The notes under the pieces are model-generated. The model made no database searches and had not been told where the DNA came from. It worked only from the letters and a program-made list of their open reading frames with translations. A program made the translations under genes and the position numbers. From NCBI GenBank assembly GCA_965655095.1, contig OZ296654.1:87172001-87236000 (forward strand): 64,000 bases of DNA, in the 5' to 3' direction. Positions 1 to 64,000 of this stretch are shown piece after piece. This stretch comes from Haplodiscus bocki (taxonomy: Eukaryota). The first letter of the stretch is position 1; each line of letters opens with the position of its first letter.

Positions 1-3000
1 TTACGCTGAATTGCCTCTTAAATTCTCAAAAAAGCAACGTTTCACTGTTTCCCATGCTAGTCCGTGTGTATAAATCCCAAGTAAAAATCAAAGTTGCCTT
101 ACCACCTCTCGGATCTTCCAGAATCAACTTATTCAGCAATCATATCCAAATTCAGGTTATCCAGATTACTCATTTGATATGACAGACTTTGGATATTGTT
201 TACTTATCTTTCATCAATTGCTATTTTGATCGAGCGATCCTTTTTTACAGTTATTACCAGCGGCTCTATGAAAACATTTACTTTTACTCTGCCAATCTTT
301 TCATTTTGTCCTGCCTTCACGAGCTACTATACTCCTGTCCTGTTGAGTTATTCAGTTGCAAGGGGGCCTGTCCATCTTTTTGTTTCGAAGTTTTCACTTG
401 GAAATTGAACTCTTTTTTCTCTTCAAGAGAGATAATTTTTATCTCTCTCGTGCCGTGGAAATACATTCCTTAAGGAGTTTTTCAGTTTTTCTACCTCTTT
501 TGTTGAAAATTTCTCTTCGTTGACGCTAACGACGGAATCAAACGAAGTTATGTTCTCATTGATATTGTAACTACATTCTGCTAAACAATTAGCAAGAGTT
601 TTTTGCAGTTTCGATCTGTTCATCTTCGGGTCTCACTTAAGGAAATACTTACCGCACTATATCCAATCGTCTTCTTTTGAAGTTATTGTACTGTACCCCT
701 TTGATCAGTGGCCTGAACAACAATGATTGTACTTTGAATTTTTTACTATCCAAAATAAAAAAGTTCCTGCCTTCCAAAGATCGATACGGGTAACCCGAGT
801 ATCCGAGTATATTGCGAGTTTATGGCAAGATGTTGGAAATACATCTTGCAAAAGAACCTAAAAAATTCCAAGATCGAGGACAGGTGAACGAAATTACTTT
901 GAAGTTTCTTGTCAGACAAACAGAATAAGTGTTTTCTTCTTGTTTTCAATGTATCTGTAAAAAGCCACATTTTAACGTAGTTACAAAGCTCACTTCGGTA
1001 TTTCACCTTAAACAGTCAATCAAAGAAAAAAAAGATTTGTAATTGAAAACTCAAGCTAACAGATTCAATCTGAGATCTCTCATTTTCCCAAAAAATTTTC
1101 ATATTCCATCATATACGCTTTCTCTACATTCTGGACACAAAACGAGCAAACCGAAATTAGAAAAACGGAAAGCGATGAAACGCGCTGCCACAGAACGTCT
1201 ACAACAATTGAGGTCAACTAACCCCAGACATTACATAGAAATCACGAGAGAACGAAGTCAGAAGAAAAACCGGAAACGCAAACTTACAGATGCAGAGATT
1301 ATAGCCTGAATTAAAAGAACGTCTCTTGGTATTTTTATTTTGGTATTTCTCTAACGGTTGTCATTGCCAGGCAGCCCCGAAGTTTACCGGATCATTTTAG
1401 GTCTCAGTTCGTAAGTTTAGCCTAAGAGCGGTGATAAGTCAAAATTTCACAAAATAACATTCCTTGTCCTCCAAGAGCCCCACTCGAATCATCGAGCATC
1501 AAAATTGGAGGGACTCAATATTGTTAACGATTTCTCGTGGTCTCGTACTTGGCGTCGTGTCTGAAGGTTTCTTCTACATATTAACTTTGAATGGAGTCCA
1601 CAGAAAACTGCCGAGGACCTGTGTCCTGATAAAAATGCAAAATGGAGAATTCTGAATCTCAAGTTAAAAGATTGGAGCTGGGCTCCACAGAGTGTGTTTT
1701 CCCGGTGTTTTTAGGTTCGGGGGGGGGGGGGGGTTGAAACCCTAAGAAGTGCTTTCTGCCTGTTTCCTGATGTTTACCTACATGTGTTTTTACATTCTTC
1801 AGGTCTTCTATGGACAATCTTCCCCAAATTCTATATTTCTTGGAAAAAGTTTGTTCTATTTTCTCATTCCGAGTTTTCCGCAAAGGTTTTTTGCTTCAGC
1901 ATATTTCGTTATGCTGTATCGGTTCCAGCCATTCAGAGACGCAAAAGGACATACAAAACGCGAATTTTGCCAATCAGTCTGAATCGTTCCTCTTGAGCAT
2001 CCTCTTACCTTGAGTTGCAAGCCAGTAAATCTATAACCATCTAAGGACTTTTTGAACGGAGTTCTGAGGGCAACATGTTAGGAAATGCTCACATGCATCC
2101 CCTGTTTCCCTATTCTGGCAGAAGTTCTCACATATTTATAGGTCTCCAGTAGGTGCTTAACACCTTAGGCAGGTGATTCAATGTCGTCCTCTGGGACCTT
2201 GTTCTCGCTTTGACATCGTGCTGGTAAAATTTTGCGAGCTTGCAGTGAAGATAAAGGACCAAAAAAGATTGAACCAGGAGCGAAAACTGCAGAAAGGATC
2301 GAAAGCTCAAGACGACTGAAGAAGTGGATGAGTGAAGAGAGAATAGTAAACATTTGTCATAAGGCGTTCATCAACCCAACGAAATCTCTGTAGAGGCGTC
2401 CACTTAACGGAAAAAACACGAAAAAACTCTCGAAAATGACAGAAAATTGCAAAAAAAATTATCTTGGGTCTACTCCCAATTTTACATTTTTTTGCTTGCG
2501 GGACAGAGATTGCGACGTTGGGCAGTCTGTCATCCCCTGTAACCCGGTTTATTTAACCCTACTGTTGACTTGCAACTTGCGCTTGGCTTCTGGGAAAAGC
2601 CATTGTATGAGGGAGGACGAAATTTCCCTGCTACTGCTACGCGTTTTTTGGGAGATGAATGTCGTTGAAGAGAAGATCGAAGGAGGAAAGATTGAACCCT
2701 TCGCAACCTGAAGACAATTTTTGAGTGGACGAAGAAGCAACTTTCATAAAAATTTCAGCCTAGTGGAACAAACTTCGCTGAATAATTAACCTGAAACGAC
2801 AGATCTTAGCCAAATTAGGTGTCTTTGAGCCAAAATGCTTTATGCTACCCAAAACGTTTCTGAAACGCAATATATCATTTCTGAGCTCAGATATGACTTC
2901 AATGCAATTGCTCAAGCCCCCAGGCCCAAAATCAACCCAAATTGGATCCGAAATGGACATTTCTTTCATTAGGTTTGTGTGTTTAGATGAATGCATTTCC

Positions 3001-4719
3001 TCGAAAAACTGGAAACTCAGTAAGGTATGGTGAAATTTGTTTTGGCATTACATCCAACCCCATTTGAGTGAATGCGAGTGTGACAACAAATATAATATTG
3101 ATTAGTCATTTTTAGTCCCATTTGTGTTTGCTGAGAAATAGCTGTGAAGCACTGAAGACTACCAATATAGGTTATACCGCAGCAACAGTGTTCTTTGCGC
3201 GACCGAAATGCCTCCCAACTGCCAAAAACTTTTCTTTGAGCTAGGATTCAGTTTTTGGTCAATTTTGTGGCAAAAACAGCTTCATGTTAAGTGTGAAAAT
3301 TTCAGATCCCAATCTCTGAATGGATGTTCACGTAATGGAAACCATCTAGGAAAGCTGTTTCAATAGGATGCGAGTCTAAAACTGTTTGCGACCATCAAAT
3401 GAATCGCGAATCCATTGAAACAATCTACCAGCCAAACGTTCACTTTGACATACCCCACTGTGGCCGACTTCATGACACATGCGAGCACAATTGCTCAGTA
3501 GTTTTAAGCCTTAAGACACACAATCAAAGCAATGCCTTTTTTTCTACGAACCTCGCATACTGTTTTTACCCAATAAAAGCGTCAGAAAAAAACTGTTGCG
3601 AAGTGCAAGCTCACATGATCGACTCGAATTATCCTTCCGGAGCGATGTAAAATAAACAAAGAGTAAAATTTTTCCAATTGCATTCCTGACCTCAGTAAAT
3701 TCAAACTAACGCAATGTACTGTAGAAATTTTGAAGAAAAGTTATCAGCCCTTTTACATCGTTGAAAGTGGCGGTACGCGTCCAAATCAATGAAAAAAACT
3801 GTCAAAACCGGCCAGTTTTTGACTCATAGAGCACCAAAAAGAAGTCAAAAAGTCAAAAAAAACTTTACTTCCTGATAAAACTTGGTTTCCAGTTGCCCAC
3901 TTCTAAGAAAGTACTCGATTCAATTTTACTGACGAGCTGGCCAATAGAAGTTTTTTGCGTTTGTTTACTTTAAGCTTTCTGTCGACCGGAAAAACCGTTT
4001 TTTGGAGCAAGTTTCATGAAAGCACCAACGAATTCCTAATGTCGTAACATCTGATTTACTGTTTGTTAGGTCACCCGCTCTTTGGAAAATACCCCGAGCA
4101 AATTTGGGTGGTGATGACGGCTAATAATTTCTAAGCACTCAGAAATTGACGAAGAACAGACCATTTTTTCAGGGAAAAAAAGATATAACTTGTCAAGTTT
4201 TTATTGCGCAAAGCCCGTCCAATCTGCTTTATCACTTGCAGGACTAGCTGTAAGCCTAGATTGCGTTTTTCACGCAAAAAACCGGAATTAATTCCAGAAT
4301 CCCCACGTCTTTGATACAGAAAGCACCACTTTTTGGCCTTCTGCATAAATTTGTTTCAAACTTGCCAAGCTTCAGTGCCACTTTTCATAAATCTCGCCCA
4401 GCTAACAAAACGCAGACACTGGAGTGAAGACCGAAGGAGGCATTCAACACAAATTAAATTTTCGGAAATGTACTCAAAGAGAAATGAAAAACCAAACCAG
4501 TTGAAATTTATTTTCAAAAAATGCCGCCAGCTAATCCCAATCGCCGGGGTCGAAATCAAATTTCCTTTTCTAGCATGTTGGCGTATGGCATCCTGCAAAG
4601 TTCGAATTTTGAGACGTGACCAAAATAACACACACACAATGCATAGCTGAGAAACAGTCGCGCTCGTTTACTTCACGATTACGTACTTTGACCGTTTTTA
4701 AAGACATTGCTAGACAAAA

Positions 4720-5520
4720 ATGGCTAACTATGACTTCCAAAAAGCATTAAATTTGATCGAAAATTCCAATTTAAAGGCAATTATGCAGCATTTACTTAAA
4801 AAATTAGAGGAGAAGGACGATCAAATTCGGTTATTAACTAACCGTGTGGTGGATTTGGAGCAGAGGGTGAATGAATGTGAGAAGTATTCTTCGAAAGATA
4901 GTATCATTTTTGACAATTTACCTCTGCGAAATGATAATACTCCTCTGTCTCACCAGGTATGTGACTTTCTTCAAAAATATTTGAACTTCATCACGCACCC
5001 ACAAAATTTCAAAGCGTGCCATGTGTTGGGAAAGTGGAAGGACACAAATTCACCACCAGGAGTAATAAAAAAGTTTTTGTACTACGGTGAAAAAAATGAA
5101 ATATTCGGTCGCAAATCTTGGTTGGCTGGGATCAGAAACCCTCTCAATGGGCGTCCAATATTCATGAAAGAACGGCTCCTCCCTCTGCAGCGAGAAATTA
5201 AAAAGGAAGCTGACCAACTTGGATTAATAACAACTACTATGAACTGTGATGTTAAAGTTTTCAAAAAGTCAGATGACAATAAATTCATGCCCATTGTTGT
5301 GAATTCTTTGAAAGCTGTGCACGACATCAAAAACACTGCTGTTAAACGAGCTAACCGTGGAACAAAGGACAAACCGCCAGTCAACCACACTCCCTTGCTT
5401 ACATGTGGTACTTCAAAGCGTCCTCGCTGCTCCCCTGGTGATGGGAATATTGAAAAATTTGCATGCTTCGAGAGTTCTACGAAAGCCAAAACGGATATCC
5501 ATAATTGCCGTCAAACTTAA
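4720..5520 (+). CDS. LINE A ORF1 (coiled coil + RRM/CTD-type RNA chaperone), 266 aa
   Basis: N-terminal heptad coiled coil (LLKKLEEKDDQIRLLTNRVVDLEQRVNECEKYSSKDSIIFDNLP), then CHVLG, PGVIKKF and IFMKERL motifs typical of LINE ORF1. Lies directly upstream of ORF2. Confidence 0.85.
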   Translation: MANYDFQKALNLIENSNLKAIMQHLLKKLEEKDDQIRLLTNRVVDLEQRVNECEKYSSKDSIIFDNLPLRNDNTPLSHQVCDFLQKYLNFITHPQNFKACHVLGKWKDTNSPPGVIKKFLYYGEKNEIFGRKSWLAGIRNPLNGRPIFMKERLLPLQREIKKEADQLGLITTTMNCDVKVFKKSDDNKFMPIVVNSLKAVHDIKNTAVKRANRGTKDKPPVNHTPLLTCGTSKRPRCSPGDGNIEKFACFESSTKAKTDIHNCRQT

Positions 5521-5657
5521 GATAAAGATTTTGATTTAAGCTATAAGTGAACGTAAACACGCTAATTTTATTTTACCAAAACTCTAACAAGTTTGACTGC
5601 AATCGGTATTACATCCAATTAACCAATCAAACTAAACTTAAACACATTTATTTTCAA

Positions 5658-8500
5658 ATGTTTGGAAACCTAAAACATTGTTTTGATCCGATACTCAACA
5701 AAGACACCCTTTTTTTGAACGATATTAGGTCCTTAAAAAAAATTTCGACCAACTGGTATATTTATTAGATAGTCTGCCTGAAAAACCAAAAATAGTCTGC
5801 TTATGCGAAACATGGCTGAAGGACGAAGACGAACTTGGCATGTATTGTATTGATGGGTATGAGGTGCCAATAGTTAAAAACCGAAACGGGAAAAGAGGAG
5901 GCGGTCTTGCAATCTATATTCAAAGTAATATTCGTGTCAGTGTGTCAACTAGTTCAGCAGAAATTGAAAATATCGTAGTAAAATTGGAGAGTAAGAATGA
6001 ATCTTTGATTGTTGCCCTGGTTTACCGCCTACCTCATCAGCAAGTAAAAAAATTCTTGACTGAATTTGAGAAATTGTTAGATGAAAATCTTCTGAGAAAA
6101 CATAATGTGATGATCTGTGGTGATTTCAACATTGATTCAACATCTAGTTCAAATAGTTATAGTGAATACCAAGAGTTGTTAACATCGTTCGGTTTGTCCC
6201 AAGTGAATGTGTTTCCAACAAGGGTAACAGAAGCTTCCAAAAAATGCATTGATCATATCCACACAAATTCTTCAACTAATCTAAAAAACGTAACATTGGA
6301 AATAGGAATTAGTGATCACTACCCTGTATTGACTGAGCTTCCTGGAAAATGGTTATCCGCTAAAAATAATAACGACGTTTTTCAATACAGAAACCTGAAA
6401 GTCTTTGAAAATGACGAAATTGCTACCAAGTTTCTATTTCGATTATCTCACGAGCTCGGAAAACTTAATCCAATCGACTTGGAAGATGAAATAAGATTAC
6501 TAACCGCAACCATTCTAAATTGTCTGGATAGATTCTCGCCCCTAAAAATCAGAACAAAAAATTCTCCCAGGCAGTCTTGGGTGAATAAAAATGTCCTCAA
6601 AGCGATCGGAAACAGAGAAAAAGCTCGACTAAAAAGCATTAAAAGCCCATCAGAAACTAACCAAAGAAAATATCAACATCTTCGAAATCTTGCCACGGTC
6701 GAAATTAGAAAAGCTAAATTCGAATTTTATGATAAACTATTAGGACGTAATCCTACAACAAAAACCCTGTATGACGTATACAATCGTATACGTCACGGTG
6801 GAAAAAATAGTACTAAAGATGATCAAAATCTACAACCTAATGCATTAAACAATTTTTTTACTAGCATTGGCCAGAAACTTGCAGAAAGTATTGACGGAAA
6901 TGGTTTGCTAAAATACCGTGGCAAAAGAACATTAGAAACGTTCGTCCTTCAGCCAACTACAACCAACGAAGTAATGAAAGTGATTAGGCAAATATCCAAT
7001 AAATCTTCCACTGCAGAAGATCAGCTGAGCAACAACGTTATTAAATTGTGTGGTCCCGTAATCTCACCGTATCTTTCCCGAATCTACAACAAATGTATTA
7101 CAAAAGAAACCTTCCCGAAGGCTTGGAAAGTTTCCAGAATTTTTCCTATTTTCAAGTCAGGAGAAAGATCCTTACCCCAAAACTACCGCCCGATTAGTTT
7201 ACTCAGCGCAATGAGCAAAATTTTGGAAAAAATTTTACATTCTAGAATGATTAAATTTGTGGAAAAACATAAACTTTTGAGTTCCAATCAGTTCGGCTTC
7301 CGTCCCAAACAGAGTTGTGTGAATGCAATATCTGAACTTACTGAAGCGATAAGAACTTCCGTTGACAAAAAAGAGTCAAGCTGTTTGTGCCTTCTTGATC
7401 TGCAGAAAGCATTCGACACTGTTGATCATACAATTCTGTTACATAAGCTCGCCATGATTGGGTTTAGGGGCAAAGTACTCAATTTTATTTCAAGCTACTT
7501 AGAAAATCGTCAACAATATGTTTCCTACAACAACAAGAGATCAAATTTAAAAACAATTGAGTATGGAGTTCCACAAGGCTCTGTACTTGGACCTTTATTA
7601 TTCCTACTTTATATCAATGATCTTCCATCTGCCCTTCAAGATTGTAACATGGTTCTTTATGCGGACGATACAAGTATCTTTTGTTCTGGGAAACAATGTG
7701 CTGAGAAAATGCAAAACTCACTGGACCAGGCTAGCACTTGGTTCAGGGAAAATAAATTGACAGTTAATCAACAAAAAAGTGAAATTTTAACGTTTGGAAA
7801 AATAAATAGCCTCTCACTGCGGTCTTATGACTTCAAAAACTCTGAAACCTGTAAATACTTAGGAATAATCATCGATAAGAAACTTACATTTGTGGACCAT
7901 ATTAAAAAAGTACGACTGAAATTATCGCAATTTTGCGGAATAGTTTTTAAGGTAAGACATTACTTTTCACGTAAACAATTAATAATGCTATACCACTCTT
8001 TTGCAGTTTCCGTAATACAATATGGTGTATTAATTTATGGTTGTACCTATAAATCTCATCTGAATGAGATATTAAAACTTCAACGTAGAATCATTCGAGC
8101 AATATTTTATCTAAGGAAAACTCACTCATTAGAGCATATTATACAAGTTAACAAACTTTTCACTGTATTTGAACTTCATGTGCGAGAAGTGTTTCGAGAA
8201 GTTTTTACGAACTTAAGACAAGGAACATTTTGGACAAAATACAATTTCACTTCAGATAGCAGTCAAAAACAAACTCGATCTGTAACAAAAGGAAAATTGA
8301 AGATGATATCTTCTCGAAGTAATGTTCGTAAACATTCCATAGCTAATAAAGTAGTCAAAGCATATAATATCCTTCAAGAATGCGACTTAGACGTTACAAA
8401 ATATCGTGATTTATCTGAAGGGGCCTTTAGAGTTTTTTTCAAGAAATTTTTCGAAAATTATATAGTCGGTGCATCCGATTTCATTGATATGTTTTTTTAA
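5658..8500 (+). CDS. LINE A ORF2: apurinic endonuclease + reverse transcriptase (one frameshift in the A8 run near 5735)
   Basis: APE motifs CLCETWL, GGGLAIY, ICGDFNID, CIDHI and ISDHYPV. RT motifs NYRPISLL, QFGFR, DLQKAFDTVDH, GVPQGSVLGPLLFLLYINDL, YADD and KYLG. The 886-aa open frame 5840-8500 extends upstream to about 5740. Confidence 0.95.
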
Positions 8501-9479
8501 AAAGTTGGGTTTCGGATCCTATATGAATTCTAATAATATCACACTTAGGTTTCCAAGGGGGGCCACTCGACGAGAATTTATTCTCTTTGGTCCTCCATGT
8601 TGTTGACTAATTTACCAATAATTTGTAAACTAAATAGTGTTCCTGTAACAAAGTCATCAACTAAACTAAATTCAATTCAATTCAACGCGCCAATCGTGTT
8701 CTCACCGCCAAACGTACAAAAAAACCAGGAATCTAACAGCTCAACTTAGAGTGCATGAACAAGCGTTCAAGCCGCCAAACTTGTCCGGACAACATAATGC
8801 CAGGACGGAGCCAATCAGTGGAGCCAGATGATCATTCAGTGCAAATACGGTAAGCCCATAATGACACAACACTATATGAGAAAACAAGAGCTGGCCATTA
8901 ACACTGAGGTTCACATGCCATGTGGTCCTAATTTCTTTGAAAACGCTCAACAAAATGCTTCTTTTGCATCGCCAAAAGTCTATAGCATAATAAAGTGGTC
9001 TCAGCACCAACCTGTTGCAGCAAGTTAACTGTGGACAATGAAAGGTATCAGACGAAATAACCTTGTTGTAGGAAATGTGTAAAAAACAGAAGAGCTGAGT
9101 TACCTAGAACAAGTTGAAGCTTTTCGCGGAACAACAGCATCCAACAACTGCGAACAAAGCCAAGCTGCGAAGGGTCAGACTCTGCTAAGGGCGACGATAT
9201 ATCACATGCAAGACGCATCTAGCAACCTGGATGTCAATGTGGCAATTTTACAAACATCGGCTATCACGGTCAGTTACTAGCTCAATGAAATCCTAAATGG
9301 ATTTAAGTACCTTCAGAAAAACAAACTCGTAAAGCAACTACCCCCAGCCGCCAGACAGCACAAGAATCCAAGTCCCATAGAACCAGAACCAAGCGAAAAT
9401 GAGGGCATGTGGTTCGTAAAAAAAAGACTCAATTTAGTATCGAAACCAGCCCCGATGTCAAAGTTTACGGCACGATGTC

Positions 9480-10187
9480 ACAAAGGTGACGAATAATACG
9501 CTGTGTAAAATCTTCAAAACTAACTAAGACCTTATGGATCACAGAAAAAACTTAAATGTCGGACGCACAACTTTCTAAGGAACTGGAAGAAGAAACGTGG
9601 ATTGATACGTTACATCAAAAACAGTGTCTCCCAATTTTATTTTCTCAACAAAGTGTGACTCGTTATTAACTACCTGGAAGGCGAAGCATGTGAGTTCATC
9701 TTCAACAAAAGGAATTTGAAACGGATAGATCATGACAAAGTTTCTCAGTTGTTGGGAAGACTAACTGGCATCGGCACCAGCATAATACAATTGCACAGGT
9801 CAAATCCTACAGGTGCAAAAATCCAAGAGAGTCAGTGATTCAGTGATGGAAAAAACTCTTTAGAAAAAGGTACTGGTTATCCATAAAAATGGCTATAGAT
9901 TCACCACTATAAAATGTTGCAAAGAATGATAGCTAGAGTCAGGAACCATATCCTGAAGAGGAACCTACCCACCAAGCACGCAGACGAAATTTAAGTAAAA
10001 TTTCTGCTAACTGTAGGAGTGCTGCAAAATGTTGCAATGGAGTTTGTCAGGGAGGCATACAAAAATTGAGAGAAAGTAATGCTGATAGTAGTTTCTGTCT
10101 ACTGGCCTCCTCCAACTCTGAGAGCGCCCACATCTGCAGCACCTGCAGCCCAAACTGGAGTAACCGAAACCTCATAAAGACGTTGAT
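9480..10187 (+). pseudogene. Decayed gag-like remnant of an LTR retrotransposon (host of LINE B)
   Basis: Residual YLEGEACEFIFNK motif near 9671. The reading frame continues across the LINE B TSD (KPHKDVD-QQ-EDYAVK). Many stop codons. Confidence 0.3.
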
Positions 10188-10250
10188 CAGCAAATATTAA
10201 ATAGTTTCAGTTTTTTGAATGAATTCTGGGGTAGCCGTGGTTGCTCCCAA

Positions 10251-10838
10251 ATGGTAGTGTTTATTGGAGCCAGCAGTCTGAGCCATTCAATTGATCGCTA
10301 TCCAAACATCAAACGAAGACTGGGCAGACGAATCAAAGCAACTCCTGGATTGAGCTTCAACCCTCAAGCCGATCGTGAAAAGCAGGTTCGTCACATTCTT
10401 CGATTAGTCCCCAGAGGTGAAGGTATCATTCTGTGGCACGACGTGCTCAACAACTCTATTACCAGTCATCCTCAAATCAAACGTACCCCCCTTACTCCCG
10501 AGCAACTGGTCGAGAAGGTCAGTTCAGTTCCAAATCTTATCGGCATTGTGTATATCCAACGCGAGGTGAGCAAAAATCCACTTGTTCTTGCACCAAACGC
10601 ATACAGAGAATTGAAGTCCACCGGCATCCCAACGCTGGACGTTATCAGAAACACATTGACCAAGAAGAAACAGAAGAGCGATCTTCCCAACCAGTACCGT
10701 AAGCTTCATATCAAACCCTTCCTAGAGATTCATCTACTGCAGACTATTCTTAACTTTGGTTGCGATTTACAAAAACTGATAAACCGACATACCAGACCAT
10801 CAAAGAAGTCACGAACTAAAGCAATAAAATCGGCCTAG
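10251..10838 (+). CDS. LINE B ORF0, SGNH/GDSL-hydrolase-like (esterase-like) protein
   Basis: VVFIGASS resembles block I (GDS-like), PGLS block II, IILWHDVLNNS block III, and KLHIKP the block V His. Basic C-terminus. First ATG at 10251. Confidence 0.6.
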   Translation: MVVFIGASSLSHSIDRYPNIKRRLGRRIKATPGLSFNPQADREKQVRHILRLVPRGEGIILWHDVLNNSITSHPQIKRTPLTPEQLVEKVSSVPNLIGIVYIQREVSKNPLVLAPNAYRELKSTGIPTLDVIRNTLTKKKQKSDLPNQYRKLHIKPFLEIHLLQTILNFGCDLQKLINRHTRPSKKSRTKAIKSA

Positions 10839-10926
10839 TCTAGCTTGTGAGTTTTTCGCTGCAAACCATTTTTGAATTCACTTTGATCTGACAGGCTCCG
10901 TTTGAATACGGGCTTCGAGAATTAGA

Positions 10927-11838
10927 GTGGTTTTCAGAAACTTGCAGAGTGGTCCCTGCAAGACTTGTAAACGAACCATCAATGCTAATGAAAAATCTTA
11001 CAAATGCGTCGCTTGCGGTTGCCAAATGCATCTAGACCCGACATGTACTGGTCTAAGCACGGTCGCCATAAACGGAATAAAAGAACTCGGCCAACTAGCA
11101 ATGCTTCTTTGCAATACTTGTGTCGAAAACAACGAGAGAGACAATTTCATCCGCAATAGATGTGATTTGAAGATTGAAGAAAAACTTGAGAAGCTTGATA
11201 TAAACGAGAAACTGAACAAGATTGAAAACAACCTAGCTAAGTTAGTAGACCGAAAGGTACAAGAAGCCATCACGCGAACTTGTCAAAAAGTCGAAGAAAA
11301 CTATGCCACTATCGCAGCCAAAAACGCAACAAAAGCAGCTATTCCTCCTGGAACAGAAACAAAAGCTAGTGTCATCGAAAACACGCACAACATTGAAAGA
11401 AGTTTTAGAATACAAGGGATCAGCGAAGATCCGGAAAAATCACGAAACGAAAATCTCATCCCAACAAACGAGAAAGTAAATGAAGTGCTGAAGTGCCTAG
11501 GCGTCAACCCCCAAGTATTTGAAATGAAACGGTTAGGAAAATTCAACAAGGATAGAACCAAACCCCGCACCCTGCTCGTAACACTCGCCACATCTCACGA
11601 GGTACGATTGGTGTTAGCCAAAAGTGTGGAAAGACGAAATGAGCTAAAATCACAAAATGTTTTCATCTCACAAGCCTTATCAAAAGATGAAGCTATTAAA
11701 GAGAGTCTATGTCTGAAAAAACGAAGAGAACTTCTAGAAGAAGGTGTACCGAGAGAAAAGCTCAAAATACGCAATTTTGAGCTCTTCAGTAACGAAGTGA
11801 AGGTTGAACTGGAGACGGGAGCGCCCGCTACCAGATGA
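10927..11838 (+). CDS. LINE B ORF1: PHD finger + coiled coil + RRM/CTD-like domain
   Basis: PHD pattern CKTC...CVACGCQMH...C...CNTC, a coiled coil, then RSFRIQGISE, RLGKFNKDRTKPRTLLVTL and VFISQALSK. No in-frame ATG before the PHD finger. Confidence 0.85.
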   Translation: MVFRNLQSGPCKTCKRTINANEKSYKCVACGCQMHLDPTCTGLSTVAINGIKELGQLAMLLCNTCVENNERDNFIRNRCDLKIEEKLEKLDINEKLNKIENNLAKLVDRKVQEAITRTCQKVEENYATIAAKNATKAAIPPGTETKASVIENTHNIERSFRIQGISEDPEKSRNENLIPTNEKVNEVLKCLGVNPQVFEMKRLGKFNKDRTKPRTLLVTLATSHEVRLVLAKSVERRNELKSQNVFISQALSKDEAIKESLCLKKRRELLEEGVPREKLKIRNFELFSNEVKVELETGAPATR

Positions 11839-14687
11839 CTATCTTCGCTCAATATCTTTCAAATCAATGCAAGAAGTTTAGTCAATTTTGAACGACGTCA
11901 CAAACTGGCAAACGCTATACAAACGGGCGCGTACAATATAGTGTGTGTGTGTGTGAAACTTGGCTAAACGAACAAATCAACGACTCTGAACTCTTTCTTA
12001 GTAATTTCAACATATATAGACAAGATCGCAAACACCAGTTTACCAACACGCACGGGGGAGCGCTAATCGCAGTCAAAAACACCCTCAGCTCACACCGCTT
12101 CAAAACGAAGGAAGTCGATAGTTGCGTTCTTTGCAAAGTAAAAATCGAAGGTGTTGAAATCTACATATGCTCGTTCTACAATCCTCCGAAAACAAGTCCC
12201 TACCGTTACACAATCAATGACTTCCAGGAAATTCTACGCGAGCTGCCAAAGAGGAACATAGTACTTGTATGTGGGGATTTAAACTTCCCGAACACAAACT
12301 GGGACTCTTGGACAACTTTTGATGAGGAGGAAGCCGAGTTAATTGAACTGTTCGAAAGCAGACTGCTAAAGCAATCCATCAACTTTCCAACTTGCAACTC
12401 CAACACACTGGACGTGTTTTTCTACCAAAATTGCACGGTCTTTTCTGAAAACGATCAAAAATTCGATAAAACTTTCAATTGCTCTGACCACTTAGCAATT
12501 AAAACGTCTGTGGACTTCCGTTTCACAGAGTACAATCCGGTTCGAGAAAAATACAAAAGCTACGGGTCAGGTGACTATAAATCAATGATTGAAGAAATGG
12601 AAGGCACTCCGTTTACACCTGTATGCTTCACTAACATTGACAACATGTATGCTGAGTACATTGACTACCTTGACTGGTTGTCCGACTTACACGTTCCCAC
12701 AAGAACAAGTCACCGACAAACTCTGCCTCCCTGGATTCAACCGAGCACCTCGCACGAATTGAAAAAACTTGAAACACAGAAACGACTATTTTCTACACGC
12801 CCGACAAGCTACAGAAAATCTTATGTTTGCCAACTCGAAAACATGGTCACTGAACTCTGCGAACAAGATCGAATTGACTACCAAAACAAATTATTGGGAT
12901 CCAGGTCAACTCACAGGATCTTCAAGCACCTAAAACACCTCAACAAATCGGCAATCATCCCACTGGTGGTCGAATTAAACGGGCGTTCTGCAGAAACTGA
13001 TCAACAGAAAGCAGAACTTTTCAACGAGTTCTTCAATTCAGTTTTTGCGCCAAAAACGCGCTTCAGCAAATCAGAACTCAATTATCAGACTTCTTCTCTA
13101 TCAAACTTCTCTATATCAGTAAAAACTATCAGTAATTTCATATCAGACCTCGATATATCAAAATCGAGAGGGCCAAATGGGAAACCTCCTGTGATCTATA
13201 AATATACAAATCGTGAAATGAGCAAAACCCTGAATGTACTGTTCAAGAACATCAAACGTTTACGTAAAATGCCATCGAGCTGGAAAACAGCTGCCGTTTC
13301 ACCCATTTACAAAAAAGACGACAGAAAACTCGTTGAGAATTACAGAGGTATCTCACTTCTCGATATTGATGAAAAATTTTTTGAGAAATGCATGTACGAG
13401 CCGCTATACAAACACTTTGCATCCTACCTATCAAGGCATCAACATGGTTTCGTACGTGGACGATCAGTTTACAGCAACATGTTAAGGTTCCTGAAAGACA
13501 TTCATGAAGCTTTGGACAGGAACACCGATGACTACATCGAAGCTTTCTATGCTGATTTCTCCAAGGCCTTTGACCGAGTACCACATCAGCACTTGTGAAA
13601 CAAACTCTGCTCCATCGAAGTCGGAGGCTGTTTATTGGATCTGCTTTACGACTATTTAGACAATCGGAAACAATACGTCAGAATTGGAAACCACTGTTCT
13701 AATCTACTTGACGTAACAAGCGGGGTCCCTCAAGGATCACTTCTTGGTCCCCTTCTCTACTGCATCTTCATCAATGATCTTCCCGATGCTCTACGTTTCA
13801 GCCAACCTTACATCTTTGCAGACGATCTGAAACTCCTCTACACTGGCCAAAACCAGTTAGACGCACAATCGGACCTCTCCTCAATTGAAAAATGGGTTGA
13901 ATTAAATCAGATGAAACTTGCCATTGAAAAATGCGGAATGCTCACACTAAAAGGCAGTGACGGAAATCTATCGCTTTACAAACAAAAACTTGAGAAGGTT
14001 AACGTCATCAAAGACCTCGGAGTTTTCATCAAGAACGATCTCAGCTGGACATGCCACATAAACGAGAGACTGAAAAAATCCAACAAAGTTCTCTACTTGC
14101 TCAGGAGAAACATAGCATACTCAGTCAACACCTTCGTGAAACTTGGTCTCTACAAGTCTATTGTTCTACCAATTTTGCTGTATGGTTTTCATTGCGTCAA
14201 AGTATCTCGGACTGACCTACTCACTCTCGAACAGTTCCAAAGAAAAGTTGTCAAATGGATCTGCGGCGACTCAACCAGAAGCTACGTTGAAAAACTGCGT
14301 CTACTAAATCTCTTACCACTTCCGATTTTCTTGCAATTAGACGATCTTCTCTTCCTCTCGAAAATCTGCCAAGACGAAGACAACGAATTGAAATCAATAC
14401 TACCGCACAATCTTAGTAAAGCCGAGAATAGCACGAGAAGAAAAGAAATTTTTTCTCTAAAGAAGACACGAACGGAGAAAAGACGAAGTGAATTTATCTT
14501 TCGAACATGCAGACTAGCCAACAAAATTGACGATAAAATAAAGTTCCACGAAGCGAAAAACTTAAAAGCTAGATTAATTAAACTCATGTGGGAATTTGTG
14601 GAGAAGAAGTTCTCATCTTCAAACGTCTGCACCTGGCAATTGTGTTGCGACTGTCAAAAGTGTAGAAATCTGTGGACGATATTTTAA
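11839..14687 (+). pseudogene. LINE B ORF2 APE-RT, with one GT-slippage frameshift (near 11941-11955) and one in-frame TGA (13596-13598)
   Basis: Motifs NIFQINARSL, VCVCETWL, HGGALIAV, CGDLNFP, SDH, NYRGISLL, QHGF, DFSKAFDRVPH, GVPQGSLLGP and FADDLK. C-terminal CCDCQKC. Confidence 0.93.
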
Positions 14688-14760
14688 AAACTCTACCGGG
14701 AGAAATCCCTCCTTTACGGAAATTCACATTAACAACAACAACAACAACAACAACCAGCAA

Positions 14761-17700
14761 GAAGACTACGCCGTTAAAAGCGGTCAACTGTTATCGATTT
14801 GAGCAAATAGCTTTGGTTTGCCAACAGAAACGAACCAACCAAACAATCCGCATGGAATAAAAGCAATCTCTTCCTTAATCGTTAACTGTGATTGACCTCA
14901 AAATGTTGGTGCGAGGGTTAACTACTTGCCCGAAAATGCAAACTTATATGGTATTACATGCCGCGAGAGAGCAAACAATCGTTTCATTAACCGTGTATCT
15001 GTTGCATTAGAGGCAATTTAAGCCCGATTGACGGGTTGCGAATTGGAGAAAGTTTTGAAATTGCATTCAAAATAAAAAAAATTCGGGTACAAAACGTAGT
15101 ACAACTGTGACTCACTGGACCCGTGCGAACCTTGCTGTTCACGAGAAGCATTGAGTCAGTCGCACAGAAACAATGATGGTTATGCACGGATACTTTGTTT
15201 GGGGAGATTCCTGAGGAACGGAAAAATTGCATGGTTGGAGTTTCCTTATTACATTGTTACAGCCAGAAGAGGAGAACAGTGATCATAATGACCTGTTGTC
15301 AGTACAAACTCAGCGTGGCTAGAACTAAAATGCAGTGTGCTTGATGGTAAAAGCGGATAAATCTCGTAGCAGCAAATTGAATTGACAAGGAAACGTTTGG
15401 AATCTTTCAATTGGTATGCCTCTTTCTTAATCCTTTATGATTGTTCTGCTGGAAAATTCATTCTTGGAAGGTCTTCCTCAATCAATATAATGTTTTGATT
15501 ATGGACGTGAACTCAAACAATTGGCCACAAGGGACCGGCCCCACAACCAACTGACAGCAGTCTTCCACGAAGCTGGCAATGACTTACCAGTTTTCTTAAC
15601 ACTCTAGTTGAAAACGTTATGACTTAACACCTAAAAAGAAGACAGTAAAATTGCAAGTCCAGAAGCATTCTGATTGTTCACTTTTTTAACAATTATGAAG
15701 GGAAGTCTTTGTCGCCAAGGGTGAACGCTTTGCTCAACCACTTTCAGCTGTATAAGAATCTTTCAACCTGGTCAATCTTTGTTTCGGTTTTTGAGAAAAG
15801 ACACAAACACGTCTTTCTGTGGATATGTGGTAAGTACCCTCGCAAAAGTAGGGATCTTAGACACTCAACAAGAAAACCAATTACTACCAACATAAAAGTG
15901 CATGTGTCTGATGAGAATATGGTTGATCAAATTTCAGTTTTTCCATAATCCGACTACACGTCCATGACAAAGTCTGCACACCACCTAGATGTTTTCTTGA
16001 AAGAAAAGGAACAAATATAGACTCAGCCAATTTGAGTTCGATTCCAGAAGAATTTGAGACGAGACGCTTGTACCACTTGCATTTAGAATGGAAGCGGAAG
16101 TGATGTTGTGGGAGTATTGTGATATCTTGATGACTCATCAGGCAGACATAGGTAGGCTCACTCTCTGGATAAATGGCAGATACTTGGTTCAAAAAACCGT
16201 TTTGGACACTAGTTAGCCAAAAGACTGAAAAGAAAGAATTATTAAAATGCGAACCAGGACCTACGCCATCATTAGCTGTAGGCACGTATGCACCATCGTT
16301 TTTGCGTTGGACACTTGGTGTGCTAATGGTTAACAAGAAGGACATTGAAATGCGTTTATGTTGCAATTTCCGGTATTAGACTGACGTAATCGTCAAAAAT
16401 GTCTGCAGTGATCCAAAGATGTACAAATATCCATCTTTTTTAGGCAAAAAAAACTTTTTCAACATCCCACTTCTGGCCGAAGGTTTTTGACAGATACCCT
16501 CGAATTGTCAGGAACAACAAAAACCAACTCACTGGTCAAATGGAATCGTATGCTATTCAGTTCATGGTTTTTGACGCCAAGTTCCATCAGGCGATAAACA
16601 AAGTGTTCTCGCATTCATTTAGTCACAAAAAAGAAGAGATAGTGTGTTTATTTCGTTACCTCGACATCATAGTCACTATGTAATTACGGCGAAGTTAACT
16701 GTAATCAAGACAAAAACGAAATAAATAGGACCAAAGCCAAAAATCTGCAACGCACCCTCATTGCAGAAGGTAATATAACTGATCAAATTTCTGAAAACAA
16801 ATTGCGCAATTTGTTGGGCCGAAAAAATGATCAATTAGCAGTTTTTGTGAGTTCGGAAACAATATAGGGAGTTAGTTCTAAAATATGCTGTCAAAACACA
16901 ACCTAGGGTCAAAGTGACTCATGATCATTTTACGTTACTGTGGTAATTATATGCGCAACAAATCTTTGAATAAATCAAAATAACTTATCCAACGGACCTC
17001 TAACTTTAATCACGCGCGGAGGACACCAGATGATAGACACCGATGTTATCACGTGGGATTGTCCGCAGAATATTGCACCAGGAACAGGATTGGCATTGGC
17101 GAAACGACCGTGCCCTGCCAACTCTGTGAGCGCTTCCTTGAATGCCACATAGATGATATATGGCGTTCCGAATATATGTCGTCTCACTAAATTTGAAAGA
17201 ACATGCAACCAGCGTTTGATTTTTCGAAGATTTTTTGAAACTCAGGCGCACTGATGCCGTGATAGTACCGCTTAGATGCTTATGCAAAACAATCATCCAC
17301 TGATGGAGCCTTGAGCCCTGAAATGCAATTTCTGGCAAAAAAGGCACAAAAAGCGAAAAAAAACAGTATCTCATCAACTAGCAAAAAACGGTTTGTGCAA
17401 GATATGCTCTCGAAGACCAAGTAGCCTTTGAATTTCAAAACTTCACACTGGGGCTATATGTTTTCCATTCAAAAAAAAGTATGGAACGGAATATGGACAA
17501 CGTGAAAAATTTGCCAGTTGCCCCGCTTGTCATGAACGAAGTCACCTCAAGGCGGTAAGTGATTTGCTTTGAAAAACCGGTGAGCGCAAACTTCAGCGAA
17601 ATGACCACAGCAAGATTTGTAAATCCAAAGCCGGGCGAACAGGGTTTTTAGTGCTGATTGACCACTTTACTGAATATGCAAAAGCTATACCTTGCGAAAT

Positions 17701-18400
17701 GGAAGAAAACACACCCCAGGCCACCGTTAGATTACTACTGACTCGTTGGTTTGCACAGAATGGTACATTTTCAAACTTGCAATCTGATAAAGGAACTCAA
17801 TTCGCTGCTGATTTAACTCCAAAAGATGTCAGAATGACCAGTCTCATCCAAAATTATCCCATAGCTAACCATTCATAGACCCAAGAGACCGACATTCTAT
17901 TGTCGGAAAACAAAATCGCACGCCTTTTATTTAGTTTTCAGCTTATTGTAGTGGGAGGATGAATCAATGGGACGTGTACCTCGAATAAGTTCTGGTTATT
18001 TGCAAAAATATTACGAGTAAGTTGGATTTTCGCCGTAGTAGCTAACCATAGAGAAAAGTCCCTTCCATTACCCGACAACTTGATTCTCAACAAAAGATGT
18101 GGCTGATCACCTTCAAAAAAAAACAAGATATACTTGAATTGGCTCTCATTAATATTTACTAAGCTCCGCTCGAGCACAAAAAGCATTTTTACAAACGCCT
18201 CAAAAGTGCAGCTTTTAACCAATGTGACAAATTCACGAGCTTTTGTCGGCTTATCCCATAAAGAGACACAAAAAATCTGTTACATCTATAAAGAGGACTG
18301 TTTGCAATCAACGATATGGTACAGGAAGAACGACGGTACCTCTTAGATGGATTTAATGTACCTTTGCAACGTTCCAAACTACTCGTCTGTGATCCTAAGG
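14761..18400 (+). mobile_element. Highly decayed Ty3/gypsy pol remnant (RT/RNase H traces, integrase core, GPY/F region)
   Basis: 17651-17830 reads LIDHFTEYAKAIP...LLLTRWFAQNG...QSDKGTQF, matching an rve core. About 18310-18380 reads like a GPY/F module. Upstream RT and RNase H traces are weak. Confidence 0.6.
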
Positions 18401-21400
18401 TTTGCTATTTGAAACAGGGAGTAATTGAAGCAAGGATTATTTTTTATCACTTGCTAATGATCCTGTCGTCTGCTTGATTTAGACTTTGATAAGAAATCTT
18501 GCATAGAAGATGAGACACTGTCGGATCTGTCAGTCACTGTCACTTTTAAGATGCAAGCCCCTGGCGATTGCTTTTGACAGCAATGCCTGCCACAAAGCGC
18601 ACCAACGTAACCGAGACCAGGAATGCCTCGTCGCCGGTATGTGGACATTTATTTATTTCCAGACCTCTCCGATGAACACCTTTAAGATCCCGTCTTGCAT
18701 TCAGCTAAGAGACAGCACAATGGTCCCTATCATATTCCCAGTTCAGAGATGTTTCTCCCGATTCGTAGGATACTTCTGAAGATTTTATTTCGCTTGAAGA
18801 GTTGTAGTGAGTCTAGTTTTCACCAAGTAACCGTTCTTGTCCTCCCAGAGCCCACCACGGAAATTAGGGCATTGAAATTGCTCAAAGTCGAGAGTGTGGA
18901 GGATTTCTCATGGTCTCGTACTTGACGACCTGTTGCCTTGCACAATGTTGTGTGACGTGTGGTGCGGTTGAGTTTTTGTTTTCGAATGACTTGTTTCTAT
19001 TACTTTGAGTAGTGGTGGCTGAATTTTTTATTCTTTCTTAACTATACGTCTTAAATAATCCACTCTATGGTGTTTGGTATAACTGGAAGACGTTCAGTTC
19101 ACAACCATGCATTCGCCAGTACTGCAGACCTTGCACGTTCTACTTGGTTCCTGGACAAATGCTACGCTGGTACCTTACCGTCACTTAGCTCACCGCACGG
19201 TATAGAGTGAATTTAGTTAGGAATATTATCAACTCTATGCAAACGAGTTGTTTCTTAATTCTAAATTTTATAGTCTCGATTAATGGTGGTGGTGGTTCTG
19301 ACTTTCTATCTTCTCAAATTTTAACAAGCTCTGAACAAATTTCATCTTTCTTTATTTTCTTTCGAATGCGTGTTTCAGGTTCTCGTCACGTAAATGGTTT
19401 TGTTAGTAGTAAGTCTGGGATTACTTCACTACCATTGAATTGAAAAAGTAGTTTTAACTATTTTGGGTTTACAAAAATTTTGATCTGTTTAGAGCTTGCT
19501 ATGGTAAAAGTGAAAGAAATAAAATTATGAAGTTGATTGAATATTTTCTTTTCGTTAAGATACAGTCTATCAAAATTTCTGATTTACAATAAATGAACTT
19601 ATTAATTAACAAAGAACAGAACTCACGACATGTTGGTTTGAATACTAGTGTAGTTGATCGGTGATGTCTTCGTGGGGTTGTCTTTGGATATGGGAGGTCG
19701 TTGTCGAGGTTGTTTATCAAAATCGAAAGCGTACAAAACGAGGTTGAAAGAATATCAAAAATTGTAAAAGATTCTGAATTTTATACAAGTCGAACATCGA
19801 ACGTTCAATTCAATTTTCAAAATTTTCAAAGACGTCTAACGTCAAAAGAAAGAAAACTCAAAATTTCAAAAAGTGCAAAATTTACGTGTTCAAAAGTTAA
19901 CAAACGGGTCTCTAAAGAGAGAGTTTTGGCGCTGGTGCCTTTTATACTTAGCTTGACATGCTCAACTTTATTTTGCTGGTCATTGTCTGGTGCATGACCT
20001 GACTTTTCATGCTTCAAGGTTTAACTATTTTTGGGGTATCTGTCAAGGAATCGTCCCCAAAAGTTACTATTATTATTTCAACTGCTGTAAGTTTGAAGCG
20101 TGGACGAAATTTTGTTGTTGGCTTCAAGAGAAATAATTTTTGATCATAAAGCAGTTGATAGTTACTAATTCTGTAAGTAACTAAAATTTGATGGCGGCCA
20201 AATTTGATGACGTTCGTTGTTTTGAATTGTGGCGGTCATCTCCACAACAGAAGCTGTTTCGTCAGGAGAATAATTATAGACTGTCTTCTGAAGTGGCTGG
20301 CGTGATAGAATGTTGCCATCTGTAGCGACGTGATCAAATATTTGATATAAAGCACCGGATAAGTGAGTTCTTTAATTATAAAAAGCATCGATTAAGTGGT
20401 TAAAATATTCAAGTTATGTCATGTTTAAGTTTAACGTTGTTTAATAATTCTGCGTTCGTTCATTTTGTTGACCTTCAGCATTGTCATAGTAGCTAGAGGT
20501 TCCTACAACAATAAGACCCAGTTTTGAGGGTGGTTTTTATTACTGACAGTTAATTCTTCGCAAATCAAATAGAGGATTGTCATATGACCTGCTAATAAAT
20601 CATGTAAGTCAAATCTCAGCGACAAAACCAACTGAAACACATAAGAGTTGGTTTAGTTGTTCGTAGAGATACAGATATGTAGTTTTTGATATTAACAAAA
20701 ATGAGTGAAATGAATAAAATTATTATTGCATATACTTTGTTTATACACGTATCATCTTGTTCACTTAGCTGAAATCTTGCTCATATTGGTAAGGGATTTA
20801 GAAGAAACCTTGGATGTTTGGTAAGATTCTTGGTAATATCTTGTCAAGAAACTCAAAATATCGCCAAGAGTCCTAGGCAAGTGTTTCTAGGATCTTGATA
20901 TGCAACCAACAATCCAAGGTAGGCAGTTTCTTTTGGAACTTCCGTAATGAACTGAAAATTGATTTCTCTCAATTTACCGCAGTGATAGCTTTTTGAAAAG
21001 GTGAAAAGGTTGATCATGAACTAAGTATTAAAACCAGTTCGCTAGTCGAAATGAATCTTGTGGGAATCATCCTAGCGCGTATGTTTCAGTTAGTCGCAGT
21101 TTTTCTTGATTTGAGGACGATTGTTTGACTGTTTATCTTTGGAAGTTTACGTCAGGTAAAATTTTGACTGATTGACCATTGAGATTTTTTTGATTGAGAA
21201 CGAGTTTTACAGGTGTTTCGTTACTAGGGGGCTCAAACAACCAAAAAACATTTTTCGCTACTTAGGTGCTTTTCATTGAAAAAGTGTTACTTTTATGCAC
21301 GCAAAAACTTCGACTTTTGATTTTTGCGTAGTTTTGTCGCAAATTTATCGGAGGATTTTTTTCTCCAAAATCATCCACACTTTTGACTGATTTTGGAATT

Positions 21401-22254
21401 TATAGCAACTTTTTCACTTTTTTGGTATAATTTTTGGCTTTCCTGCAAAAACTTCGAATTTAAAAAATCCCACATGGGTCCTAAAAACCGTTATCAATTA
21501 ATAAAGGCCATGTTGGAAAATAAAACTTGGTTTAAAACATGGCTGACTTCCGCTTTTAATTACTCCGAATTTTTTGGGTCAACAATCACGCCATGGTGAG
21601 TATGAGCGTATGAAACACCCTGATTATACCCTGCAATATGATGGTTGTCTTCTTTTTAACCCAGCCTTAGTAAATAGTTTATGGAGTGGACATACCAGGC
21701 GCGAATTTGAGAAATTTTTGAGAAAGTTAGTGGAGCAAGTACGAGTTCAAGTTCTGGAAAATTACTGAAAGTTTTTTCGGTGCATTTTATTAACAAGTGT
21801 TTTTGAAGATCTTTCTTTTTTGTAATGATGGGGCTTTAAGTTTGAACTTGCATTTGGTAGCCCTGCGAATGTCAGTGACCATGTCATCACGAGCCAAGAC
21901 GACAAAAAAGTTGAACATGTAAAGACTTGACTTTTGAGTTCGAGATTACAAAAATTCGAGTCTTGCAAAAGTTCCGACAGTTTTAACTCTTGTTATAATT
22001 TCGTTCGCTTTACATTTTAATGTCTTGGTGCTCTTGGCCATATTTCTTCTTTTTAGTCGCTGTTGTTACCTGTGGCTAATTTCAACTTGGAAGATTTTCC
22101 ATTTACCTTAGACCCCAGAAAATAAGTCTCATATATCTAAAAATTTCTGACCAAGCTTGCGAACCAGTCAATGGTGCCTGCATGAATCATTAATGAAAAA
22201 TCGATGTTTTGTGCTCTGTAATCACTGGTGATCTTCAATTTTTCCATCAAAGTC

Positions 22255-22452
22255 ATCAATGTTTCCTCAATGTTACAATGTTACATCGAGGTTTCTTCAG
22301 AGAATCATCAACGAAACATCAATGGAGCATCAATGTTTCAGAGATTAGCACATTGCAAACATTAATAATCTTTAATGTTTATATCGAAATCATCAATGTT
22401 TCATCAATGTTTCATCAATGTTGCATCAATGTTGCATCGTTGTCTCTTCAAT
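22255..22452. repeat. Degenerate minisatellite of CATCAATGTTT-like 11-bp units
   Basis: Repeated catcaatgtt(t/g), clearest at 22391-22440. Confidence 0.75.
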
Positions 22453-25400
22453 GAACAGACAGAAAATACCTGCTTTTATGATAACGACAGCGATGGTTCA
22501 TCAAAGTTTTCTATGTGTTCTGGACTGGGGTAAGGAACTTCAACAAAGTCTTGCCTTTCCGACGTATGACAATCAAACAATTTTAAAAAAAAAATAAAGA
22601 CAATCAAGGAGTTCAAGAGTGTCATGCAAATACTTATCGAAAGTTATACGCAGTTTTTGTAACAATGAAGATTAGTTTACCGTTTGAAACAGGTTATATC
22701 AAAAATTTATTGGTAATCCGAGATATAAAACTGATTGATGTTTTCCACAAATTTCACAGAGGTGCAAAAGTATGTGATTGTAAGAAAGAAGGAGTCTCAA
22801 ATCAATAAAACAAGTGGTTATGGTTAATAAATATTAGTAATGATGTAAGAAACAAAATTGAAATTTGGGGAGTAGCCATAAACGCTTTTGACGTTTCTGC
22901 TTCATGAAGCAATTTATTGATGCTGTTTCTTGGCTCGGAAATTATTCTTTGCTCAACACGCTTCATTGTCTGTCGAGGAAGACTTTTGGTGCAGTCATCA
23001 TCGGTTGCTCTTTTGATCACGCCTTTGGTGACGTGGTTCACGCTCCAATTACGCCAATTCGTGATTCCTTGCCCAGAATCCCAGATTGGCTGAATTAATT
23101 TCATTCAGAGAAGAAACTCAAGATGGGCCCGACTCTTTTGGAGCGGAATTGATTCGATTAAGAGCGTTAAAACTGGCCAAATAAGATTTGATGAAATGGA
23201 TGAGAGAAATCGTTGAACTTATAATTGCAATAAAGTTGGCAAAAATCTCGAGGTAAATAAGGGCCCCGTAAAAACCGAGGTAAACAAGTAGTTTTTTCCA
23301 TGACTTCCCATAATTCTTAACAGTCAGAAAAGTCTACATTCATGCTGTTCAAATCACCAATTTTAGCGCGCGTATGATTTATGATTAGATCGATTTGTTC
23401 TGTCTGAACACAATAAACAGCCAAAATCTTGAAATTTCAAGTTTGTACGTGAAGATTTCCCCAGAATTGATGAAGTGTCTCGAAAATTTTGGTATAAAAC
23501 TGTGCTATTTTAAAGCTTCTGGTTATTATGTTAGTACCCTTTTAAAAAAATTTTGAATTAGATGCTTCGAAAATGTCAAATGTACCCTTTCAACAGTCTT
23601 TGCACTCACCACTTGAAATCAATTTATGCCGTTTCTGCAGCTGCCAATGTAAAAACGATGTTGTATAATCTTGGAACTTTTTTAAAATTTTTTTCAAACT
23701 GAGCTGATTTTTGAGGAGCTCTGCAACATTTACTCAGAGGTCAAGTAGAGCTTCGCAAAGCTAGCAAAACAAAAACCTCTTATTATCCAAAAATTTGGAA
23801 CAGCAGTCCATGAAAAATGTAAAACTTAACGGTTTTTTGGCTCAATCTGGAATCAGTTTGGAAAAATACTTCAAAATTTTGAGACATTCAACACTTTCAA
23901 TTCAGTTTAATTGAACACGTTGTCACGAACATGATTCGGACAGCAAAAGTAGTTTTTTTTTGTAAATGAAAAACCCAAAAAAACTAAGCGTAGAAGATAA
24001 AGCAATGAAAAATCTACGAAGTTCGGAAGTTTAGGTGATTCTCGTTTAACTTAATCCATCGAAAAACGTCAATAAGAGATGATTTCGGATTTTCATGCTG
24101 TATTTAGCACTATCATGCTTCTATTTTCTATTGCTTGGGCCTTGTAGCTAAAAAGTGGATACGGAACGCAAAAAGAGGAAGACTATTGGAAAATCCGGAA
24201 ATTAGCTAACTTTGGTTTACTTTAAAACCCTAAAAACGGAACTGTTTGACAAAAAAAATCACAATTCGAAAAAAACGCTTCGAAATCACATTTTGTGTTG
24301 ATATATGCTGAATGTGTCGTTAGAAAGATTAATCATAATGTAAAAGAACGAAAGTTGCTAAAAAAAATTCCATTCTGCTTGAATTCTTTTTAGTTCTATT
24401 GAACGTTCATTCTCTCTTTTAGAGAGTTTTCGTGTGTTCTTACTGCAGAATGGATTGTGAAGCCGAAAACATCAGCACGTATGTTTTCCGATGTGGCACA
24501 GATTCGGCTCATTTGTTTGATTTACCGTCTGATCAGTAGAGTTATTGCATTACAGAGGGCACTTGTAATGATGCAAGTTTTCGGTCGAAACTTACCGGTG
24601 TCTGTTAGTGTCCTTCTATGTATCTTTCACCTTTGAGCTTCAGTCAGAATCTAGCGCCAATATTTTTTCACATTCCATGGTTATTTCTGAACTGTTGGTT
24701 TTGGTGTGTTCGAAACTGCCAATTTATAAAATGCTCAGCAATACTTGTATCTACATACTACATAGAATGTTATATAATATATAATCCCTTTCATATTAAG
24801 GAGGAGAAGTGAATTAATATAATATATTCGCATTTATACCTTTATGCAATTTTCGGGTACAGAAGTTGCACTAACATCTTATTTAATATAGTTCTCAAAC
24901 GGCTTGTATTGACATTTTCTACAGGATTTATAGGAGCGGATTCGACCAGAAAAATGGAGGGCTGGTTGCAGCTGACTCCCAGGGATTACGTAGGCACTCT
25001 TCAATGCTCGAATTCTTTTCGGGTATTTTCCAAAAGCGATGCGTACGGTCAACTTTTTTCACAGAATCAAAAACTAAGTAAACGGGGAAACAAGAAAAAC
25101 TGGCGCCCCCAACATTGTAAGATCTGAAAACAATCATGAACAATGATAAATGGCTCCAAAAATACTTCCAGTTGAAACTGTGTTTTAGACAAAAGTAAAC
25201 AAAACATTTGGGGAATCGAATTCTTATAAATAATTCAACTGCTATACAAGTATTTATAATTACTTTCAAGTAATAAAAAGCACTGAGTTCCTGTCAGGTA
25301 TCTTTTCAAAATTAAAAGAAAATGATTTATAAAAGCCAGTGTACAATATTAAACTAAAATCAGCTGAGTCGTTGAAACCGTCTGTTTTCTTCAGTAATAT

Positions 25401-28400
25401 CGAAACTCTGGAATTTTGAGTTTTTGATTTATTCTCATAAGCTGAAGAGTATGCCTAAACTTTCTCCCTAAATCGCTTTTATACCTAAAAAATTGAAATA
25501 TATGTTAAATCCATTCTGTGAAAAAAAACACTATTATCAACTACTATTTTCTTCACTCATTTTGCGGTAAATAGGCTATTTGACACGAATTTGTCAGTGA
25601 GCATTTTGAACAAAATTTTGAGTCGGATTATAAAAGGTGTATCCGGCAATGGTACCATTATTTAGAAAAGTGTTTATAGCAGGCGCTTTTAAATTACGTA
25701 TAATAGGCCGACTATTACAATGGCTAGTTTTCTTTCGACGTGTATTGGATGAAAATGGATAGCGATTTCGTGCATAAATGGTGTTGACAAAAATAAATTA
25801 CACTTACAACATAAGTGCACCCCTTCAAGTAGGTATTGGTATAAATTTTTGTAAAGAAGTGCGCAATTTTCAAGTAAAAACAGAAAACGCAGAAAGTGAA
25901 AGAATAATTTCCTTCCATATTGAAAAATAAGTGGGGTGACTTACGTTAAAACAGAAGTTACGGAAAATACGCAAATCATCCAGAAAAAAGGATCGAGGGT
26001 CAAGATGACGAGGCATTTCAGTTATCGTCTCATCTTCAAACGCAACCTTGTAAGAGAATGATGGAATTAGACTTGAAATCAACAGAGAAAGCGACTTTAC
26101 GCCCCGACAGTCCCACAAACATCCATCGCGTTGTTGTCAATTGCTTTGCAATGAAAAAAGTACCGAATATTGAGGGAGAGATTATAGTGCAGCCTAATGC
26201 GGTAGTACCTTTCAGATTTTCCTGATTTTTGTTCATTAACCAGAAAATACTATCTTAGTTTTGCACGAAAAAAACCGCACATCGCTAAAAATCAAAATTC
26301 TGACAATTTGGGAACAAAAGTATCGGATTCAGTTCACAACATTGGCCGTATTTTTACCTGAAAAACTCCTGCAAAAAGAATTTTTCGAGTGAGACAATTA
26401 GACAATAAATCAAGTCGGTAGTTTTGCAGGAATGTGATATTGAAAAGCTCTGACGAAAGAAAAAATTTTGGCCTTTACTGACTATCAAGCTTCTGATGAA
26501 TGGACGACCACTCTTTCTGAAACTATTTATAGGAAAATATTACTGGCTGTGAACTTTTTGGAAAAAATACCGTGGCTTGCTTTGTGGGAAAACGATCTTA
26601 AAAGTCGAATAAAATCAGGTCCGACGCTTTTGGTCTATTGGGGTTAATTTTACCATGAAACGTTCAACAAACAGGAGCTGTCGATTGAGATTTTGATGGA
26701 AGAGTTGCAGCCAGTATTTTTTCAGAAAATCGAGTTTTAAAATCAAGAGGAATCGGATGAAAATAATGTTTCTGGCAAAACTGGCCATTAAAGTTTTAGT
26801 TATGATTGGTTTCGTACTATCAAGTAAACGGTGCAAGTATAAGAAGGCTCTTCTTCAATACCTTTCTCGAATTTTAAAAGTGTCAATTAAAACTCGACGA
26901 AAAAAATTCACCCTCTAACTCTCAAGCAAAAATATAGTTGAAATCTGAAAACATCAAAAACAACTGCAGTTTTTAACATTAACAATATCGATTATTCGAT
27001 GCCAAACAAAAATTGGCTGTATTTTTGCCTACTTCTTTTCTTCACATTGAAAGTATTCAATTGAAATTTTGCTTGAAGAAATCCAGTCGTGGGTGTTGTA
27101 TTATTAGGTAATTGAAGGTCCTGAAAAATCAACAGCATTGGACATTTTCGAAAATTGGGAAGAATTGATTAAACGATGCAAGAAACGATGTCCGCTGTTT
27201 TTTTTGTATTTTTTAATCAAAACATACCAAGTTCTCCATTGGACCTTGTTTGAAGAGTTTTATCCGGTAGCTTGGAAAAATAATAGCTTTTGAATATCCA
27301 TAAAAATATTTACCGGTGGCACTTTTTGGTATTTCAAGCATCCGATGCAAAAACCAGCAGTAACATCCTGAAAAAAAACTGTTTAACAAATAAAATGCGA
27401 GACCAATGGTAGCTCTGTACAAAGTCAACTTTAAAGACCAAATTAAATCCACTTCTTACAACTGACACGTTGTAGTACCAACATCGACCAATTTTAATCA
27501 GAACACCTTCTGCTGAAAGAAAGCTCTTGAAAGAGAGATCAACAGAAAAAATGCAGTCATAATCAAACGTTTAACAGAAAATGATTTTTGCAATCTTGAA
27601 AAACCGACATCAATTACGCTTTGGGTTCGAAGTTAGGGCTGCCAAAGAAGTCATTATTAACGGTAATTTTATTTCTTTTTTAGACCAACAAGTTTTCAGT
27701 GATAGTAAAATAAGCAACCTTCTCACTGAGATTTTTTTTCTGAGATGAAAAGCAGTCTGTTGGCACCTCAATTGAGCAAATTTTTTCGTTTTTGTTCAAA
27801 ATAGTCTAACAGGAGAGGTTTAAATCATTACGATTGACCCCTTAATGGCGATTTTTGCTCTGTCAGGTAACTGATGCAAGTAGCAATGGCCAACTGTTTT
27901 GTAAAATCTTTTGCTCCGACGAAACTGTCTAAATTGCCCCTGATGGAAGAAATCCAGCCCATAATTGTTCAAGAGAGTGATTTTCGAAATCTTGAGACAA
28001 CATTACCGATTTCAGTTTTTTGACATTTGGAACGTTAATAAATTGATATAAGTCCACAAATCGGTTGTGTTTTTACTTTTGCCTCTTTTGGAACCCATTG
28101 ACCGTTTTGGCGTATTTCCTGCTACAACAGTCTTGGAATGTTTCTTTTTATAAACTCCATTCCTAAATCCGTTGGCGCTAGGATCACCTCAGTCAATGCT
28201 TCATCCTCTTGCCACGTTTTTCTGTTTTAGATGATGGAAGTCCAGTCGTTGATTCTACAGAAATGCGTTCCCGAAAGTCACAAAAGCCCATAAGCTTTTT
28301 TGGTTTTTGAAATAACCGGATACTCAGTAATCCTGTCAAATAACAAAAACGGCTCCGTTTTTGACAAATTGGTTTCTGAACATACCAGCCTCTCCTTTAG

Positions 28401-29271
28401 GACCTGCCCGGTGATCTAATGTTTCTACAAAATTATTTTTGGCATTCCATAAAAGTCTTTGCCAAAGGCACTCTCTTCACTTTTCAGCCTGTCAGAAATA
28501 CCTCCGTACTGGCTTAGTTGCTACACTCACAGAAAACAGGTTGTAAAGACATCCGATGCATGTTACAGCATGCAAAGGTTCTCAATTTATTTTTCGGAAA
28601 GTAGGATGTTGCCGAATCAGACCGTGATTGAAGAATTTCAGCCCCTAGTTTTGATTGAAATTTAACTTTGAAAAAATAAGAAAATCATCCACAAAAGAAC
28701 TTTTGTTAACTTCTGACCGACCGTTATCTTATGCACATTTCAAAAATGGCTATTTTTTACCCAATTCCTTTCTGCACATGAAAACGTCTCCATTTGAAAT
28801 TTGGTAGAAAGAATGCAGTCTCTAGTTTTGAATAAAATGCTTTTGACTATCTTGGAAATTTCACAACAAGAGAAGTTTTTGGTTGTAGAACCTTCACAAC
28901 GAATCATTCCCTCGAAAACGTTCTCCATTTACTTCTGTTGTTCAGGGCCCAGAAAGTTGGAAGCAGTATTCCAAGAAACAAAATGGCAATTTTTTAAAGT
29001 AGAATAATTTCTCCAAGTAAAATTTGATTGATTTTTCTAGTTTTATCCTAATTGAGATTTTTCCGTAGCATTCAAAAAATACAATGGTGAGAAAAGCTAC
29101 CGTTTTTCTATCAGACTGGAAGAAGAAAATTCTTAAAACTTTGTGTGAATAAAATTAAACTTTTTTAGATTTTAGAATTCGTGTTTTTATAGGTGAAAGG
29201 AATGGATGTTACGTGAAAATTTTAAATGTCTGCATGTAGTGGGTATTGGTCCTGGCAATCACCATGGTTAT

Positions 29272-29273
<2 letters not shown>

Positions 29274-29334
<61 letters not shown>
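29274..29334. repeat. (GT)n microsatellite
   Basis: About 30 perfect GT units. Confidence 0.98.
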
Positions 29335-29335
<1 letters not shown>

Positions 29336-29589
29336 ATATCAATTTCATGGGTTAACCGTCAAAAAACTGTTTGAATTCATCTCAGAATTCTGTCATGTAT
29401 CTTCTGTCAAACAGTCAAATCATTTCATAAACGATTCTAGTTCTTGAAATTCGTATGTTGAAGGAGTCAAGGAGTTGAGATTTTTAACCGCCAAACGGTT
29501 CATTACGTCATCTTTGATAAGTCCTGTTCCAGCTTTCTTCTGATGCTGTTTTGAGTTTTCAGACCTCTAAGTCTGTAATCTAGCGTCCC

Positions 29590-29823
29590 AGTGCTTGGGA
29601 TCTCTGTTTTCTTGCCAAGAAAAACCCAAGATTTTTGAGATTTTTGTCAAGATCTTGCAATTATGCTTGGCAAGGTACGCAGGATTTTGCAAGATTTTTC
29701 AAGATCGTGGAAAAAATCCGAGAATTCCATCATTTTAACAAGAAATCAGAAATAATTTAAGAAATCTGCACTAGTTCTTGAAATCAAAGATCCTGGCAAG
29801 AAAAACCCAAAAAATCTTGGCAA
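29590..29823. repeat. Low-complexity repeat rich in CCAAGA/TCTTGG/CTTGGCAAG motifs (related patch at about 20805-20920)
   Basis: Multiple caaga/tcttg motifs in both orientations. Confidence 0.45.
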
Positions 29824-32800
29824 TTATTGAAGGCGTCTTGGAGAAAAAGTATTGCAGTATTTTGTTATAAATATTGTAGTACTGAAGTATTTTAGAATAC
29901 CTCTTTGGTTGTTTTGCCAGTCTGTCAGAAGTTCATCCCGAATTCCCCTTTCTTGTACTGACCTCATCAAACTTGTTCGATAAATTATGTAATAGAAACC
30001 TGCCACAAGTTTTGCGTGTAAAGTACCGTAAAGTCCTGAACTGTCCTCAATTTTGGCACCCGACAGTCATTGTTGGGCTGGAGAGAAAAAGGGTAGTTGA
30101 TCTAATGGTGACTCTCAGGCTTAGCCTCTGACAATTGGAGACCTAAAATCATTTTTTAAAACTCTGAGCATGGTCCTGAAAGTGAGTGAAAATTCACTCA
30201 CTATCGACAAACATATATTCACAAAGAAAGTTATATACCGAATTAGGTAAAATAGCAGAATTTCAACGAAAAGTAAAAGTTTTTAAAAGTTTGACCTTAT
30301 CCTTTTGTCAGTTCTCTCTGATGGTGCTGGGTCTGGTTGAAAAAAAGGCGAGTTATGAATTTCCAGCCTTTCTAATTTCTGGATGTCCTTTTGTTTGCTC
30401 AGCATGTTGCAAAAGTCTTTGTGCGATGACTCCGAATTATGGACGCAAAGTTGAAATATTCAATTTGTCAAAATCTAAACTGCAACGGCTTGGCTCAAAT
30501 TTTCCGTTGCAGAAAAAGTCTTGCTGACAGATGCTCGGTAGAGAAAGCGAAAACTCAACAATGTAACATTCGATTTCGCTATAGTTCGCGCTCCGAAAAA
30601 GCTGTTTTTTGAGAGAGTAACTTCTAGTTTCTCTGTCCAAGTCGGAAGATTGTTCGGATCAAATTGCGTAAAGACACTCTGTAACAATAGGAAATCGAGT
30701 TGTGTCTGCCAATAGTTACAATTTAAGAGAAACACAGTAAGGCAAGCCTAATTAATTTATTTAGCGATATACAAAGTATATGCGTGTCCTTTTGAGTTGA
30801 TGTTTTGGAAGTCTTGTGAGCAAAAAAGTCCTTGAAGTTGCGAAAAGGGTGAACGAATTTGATTCAAAGTTTTAACAGTGTCTGAAATTGATGCCACAGC
30901 AACTAGGATACAGAAATTAACGTTTCTACATTTCTGGGTTTTCCTCTATTTAGCGATAAACTCCTGTGGTACATAGCAATTGGTGTTCAAACAATCACCA
31001 CGCCTAACTCATAGCGAAAATATTTACTGAAACAATACTCTGGTTGTGACTTACAAATTTCATGGAAAAATGTGAAAAAAAACTTCCATCAGACTTTTAT
31101 TCCACATGACCCAAAAAAAAGAAAACAGAGGTGTGCCAACAATAACTTTAGCAACGCCCTAACAGAAAAAAAAACAAAAACATATCAGTTACTAAAACGG
31201 ATCGCTATTAGCGAAGGAAGAACTCTTAGCGTCGCTATTAACTGTTTTCGCAACACTTCGTCCTCTTCGTCCTTCATAAAATAAACTCAAATGGCATTGT
31301 GAGTTCTCGGTCTTTCGAACACTTCGGAACCAGTTTTTTGACTTCTTGTTGGTATATTCATTTTATTCAGATAACAGAATCAGATTCAGAATACACTAAA
31401 ATCGCACAAAACTCTGCACTTCGTATTTGAACACTGATAATTCATTCTTAAATGTGCGATGTTTTTGTAAAAAATTCCGTTCCCGTCGTGGTACCCATTT
31501 GTTTCAATCATTATAAAACTAGACTACGAGCATGAACCGGTTTGTATTTTTCATCAAACTTAAGCTAAAGTTGCTTAAACTTTTGTTTGGATAACCACCA
31601 AATGGGATGAACGAGAACCTTTTCTATACTGAATGAATTATTTAAAGAACTGATTCGAAAATTACGCCTCAAGCCCCAACTCTAAATTTGTTGCACCTTC
31701 ATCACCAAAAAAGTCCCTTTGTTTTTAGGAACAAACGAGAAAGGTCTGCTTCAACCAAAATATTGCCGAACTAGCATCAAGAGAAAAGCGATTTAAAATT
31801 CACGCACGTCGACGAAAAGCCTACAAATGTCGTACGGAACTGAAGCTGTTGCCCTGAGAGCAGAAACTATGACTTAATCAGCAGTTGGGCAAAACCACCA
31901 AAGACTTGTTTCCTTATATTTCATAGACAACAGACAGGTTTTCTCAATGTGTTTCTAAATCACAAACGTATAACTACGGCCAAACAATCATGAAGAGGAT
32001 GATATTAAAAACATCAAAATGTGCCGCTCTTGGTTCTTAAGGGCGAGAACTAGAAGAACACTGTTGCCCTTTTCTCTCCATTATTGGTTAACACAATGGT
32101 TTAATAAAAAACAGCAGCAATTAATATTTTATAACACCCATTTGATATAACTAACTATTCTATTGTCTTCTTGTCTTAGGCTGCCGCCTGTGCCGGCTTA
32201 ACTTCCACAGTCAATTTTGACAATCAAAACTCGATCGTACAAGGATATCCGTTGCCCTTATTTGAAGATCAAAACTGATGAAACTTTGATTGAACAGATT
32301 ATTGGATAAAAGTCCTGCCTTATTTTACAAAATATGATGAACTTATGCCTATACACATACACATAAAAAAGCATACGTATATTTATGTAACAACGCGCAA
32401 AATCCATACTATTAACGAACATGTTAGCAACTATTGCACACTGGTGGAAAAAAATGTTAAGAGTGCCCAACTGACGCGCAGTACCAAACTTAACCCTGAT
32501 TGGTCAAAACAACTATTTTTGCTCAAATTTTGACCAAATAACAACACTGCTTGAGAGGGGTCAAAACTATAGACATTAAGACCTACTTTTGACCATTTTT
32601 GTCAAAACAGGTGGTCGCTCTTAAATAAAAGGCAAACTACGGCAAAATGTAGTCACAGCTGCTAAAGTCTGACCACGTTTAGTTAAACGATTTCGCTATG
32701 TAATATACAAGCATATAATTACTTATTGTGCTAACCCCAATTATCCGATGCTTACCACTAGTGAAAAACCAGTGAAATTATTACTTGGTCAAAAATCGGT

Positions 32801-33169
32801 CATAGTAACCATCTTTTGACCACCAAACGTCAAAATTAAACCAATCAAGGGCATGCAATTTATTGATAACTTTTGTGTCATTCTCATTAAATTATTAGAT
32901 AATGGAATCTGAGATTATAATATTTAGGAACCCCCCCCCCGATGCATGACCATAAACAGCCCTAGTAACCAATCATAATCCACAGGGAATACTGGATCCC
33001 TTGACCCGAGACCTTTATGAAATGGATCCGACATGCAATCATGTTTCTATTAATCTTCAACTTCCTTTCGTATTTTTACTTTTATATTCTGCTGGTCATG
33101 ATTTTTCCGGCATCTCCCCTTTGTTGTTTTACTCAGTTGCTTCTTTTAAAATGATATCACAATGACGTA

Positions 33170-34090
33170 ATGTAATACGCAGAATATATCCTTTGATATT
33201 TCAATTTGGTTAGAGTTATGGTTATGACGTCAGGAAATTGACCTTTCCGATTGGTTGACGAACATAAGGTCAAAGGAGGGACCGAAAACTGGACCTGACC
33301 TGGAGCTGCAATGAGAGAAAGAACTAACGCTTCTACCAAACAGTTGTGCTGAGCAATCAATTGGAAAACCCTCAAAACATCCTTGCAAGGCAATTGCCCA
33401 AACTCTTCATCTAAATTGAAAACCTTCATTTTAAAATTGCCATTTTGTTCGGTTATTCTTCTTTTATGAAGATTCATTTGTCGTTTGATTTATTATTGAT
33501 ATTTCAAGTGCAATTCATCAACTAAAGCAAACATACTTTCCACTTGTAAGAAAAAGCAGTCAAATAGAAGGCTTCTCAGCCAATTAGATGACTTCGGCCC
33601 AGATATTATTTTTTACAACACTATGAGCGATAGGCAAGAAAATGCTACAGTCAATGGAGGTTCTGGTGACCAGGAATTCATCGTTGATAATCTTGGTAGT
33701 AATTTAGCACCAAATGAGAAATTGGTGAAGATGAAAAAATTGGAAAGATGCGTTAATGAAGGGATTGATAGGAAAATGGGTAATATTGTTGACACTGTCG
33801 AAAATAGGATTCAGAACGCAAATTTGAGCGCAATTGATAGTATTATTACTCCCAAAATTAAATTAGCAATTACTTCAATAAACGTGTCCTCTGGACGAGA
33901 AGCGACCGGTGTCATAGCGAATTCAGAACGTAGGGAACACATTGCCCGTTTTTAAACCGTTTCCGAAGAGAATAATACACTACATGTGTTTAAAACGAAT
34001 GAAGAGATTCGAATTGATATTTTGGACGATGTAAGTGAATTGTCGGTCCCAGGAACACATTTTGACCGGCAACCACACACTCATCACAAT
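33170..34090 (+). mobile_element. Possible LTR plus 5' leader/gag-like fragment of a degenerate LTR retrotransposon
   Basis: A segment starting TGTAAT with an ATTGG box, followed by a decayed helical ORF (33623-33955, ERCVNEGIDRKMGNIVDTVENRIQNA). No second LTR is visible. Confidence 0.3.
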
Positions 34091-35306
34091 TCTTAAAAAA
34101 CTAAATGGGAAAAAGTTGGCAAACTAGTCGCACCGGATCCACATTTTTTGGGCTTGCTGCTTAACACATTTTTCGCCGAGGTGGTTTTCAAAAAAATGAA
34201 TGCTGTAAAATGTGAATCTATTCGATCTGGTTTTGCGGTGCCTGCAAATGGAGACACTATGAACAAATTCCTAATCAAAGAGGTCAATTAGCAACATACT
34301 TGATGTCTCGATATGTGACCTACCATGCACTTATTTCGAGAACCGTGAAATTGACAAGCTAGGATGCCTCATCTAAGATTTGTATTGAAAAATTATAAAG
34401 CGCAATGCACTTCAGGTAGTTGACGTTGAACCTCAGCCAGGTAAGTTTGGGAGAATTGGAAAATTGCAGTGAAAATCTCTTGGAAACTTGAAATTGACTG
34501 ATTTCTGATAAGTTCATAAACTTGGCTGACTTCGTACTTGCTCCTAGTAATTCTACTAAGGTAAAATTTTTGACAGAAATTGACATGTAACATTTTTGAA
34601 GTGTTTTGAAACGTTGTGACGAGAAGCGATAATATGGCAAACCAGCTCAAGATTTTCCAGATCAGCAACAAACCTGATATAGGAAACCAGCAAAAACTCC
34701 GACCACGCGAAATATTTGAATAGATTTCAATCAAATGTACAAGTTGATATTAAAGCAGAAAATGGCTAAACGAGCCGAATTTTAATTATAAGAAAACAAT
34801 TCTACGTAAGCCATCTCTGCTTGTTCCTAAAAAACGACGGTGCAGAAAACATTCGACTTGTCTTGGTCAAAAGAGCACAAATAGTACTCTAACTGCACTG
34901 GCGCCGCTTTAAAGCAGCCTATTGTTTTTTTTCAATTTTTGTAATCCCTATGAATTAAAAGCGTAAACTGTTCATATTCTTGACTGACATTATCTTCAGT
35001 TCTGGCGGGAGTGAAAATTCGCTCACAATAGGAAAACCTAGCTTGCCAAGGAAAATCAAACAAGTCTTTTCAGTGTGACTTCAACGCAAACTTTTAGTCT
35101 TTCAGTGTTTGACCATTGTCGATCTCTCCCCCCTCCCGCTTCTTGTGGGTGCTTCGTGGTGAAACACAAAAGGGAGCTGGTTATGGATTTCCCGGGTTTT
35201 TAACTTCTGGATGCTCTATTGTCTGCCCAGCATGTTGCAAAAGTCGATGTGTAATGACCTCGAATTTTTACCCAAAGTTCTACGACTTCTAAAATCTTCA
35301 CTTCAA

Positions 35307-35561
35307 CCCGGGTTGAAGTCCCAGAGATAACAGCGCTGTTTCAGAGATTTGAAGTTTTTAGCGCTGATTCAGAGAACATACAAAACATCAGCGCTGATCA
35401 GCAGCGCAGTTTCAGAGAAAATCAGCGTTAAAAGAGCGCTGCTCGGGGCTGAAACAGCACTGTTCAGAGGTTTTTAGGTTTTGAACAACGCTGAAACAAA
35501 CCTGAAATTATTCTGAATCAAAACTGTTCAGCCCTGAATGTCTCAGAGACGTCAACCCGGG
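35307..35561. mobile_element. MITE-like element with CCCGGGTTGA termini and an internal CAGCGCTG-rich minisatellite
   Basis: Left end CCCGGGTTGAAGTCCCAGAGA matches the reverse complement of the right end, CCCGGGTTGACGTCTCTGAGA, at 18/21 positions. Confidence 0.65.
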
Positions 35562-35597
35562 AAAGCTTAGTCCAAGCTTTCCATTACACAACAACGC

Positions 35598-35657
<60 letters not shown>

Positions 35658-35668
35658 CATTATTATTA
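35598..35668. repeat. (ATT)n microsatellite
   Basis: More than 20 ATT units. Confidence 0.97.
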
Positions 35669-36867
35669 ATATTATATAATAATAGGAGAATATCATACGA
35701 GAAGTTACAATTGTAAGAGCTGAAAATGCCTATTTTGATTTTTTCCTTATTATTTCCTCACAAAAAAAACGTTTTGATAGTGTTTTCACGTTTTCAGAAA
35801 ATAAAACCTTGACTATTATGGCGGCTAGTTTTCACCCTATATTCGACGGAAGAAGTGTGCTCAATTTTTTGCAAGCTGGACACAAAAAAACAGGGTATCA
35901 GAGTAAACAACAGTAGAAAAATAGACAACTTTTCACAGCGCCAGTGGGTCCCCTATACGAAATTTTTCCACTGAGTGATACACCAGCCTTTTCGGCAAAA
36001 AAAATGTTTTTCCCCTTTTGCCTTTTCAAAAATTTTTGAGAACCAAGATTTTTAGAACACTGGGGTGTAAAACTTAAAAAACCTTTTCGGTTCAGCGAGA
36101 CACTTCTTGCCCCTTTCTCACTGACCGGTTAGTATACTCAAACTTGTTTGCTTTTGCGTAATCCTAAAGTACACCGAAAAGACAACTATTGAAAATTTTC
36201 GGCATTCATGCCCCCTTCTAAATTTTGTTTCAAAAAAAGGAATTTTAAACCATTGCTCAAACATTTTTCCCTCATGCCCCGTTTTCGCATTTGCAAAAAA
36301 AGTTTTCGGCAATCAAAAAAATTTCGTAGGGCCACCACTACTTTGATTGATTGTTCTACACATAATTCAGAGGGCAAATATCAAGCTTTCGTATACGCAT
36401 ACATATATGCAAGACACAAATCTGAACGAAACCATCCTGAATCTCAGTTTCACATTTCGAGCAAAACTTTGGCGCTTTCGCTTACAAATCGTGAACATAA
36501 ATAAAATAGTATATTGCGGATTTGCCACTAACCTCGCTTCGCTCGCCTAGTAGCAATTACGACAATATACCCGTTCCCTACGCTTCGCTCCGGTCACTTA
36601 TATTATTGCTCAGCTCTTTGAGCTTCGCCTTCTTGACTCGCTTCTACGAATCTCGTGGGATGCTCGCTTCCGTCTCGCATAATTGAATATCATTCGCGAC
36701 AATATTAGTTTATTGCTCGCCTTTTCGAAGCTCTATCAAGCTCGTTTCTGACTTTAATGAAAGGTTTTATCGTTTTATATTTCTTTGTAGAATAGACGGT
36801 CATAAAACTAATGGATTTCCAAAAGATATTCTTATCAGAAAATACAAATATAATCTAGATGATGTAA

Positions 36868-37152
36868 TCAATTTCTTTTAATTATATTGCGCTTTTCTTT
36901 AACTAACTGGAAAATTTCATTGCGTATTAATTCGGCTTTAATACATATATCATCGAATCCCTGAGCAATAAACGACATATGTATATTGTCGAGAATACGC
37001 AATACACTCGCTAATTTCTTTGAATCAAGACCTCCAATTTCGTTCACTAATACACCTCTAACACGAATAATTTTTTTATAAACATCTTCCTCCAAATACT
37101 TAACAAAAAACAAATCGTTTATATATAAAATTATATCATTTACAGTCTTCAT
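36868..37152 (-). CDS. Intact 94-aa helical hypothetical protein inside the left TIR
   Basis: TAAATG start, no disruptions, identical to 58070-58354. Confidence 0.7.
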   Translation of the reverse strand: MKTVNDIILYINDLFFVKYLEEDVYKKIIRVRGVLVNEIGGLDSKKLASVLRILDNIHMSFIAQGFDDICIKAELIRNEIFQLVKEKRNIIKRN

Positions 37153-37789
37153 TTATATATAATAAAATTATAAGATTTCTTTTTATTAGATAGAATTCTT
37201 TCATGATATCTCGCATTTCTTTGACCACGTAAATAATATAGTATAATGCGGTTTTGCCACTAACCTCGCTTCGCTCGCCTACTAACAAATCCGACAATTA
37301 TACCCGCTCGCTCATTCGCTGCGCTCACTCACCGGCTCCTTCGCTTTCAGCTCACATCGCCTTTCGCTTATATTGTTGCTCAGCTCTTCGAGCTTCGCCT
37401 TTTTCGACTCGCTTCTACGAAGATCGTGGGATGCTTGACTGACGTCTTGCATAACAGATATACAATCATTTACCTGTGAATTTCCACCAAAGAAAATCAT
37501 GCTCGAACTAAGTATAAATGCATGAAAGTGTGTATAAATAATTCCGGATTGATGTGACCGTAGAATTGAAAAGAAGAATTACACAAAAAAAGACACAAAA
37601 ATTTACACAAAAATTTACACAAACATTCACACAAAAAATTACACTGGAAATTACACAACAGTGTAAAAATTTGTGTAAATTACACCAGAGTGCACACTAC
37701 AGTGTAAAAAATTGTGTAATATGTTTTCACTATGTGAGCTCGATGTGAGATATATCATTCTATAGCCTATTAAAAAATAAATGTACCCT

Positions 37790-38420
37790 GATACTTTCAA
37801 CTTCGTATCTATGATAAACCTCGAGAAAACTGACAAAGTCAGTATTGTCAACATACTTTAAACAGGTAGAGATTATAAAGTTTTAACCTACAAAAAGGAG
37901 TGATTTATCATTGGATAGCCCGTTAAAAGTTTAGTTAACCCTGAAAAACTCGACTTTGTATCTATTATAACCCTCGAGAAAATTGACAGAATCAATATAT
38001 GTCGACATACCTTAAACATGTAGAGATTATAAAATCTTGAGCTACAACAAAGTGTGATATATCATTGGATAGCCCGTTAAAAGTTTAGTTGACCCTGAAA
38101 AATTCAACTTTGTATCTATTATGATCTTCGAGAAAATTGACAAAGTCAGTATTGAATGTCGACATACCTTAAACATGTAGACATTATAAAACATTGAGCT
38201 ACAATCAAGTGTGATACATGTTTGATAGCCCGTTAAAAATTTATTTTACACTGAAAATGTCAACTTTTCTATCTATTATAGTCTTCGACAAAACTGACAA
38301 AGTCAGTATTGTCAACATACTTTAAACATATCGAGATTATAAAATTTTAAGCTACAACAAAGTGTGATATAACTTTCGATAGCTCGTTAAAAGTTTAGTT
38401 TACCATGAAATTTTGAACCC
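37790..38420. repeat. Four tandem subterminal units of about 155 bp
   Basis: GATTATAA anchor at 37871, 38025, 38182 and 38335 (periods 154, 157, 153). Confidence 0.9.
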
Positions 38421-38611
38421 TGTAGCTCTTACCATTTTCAAGAAATTGACAAAAGAGTATTTGTACAAGTATACGTATAATTATACCTATCATTCGTATT
38501 TGACTTCATGTAAGTATACTATATCAACATTGTGGATAAATATAAATATACCACTTACGACATGCAAAATGAAATGGATTTCTTGTAATATTGCAATGTG
38601 TTTGAATGTAT

Positions 38612-38998
38612 TCAGGATTTTGAGCAAGTTTTTTGGAAAAAGTGACGATGCTTTGTTGAAATCCGTAGTTTGAGATTGTGATGTAAATTTATATGAGAAA
38701 GATCACTAAAATTTTTTATTTTTAGTTCATTTATCTGATTAAATAAAAAACCAATTTCTCGAGAAACAGTTAATTTTTTGTTCAATTCATACAAACCCAT
38801 GTTTTTATCAGAAATTGTGATTTCAACTGTTTGATTATTAGTGATAATTGTAAAATTTGTATCTTATTCACATATAAGATCAAAAGTATGAAAATAATTA
38901 TGATGACAATCTCTAATGCAATCATCGATAATTGAATCTAACTTTTGATTAAGCGGGTTATTGAATTCATATTCTTTAACAAAAATATTATCATTCAT
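38612..38998 (-). pseudogene. Disrupted hypothetical Polinton gene
   Basis: TAAATG start at 38998 (MNDNIFVKEYEFNNP...DDCIRDCHHNYFHTFD), continuing into the 38612-38800 frame. Confidence 0.5.
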
Positions 38999-39121
38999 TT
39001 ATTAAAGAGAGATTTTATTGAAATAAAAAACTTTTTTCAAAAATAAATTGAGAAGTTTAAAAATGAAACACTATTCAATGATATTACTCTTGAATCATTT
39101 TCAATACAGATTTCATATAAC

Positions 39122-42100
39122 CTATATTATATAATAAGGGAGCATATGACCAAATTCGTTAGGTGGGTGTCTTTTTAATTCGTTTAAATTAGCTTCGAAT
39201 TGTTTATATCATCGATTTTGTTTTTAAATGTTGTACATAGTTTTCTATCTTTACAACCATTACATCGTCTCATTTTTGTTGGTATTATAAATCCGTTATT
39301 AAATGATTTTGGTAACATAGTTGATAATTATATTACCTTCTAACAGCCTTTTACTATCATTGAAACCTTCAAAAGTCATATGTTGTTGAACAATACCGCA
39401 TTCATGAATAGTTAAAACGTAATCTATTTTAGGAGCTAGAAATAAACCGTAAATGTTACCACCTATTTTGTAATCACTTTTACCCTGGCGTATTTCTTCT
39501 CCTTCTAAATTTGCTTTATCCAATACATCCCAATATTTTTTCTCTATATACAAGCTATCAGTTTCTCCGTAGTATATATTGTTATTATAAAACCCGTTTA
39601 CATCTCTAAAAAAATTCTTCATATTTCGTTTATTATTACTTAAGATAAAAGCTCCTAAAACTTCAGGTAGAGTATTTTTAGTATCAGAATCATCATCTAA
39701 CCTATCGTCTTTTTTCATCTTTACAATATAATTTCCTTTTAGTAGTCTCCAATGAACTAATACATTTTCATCAAAATTTGTTTTCATCCAAAATTCTGAT
39801 TTACAATGATATGATTCGTTAATATCTCTGCGTATTTGGACTCCGTATAAGGTGTTCACATTCAATTTAACTAACCATTGCATTAAATATTTTTTCGTCT
39901 TTATATTTTTGTCTTAAAGCAAACAACCTTTCTGAAACTTTTCTAAATGGTGATATAATAAAGTTTTCACGATAAATAACTCCTTCGTAAATCTTAATCA
40001 CTCTCCCACCAATTTTAAAGATTTCTTGAATATCAACAGATGTTAATGAGCTAGTGATATATTCATTTCGCATTCTGTTAAGTTCTATGTTTTTAACATT
40101 TCCTTTAACTGGTAGTTGTTAAAACATAAGATTAGGTGGATTGTAATATTTTATTCCTAATATAGCAGATTCGTCACCATCTTGGTTAAATATTTGAATA
40201 ATTAATGCTTCTACATAAACATCATTCTTATGTGGTTTAAAGGCAAATCCAGTTTCTATCTTAGGATACACTGAATTTTCATCCCACATAGCAAAAGGAT
40301 ATAAACTATTAGCATCATAATCCATTTGAGTAATATTTAAATCTAATTTAGACAACTCTTTATGAATTGTTAACATGTTAAGTTTTTCGTCAACAAAGTC
40401 AGTTTTTTCTTTTTGATCAATATCTCTATAATCATCAAATTTTGAATCGAATTCTTTTGCATTTTGTTTCTCAAGTTTGTTTAAAATTTCTGAATACTTT
40501 TCTAAAATCTCACAAATGTTACCAATAACGTTTAATTTTTTTGAAACAATTTTAAACACTCAATTTGAACTTTTAGATTTATAGTGTTGATTAAAAGCGT
40601 TACATCTGCCTCCTTTTATGCTTTGTCTTACAAAGTTTCTCATAAAGGGATCAGTAAAAGTATAAATTGGTTCATCGTCTTCATCTCTCAAACTATTGAA
40701 ATATTTATTTGCTAAAGATGGTAAAGTTAAGTTTTCATACCAAAATTAATTATTTCTTCCATACCCATTGTGTATCTAGCATAACAGAAAGCGGTTGATA
40801 ATACGTCGTTCTTAACATAAAGTAACCACTCGTTTTCTTTAGCTTCCCATGTTTCCTCCTAAATTTCATCATGTTCTAATACTTGTTTTAATACCGAAGG
40901 TTGTAGTTTAAAACTTTCTCCTATTTTTTTCAAACCCTTATCAATATGAACTCTCCCACATCTGAAATGTACGTGTTGAGGTGTTTTTTTTTGTTTTGAT
41001 CTACTTAACTGTTGAATACTTTGAGTGAAATAATACCAGCTCCGTTTTTAATTAGTTTAACAACACTTCGCCATTGAGTTAAATTATTTAATAACACATA
41101 ACTATCAAAACCGCTTACGCTGTGAGCTATCAAATATAGATTATTTTCAACAATTTTGTTTTTGACTTTTTTTAGTTCTCCTTTGAACGATAAAACATGA
41201 TCTAACATTTCATTAATACACCCAGTTCCTGTGAAAATAACACAATCATTTAGACATTTTTGATATTCTTGTTCTGATATGTCTCGGTGGTATTTACCAG
41301 AAATTTTACTTAGTTTATATATACAACTACAATAAGGAACAGCTCTGGTTTTATTGAAAGTCTCTAAATCATAAACAACTATATTAGTTAGTAGAGATTG
41401 GACTTTTTGAGGTTTGAATTCATATTTAATAAAACTTTTACCGTGTTTATCAGATACAACATTATCAACAACTTTAAAGCTTGGTTTTATTTCGTCTTCT
41501 ATTACTTGATTAAAACTAATATTATTTGATTTCCAAATTGAACAGAATTGATTATTATATATGAACAATGATGTATTTCTTCGAGTAAAGTTTCGTGGAT
41601 TTATTCTTGTTCCATCAAAACAACCGATGTTGAAATTATATTTCCTACAGAATTGTTGAAATCCAGAAGATGTCATTTCGTTAGACCTTCTTTGTTCAGA
41701 TCGAATAAAAAGTAAAACTTCTTCTGTATAATCTTTTTCAGTAAAATAATTAATACATTTGATAAAACACAATCCAGAAGTTGGTATACAACAGTTTTTT
41801 CTATGGTCTTCAACGATTCTGTGCATTTAATTAGAACCTTTGCCGTAAGCACTTCTTTTAAAAACTTTCAATTGAGGTGTATTTAGTTTATAACTGTAAC
41901 CAGTAAAAGTGACAACTTCAGAATCGTAATCGACATCTTTTGCTTTTATATAACTTTCAAAATCATCCATATTTTTAAATCTGACATTTGTTTCATGTTC
42001 AATAGATCCAATAATCATTAATCCATTTAACTCAAAATCGCCTGTGTAATCTTGTAAAATCTCATTTTTAATTTCATTCAAGTTTAAACTGTTAAAATAT

Positions 42101-42293
42101 ATTTTATTGCTTGTTGCTAATTCGAAAAATCTACCTAAGTCAATATCTTCATCTAATAAATTTTGACTTTTTTGCCTTCTTTCAATTTGTTTTTTTCTCT
42201 ATTTGATTCATTTTGGTTTCTAATTTAAGTTCTTCTTTTATTCAATTCGTATTGTTTTTAAGCAAATCGAGTTTTGTTCGTTACAATGTTCGT
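39122..42293 (-). pseudogene. polB: Protein-primed family B DNA polymerase (pPolB) with N-terminal terminal-protein region, multiply frameshifted
   Basis: Exo I VVYDLETF, Exo II IAHSVSGFDSY, Pol A MDYDANSLYPFAM, Pol B KLNVNTLYG and Pol C YYGETDSLY, spread across fragments 39299-42081. The start is inferred at a degraded TAAACG. Confidence 0.95.
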
Positions 42294-42352
42294 TTATAAG
42301 GAATAAAATTATTGAACTAAAAAAATGTATTCAATAGAACATAATAAATAAA

Positions 42353-42650
42353 ATGGATAATAAAACTTGTACCGTGTGTAATATTGAAAAACATATCAAA
42401 AATTTTTACAAACGCTATTCAGAATGCAAAGAGTGTAATATCAAAGGAGGAGTAAAACGCTACTATGATAAAAAAAAAGATAAAATATCAATTCAACAAC
42501 AATTATGTTACAAAAAAATAGAGATAAACTATTACAAAAATAAATTGATTACAGAAACAAAAGAAACACAGATTAAAAAGACTTAATTAAATCCTATGTT
42601 GAATTGCAAAATAAATGAAAAATATTAGAAGAAAAGGTAAAGAATGATTA
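42353..42650 (+). pseudogene. Small CxxC...CxxC zinc-finger protein with coiled-coil tail
   Basis: CTVCNIEKHIKNFYKRYSECKEC, followed by a frameshifted Lys/Glu-rich tail. Confidence 0.55.
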
Positions 42651-42780
42651 AGTATAATTACACATGCTATTGTATGTAAACACAAAAAAAATTATATGTA
42701 AACACAAATTAAAATACTCATATTTTTGTATGTATACACAATTATAACTACTCATATAAATGTATGTTTACAAAATATAA

Positions 42781-43638
42781 ATGAATCAGAAAAACATTAA
42801 AATTTTTATAAACGATATCTATTCAAAACCACCGAGAAAGAATTATGCTACAAACAAAACAGACGTTTATCATACTGATGACATTTGGAGTTTAGATAAA
42901 TTAGACCTCAAGAATTAAGGTCCTAAAAATAACAGAGGATACAGATATGTTTTAGTTATCATAGACATTTTCTCAACATTTGGTTGGACATTTCCTTTAA
43001 AAAATAAAAGTGCTCAAACAATAAAAGACTATTTCGAAATTATTAATATAAGTTCGAAAAGAAAACCAAAATTAATTGAATTAGGAAGAGGTGAAGAATT
43101 TTATAACAATATTTTTTAAGATAACCTAAAAAAAAATATATCAAAATTTATTCTAGAAATAGCTATATAGTTCTTATGGCGCTGTTTTTGCAGAACGCTT
43201 TAAAAGAACTATAAGAGATCTTCTTAAAAGACCTGTTTTCGAAAAGGTGATGGTATATGGATTGATATATTACCTACAATAACAAAACAAAATAATAATC
43301 GAATACATTCATCGACTAAGTTGACACCGATTCAAGCTAGTTTGAAAAAGAATGAAGGATTCGTTTGCAATATTTTATTAGACAAACGAAAAAGAATAAG
43401 TCCAAAGTTTCAAGTGAACGGTCTCGTTAGAACAGCTGATTTAAAGAAAACGTTTTCAAAAGGAGATACGACTAACTTGTCTTATAAAGTGTATAAAAAT
43501 ACAGAAATTATCAGTGATATAATACCAAGTTGTAAAACCGACAATTTAAAAGAAAGACATAACGAAGCCTTGTTGGAAAAGACAGAGTTAACGATGAAAG
43601 AGGACGATAGTGTTATGAAAAAATTACACATCACCTAA
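42781..43638 (+). pseudogene. int: Retroviral-type (rve, DDE) integrase of the Polinton
   Basis: MNQKNIKIF...DDIWSLD...YRYVLVIIDIFSTFGWTFPLKNK...ELGRGEEFYN (degraded SDRG)...AVFAERFKRTI...HSSTKLTP...FQVNGLVR...FSKG. Contains stops and frameshifts. Confidence 0.92.
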
Positions 43639-44874
43639 ATCAACTTGAAGAGACGTTGACTATCACTGCTTTTACTTATTAATCTGTTCGTTAACACTAA
43701 AGCATATCCATATATACCAGCAGGAACAACTCCCTCAAATTTGAACTCTACTTTAATTGGTTGAGCTGATTCAAAATTTTTCTGATATTTATATCGAAAA
43801 CGTTTAAATTATAACCAATATTATTACCATCATTGAATGATCTAAAATCGTGATCACTTATATATGGTTTAAAAATATCATCTTTTGTAAGAGCTCTAAA
43901 AACTTCTTTAATTTGACTATATCCCTAACTATAATCATCATCGTTATAAATTAACAACATAGCTGAATCAGGATATTTTTCGGTCCCTATAATTCATTGA
44001 GCGAATATTACAGGAGGTCTATAAAAAGAATCGTTGTTTAAATTTTGATCCTGTTGCCGATCATTTTGTTGGAAACCTACAATAATCCATATAGGAACGT
44101 TTATTCCTTCTTGAGTGCCTAATTCAAAGTCCATAAATTTTGAGTTTTTATCTCTTTCATGAAAACAGACCTTTCCACATATCTAGGCTCTGTAGGTTTT
44201 TTATCTACAATCTGACCCATCATTATTTTTTCCTGGGCAAGCGATGGTGTATAATGGGGAACGTACCAATCAAGACTGTTAATTTTAATTTTAGCATTGT
44301 TGGTTGCGTTAGCTTTGTTCAAAACAGCGTTATCACTGTTTCGTGTTAATGTCAGCTTGTAGCCGAGACCATAAGTTTCTTTTTCTTGGTGTTGGGCAAA
44401 ACCAAAATATCTTGCAACATAATTGTCACATGATATTTACCTTTTGTTATTAGTCAACTCTCTTTTTCTCCTCTCACGATCACGATCAAATCTAATAGAC
44501 ATATTGTCAGTATTTCTGGCACTTGCTATAAGTTTATACATTAAACAAGCTATTTTTGCATGGTTTATTTCTTCGATATGTTTCCCACTGCTTGTCTATA
44601 GCTTATTATTACTGAATAAAGCAATTGGACCTTCATTCACTATTCGTATATCATCACCGTCTATATAACTGTTATTCGTAGCAGCATGTAATACATCAAA
44701 GTTTATTCTCAGGAGACTACCTAACAAACTCTTAACAGAACCTCCTCTAGGAATAATATTTTATATTTGAGAATTAGCTGTAATTATTGTGCTTATTTCT
44801 GACAGCGAATACCTAATAAAATCACATTTTGAAATATTTTTATTTATTTCATACTTTTCATTCAGTTTAAACAT
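43635..44874 (-). pseudogene. Major capsid protein (double jelly-roll, PY/hexon-like)
   Basis: Manual translation gives FGFAQHQEKETYGLGYKLTLTRNSDNA, KIKINSLDWYVPHYTP, PIWIIVGFQQ, IGTEKYP and C-terminal GIYGYALVL. About 410 codons. Converges on the integrase stop. Confidence 0.82.
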
Positions 44875-44941
44875 TTAAGATGTGAGAAGACTGGAGTAAT
44901 TATAGTTATTCATGTAACGGGTTACATTTAATTAAAATTTG

Positions 44942-45750
44942 CTATGGTTGTTTCTTATATAAACATTTGTATTCTGAAAACTTATCAACTATAGCAACAA
45001 TTTCTTCATCAATTGTTTTAGAAGTAATACCAGCGTGTTTTTCTTGAAGTAACAATTTCAATCTATCACACAGTTCGTTGGGATCAGATGGTAAAAATCT
45101 TCTTTTACAAATCCCACAAGCAGAAACCAGTAAACCTGTTGATTTAAGTAATTTTATAAGAGTTCTATCACGAGTAGATTTATTACTCTGAGCTTTTGTA
45201 TCAAAATTCTTTCGCAAAACCATACGTTAATTTCTTATCCTGCAAGCTAGCAAGATCAACGTTACAGGTTTTGTTGGTTATCATTTTTAAAGGATCTCTT
45301 TGTAGCTCCAATTTTTTAACTGTATCACGAATAGTTATCAATTTGTTATACAAAGTAAGTGGTATTGAGTTGTGTATTAACAAGTCATTAACTCTATTTG
45401 AAGTAGTATCTTTTAATAGTTTGAATTGACTAGTATTTTCAGGATTTGTTATTGTAGATAGAGGAGACATCAAATAAGATGCTAATATACCTTTATCATT
45501 CATGATTTCAAAAAGTTTGTTGTTTAAGTTTTCTAGTGCTTTGTTGTTGTTACTGGAATTTTCAGTCATAGTTTTTGTTATATCTTGTGAGGCATTTTCA
45601 GGTGATATGGTAACTGGTTCAAAAACTTTTTTCATAACTTCATCAAAAATTTTGTTTTCCTAGTTTACCTTGTAATCTTACTGCTTTTACCTGATTTTGT
45701 AATGAAGCCAGCTCTTCTAATTCTTTTAAGTCTTTAATTGGAAAAACCAC
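44942..45750 (-). pseudogene. Conserved Polinton accessory protein with a C-terminal DPNELxDRL motif
   Basis: FLPSDPNELCDRLKLLLQEKHAG...EEIVAIVDK in 44942-45223. N-terminal coiled-coil fragments at 45201-45750. Confidence 0.7.
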
Positions 45751-45845
45751 TTAAAAGACTTGAAAACACAGTCTTGTTTTGTTTCTGAAACAGATATGAA
45801 TGCTATATCTTCCTTGATATTTAAAATGTTTGTTTATGGTTTTGT

Positions 45846-46659
45846 TCATATACTTTGAAAAGGTTCAGTTTCACAAATACATTCAATATATGTGTTTTTA
45901 CTTTCATTGAGAAAACGATATTTGCCTTCATTTTTATTTTAAGTCATATCAATACATAGGTAGTTAAATTTTTCACTCCATGCAACCCGACACACTTTCT
46001 TAAATTCATCATATATCATATCAAAAGCTCCGATATTATAACACATACTTTGAACACCCCTGAGTGTTTGTTTAATCTAAATATTCTATCACTGTTATTT
46101 CTAATGCTTTGTCTCGGTAAACCGAAATAGCTTTGACTAAAAGAATAAACGTCTAAATCTTCATGTCTTCCTCTAGTAAAAAATTCATCTCTTTGAGAAC
46201 TGTTTCGAGTTCCTAGTATACCGTCAAAAAATAAAACTGATCCCTTGTAATTGTTTATTGGTTTAATTTCATTGCTTGTTTTATTATTTGGATATTGATT
46301 GGGAGATCGAGTTATTATATGAAGCTGTTTTTGGTTACCTATTTTTTAAGTATTTTGAGCATGTAATAAGTTTTGCCTACGTTGCTTGGGCCAATAAAGA
46401 GGTGACGATGATTTTCATATGTTGAAACAATAACGTTGTTGTCTTTGTTATTATTAAAGTTTTCAATAATTGGTAAGAATATTTGGTAAAAATGTTTAGT
46501 AAAAATTTTTGGTAAGAACTAAAAATTTTATTTGGGGGTAAAGTGTTATTTTTGTTATTTCTTTTATTTTTATTAAAACAGGTCTTACAAACAGTTCTAT
46601 CTTTCTTATATTTATTTTTTATCTCTCATTATGTCATATGCACTACAATTTCGATTCAT
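45846..46659 (-). pseudogene. A32/FtsK-like DNA packaging ATPase
   Basis: Walker A IGPSNVGKT (about 46370-46395), degraded Walker B VLFFDG, FTRGRH, and SQSYFGLPRQSIRNN. Confidence 0.9.
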
Positions 46660-46839
46660 TTAATAAACAGAACAGTTCACATTAAGCAGAACAGTTCACA
46701 TTATCATTGAACAGAACAGTTAATAACTAGTTAAAACAGAACAGAACAGTTAACATTAAACATAAACATTTTTAAGTTCTAGGTTGAAATTTTAATTTAT
46801 TATTACTGAAAAAGATTAATTTTATTTTTATATTCAAGT

Positions 46840-47371
46840 TTATGGACAAGATTCGTTTTTGTTTTCATCAACTTTTTCAGTAAATTTGTTACAAAGACTT
46901 TCGTTTTCACATTTATCAATTAAATTATCTTGTAAAATTTTTCTCTATAATTTATCGAAAGATTTAATAGTTTGTTGGTCATTTTCATGTTGGTTTTTTA
47001 ATAATTGTGTTTACTTATAATTATCTCATATAATACTTTATTAGCACTTTATTTTCCATATGCTGTTGCAATTGAAACTGGTTTCACTATCAAATTAATT
47101 CCCGTAAGACTTAACGTAATACAACTCGACGTTGTGGCAATAATACCAAATATATCGAATGATTTTAATAGTGTAGTTATTGTTTTATATCTTTTATATT
47201 TCTTTTTGGATTTATTATTTTTGTCTTTAAAGTAAGTTATCATTTCTTTAATGTTGTTGATGTGGTTATCAAAACTATCAACATCATTTAATTTTTTTCC
47301 ACTCTTTCTTCAAGATCAATATTTTTTTCTAATGGTGCAGATGGGTATAATCTATCTGTTTTTTGGTCCAT
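46840..47371 (-). pseudogene. Putative membrane-associated protein with hydrophobic hairpin (adintovirus 'GasderminX'-like layout)
   Basis: MDQKTDRLYPSAPL, a coiled coil, KKKYKRYK, a hydrophobic segment (FDIFGIIATTSSCITLSLTGINLIV) and C-terminal LQDNLID. The family assignment is tentative. Confidence 0.55.
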
Positions 47372-47386
47372 TTATCATATAAAAAC

Positions 47387-47786
47387 TTAAACAAAAATTC
47401 CAAGATAAAAGCTTTTGCCTGTGTGATAGAAATTAATTACTTCAGGTAATGTTGATAGTGATGCTTTTGGATTTCTACTTGCAGCTGCGGTAGCTATATT
47501 GGAACCGATTTCAAGAAATCTAGCTGGATTTTTGAGTGCATCAGTTGCCAAATTTTTAACAGCTTTAGCAGGAATGATTCCCAAACTTTTGAAAAAACTA
47601 CCCAGACCTTCTGCTTTTATTGTGTTATCTCTAACGGTCATAGATTTTTTTTCTTTTACAAATTGAACAATAACCGATTAGTACTTTACTACCTTTACTT
47701 GTTTTACTAACATAAATGTTTTTTGTAGCAGCTATGTGTCTACGACCAACACAATAACTATTCGATCTAAAAATAGTGAAGGTCAT
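47387..47786 (-). pseudogene. Putative membrane-lytic core protein (adenovirus pVI / 'cupiennin'-like) with Cys-containing N-terminus
   Basis: YCVG...YCSICKRKKS, then IKAEG|LGSFFKSLGIIPAKAVKNLA as an amphipathic helix. One frameshift. Confidence 0.55.
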
Positions 47787-47821
47787 TTATTATATAAACA
47801 ATTGTATGTACACATGTTAGT

Positions 47822-48928
47822 TCAGAATTTAATCATTTGTAATGTAAAAGTCAACGTTTCTCCGTTAAAATTAACTTCCTCGTTATTATCATCTTCTAAA
47901 TAAAAAGTTATAGTTTTCAAAACAGATTTATTGATTTTTTTAAAGCGTATTGTTTCAGGTTCACAGGAGACTTTGTATCCGGACAGTTTGTCTAAAACAA
48001 AACTAAAGAGAATTGGTTAATTGGTTGTCTTAAACCGTTTCTTACAGAGCCATCAATAACATCACATTTGAAGTGTATTTTATTAGTGCTATTTAGATTT
48101 ACAATTTTTTGGCTAGTGTATTCAATATAGTGTTTATAATCCCAACCTGGAGTAAAACCGAGAACAGTACTGAAAAATGATTTTTCATCAAGTCTTATGG
48201 CTATAATACCAAGTCTTACAACTAATTCAGTTTTTTTGTTAATGTCATTTAATTCAATATCAATTGTATCAATTGCATTGAAATTTCCTTCATATTCAGG
48301 TTGAAAAAGCTTGAAAGAAACTCAAACATCTTTAAACGTGTATATACCGGGTGGAATTTCATCAGTGATAAAACTTGATTTGGATTCATCTAAAACCAAT
48401 TTAATATCATTTTCAACCAGATCAGATTCTGTTCTGAGAAACTTTCAAAATCTTGAAATATAGAACTAGTATAACCAGATAAAATAAACATACATTTGTC
48501 ATCTTTCATTCTTTTTTTTACTTATTCTCTATATTTTTTAATAATAATTGGAGTTATTATATCATCTTCTAAATCGGTAGCTGAAATATCTGAAATTCCC
48601 AAGTCTTTTTCAATCTCATCTCTGAATTTTGTGTATGAAACGCCACCAATGTTTTCAACAGGAAATTTATAAACTTCGAAATTGCTATTTTCTTCTGTTA
48701 TGTTGAAAATCGAATTGTACATTTCAAAATCTGTTAATCCAATCATCCAAGATCCTTCAATCGAGTTAGATTGATTAAAATGAAAAGTTTCTTTCGATTT
48801 GTGAAGCTTGAATTCGAGTGTTTCTTGTGGTTTAGTATGAGTCTGTTTAATAAGTGTTTCACAACTTTAGTTATTGAAAGTAGTAAATCTTCTTTTTCAT
48901 TTTTAGGTTGAATCATATTTAGGTTCAT
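47822..48928 (-). pseudogene. Minor capsid protein (penton) paralogue 1
   Basis: WMIGLTDFEMYNSIFNITEENSNF, IPPGIY, VLGF, IHFKCDVIDGS, FSFVLD and ITFYLEDDNNEEVNFNGETLTFTL. Confidence 0.8.
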
Positions 48929-49024
48929 TTACACTCGCATAATTGTAAAATACACATATAATTTTACGTATACCTTGTATAAATAATAAGACATTTTCTT
49001 ATACTTGTATGTATATAAATACAA

Positions 49025-50098
49025 TTAATAAATTTTAATGAGTTGTTAAGTAAAACTTATCGTTTCTCCAATATATTCAACATGTTTGTAATCATCGTCC
49101 TCAAAGTGGAAATTGATATGAGACAGCACTGATTAATTTTTTGTCTTTTTAAAAAGTTTTACTTTTGGTTCTTTAAATATTTTATGACCGGGAGGCGAAG
49201 ACAAAGCAAAACTGTACAAAAGTGGTTCTCTGCAACAGTTCACTATGCTTCCTTGAATGCAATCTGCTTTAAGGTGCACTTTATCAATCCCTGTAATGTT
49301 GATTGGTCTATCACTTTTATACGATCCTGAAATCAATTGATAAAATCCATCTATATCATCTAGAGGATAAAACGTGATCGAGTAAAACCTAAAATTGTTT
49401 TAGCAAAATATTCTTTAGTGAATATTAAAGTTTGATTGATTTTTAATTTGGAATTTAATCTAACATCATCAATAGTAATACTTAATTTCAAATTATCGGG
49501 TAAAATAAACTTTAAGGTGTTGTTTAAATCAACCACTTCATAAATACCTGGGTTTATGGAATAGCCTATTCATTTTGCAGGAATATATTTTAAATATAGA
49601 ATATCTATAAACTCATCGTATATTAGTTGCATTCTGTAAACTAAATCTTCAAGATCATTGTATTTTGGGTTTTTTAATTCTTCAAGTATCTCGTTTTTTT
49701 TAAAATCAAAGTCTGATATTTTATATTCATTGTCTCCTAATTTTATTTTACTACCTCTTTCTCTAACTTCTTTCACAAGTAATTCAAAAGACCTAAGCTT
49801 TAATAAATTTTTTAGTTCGTCAAAAGTTTGTTCAGCAGATTTTATACTCCCAATGGCCTGGTATAGTGATTGAAAAACTATTGTTTTCATCAGTTATAAT
49901 AAAAACAAAATTTGTACACTCAAACGAACTCACTGCGAGAAGCCATTTTCCCTCTTCAAATAAAATTATTGGAGGATTAAACGAAAACGTTTGCATTTGC
50001 ATATTCATTTTATATTCAAGCGTTTCTTGTGGTTTTGTTTTTGTTTGCTCATTCAGCGTATCTTTATGCTTTTTAATTAAAAGTAACAATTTAATCTT
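49025..50098 (-). pseudogene. Minor capsid protein (penton) paralogue 2
   Basis: WLLAVSSFECTNFVFIITDENNSF, INPGIYEV, ILGF, VHLKADCIQGSIVN, LYSFALSSPPGHKI and FEDDDYKHVEYIGETISFT. Confidence 0.8.
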
Positions 50099-50283
50099 TT
50101 AGGGATGCCAAATCCACTTGCTGCTACATTTTTAAGGAACTTTTTATTGTTTGTGAATTATTCTTGTTTTGTTTACGAGGAAGTGAACCAGTTTTTTTTT
50201 GGTTTAATCTCTTTTTCTTTTGTTTGTTCACTTTTTGGAACAATTCTAACACTGTTATCAATTGTTAATTTTCTCCACACCAT
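50099..50283 (-). pseudogene. Small basic putative core protein
   Basis: TAAATG start, Lys-rich, ends NVAASG|FGIP (adenain-site-like). Internal stops. Confidence 0.3.
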
Positions 50284-50701
50284 TTAAAAATAACAAATAC
50301 TTTGGTAATACAAATTCAAAACAGCAGACTTAAAATCTATTCCTAAAACTTTTGTCAAGTAAATTAAATATAAACAATAACTCGAACAAAAACTTTCTTT
50401 TTTTGTGTTTGATGTTCTGAATAAAAGCAAAAACCATTTCGTTTTATAATAAATTTGGATAGTTTCTTTGGACAGACACATCCATAACTATCAAAATATT
50501 TCCATTTATATAGCAAACCCAATAAGTACCTTTCGAAGGATGTAAATTTACAATACCAAAATCAGATTTAAATGGACTGTCTCTTAAATAGGTTCCAACA
50601 TCATCCAAAGATAAAGATAAAAGGACTTGTTGAATTTTTATATTTGATGTTGCTTTAATTTTTAAATTGTTTTTATGAACAAAATCTTTGAACGTCATCA
50701 T
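50284..50701 (-). pseudogene. Adenain-like cysteine maturation protease
   Basis: GIVNLHPSKGTYWVCY (catalytic His mutated to Tyr), FDSYG after a frameshift, and Q...ESFCSSYCLY (catalytic Cys). Confidence 0.85.
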
Positions 50702-51126
50702 TTACTTCCTCTAAATCTCCTCTACGCCTTGCTGTAAATAGAAAATCTTCTAAAATTTTATCAGCATTTTCAAACTTATCAAAAAGACCCTTATCATTAA
50801 GTTATTGTATCGTCGTTTTCACAGCTCTTTGAATTATAATTTCTTCTACATTTTGTTTGTTGTATTGTAATTTAAACTCATTGCAACTTTTTTCAATGTA
50901 AGAGATATGTCCATCTATCTTTTTTATTTTCTCGTCTAAGTAAGCTTTGTTTATAACATCTTTCTCATCAACAGCTTCAAAGTTTGTTGTTATTTTTTCA
51001 TTTTTTATAAGTACCGTGTACTTAGAGTTTTAATTGATTATTATTTAAAACTTGTATTTTATCTCTTTTAGAAACGATATCATCGAATTCTGATTCCCAC
51101 AATTTTTTATGAGATTTATAAGCCAT
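50673..51126 (-). pseudogene. Coiled-coil, possibly fibre-like protein
   Basis: Contains DVINKAYLD, similar to the DAxNKxYVD stalk motif. Internal stops. Confidence 0.4.
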
Positions 51127-51472
51127 TTATAACTGTTTATTCATCTGTTTTTTCATCCTAGACATAACTAAATTGGGTCTTTTTTCGTCATCGTTTTGTT
51201 TTAATAATTTTAATTTAGATTCTTCAAACCATTTTTCATTGTGAGAGCCTACTTTATTTTTGAAAGTTTCGTTTTCTGTGTGTAATTCTAAAATATCATC
51301 CATCATCACCCATTAAATTAAAAGCTTTCTTGATAGCAGGCATCATAGAAACTAATCGTTCAACTTTTTTGGCTTGTGTTGTTAAAGATTGATTGTTAAA
51401 ATCTTTTAAATCTTGTATAGTATCACTTCTGACCGTTTTATCATTAGAATTTATTTGCATAGCCAAATCCAG
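51127..51472 (-). pseudogene. Disrupted hypothetical helical protein
   Basis: Degraded TAACTG start at 51472; C-terminal fragment at 51127-51309. Confidence 0.4.
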
Positions 51473-51669
51473 TTAAAAACACATATAATAGTATAATATC
51501 AATTATTCAAATACGAATAGTATTATAAATAATACTATCATCGTAGTTGTATAAAAGTTTGAATATAAAGTTATAATTACACATATAAGAGTTCATATAA
51601 CATTATTATCTAAATTTTCATCTGATGTTTGATCGTTAATTTCAACATTATCGTGAACAAAACCACCTT

Positions 51670-52060
51670 TCAAATTGTTTTTGTTTCTACTTTCTTACCG
51701 TTTTCATGTGAAGTCGATTGAGGTCGTTTGAGGTCATTTGATGTCATTTCAGCCCTTTTAACGCCAGGGTCCTGATGTGAATTGTTGTCAAAATTAGTAT
51801 CTGAAGGTTTTTTTGTTCTTTTATTGGTATTATTTGGGTGAAATCTGTACGGTAAAAGCATATTTATATCGTTACTGAATCTTTGTAAAGTACTAGTTGA
51901 GTAACTTAGTTGATTTGCTATTTCTGATTGTTTCATTTTAGGATTTTCATATTTAAACCGCATGAAATCAGCCATTAATTTTAGTTTATATTGACGAGAT
52001 ATCAAATTGGAATCAAGATTACTTGTTCTAGAGATTTGTTGTAAAGAGGAACTGTCATTA
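51670..52060 (-). pseudogene. Helix-turn-helix DNA-binding protein
   Basis: ENPKMKQSEIANQLSYSTSTLQRF is a classic HTH signature. The start is unclear. Confidence 0.7.
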
Positions 52061-52242
52061 ATTTTAAATTTTGAAATAAGAGAAAAAATAAAAATAAAAA
52101 CATAATTATAGCATTTAAAAATAAAATTATTTTAAAATATTTATTTTGTTTCTTTGTGTTATCAACAAAGTTGACGTATTCTTCAAGTAAATATGTTTTA
52201 ATGTTCTTTTTATATGTATAATAAATAAAGAATATTTTAATA

Positions 52243-53025
52243 ATGCAACATAATTATCGAAATAAATATTTAGTTGTAATGGATGGTGACGTGTATGTTT
52301 ATAATTATGAAAAAAGTAAATTTGACTAAACTTTCCTCTCTTTTCAAGAAAAAAATGTCGTTTTTTGGTAAATCAAAAGTTTGTGAAATGACAGAAATTT
52401 CTGGGGCTGTCGATAAAAGTTCTAATTTTGATGGTAATAAATTTTTGCTTCAATGTGAAAAGAATGAATATGTTTATATTTCCGGACTCGAGATTTTTCA
52501 ATTCAAGACGGATGATAAAATTATAGATTACATATTTTTATTGGCAACAATATGGTTCCTTATGTTAAAACACTAGGAGAAAAATATACATATTTCTTAT
52601 ACAATCGTTATAAATATATTCAAAATGGTAAAATTGAAGAAGGAAATTCGTTAAAGGTAACAAACAATAGCTTAGATCCGTATGATTATCATGTTGAAAT
52701 ATGTGGTATTGATGCTTTTAAAAAGTTAGCAAATGAGTTGATTCATACTTGTTGGCCAGGTCATCGAGATGGGGATGGAGAAGTGGAAGACGATTCGGAT
52801 GTTGAAGATGAATTTGAAGAGAACGAAGATTTGATTGAAATCAAATTTCATAAGGGGACCAACGAAATGGTTGAAAAATTTAGTCAAAAGTGTGTTATTC
52901 GTTCAGAAAGAGATAGAGATAGTGTTTATGCATTTAGACAATGCGGTCATCAATGTATTTGTGAGCAATGTTATCAAAAAAATGGTGATACTGATATGTT
53001 AAAATGTGTTGTCTGTAGAATATAA
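52243..53025 (+). pseudogene. RING-finger (C3HC4-type) protein, copy 1, frameshifted twice
   Basis: C-terminal CVI(R)...CGHQCICEQC...CVVCR with an acidic linker. The N-terminal domain is reconstructed across frames 1-2-1. Confidence 0.8.
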
Positions 53026-53041
53026 TAAAAAAGAGAAAAAA

Positions 53042-53227
53042 CTATTTTAAAAATTTTTTTAGATTCTTTTTTGATATTTTTAGAGGAGTTTTAGGTAATG
53101 ATTTTCTGGATAATTCAAATTTTATTTTTCCGTTTAAGGTATCATCTTCAAATTGTGAGACTTGTTTTTCATCGCCTTGTTTTTCTAAGTAACTATCACC
53201 TAAAGAAACGTTTTTAACTTTTTCCAT
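53042..53227 (-). CDS. Small basic hypothetical protein, 61 aa (copies at 54873-55058 and 56551-56733)
   Basis: TAAATG start in all three copies. Convergent with the RING gene. Copy 3 has an in-frame one-codon deletion. Confidence 0.45.
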   Translation of the reverse strand: MEKVKNVSLGDSYLEKQGDEKQVSQFEDDTLNGKIKFELSRKSLPKTPLKISKKNLKKFLK

Positions 53228-54073
53228 TTATAAGAAAGACTTCAATTGAAAAGATTTTTTTAAATTCAATTATACCTTGTTAAAAAAAGAGGTTTTTTTC
53301 TCAGTCAAAAAAAATTTGAGTAGTCTATCAAATATTAATATATTATATTATTTACAACTTTGAATACCGATGTGTGATAGATTATTTTTTAAATTAATGT
53401 TACAGAATAAAGAATGTATTCAAGCACATTGCAGTAATAGAAGAAATCCATTTCATTTTGCATGTCGTAAATGGTATTTATATAATAATCCACAATGTTG
53501 ATAAAGTATACTTACACGAATTCAAATACGAATTGTAGGTATAATTATTCGTATACTTGTACAAATACTACTTTGTCAATTTCTCGAAAATGATAAGAGC
53601 TACAGGGTTCAAAATCTCATGGTAACCTAAACTTTCAACGAGCTATCCAAGGATTTATCACACTTTGGTGTAGCTTAAAATTTTATAATCTCTACATGTT
53701 TAAAGCAAGTTGACAATACTGACTTTGTCAAATTTCTCGAAGATCATAATAGGTACAATGTTGAATTTTTCAGGGTCAACTAATTTTTTAACGGGCTATC
53801 CAATGACATATCACACTTTGCTGTAGCTCAAAATTTTGTAATCTGTACATGTTTGAGGTATGTTGACAAATACTGATTTTGTCAATTTTCTCGAACATTA
53901 AAACAGATACGAGGTTGAAGCAAAAATAAAAACATAAATAAAGCATTTGAAGATAAAATTATTTCAAAATATTTATTTTGTTTCTTTGTGTTATCAACAA
54001 AATGACGTGTTCTTCAAGTAAATATGTTTTAATGTTCATTTTATATGTATAATAAGTAATGGATATTTTCATA

Positions 54074-54856
54074 ATTCAAAATAATTATCGAAATATATAT
54101 TTAGTTGTAATGGATGGTGACGTGTATGTTTATAATTATGAAAAAAGTAAATTTGACCAAACTTTCCTCTCTTTTCAAGAGGAAAATGTTCTTTTTTGGT
54201 AAATCAAAAGTTTGTGAAAAGACAGAAATTTCTGGGGCTGCCGATAATAGTTCTAATTTTGATGGTAATAAACTTTTGCTTCAATGTGAAAAGAATGAAT
54301 ATGTTTATATTTCCGGACTCGAGTTTTTTCAATTCAAGACGGATGATAAAATTATAGATTACATATTTTTATTGGCAACAATATGGTTCCTTATGCTAAA
54401 ACACTAGGAGAAAAATATACATATTTCTTATACAATCGTTATAAATATAATCAAATTGATAAAATTGAAGAAGGAAATTCGTTAAAGGTGACAAACAAAA
54501 GCTTAGATCCGTATGATTATCATGTTGAAATATGTGGTACTGATGCTTTTAAAAAGTTAGCAAATGAGTTGATTCATACTTGTTGGCCAGGTCATCGAGA
54601 TGGGGATGGAGAAGTGGAAGGCGATTCGCATGTTGAAGATGAATTTGAAGAGAACGAAGATTTGATTGAAATCAAATTTCATAAGGGGACCAACGAAATG
54701 GTTAAAAAATTTAGTCAAATGTGTGTTATTCGTTCAGAAAGAGATAGAGATAGTGTTTATGCATTTAGACAATGCGGTCATCAATGTATTTGTGAGAAAT
54801 GTTATGAAAAAAATGGTGATACTGATATGTTAAAATGTGTTGTCTGTAGAATATAA
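54074..54856 (+). pseudogene. RING-finger protein, copy 2
   Basis: Same as copy 1; the C-terminal 157-aa ORF differs at 12 positions. Confidence 0.8.
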
Positions 54857-55751
54857 TAAAAAAGAGAAAAAACTATTTTAAAACTTTTTTTAGATTCTTT
54901 TTTGATAATTTTAGAGGAGTTTTAGGTAATGATTTTCTGCATAATTCAAATTTTATTTTTCCGTTTAAAGTATCATCTTCAAATTGTGAGACTTGTTTTT
55001 CTTCACCTTGTTTTTCTAAATAACTATCACCTAAAGAAACGTTTTTAACTTTTTCCATTTATAAGAAAGACTTCAATTGAAAAGATTTTTTTAAATTCAA
55101 TTATACTTGTTAAAAAAAGAGGTTTTTTTCTCAGTCAAAAAAAATTTGAGTAGTCTATCAAATAATAATATATTATATTATTTACAACTTTGAATACCGA
55201 TGTGTGATAGATTATTTTTTAAATTAATGTTACAGAATAAAGAATGTATTCAAGCACATTGCAGTAATAGAAGAAATCCTCTTCATTTTGCATGTCGTAA
55301 ATGGTATTTATGTAATAATCCACAATGTTGATAAAGTATACTTACACGAATTCAAATACGAATTGTAGGTATAATTATTCGTATACTTGTACAAATACTA
55401 CTTTGTCAATTTCTCGAAAATGATAAGAGCTACAGGGTTCAAAATCTCATGGTAACCTAAACTTTCAACGAGCTATCCAAGGATTTATCACACTTTGGTG
55501 TAGCTTAAAATTTTATAATCTCTACATGTTTGAGGTATGTTGACAAATACTGATTTTGTCAATTTTCTCGAAGATTAAAACAGATACGAGGTTGAAATAA
55601 AAATAAAAACATAATTATAGCATTTAAGAATAAAATTATTTTAAAATATATTTTTTGTTTCTTTGTGTTATTAACAAAGTTGACGTATTCTTCAAGTAAT
55701 TTTGTTTTAATGTTCATTTTATATGTATAATAAGTAATGGATATTTTCATA

Positions 55752-56534
55752 ATGCTATATAATTATCGAAATAAATATTTAGTTGTAATGGATGGTGACG
55801 TGTATGTTTATAATTATGAAAAAAGTAAATTTGACCAAACTTTCCTCTCTTTTCAAGAGGAAAATGTTCTTTTTTGGTAAATCAAAAGTTTGTGAAATGA
55901 CAGAAATTTCTGGGGCTGCCGATAATAGTTCTAATTTTGATGGTAATAAACTTTTGCTTCAATGTGAAAAGAATGAATATGTTTATATTTCCGGACTCGA
56001 GTTTTTTCAATTCAAGACGGATGATAAAATTATAGATTACATATTTTTATTGGCAACAATATGGTTCCTTATGCTAAAACACTAGGAGAAAAATATACAT
56101 ATTTCTTATACAATCGTTATAAATATAATCAAATTGATAAAATTGAAGAAGGAAATTCGTTAAAGGTGACAAACAAAAGCTTAGATCCGTATGATTATCA
56201 TGTTGAAACATGTGGTAATGATGCTTTTAAAAAAATAGCAAATGAGTTGATTCGTACTTGTTGGCCAGGTCATCGAGATGGGGATGGAGAAGTGGAAGAC
56301 GATTCGGATGTTGAAGATGAAGTTGAAGAGAACGAAGGTTTGGTTGAAATCAAATTTCATAAGGGGACCAACGAAATGGTTAAAATGTTTAGTCAAAAGT
56401 GTGTTATTCGTTCAGAAAGAGATAGAGATAGTGTTTATGCATTTAGACAATGCGGTCATCAATGTATTTGTGAGAAATGTTATGAAAAAAATGGTGATAC
56501 TGATATGTTAAAATGTGTTGTCTGTAGAATATAA
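55752..56534 (+). pseudogene. RING-finger protein, copy 3
   Basis: Same layout and same lesions as copies 1 and 2. Confidence 0.8.
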
Positions 56535-56919
56535 TAAAAAAGAGAAAAAACTATTTTAAAACTTTTTTTAGATTCTTTTTTGATAATTTTACAGGATTTT
56601 TAGGTAATGATTTTCTGGATAATTCAATTTTTTTCCCGTTTAAAGTATCATCTTCAAAATGTGCGACTTGTTTTTCATCACCTTGTTTTTCTAAATAACT
56701 ATCACCTAAAGAAATGTTTTTATCTTTTTCCATTTATAAGAAAGACCTTAATTGAAAAGATTTTTTTAAATTCAATTATACCTTGTTAAAGTAAGAGGTT
56801 TTTTTCTTAGTCAAATAAAAATTTATAGTAGTCTATCAAATAATAATATATTATATTATTTACAACTTTGAATACCGATGTGTGATAGATGAATTTTTAA
56901 ATTAATGTTACAGAATAAA

Positions 56920-58761
56920 GAATGTATTCAAGCACATTGCAATAATAGAAGAAATCCATTTCATTTTGCATGTCGTAAAGGGTATTTATATAATAATCCA
57001 CAATGTTGATAAAGTATACTTACACGAATTCAAATATGAATAGTAGGTATAATTATTCGTAAACTTGTACAAATACTACTTTGTCAATTTCTCGAAAATG
57101 ATAAGAGCTCCAGGGTTCAAAATTTCATGGTAACCTAAACTTTCAACGAGCTGTCCAAGGATATATCACACTTTGGTGTAGCCTAAAATTTTATAATCTC
57201 TACATGTTTAAACTATGTTGACAATAATGACTTTGTCAAATTTCTCGAAGATCTTAATAGATACAAATTTGAGTTTTTCAGGGTAAACTAAACTTTTAAC
57301 GGGCTATCCACTGATATATCTCTCTTTTTTGTAGGTTAAACTTTTATAATCTCTACTTATTCAAAGTATGTTGACAATACTGACTTTGTCAGTTTTCTCG
57401 AGGTTTATCATAGATACGAAGTTGAAATTTTCAGGATACATTTATATTTTAATAGGCTATAGAATGATATATCTCACATCGAGCTCACATAGTGAAAACA
57501 TATTACACAAATTTTTACACTGTAGTGTGCACTCTTGTGTAATTTACACAAATTTTTACACCGTTGAGTAATTTTTAGTGTAATTTTTTGTGTAAATGTT
57601 TGTGTATATTTTTGTGTAAATTTTTTTGAAATTTTTTGTGTAATTTAACTTTTCGATTCTACGGTCACTTAAATCCGGAATTATTTATACACACTTTCAT
57701 GCGTTTATACTTAGTTCGAGCATGATTTTCATTGGTGGAAATTCACAGATAAATGATTGTACATCTGTTATGCGAGACATTAGTCGAGCATCCCACGATC
57801 TTCGTAAAAGCGAGTCGAAAAAGGCGGAGCTCGAAGACCTGAACAACAATATAAGCGAAAGGCGATGTGAGCTGAAAGCGAAGGAGCCGGTGAGTGAGCG
57901 CAGCGAATGAGCGAGCGGGTATAATTGTCGGATTTGTTAGTAGGCGAGCGAAGCGAGGTTAGTGGCAAAACCGCATTATACTATATTATTTACGTGGTCA
58001 AAGAAATGCGAGATATCATGAAAGAATTCTATCTAATAAAAAGAAATCTTATAATTTTATTATATATAAATGAAGACTGTAAATGATATAATTTTATATA
58101 TAAACGATTTGTTTTTTGTTAAGTATTTGGAGGAAGATGTTTATAAAAAAATTATTCGTGTTAGAGGTGTATTAGTGAACGAAATTGGAGGTCTTGATTC
58201 AAAGAAATTAGCGAGTGTATTGCGTATTCTCGACAATATACATATGTCGTTTATTGCTCAGGGATTCGATGATATATGTATTAAAGCCGAATTAATACGC
58301 AATGAAATTTTCCAGTTAGTTAAAGAAAAGCGCAATATAATTAAAAGAAATTGATTACATCATCTAGATTATATTTGTATTTTCTGATAAGAATATCTTT
58401 TGGAAATCCATTAGTTTTATGACCGTCTATTCTACAAAGAAATATAAAACGATAAAACCTTTCATTAAAGTCAGAAACGAGCTTGATAGAGCTTCGAAAA
58501 GGCGAGCAATAAACTAATATTGTCGCGAATGATATTCAATTATGCGAGACGGAAGCGAGCATCCCACGAGATTCGTAGAAGCGAGTCGAAAAAGGCGAAG
58601 CTCGAAGAGCTGAGCAACAATATAAGCGAGAGGCCATGTGAGCTGAAAGCGAACGAGCCGGTGAGTGAGCGCAGCGAATGAGCGAGCGGGTATAATTGTC
58701 GGATTTGCTAGTAGGCGAGCGAAGCGAGGTTAGTGGCAAATCCGCAATATACTATATTATT
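56920..58761 (-). repeat. Right terminal inverted repeat (about 1.84 kb)
   Basis: Ends GGTTAGTGGCAAATCCGCAATATACTATATTATT. Contains two terminal-motif copies and two units of about 155 bp. Confidence 0.93.
58070..58354 (+). CDS. Intact 94-aa helical hypothetical protein inside the right TIR
   Basis: Identical to 36868-37152; TAAATG start. Confidence 0.7.
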   Translation: MKTVNDIILYINDLFFVKYLEEDVYKKIIRVRGVLVNEIGGLDSKKLASVLRILDNIHMSFIAQGFDDICIKAELIRNEIFQLVKEKRNIIKRN

Positions 58762-59355
58762 GACCTATTTTTCAGAAAATCATTTCTTTTATGAACTCTC
58801 AATTTCATTTATCGGATATTTTGCTCCATCATTTTCTGTCAATTTGTATTGGCACAAAAGCGATGGCCATCAACTGTGTATCATTGGTTCTTTGATGCAA
58901 ATTGATAGTCCGGTGAGCAAGCAACGATTGAAATCAAGAAAAAAAATTGATTTTCTAGAATGATCTTCTTTGTTTTCAAACTCGGGAAGAAATATTGACA
59001 ATAACATGATCATGGCGCAAAACTGGTCACCACCGTGTTGATGGCCTAATCATGATAAAAATTTGGCATGACCCGGTTTGGTCATCGCGTGAACATTGTT
59101 TACCATGTTTATATACGACGAAAAGACTCAGAATTTATAAAGTAATATAATGGAAAACTCTGACAAGTTCTTGTTATATGAGTTCGGATATACTTGTTTA
59201 CTTCGGATAGACTCTGCAAGAAATTTTATGAGATTAAGGGGACGGGAAAAACTTGTCGAGGGAACTTAACAATGCCAGGACTTGCCTGGCCTGCAGAGAC
59301 AGCTGGAAAAGTTGATAACAGTTTCTGCAGCCAGTCGAGAGAAAGGTTATAATAA

Positions 59356-59572
59356 ACCGGGTCGAACTTTTTTGGGAAAACACCGCTATTTTTCCGGTTC
59401 AACGCCGTTAACGCCGCTATTTTTCCGGTTCAACGCCGTTAACGCCGCTACTTTTCCGGTTTAACGCCGTTATCTCCGCCGTTTTTCCGGTTAATAACGG
59501 CTTCTCTGGATAATTTTGACCGCCGTTAACGCCCTTATACGGGAAAATTTTCGGCCATTATTTCAACCCGGG
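59356..59572. mobile_element. MITE-like element with CCGGGT(C/T)GAA termini and a 31-bp internal minisatellite
   Basis: Ends ACCGGGTCGAA ... TTCAACCCGGG. The unit CCGCTATTTTTCCGGTTCAACGCCGTTAACG occurs about 3.5 times from 59383. Confidence 0.55.
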
Positions 59573-59579
59573 AAGAACA

Positions 59580-60420
59580 ACAAGAGCTTTGCTTTGAAGA
59601 ACATAGGCAGCGGAAACTACAATGATGTAATGCAAATGATCGACTCAAAGTTTGCCAAAGCAAAGTCGACCACACTGTTGAACAATTCACAAAGTACTCA
59701 AAAGCAGTGCTTTGCAAAGCAAACGAGTAGGCAGTACAGGCAACCCTTCGACATATTTTGACACGTTGGTTTGCCCACCACAACTGGATTTTATTGTCTG
59801 ACATTGGAATTCCATTTGAAGCTGCTCTCACAGAAGAGTTTATCGCAGTCTCATAACCTTCAAGTGTTCTCCTTTGTCAAACATCGATAGACCCAAAGTC
59901 TGATCGAAATCCAGGACAATCCATGCACTAAATTGTTGTCAGTGTACAGTAGTAAAAAAGAGATGGAATGAAACTTGCTTCCGACATAACTTGATTTGAT
60001 TTTAACTACACATGCTCATGATCACAGACAGTAGTCAATATCGTTCGCATACGTATATCCAGAGTTCGTAAGGAGAGATTTCCGTGCGATTAAGGAAGAG
60101 GTAGCTGACCTTCTACAGAAGCAACAACAAGTGTTTGATTCGCACGCAGCAACCTCCACCAAGCACAGCATAGACGGAAGCGACATTTCGAAAAACGCCT
60201 CAAAAGCAAAATTTTCAGAAAACGTAACAAGATTGCAAGATTTTGTCACAATATCCCCAAAAAAAACATTTGCAGTCATGGAAAGGAATAAATATGATTA
60301 ACAATGTGATGCTAGAAGGCCGCTGGTATATCCTTTTTAGTGGATTTAAAGTTCGCTTAGAACGTCTCAAACCATTCGTCAAAGAAAATTTGGACTGGAA
60401 GGTAGATCACATGACGCAAA
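59580..60420 (+). mobile_element. Decayed Ty3/gypsy integrase remnant related to 17651-18400
   Basis: LRHILTRWFAHH...LSDIGIPFEAALTEEF (about 59745-59840) and a GPY/F-like SWKGINMINNVMLEGRWYIL...VRLERLKPF (60275-60380). Confidence 0.6.
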
Positions 60421-63400
60421 AAGGAAAAAGGAAAATGATTTTTTTTCTGCAGTTGACCCTGGAGGGACTATCGTTTCGGACATCAATGCAGACTCATTTA
60501 GAGAAGAAGAACCTCATTTTGTCATCGTAGAGGCCTGCGACCGGCCACAGCTCCCGATAACTAACTCAGTCCCATTTGATTTAGCCGAAAAGACAAAATC
60601 AGGAAAAACCTCATTGCGGCTCCATGGATGTCTGTGACTTTTCTGACACGTATGATCACAATTTTGACAACCCAATTTCACCTTCAGCCGTGGAAAAAGA
60701 TAACGATTTTCAATATGGTATCAATTAAGACGTCAACTTTGTGTATTGGACTGAGACAGAAGGCCCAATTTGCTAGGGAAGAGTGCAAAACCTGTTAACC
60801 GAACTCCCGGGAGGATTCCCAATTATGATCCCATCCTTAAAATCATCCCTTGCGTCATCGCAACCTGGACCTAGAAACCTTCCAAGGCCACTTTTCGTGG
60901 CTCCGAAAAAGACTTGAAGCCGTCCTAATGCCTATCTCTGAAAAGAGATAAAGAAATCAAAATGGAAACCTCGATCGAAAAGTTCCAGACCGGGCACCAC
61001 TACCAATCAAACACCCTCCGTCAAGCAGCCCACCGATTTTTCTATCGGCAGTAGGCCGGTCATCTACTATTTCCAAAACCAACAGCACTGAACATCTTCA
61101 TTCTCTGGATTTGGCGATGAAATATTCGATGGAGCCTGACAGCAATCTCAGAAGAACACTACATGTAGCCGTCACTGGCAACCCTCTCCTCAGATCTCCG
61201 AGCAGAGGAAGGCCAGTTTCAAAACCAAAAAACTACGAGTCAAAGGTGGCAGCAAAATGAAAGTGTTTTTGTTGTGCACTTTGCTACCAACAAATTCAAT
61301 ACAACTCTGAACGTCCTATGCAAAAATTTTGATGTTGTCAAGGAATACGATTCTGGGTTATCAGTCAGGAGCTAGCACGCTATTGGGATAGACCAAACGG
61401 CATGTGTCCAAGGAAGACTTCAAAGTAGGAACGACTCGTTTATCCAGGCACTTGAGACATCAATGTTTGGATCAGCAGTCAACGCAAGAAGTCTAAGATA
61501 TACTAATTGCAGAAAACAATGGAATCGCGGCGCAGTGAGAGCAACTACAGGAGTGTATCAAGTTTAGGGATAAGCAATACCGCAGCGGGTAATGAAGAGA
61601 TGTTATAACACGGAAATTTCTTCCGATTTTTGCAAAGCGCTAGAACAAGGTTTTCTGCTAAAAAACTGATAGCGATGCATGTCTTCCACTTCACAGTGGG
61701 CAAATGCATTTCAACTTTTGATATTCACTTGTATATCTAATCTTGTGACAGATCCATTCATTGGTCTCTTCTCACCAACGGATATTCGAAAGACGATTTG
61801 GCACCGCTATCAATCGAGCATGTCACCACGCCTAGCCAGCTGATTACTGAGGGCTACCCCATGAGCAGGCTCCTATGAGTAGATAAGAAACACATTTTGA
61901 ACACTCCCGCTAAAATAAAAGTCTTGATCCTCCCAACATTTGAAACAACATTAAATTTTATGAGAAAATGAAGGCTGCCGATCACAATAACTTCACATGT
62001 TTTGATAACCATTACGCCCAATAAGTGTGGAAAAATATCACGGTAGCCACCCTGTTGTTCTGAGAGCATTGTAAGGAAAAACCGAAAACTCGATCAGAGA
62101 ATTCGTTGAAAACTGTGAGACAAATTTTGCAAAGTGGTCTTGAGAATACATGGGACATCCAAAATCGATTGTTCCTTATGATAAAGACTGGCGCCTTTCA
62201 AGATAATTTTCTGTCGGAAGGCCTCAAGTGTTCGAAAAAGGCTGGCAAAATCATTTACTTGACAAGGGTTGGAACGACGCTTTTTTCATAATATGGTTAA
62301 AACACGAAAAGTCAACAACCTGTAACCGTGTTATCATCATTTCGTTGACTGCTTTGGGAATCGCCGTAGTAATGAAAAACCAAGTATATGTTAACAAATT
62401 TGCCACAAACTAGATGAAAAGAGACCGAAAAAGCCCTGATGTTGGTGAAGAAAGGACAACAAAATAAAAAGAACGGGTAATGGTGATCAGCAAGAGACTG
62501 AAGCAATCCAGTTGGTTCGAGAAAAAGCTTCGTAACTGCCATGTAAGTAAGTATCGTCCGGTTTCGATTATATTTTTTACTTTTCACGTCAGACTATGCT
62601 CAATTTGTAAATTTGTGGGGTCCATTTTATTAGAATGTGATGACAACTCCAGTGATTTTTACTTGGTCGTCTGTTGGAGCGTACAATCTACAGTCTGGAA
62701 TGCTTCTTATGCAACGTTAAAAACGCAAATGAATAATAATTGATGGAGGAAATCGAAGAGAAGCCAAAATAGAGCCATAAATTGCCCATAGAGTTGAAAG
62801 AATTGGAAATTTTCAGCTGAAAAACTCCAAGTGGATGCTTCGCTACTGTCCACCAACAATGTTGAAACAGTCTTCGCAATCAGCAAGCGTTTTCGGAAGA
62901 GACTAGAAAACCCAAAATCAGGAAGAATGTCTCAAACAAAGTTTGCAGTAAAACTAGGTGACAGCAGTTTCGACAGTACTGAGACCACATGAAGCCAGTT
63001 TGAACATTACTATCCAAATCGTGATCGACTGAGACTGATCCTAACTTTTTTGAATAGTGATTAGTGAAATGGAGCCAAGAAACCCCTCATCATCTGGTGC
63101 TTCAATGAAGAAAAAAACAACTGTTTTCGAAAACGAAATTTACCCTATCTGACCTTTACCGAATTGTCTTGCTTTGAAGTGGAGAAGATGCCAGAAAGAT
63201 TAATCTCTCCAATGTTAGCAAAATTTAATATTCCGCGTCCGTGTACTGATGTTACGTTGATGCGAGGATTCAAATTGAAGAACTTAGCTCCAACTTTTTT
63301 TTCTAATCATTTCACCCAACAAGGAAACCTTGCAGTGCTAACGGTTCCTAAAACAAGCGCTCTCAACAAGAGCTGTTTATGCTTTAGCCAGAGAAAGGAC

Positions 63401-64000
63401 ATTCAACTCAACACCATCGAAAGAACAAAAAATACCTTCTTCAGTGCATAGAAGAAGTCCAAACGAAAGTTTTTTTATAAGACGAAAAAATTCAACCACC
63501 TGTTTTTTTCCTTAGCTTTTCATCCTTTCAAGGTGACCAAAAAAAGGTAGTGGAGACAAAATTTTTATTTAAAAAAAACGACATTAGTGGGTGGGGCCAG
63601 AAAAAATAGACCTTTTTAGAATGGACAAAAAAGAAACTAAAGAAAATACAGAGAAAAGAAGTTGCCACATTTTCTGCTGTGATGCACCAAAGATGATGTG
63701 GTACTGAATTTAAGTTGTTGCAGTAACTTTACATAGTGATTTCACAAGCAGTGAAAAGCATATTGCCTCAAGTCGCCGGAAATTTTGAGAGAAACACTCA
63801 TTGGGAAAGCCAAGATCATAAGTTTTCATTTGATCATCAGAAATTTTGAGGAACTTCGCTGCACCAATTTTCATCTCAAAAACCACCTGAGAATGATGTT
63901 AGTGCAATTTCCAATCTCGCCCTTCCGCAAAAAAGGCATTGATGACAATCAAACGATCTGAATTACAGATCTAAATGAAATCAACTGCTTTTCCTCAATA

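Follow-up and report, generated by a model that had tools for sequence, protein, structure and literature searches.

A TAAATG gene-start signal resembling poxvirus post-replicative promoters in Maverick/Polinton elements of Haplodiscus bocki

Introduction

Which RNA polymerase transcribes a mobile element that encodes none? The question is raised by a 64,000-nucleotide stretch of contig OZ296654.1 from Haplodiscus bocki (hereafter the window), which carries a decayed Maverick/Polinton whose genes begin, one after another, with the hexamer TAAATG. A sequence-only reading of the window had taken this hexamer for the poxvirus late initiator. The matter touches the transcription of animal Mavericks/Polintons and the reason why their virions escape observation, none having been seen according to the accessible portion of a 2026 framework preprint (10.64898/2026.06.19.733378), and it is relevant to the debate between virophage-first and nuclear-escape scenarios (PMC10328495, in part). 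Our literature searches found no pox-type promoter code on Polintons.

Results

A decayed member of a large, selected element family

On its domain content, the window element is a Maverick/Polinton: pPolB, rve integrase, A32 ATPase and double jelly-roll (DJR) capsid match PF03175, PF00665, PF04665 and PF21738, respectively, all above cut-off. The copy, which belongs to a family that we call A, extends end to end over positions 36500..58761 (~22 kb), with the terminal 14-mer known from intact copies at 36500 and its reverse complement ending at 58761, and its GC content is 26-30% against 34-43% in the flanks. The left and right terminal inverted repeats (TIRs; 36500..38000 and 57224..58761) pair over 1369 nt with 96% complementarity. 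Thirteen intact copies, with TIRs, measure 17.6-19.6 kb, compared with 22.3 kb in the window. Among 14 examined copies, the target-site duplication is 6 bp in 11, 8 bp in one and absent in two, one of which is the window copy.

The genome holds thousands of candidate element loci, many of them intact. Many insertions are young yet divergent from one another: the two TIRs inside many copies are 97-99% identical, and MCPs of different copies have a median identity of 79%. The virion genes show dN/dS values of 0.12-0.18, which indicates purifying selection. In a protein atlas, the MCP is located near Polinton-type clusters, and the product of gene f27 has no usable match there. A second family in the same genome, B, has MCPs 24-27% identical to those of family A and differs from it in pPolB type and gene order; two outside capsids used as queries retrieved no divergent third family from the genome. 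The sequence-only reading was right that the element brings no RNA polymerase, in that pPolB is the only polymerase-sized ORF in families A and B, with no other Polinton gene family above ~450 aa, and no RNAP domain was found in the gene families of either.

TAAATG marks the gene starts of intact copies

All 15 of the exact sites listed in the sequence-only reading do read TAAATG. They had been assigned to 12 distinct gene starts, of which ten are orthologous to starts mapped from intact copies (38998, 42781, 44874, 46659, 47371, 47786, 48928, 50283, 50701 and 51126), whereas a TIR ORF and a 61-aa ORF are unconfirmed as gene families, with one intact-copy query matching the former (37152/58070) and none the latter (53227/55058/56733). 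The four proposed one-mismatch relics (42293, 45750, 50098 and 51472) also map to orthologous starts, and further decayed starts, absent from that list, lie at ~42353, 52060, 52209 and 52214.

Most of these starts belong to a block of genes on the minus strand. It includes gene f10 (44920..45750, ~283 aa, a one-mismatch start), the A32-like packaging ATPase pseudogene (45900..46659, PF04665, exact), genes f12 and f14 (46840..47786, starts at 47371 and 47786, both exact), and two paralogous pseudogenes at 47826..50098 (starts at 48928, exact, and 50098, one mismatch), which we take from motif and position to be pentons. Beyond them, f17 (start 50283), a gene that from motif and position is presumably a cysteine protease (50701), f20 (51126) and f21 (51472) occupy 50085..51472, the start of f21 having one mismatch and the others being exact; neither the putative pentons nor the putative protease have a Pfam, PHROG or PDB match of that kind. 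Three tandem copies of an f27-RING gene relic (RING, PF13920) with the 61-aa ORF follow at 52086..57324 in repeat units of 1.83 and 1.68 kb, and this ORF has an exact TAAATG in each (53227, 55058 and 56733).

The TAAATG observation is confirmed and proves stronger than first noted. In the 27 natural copies analysed, TAAATG opens 381 of the 407 full-length ORFs from 19 families, whereas none of 26 host or other ORFs begins with it. The count is partly circular, as the 19 families were picked by judgement from 30 multi-copy ORF clusters, the remaining 11 of which had the look of antisense or repeat-derived sequence, and its independent unit is the gene family rather than the ORF, the copies being related. 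Genes named independently of the motif give the same picture, with TAAATG at the start of 20/20 integrases, 22/22 MCPs, 22/22 ATPases, 22/22 proteases, 48/49 pentons and 16/27 pPolB ORFs; the remaining pPolB ORFs are taken to begin at a Met inside the gene, downstream of a break. As background, 6.2% of the ATGs in the window element (47 of 762) lie in TAAATG; the counts are 969 of 16,769 for the fetched copies, true starts included, and 23 of 1,089 for flanking host DNA. TAAAATG is found at two of 12 starts of host housekeeping genes. In a wider collection of 58 retained families, all have TAAAT (54 TAAATG, four TAAATA), although this set and the 55-family set used below were chosen for carrying TAAA (55/97 clusters).

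The signal also appears to be maintained. TAAATG is kept at dS 0.5-0.8 while adjoining spacer columns vary, many unrelated and variable accessory genes likewise begin with it, and inside genes it is depleted on both strands relative to synonymous shuffles (208 vs 319 and 132 vs 247), ranking fifth of 401 hexamers for depletion, with TTAATG equally depleted. Retention, presence on accessory genes and internal avoidance together point to current or recent selection, and so argue against the idea that the promoters are merely retained from descent from a helper-dependent virus while present spread is intragenomic and host-driven. The massive genomic load and the lack of any helper trace in the assembly would suit such a vestige, which we nevertheless consider distinctly improbable.

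The signal is separable from the start codon and from upstream stops

The TAA of TAAATG is in frame with the ATG, which could suggest a translation signal, either a stop-restart junction in mRNAs that read through from one gene into the next or a start context rich in A, and the purine at +4 in 89% of starts would agree with this. The sequence-only reading had held that most starts do not abut a stop codon, and indeed TAA is the stop of the upstream gene in only 16 of 381 starts, 12 of these junctions belonging to one gene pair; 341 starts follow spacers or are divergent, the latter without any upstream gene. Moreover, among 611 starts in 54 clustered families, the triplet before ATG is TAA in 575, TGA in one and TAG in none, and the stop-codon explanation of the TAA was rejected on these counts. 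TAAAT is, in addition, kept in frame-shifted variants, and it is accompanied by fixed features 10 and 13-21 nt upstream, at helical-turn spacing.

The same TAAAT(G) signal is present in family B and in a third, metagenome lineage (MCP 42-48% identical). At pPolB genes of the family B type, the order is mostly core, spacer, TAAAT, short leader and ATG, with TAAAT 10-12 nt before the ATG, a separation that argues for transcription over translation; we regard a translation signal as very unlikely. With the comparison covering families A and B and the metagenome lineage, the signal may be general among animal Polintons and independent of a helper.

Two upstream classes resemble vaccinia late and intermediate promoters

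Upstream of TAAAT, a T peak lies at exactly 10 nt (share 0.77; 31 of 46 families), and it recurs in the three lineages (0.72, 0.84 and 0.83). Vaccinia late promoters have a conserved T at this distance among weaker T's (PMC11980589, in the part available), and the T at 10 together with TAAAT(G) over the start codon fits a poxvirus late promoter. In the window, this arrangement is seen at the 94-aa TIR ORF (37150..37182, minus strand; mirror copy at 58070, plus strand) and at the rve integrase pseudogene (42781..43639, plus strand, PF00665, exact TAAATG). The double jelly-roll MCP pseudogene (43630..44874, minus strand, PF21738, exact TAAATG) has a late-like, T-rich promoter, with a T share of 0.82 at -16..-9.

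A second class was recognized with the vaccinia G8R core printed in PMC12917281, a probe picked post hoc, after AATAA had been noticed at -20; according to the accessible text of that paper, the vaccinia intermediate core has no consensus. At registers 0 and +1, the number of families scoring at least 6.5 of 9 was 12 of 55, against 0-2 families at registers -15..-2 and +3..+9 and 4-5 at +10 and +11. The observed value of 12.8 compares with 4.3 in shuffles and was reached in 0 of 2000; as some of the 12 families with high scores have promoters homologous to one another, about eight are independent. Hence, with this post hoc probe, the AT-rich core, 12-bp spacer and TAAA of poxvirus intermediate promoters are found in 12 of 55 families. 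The two pPolB types score 7.8 and 7.4, compared with 3.5-6.2 for eight virion genes, a split that is blurred by the MCP promoters of the metagenome lineage, which score 5-7.

A window example is the intermediate-like promoter of gene f2 (38996..39028, minus strand), with a G8R-like core scoring 8/9, a 12-nt spacer and TAAATG; AATAA stands at -20 in 15 of 16 copies of this promoter. Next to it, the pPolB pseudogene (39030..42293, minus strand; PF03175 in intact copies) begins at a one-mismatch relic, and intact pPolB copies have an intermediate-like promoter. In the divergent spacer between pPolB and a zinc-finger gene (42294..42352), each strand carries one core. Use of the intermediate-like class by the DNA polymerase gene of the element differs from vaccinia, where this gene is early. 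The reading as pox-type promoters is thus well supported by the exclusion of stop codons, by host genes without the signal, by two further vaccinia features and by a TAAAT separable from ATG, while its single late class appears to give way to two classes, late-like and intermediate-like.

These geometries also bear on transcription by host RNA polymerase II (or III) in the nucleus, with TAAAT as an element-specific initiator, perhaps read by an element-encoded factor, and the pox likeness due to shared Polinton/NCLDV ancestry or convergence. The elements are nuclear and of very high copy number, family A codes for an HTH protein (f22, by profile match), and insensitive searches found no helper in the assembly. 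Against this, if the TATA-like words at -3 or -20 served Pol II at its usual spacing, transcription would start inside the ORF, and the TATA-box reading was rejected on this geometry; both the T 10 nt upstream and the spacer of 12 nt agree with vaccinia in particular; and no match to f22 was seen in family B. An element-encoded TBP or TFIIB was also looked for, and the predicted models of f2 (pLDDT 70) and f27 (pLDDT 54.5) had no match so named among the top 50 folds of a viral fold library. Overall, we judge host transcription unlikely, if less so than the vestigial and translational readings.

Discussion

TAAATG and its two upstream classes match vaccinia late and intermediate promoters, and the element is probably a parasite of the virophage kind, its genes being transcribed by an RNA polymerase of pox type that a co-infecting helper NCLDV supplies. 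Its MCP matches PF21738, and we do not place it among the virophages in the strict sense (Lavidaviridae). In such a cycle, naked element DNA would meet the post-replicative machinery of the helper; intermediate-like promoters would fire first, yielding pPolB and a few non-structural genes, followed by late-like promoters driving capsid, pentons, ATPase, protease and integrase. Initiation within the AAA with slippage would generate a 5' poly(A) leader, supplying the missing 5' UTR and turning the T at -3 into A. Virions would then spread the element, and its integrase would insert it into germ-line DNA of the host, duplicating 6 bp of the target.

Dependence on a helper is what we infer from this code. 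Weakly sensitive searches of the genome assembly returned no VLTF3, NCLDV capsid or pox intermediate factor, and PolB and Rpb2 searches gave host or Polinton genes only, the Rpb2 query recovering two of three expected host genes. The low-confidence model of f27 folds nearest to mimi-, marseille- and iridovirus proteins (E 1e-3 or worse), which fits an NCLDV helper and would point to Megaviricetes rather than poxviruses, so that the helper could be something other than a poxvirus. A cycle confined to the cytoplasm is difficult to reconcile with insertions in the nucleus that number in the thousands.

Of the known systems, vaccinia is closest in its promoters (PMC11980589, PMC12917281, PMC5294985, all in part): TAAAT(G) overlaps the start codon, one class has T 10 nt upstream and the other an AT-rich core and a 12-bp spacer, as in the element, which is nonetheless an integrating entity of 18-22 kb without RNA polymerase and with a core that looks more sequence-specific. 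The virophages and PLVs of the pairs mavirus/CroV, Sputnik/mimivirus and Gezel-14T/PgV are closest in lifestyle, being described in the accessible text as integrating, capsid-encoding and polymerase-less, and as carrying the promoter motif of their helper where genes begin (10.1101/2022.07.28.501842, PMC10328495); they have protist hosts, Imitervirales helpers and other motifs (TCTA, AAAATTGA), whereas the element described here belongs to the Mavericks/Polintons, has a probable animal host, as judged from genome size, a tandem histone array and the type of histone sequence, and carries a pox-type code of two classes. The PLVs associated with entomopoxviruses (Barth et al. 2024, PMC11296320) resemble the element in having been proposed as hyperparasites of a poxvirus with an animal host. 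They were found in occlusion bodies; the words "promoter", "motif" and "TAAAT" do not occur in the available main text of that study, and they are placed as ungrouped outliers in the accessible part of 10.64898/2026.06.19.733378. Mavericks/Polintons themselves, equated with adintoviruses in the class Polintoviricetes (PMC8502044, 10.64898/2026.06.19.733378), share TIRs, the 6-bp duplication, pPolB, rve integrase, ATPase and DJR capsid with the element, and their literature, as far as available, describes no promoter code or helper dependence ("promoter" 0, "helper" 0). The yeast cytoplasmic virus-like elements pGKL have a TAAAN initiator and 5' poly(A) leaders formed by slippage; unlike the element, they come with an RNA polymerase and a capping enzyme of their own (PMC6211774, in part).

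Taken more broadly, it is conceivable, and we put this forward tentatively, that a wide clade of animal Mavericks/Polintons, with two pPolB types and capsids ~25% identical, is made up of endogenous virophages that have an intermediate-then-late expression cascade and depend on a pox-type virus yet to be discovered. If so, the elements would be silent until a helper infects, which could explain the unseen Maverick virions, and they may provide their animal host with heritable protection against viruses. The two-class code predicts that element expression requires a large DNA virus, as in protist virophages, and that an unknown pox-type virus exists in the host group of the element; counting start contexts offers a simple sequence test applicable to any animal Polinton.

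Two minor observations concern transcript ends. On the sense strand, the poxvirus early termination signal T5NT is depleted (189 vs ~315), which we do not count as evidence because the copies are related to one another and runs of A are less frequent as well. After the stop codons of element genes no common polyadenylation word was found, AATAAA within 80 nt being universal for f12 alone.

Element structure and copies in the genome

A decayed Maverick/Polinton occupies positions 36500-58761 of the window, with long terminal inverted repeats (TIRs) at its ends and a GC content of 26-30% against 34-43% in the flanks. The element terminus is repeated again 730-770 bp inward (36500-37450 and 57800-58761), and both regions contain GCTC-rich repeats, which we take to resemble rolling-circle or AAV Rep-binding sites. 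A relic of the f27-RING gene and a 61-aa ORF are triplicated in tandem at 52086-57324 (1.83 and 1.68 kb), joined to subterminal repeats of 153 bp.

Querying the 1.5-Gb genome searched for further copies (G000) with the Polinton DNA polymerase (pPolB) returned 10,817 first-look candidates, a figure that is not a copy number; many of the 141 that were scored have open frames of more than 1,000 aa. Twenty-seven natural copies of the window element's family (family A), selected for an open pPolB and the last of them partial, were taken for analysis. Intact copies are 17.6-19.6 kb long, and a 6-bp target duplication is present in 11 of 14 copies examined. Pfam supports pPolB, rve integrase, A32 ATPase, and double jelly-roll capsid; the penton and protease labels are our presumed assignments, and these candidates gave no match of that kind in the libraries searched, Pfam among them. 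On the host side, histone genes of G000 form a very large tandem array built of 4.6-kb units (C4, 15.58-16.31 Mb), and several housekeeping genes sit within very long open frames.

TAAATG at gene starts

The sequence-only reading had listed exact TAAATG at gene starts in the window, and all 15 sites are exact on re-reading. Ten coincide with starts of intact orthologues, and the four proposed one-mismatch relics likewise map correctly onto such starts, whereas the 94-aa TIR ORF and the 61-aa ORF were not confirmed as families. In intact copies, TAAATG begins 381 of 407 full-length ORFs from 19 families (chosen by judgement out of 30 ORF clusters), against 0 of 26 host and other ORFs; as background, TAAATG accounts for 5.8% when every ATG of the element is counted and for 2.1% in host flank. 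Hallmark genes alone give 20/20 for integrase, 22/22 each for capsid, ATPase, and the putative protease, 48/49 for the putative pentons, and 16/27 for pPolB. Of 12 host housekeeping genes with a recognisable start, 10 show a purine at -3, and TAAAATG is found at two. Among other family A ORFs of at least 90 aa, 30 of 74 begin at TAAATG; by our reading, most of the remaining 44 run antisense to core genes, derive from repeats, or are fragments. The start signal is a real, strong feature of the element.

The TAA could be the stop codon of the upstream gene, yet it closes a gene in only 16 of the 381 starts, with an overlap in 24; the other 341 lie behind spacers or at divergent promoters, so abutting stops explain few cases, as first proposed. 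The triplet before ATG is TGA once and TAG never among 611 starts. A signal acting in translation is a highly improbable explanation of TAAATG: in family-B-type pPolB (see below), TAAAT lies mostly 10-12 nt ahead of the ATG, and other genes show the form TAAAT-ATG. Inside genes, TAAATG is rarer than in synonymous shuffles on both strands, with TTAATG depleted to the same degree.

Other lineages with the same signal

A second Polinton family of G000 (family B, five copies), reached by tracing an intein, has a capsid 24-27% identical to that of family A, a different pPolB type, and nearly all genes on one strand; it carries the same TAAATG signal. A third lineage, represented by nine metagenome contigs, differs from family A in gene order, with capsid identities of 39-49% in local alignments and 42% for two full-length capsids; one metagenome contig is a close relative (89%). 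Genes with intact 5' ends on these contigs likewise begin at TAAATG. A chimeric copy (L150-L152) combines a family A body with an intein-bearing, family-B-type pPolB, indicating that replication modules have been swapped between the two families.

Two promoter classes

In vaccinia, a T is conserved at position 10 ahead of TAAAT in late promoters, and intermediate promoters have an AT-rich stretch 15-19 nt upstream (PMC11980589, as far as available). In families lacking such a core, T peaks exactly at position 10 upstream of TAAAT (0.77; 31 of 46 families), with per-lineage values of 0.72, 0.84, and 0.83, the third lineage having its maximum at position 11. In the G8R intermediate promoter, 12 bp separate the core from TAAA, and the vaccinia intermediate core has no consensus (PMC12917281, accessible text). 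A 9-letter probe derived from the G8R core, picked post hoc after AATAA at -20 was noticed, scores at least 6.5 (the threshold) in 12 of 55 families at the 12-bp register, about eight of the 12 being independent and the 55 having been kept out of 97 because they carry TAAA; most other registers yield 0-2 families. None of 2000 shuffles reached the observed count. Both pPolB types belong to this core class, scores of 3.5-6.2 are seen for eight virion genes from families A and B, and third-lineage capsid promoters score 5-7. The sequence-only reading named a single late type; there appear to be two classes, the T-10 class being late-like and the core class intermediate-like. Late promoters are TATATA in asfarvirus-type viruses and TCTA in CroV (PMC11788076, PMC5294985); therefore, among the characterised viruses compared from the literature available, the promoter match is to poxviruses.

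Probable helper-dependent transcription and alternatives

As the sequence-only reading held, no gene of family A or B could be an RNA polymerase. Naked element DNA is probably transcribed by the post-replicative machinery of a helper virus, the core class firing first to supply pPolB and the T-10 class later for virion genes. Slippage on AAA, demonstrated for vaccinia and yeast VLEs (PMC6211774, text as available), would add a 5' poly(A) leader, which would explain why a 5' UTR is absent and also resolve the presence of T at -3. Low-sensitivity searches of G000 found no helper-virus markers. Transcription by a host polymerase with an element-specific initiator is an unlikely alternative.

TIRs are 97-99% identical in many copies, which are thus individually young, and the copies are mutually divergent (median capsid identity 79%; of 105 pairs, 8 reach 97%), with a dN/dS of 0.12-0.18. 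These sequence patterns suggest that a diverse pool, selected for virion formation, has integrated repeatedly. That the promoters are a vestige seems distinctly doubtful. The nearest predicted folds to the accessory f27/f24 family (L002:8675-9217 and family f24) are uncharacterised NCLDV proteins; for f27, modelled with low confidence (pLDDT 54.5), they come, at E 1e-3 to 4e-2, from marseille-, mimi-, klosneu-, and iridoviruses. This points weakly to contact with NCLDVs, though not with poxviruses. The small membrane protein f23 (L026:9732-9905, minus strand) matches poxvirus entry protein I2/L1 at 22.3 bits, short of the cut-off of 23.4.

In protists, the sharing of promoters by giant viruses with virophages or PLVs is well documented, according to the literature accessed, and virophage-like dependence is already known. 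Here it likely occurs in a Maverick/Polinton whose host is probably an animal, and the promoter code is of pox type with two classes. Entomopoxvirus-associated PLVs are described without promoter analysis in the main text and supplement as available (PMC11296320). Our literature search, with subscription journals largely outside its scope, found no report of a TAAATG/TAAAT code or pox-type promoters in Polintons, Mavericks, or adintoviruses. The word "promoter" does not occur in the accessible text of PMC8502044, PMC10748475, and 10.64898/2026.06.19.733378, and in that of PMC11464507 the search matched primers only.

An intein in the family B polymerase

A complete LAGLIDADG-containing intein lies in frame in pPolB motif C of family B (L135-L149; ORFs of 1562 and 1739 aa), with 114 matches in G000. 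The accessible literature searched yielded no report of an intein in animal Polintons. To our knowledge, one would not expect an intein in the nuclear DNA of an animal. The same intein occurs as a free-standing 362-aa gene in four of the 27 family A copies (L010:4917-6002, minus strand, and three more), retaining just a few extein residues per side; we read it as a domesticated homing endonuclease that could target rival family B polymerases. Its promoter is another copy of the intermediate-like type, with a core score of 9/9.
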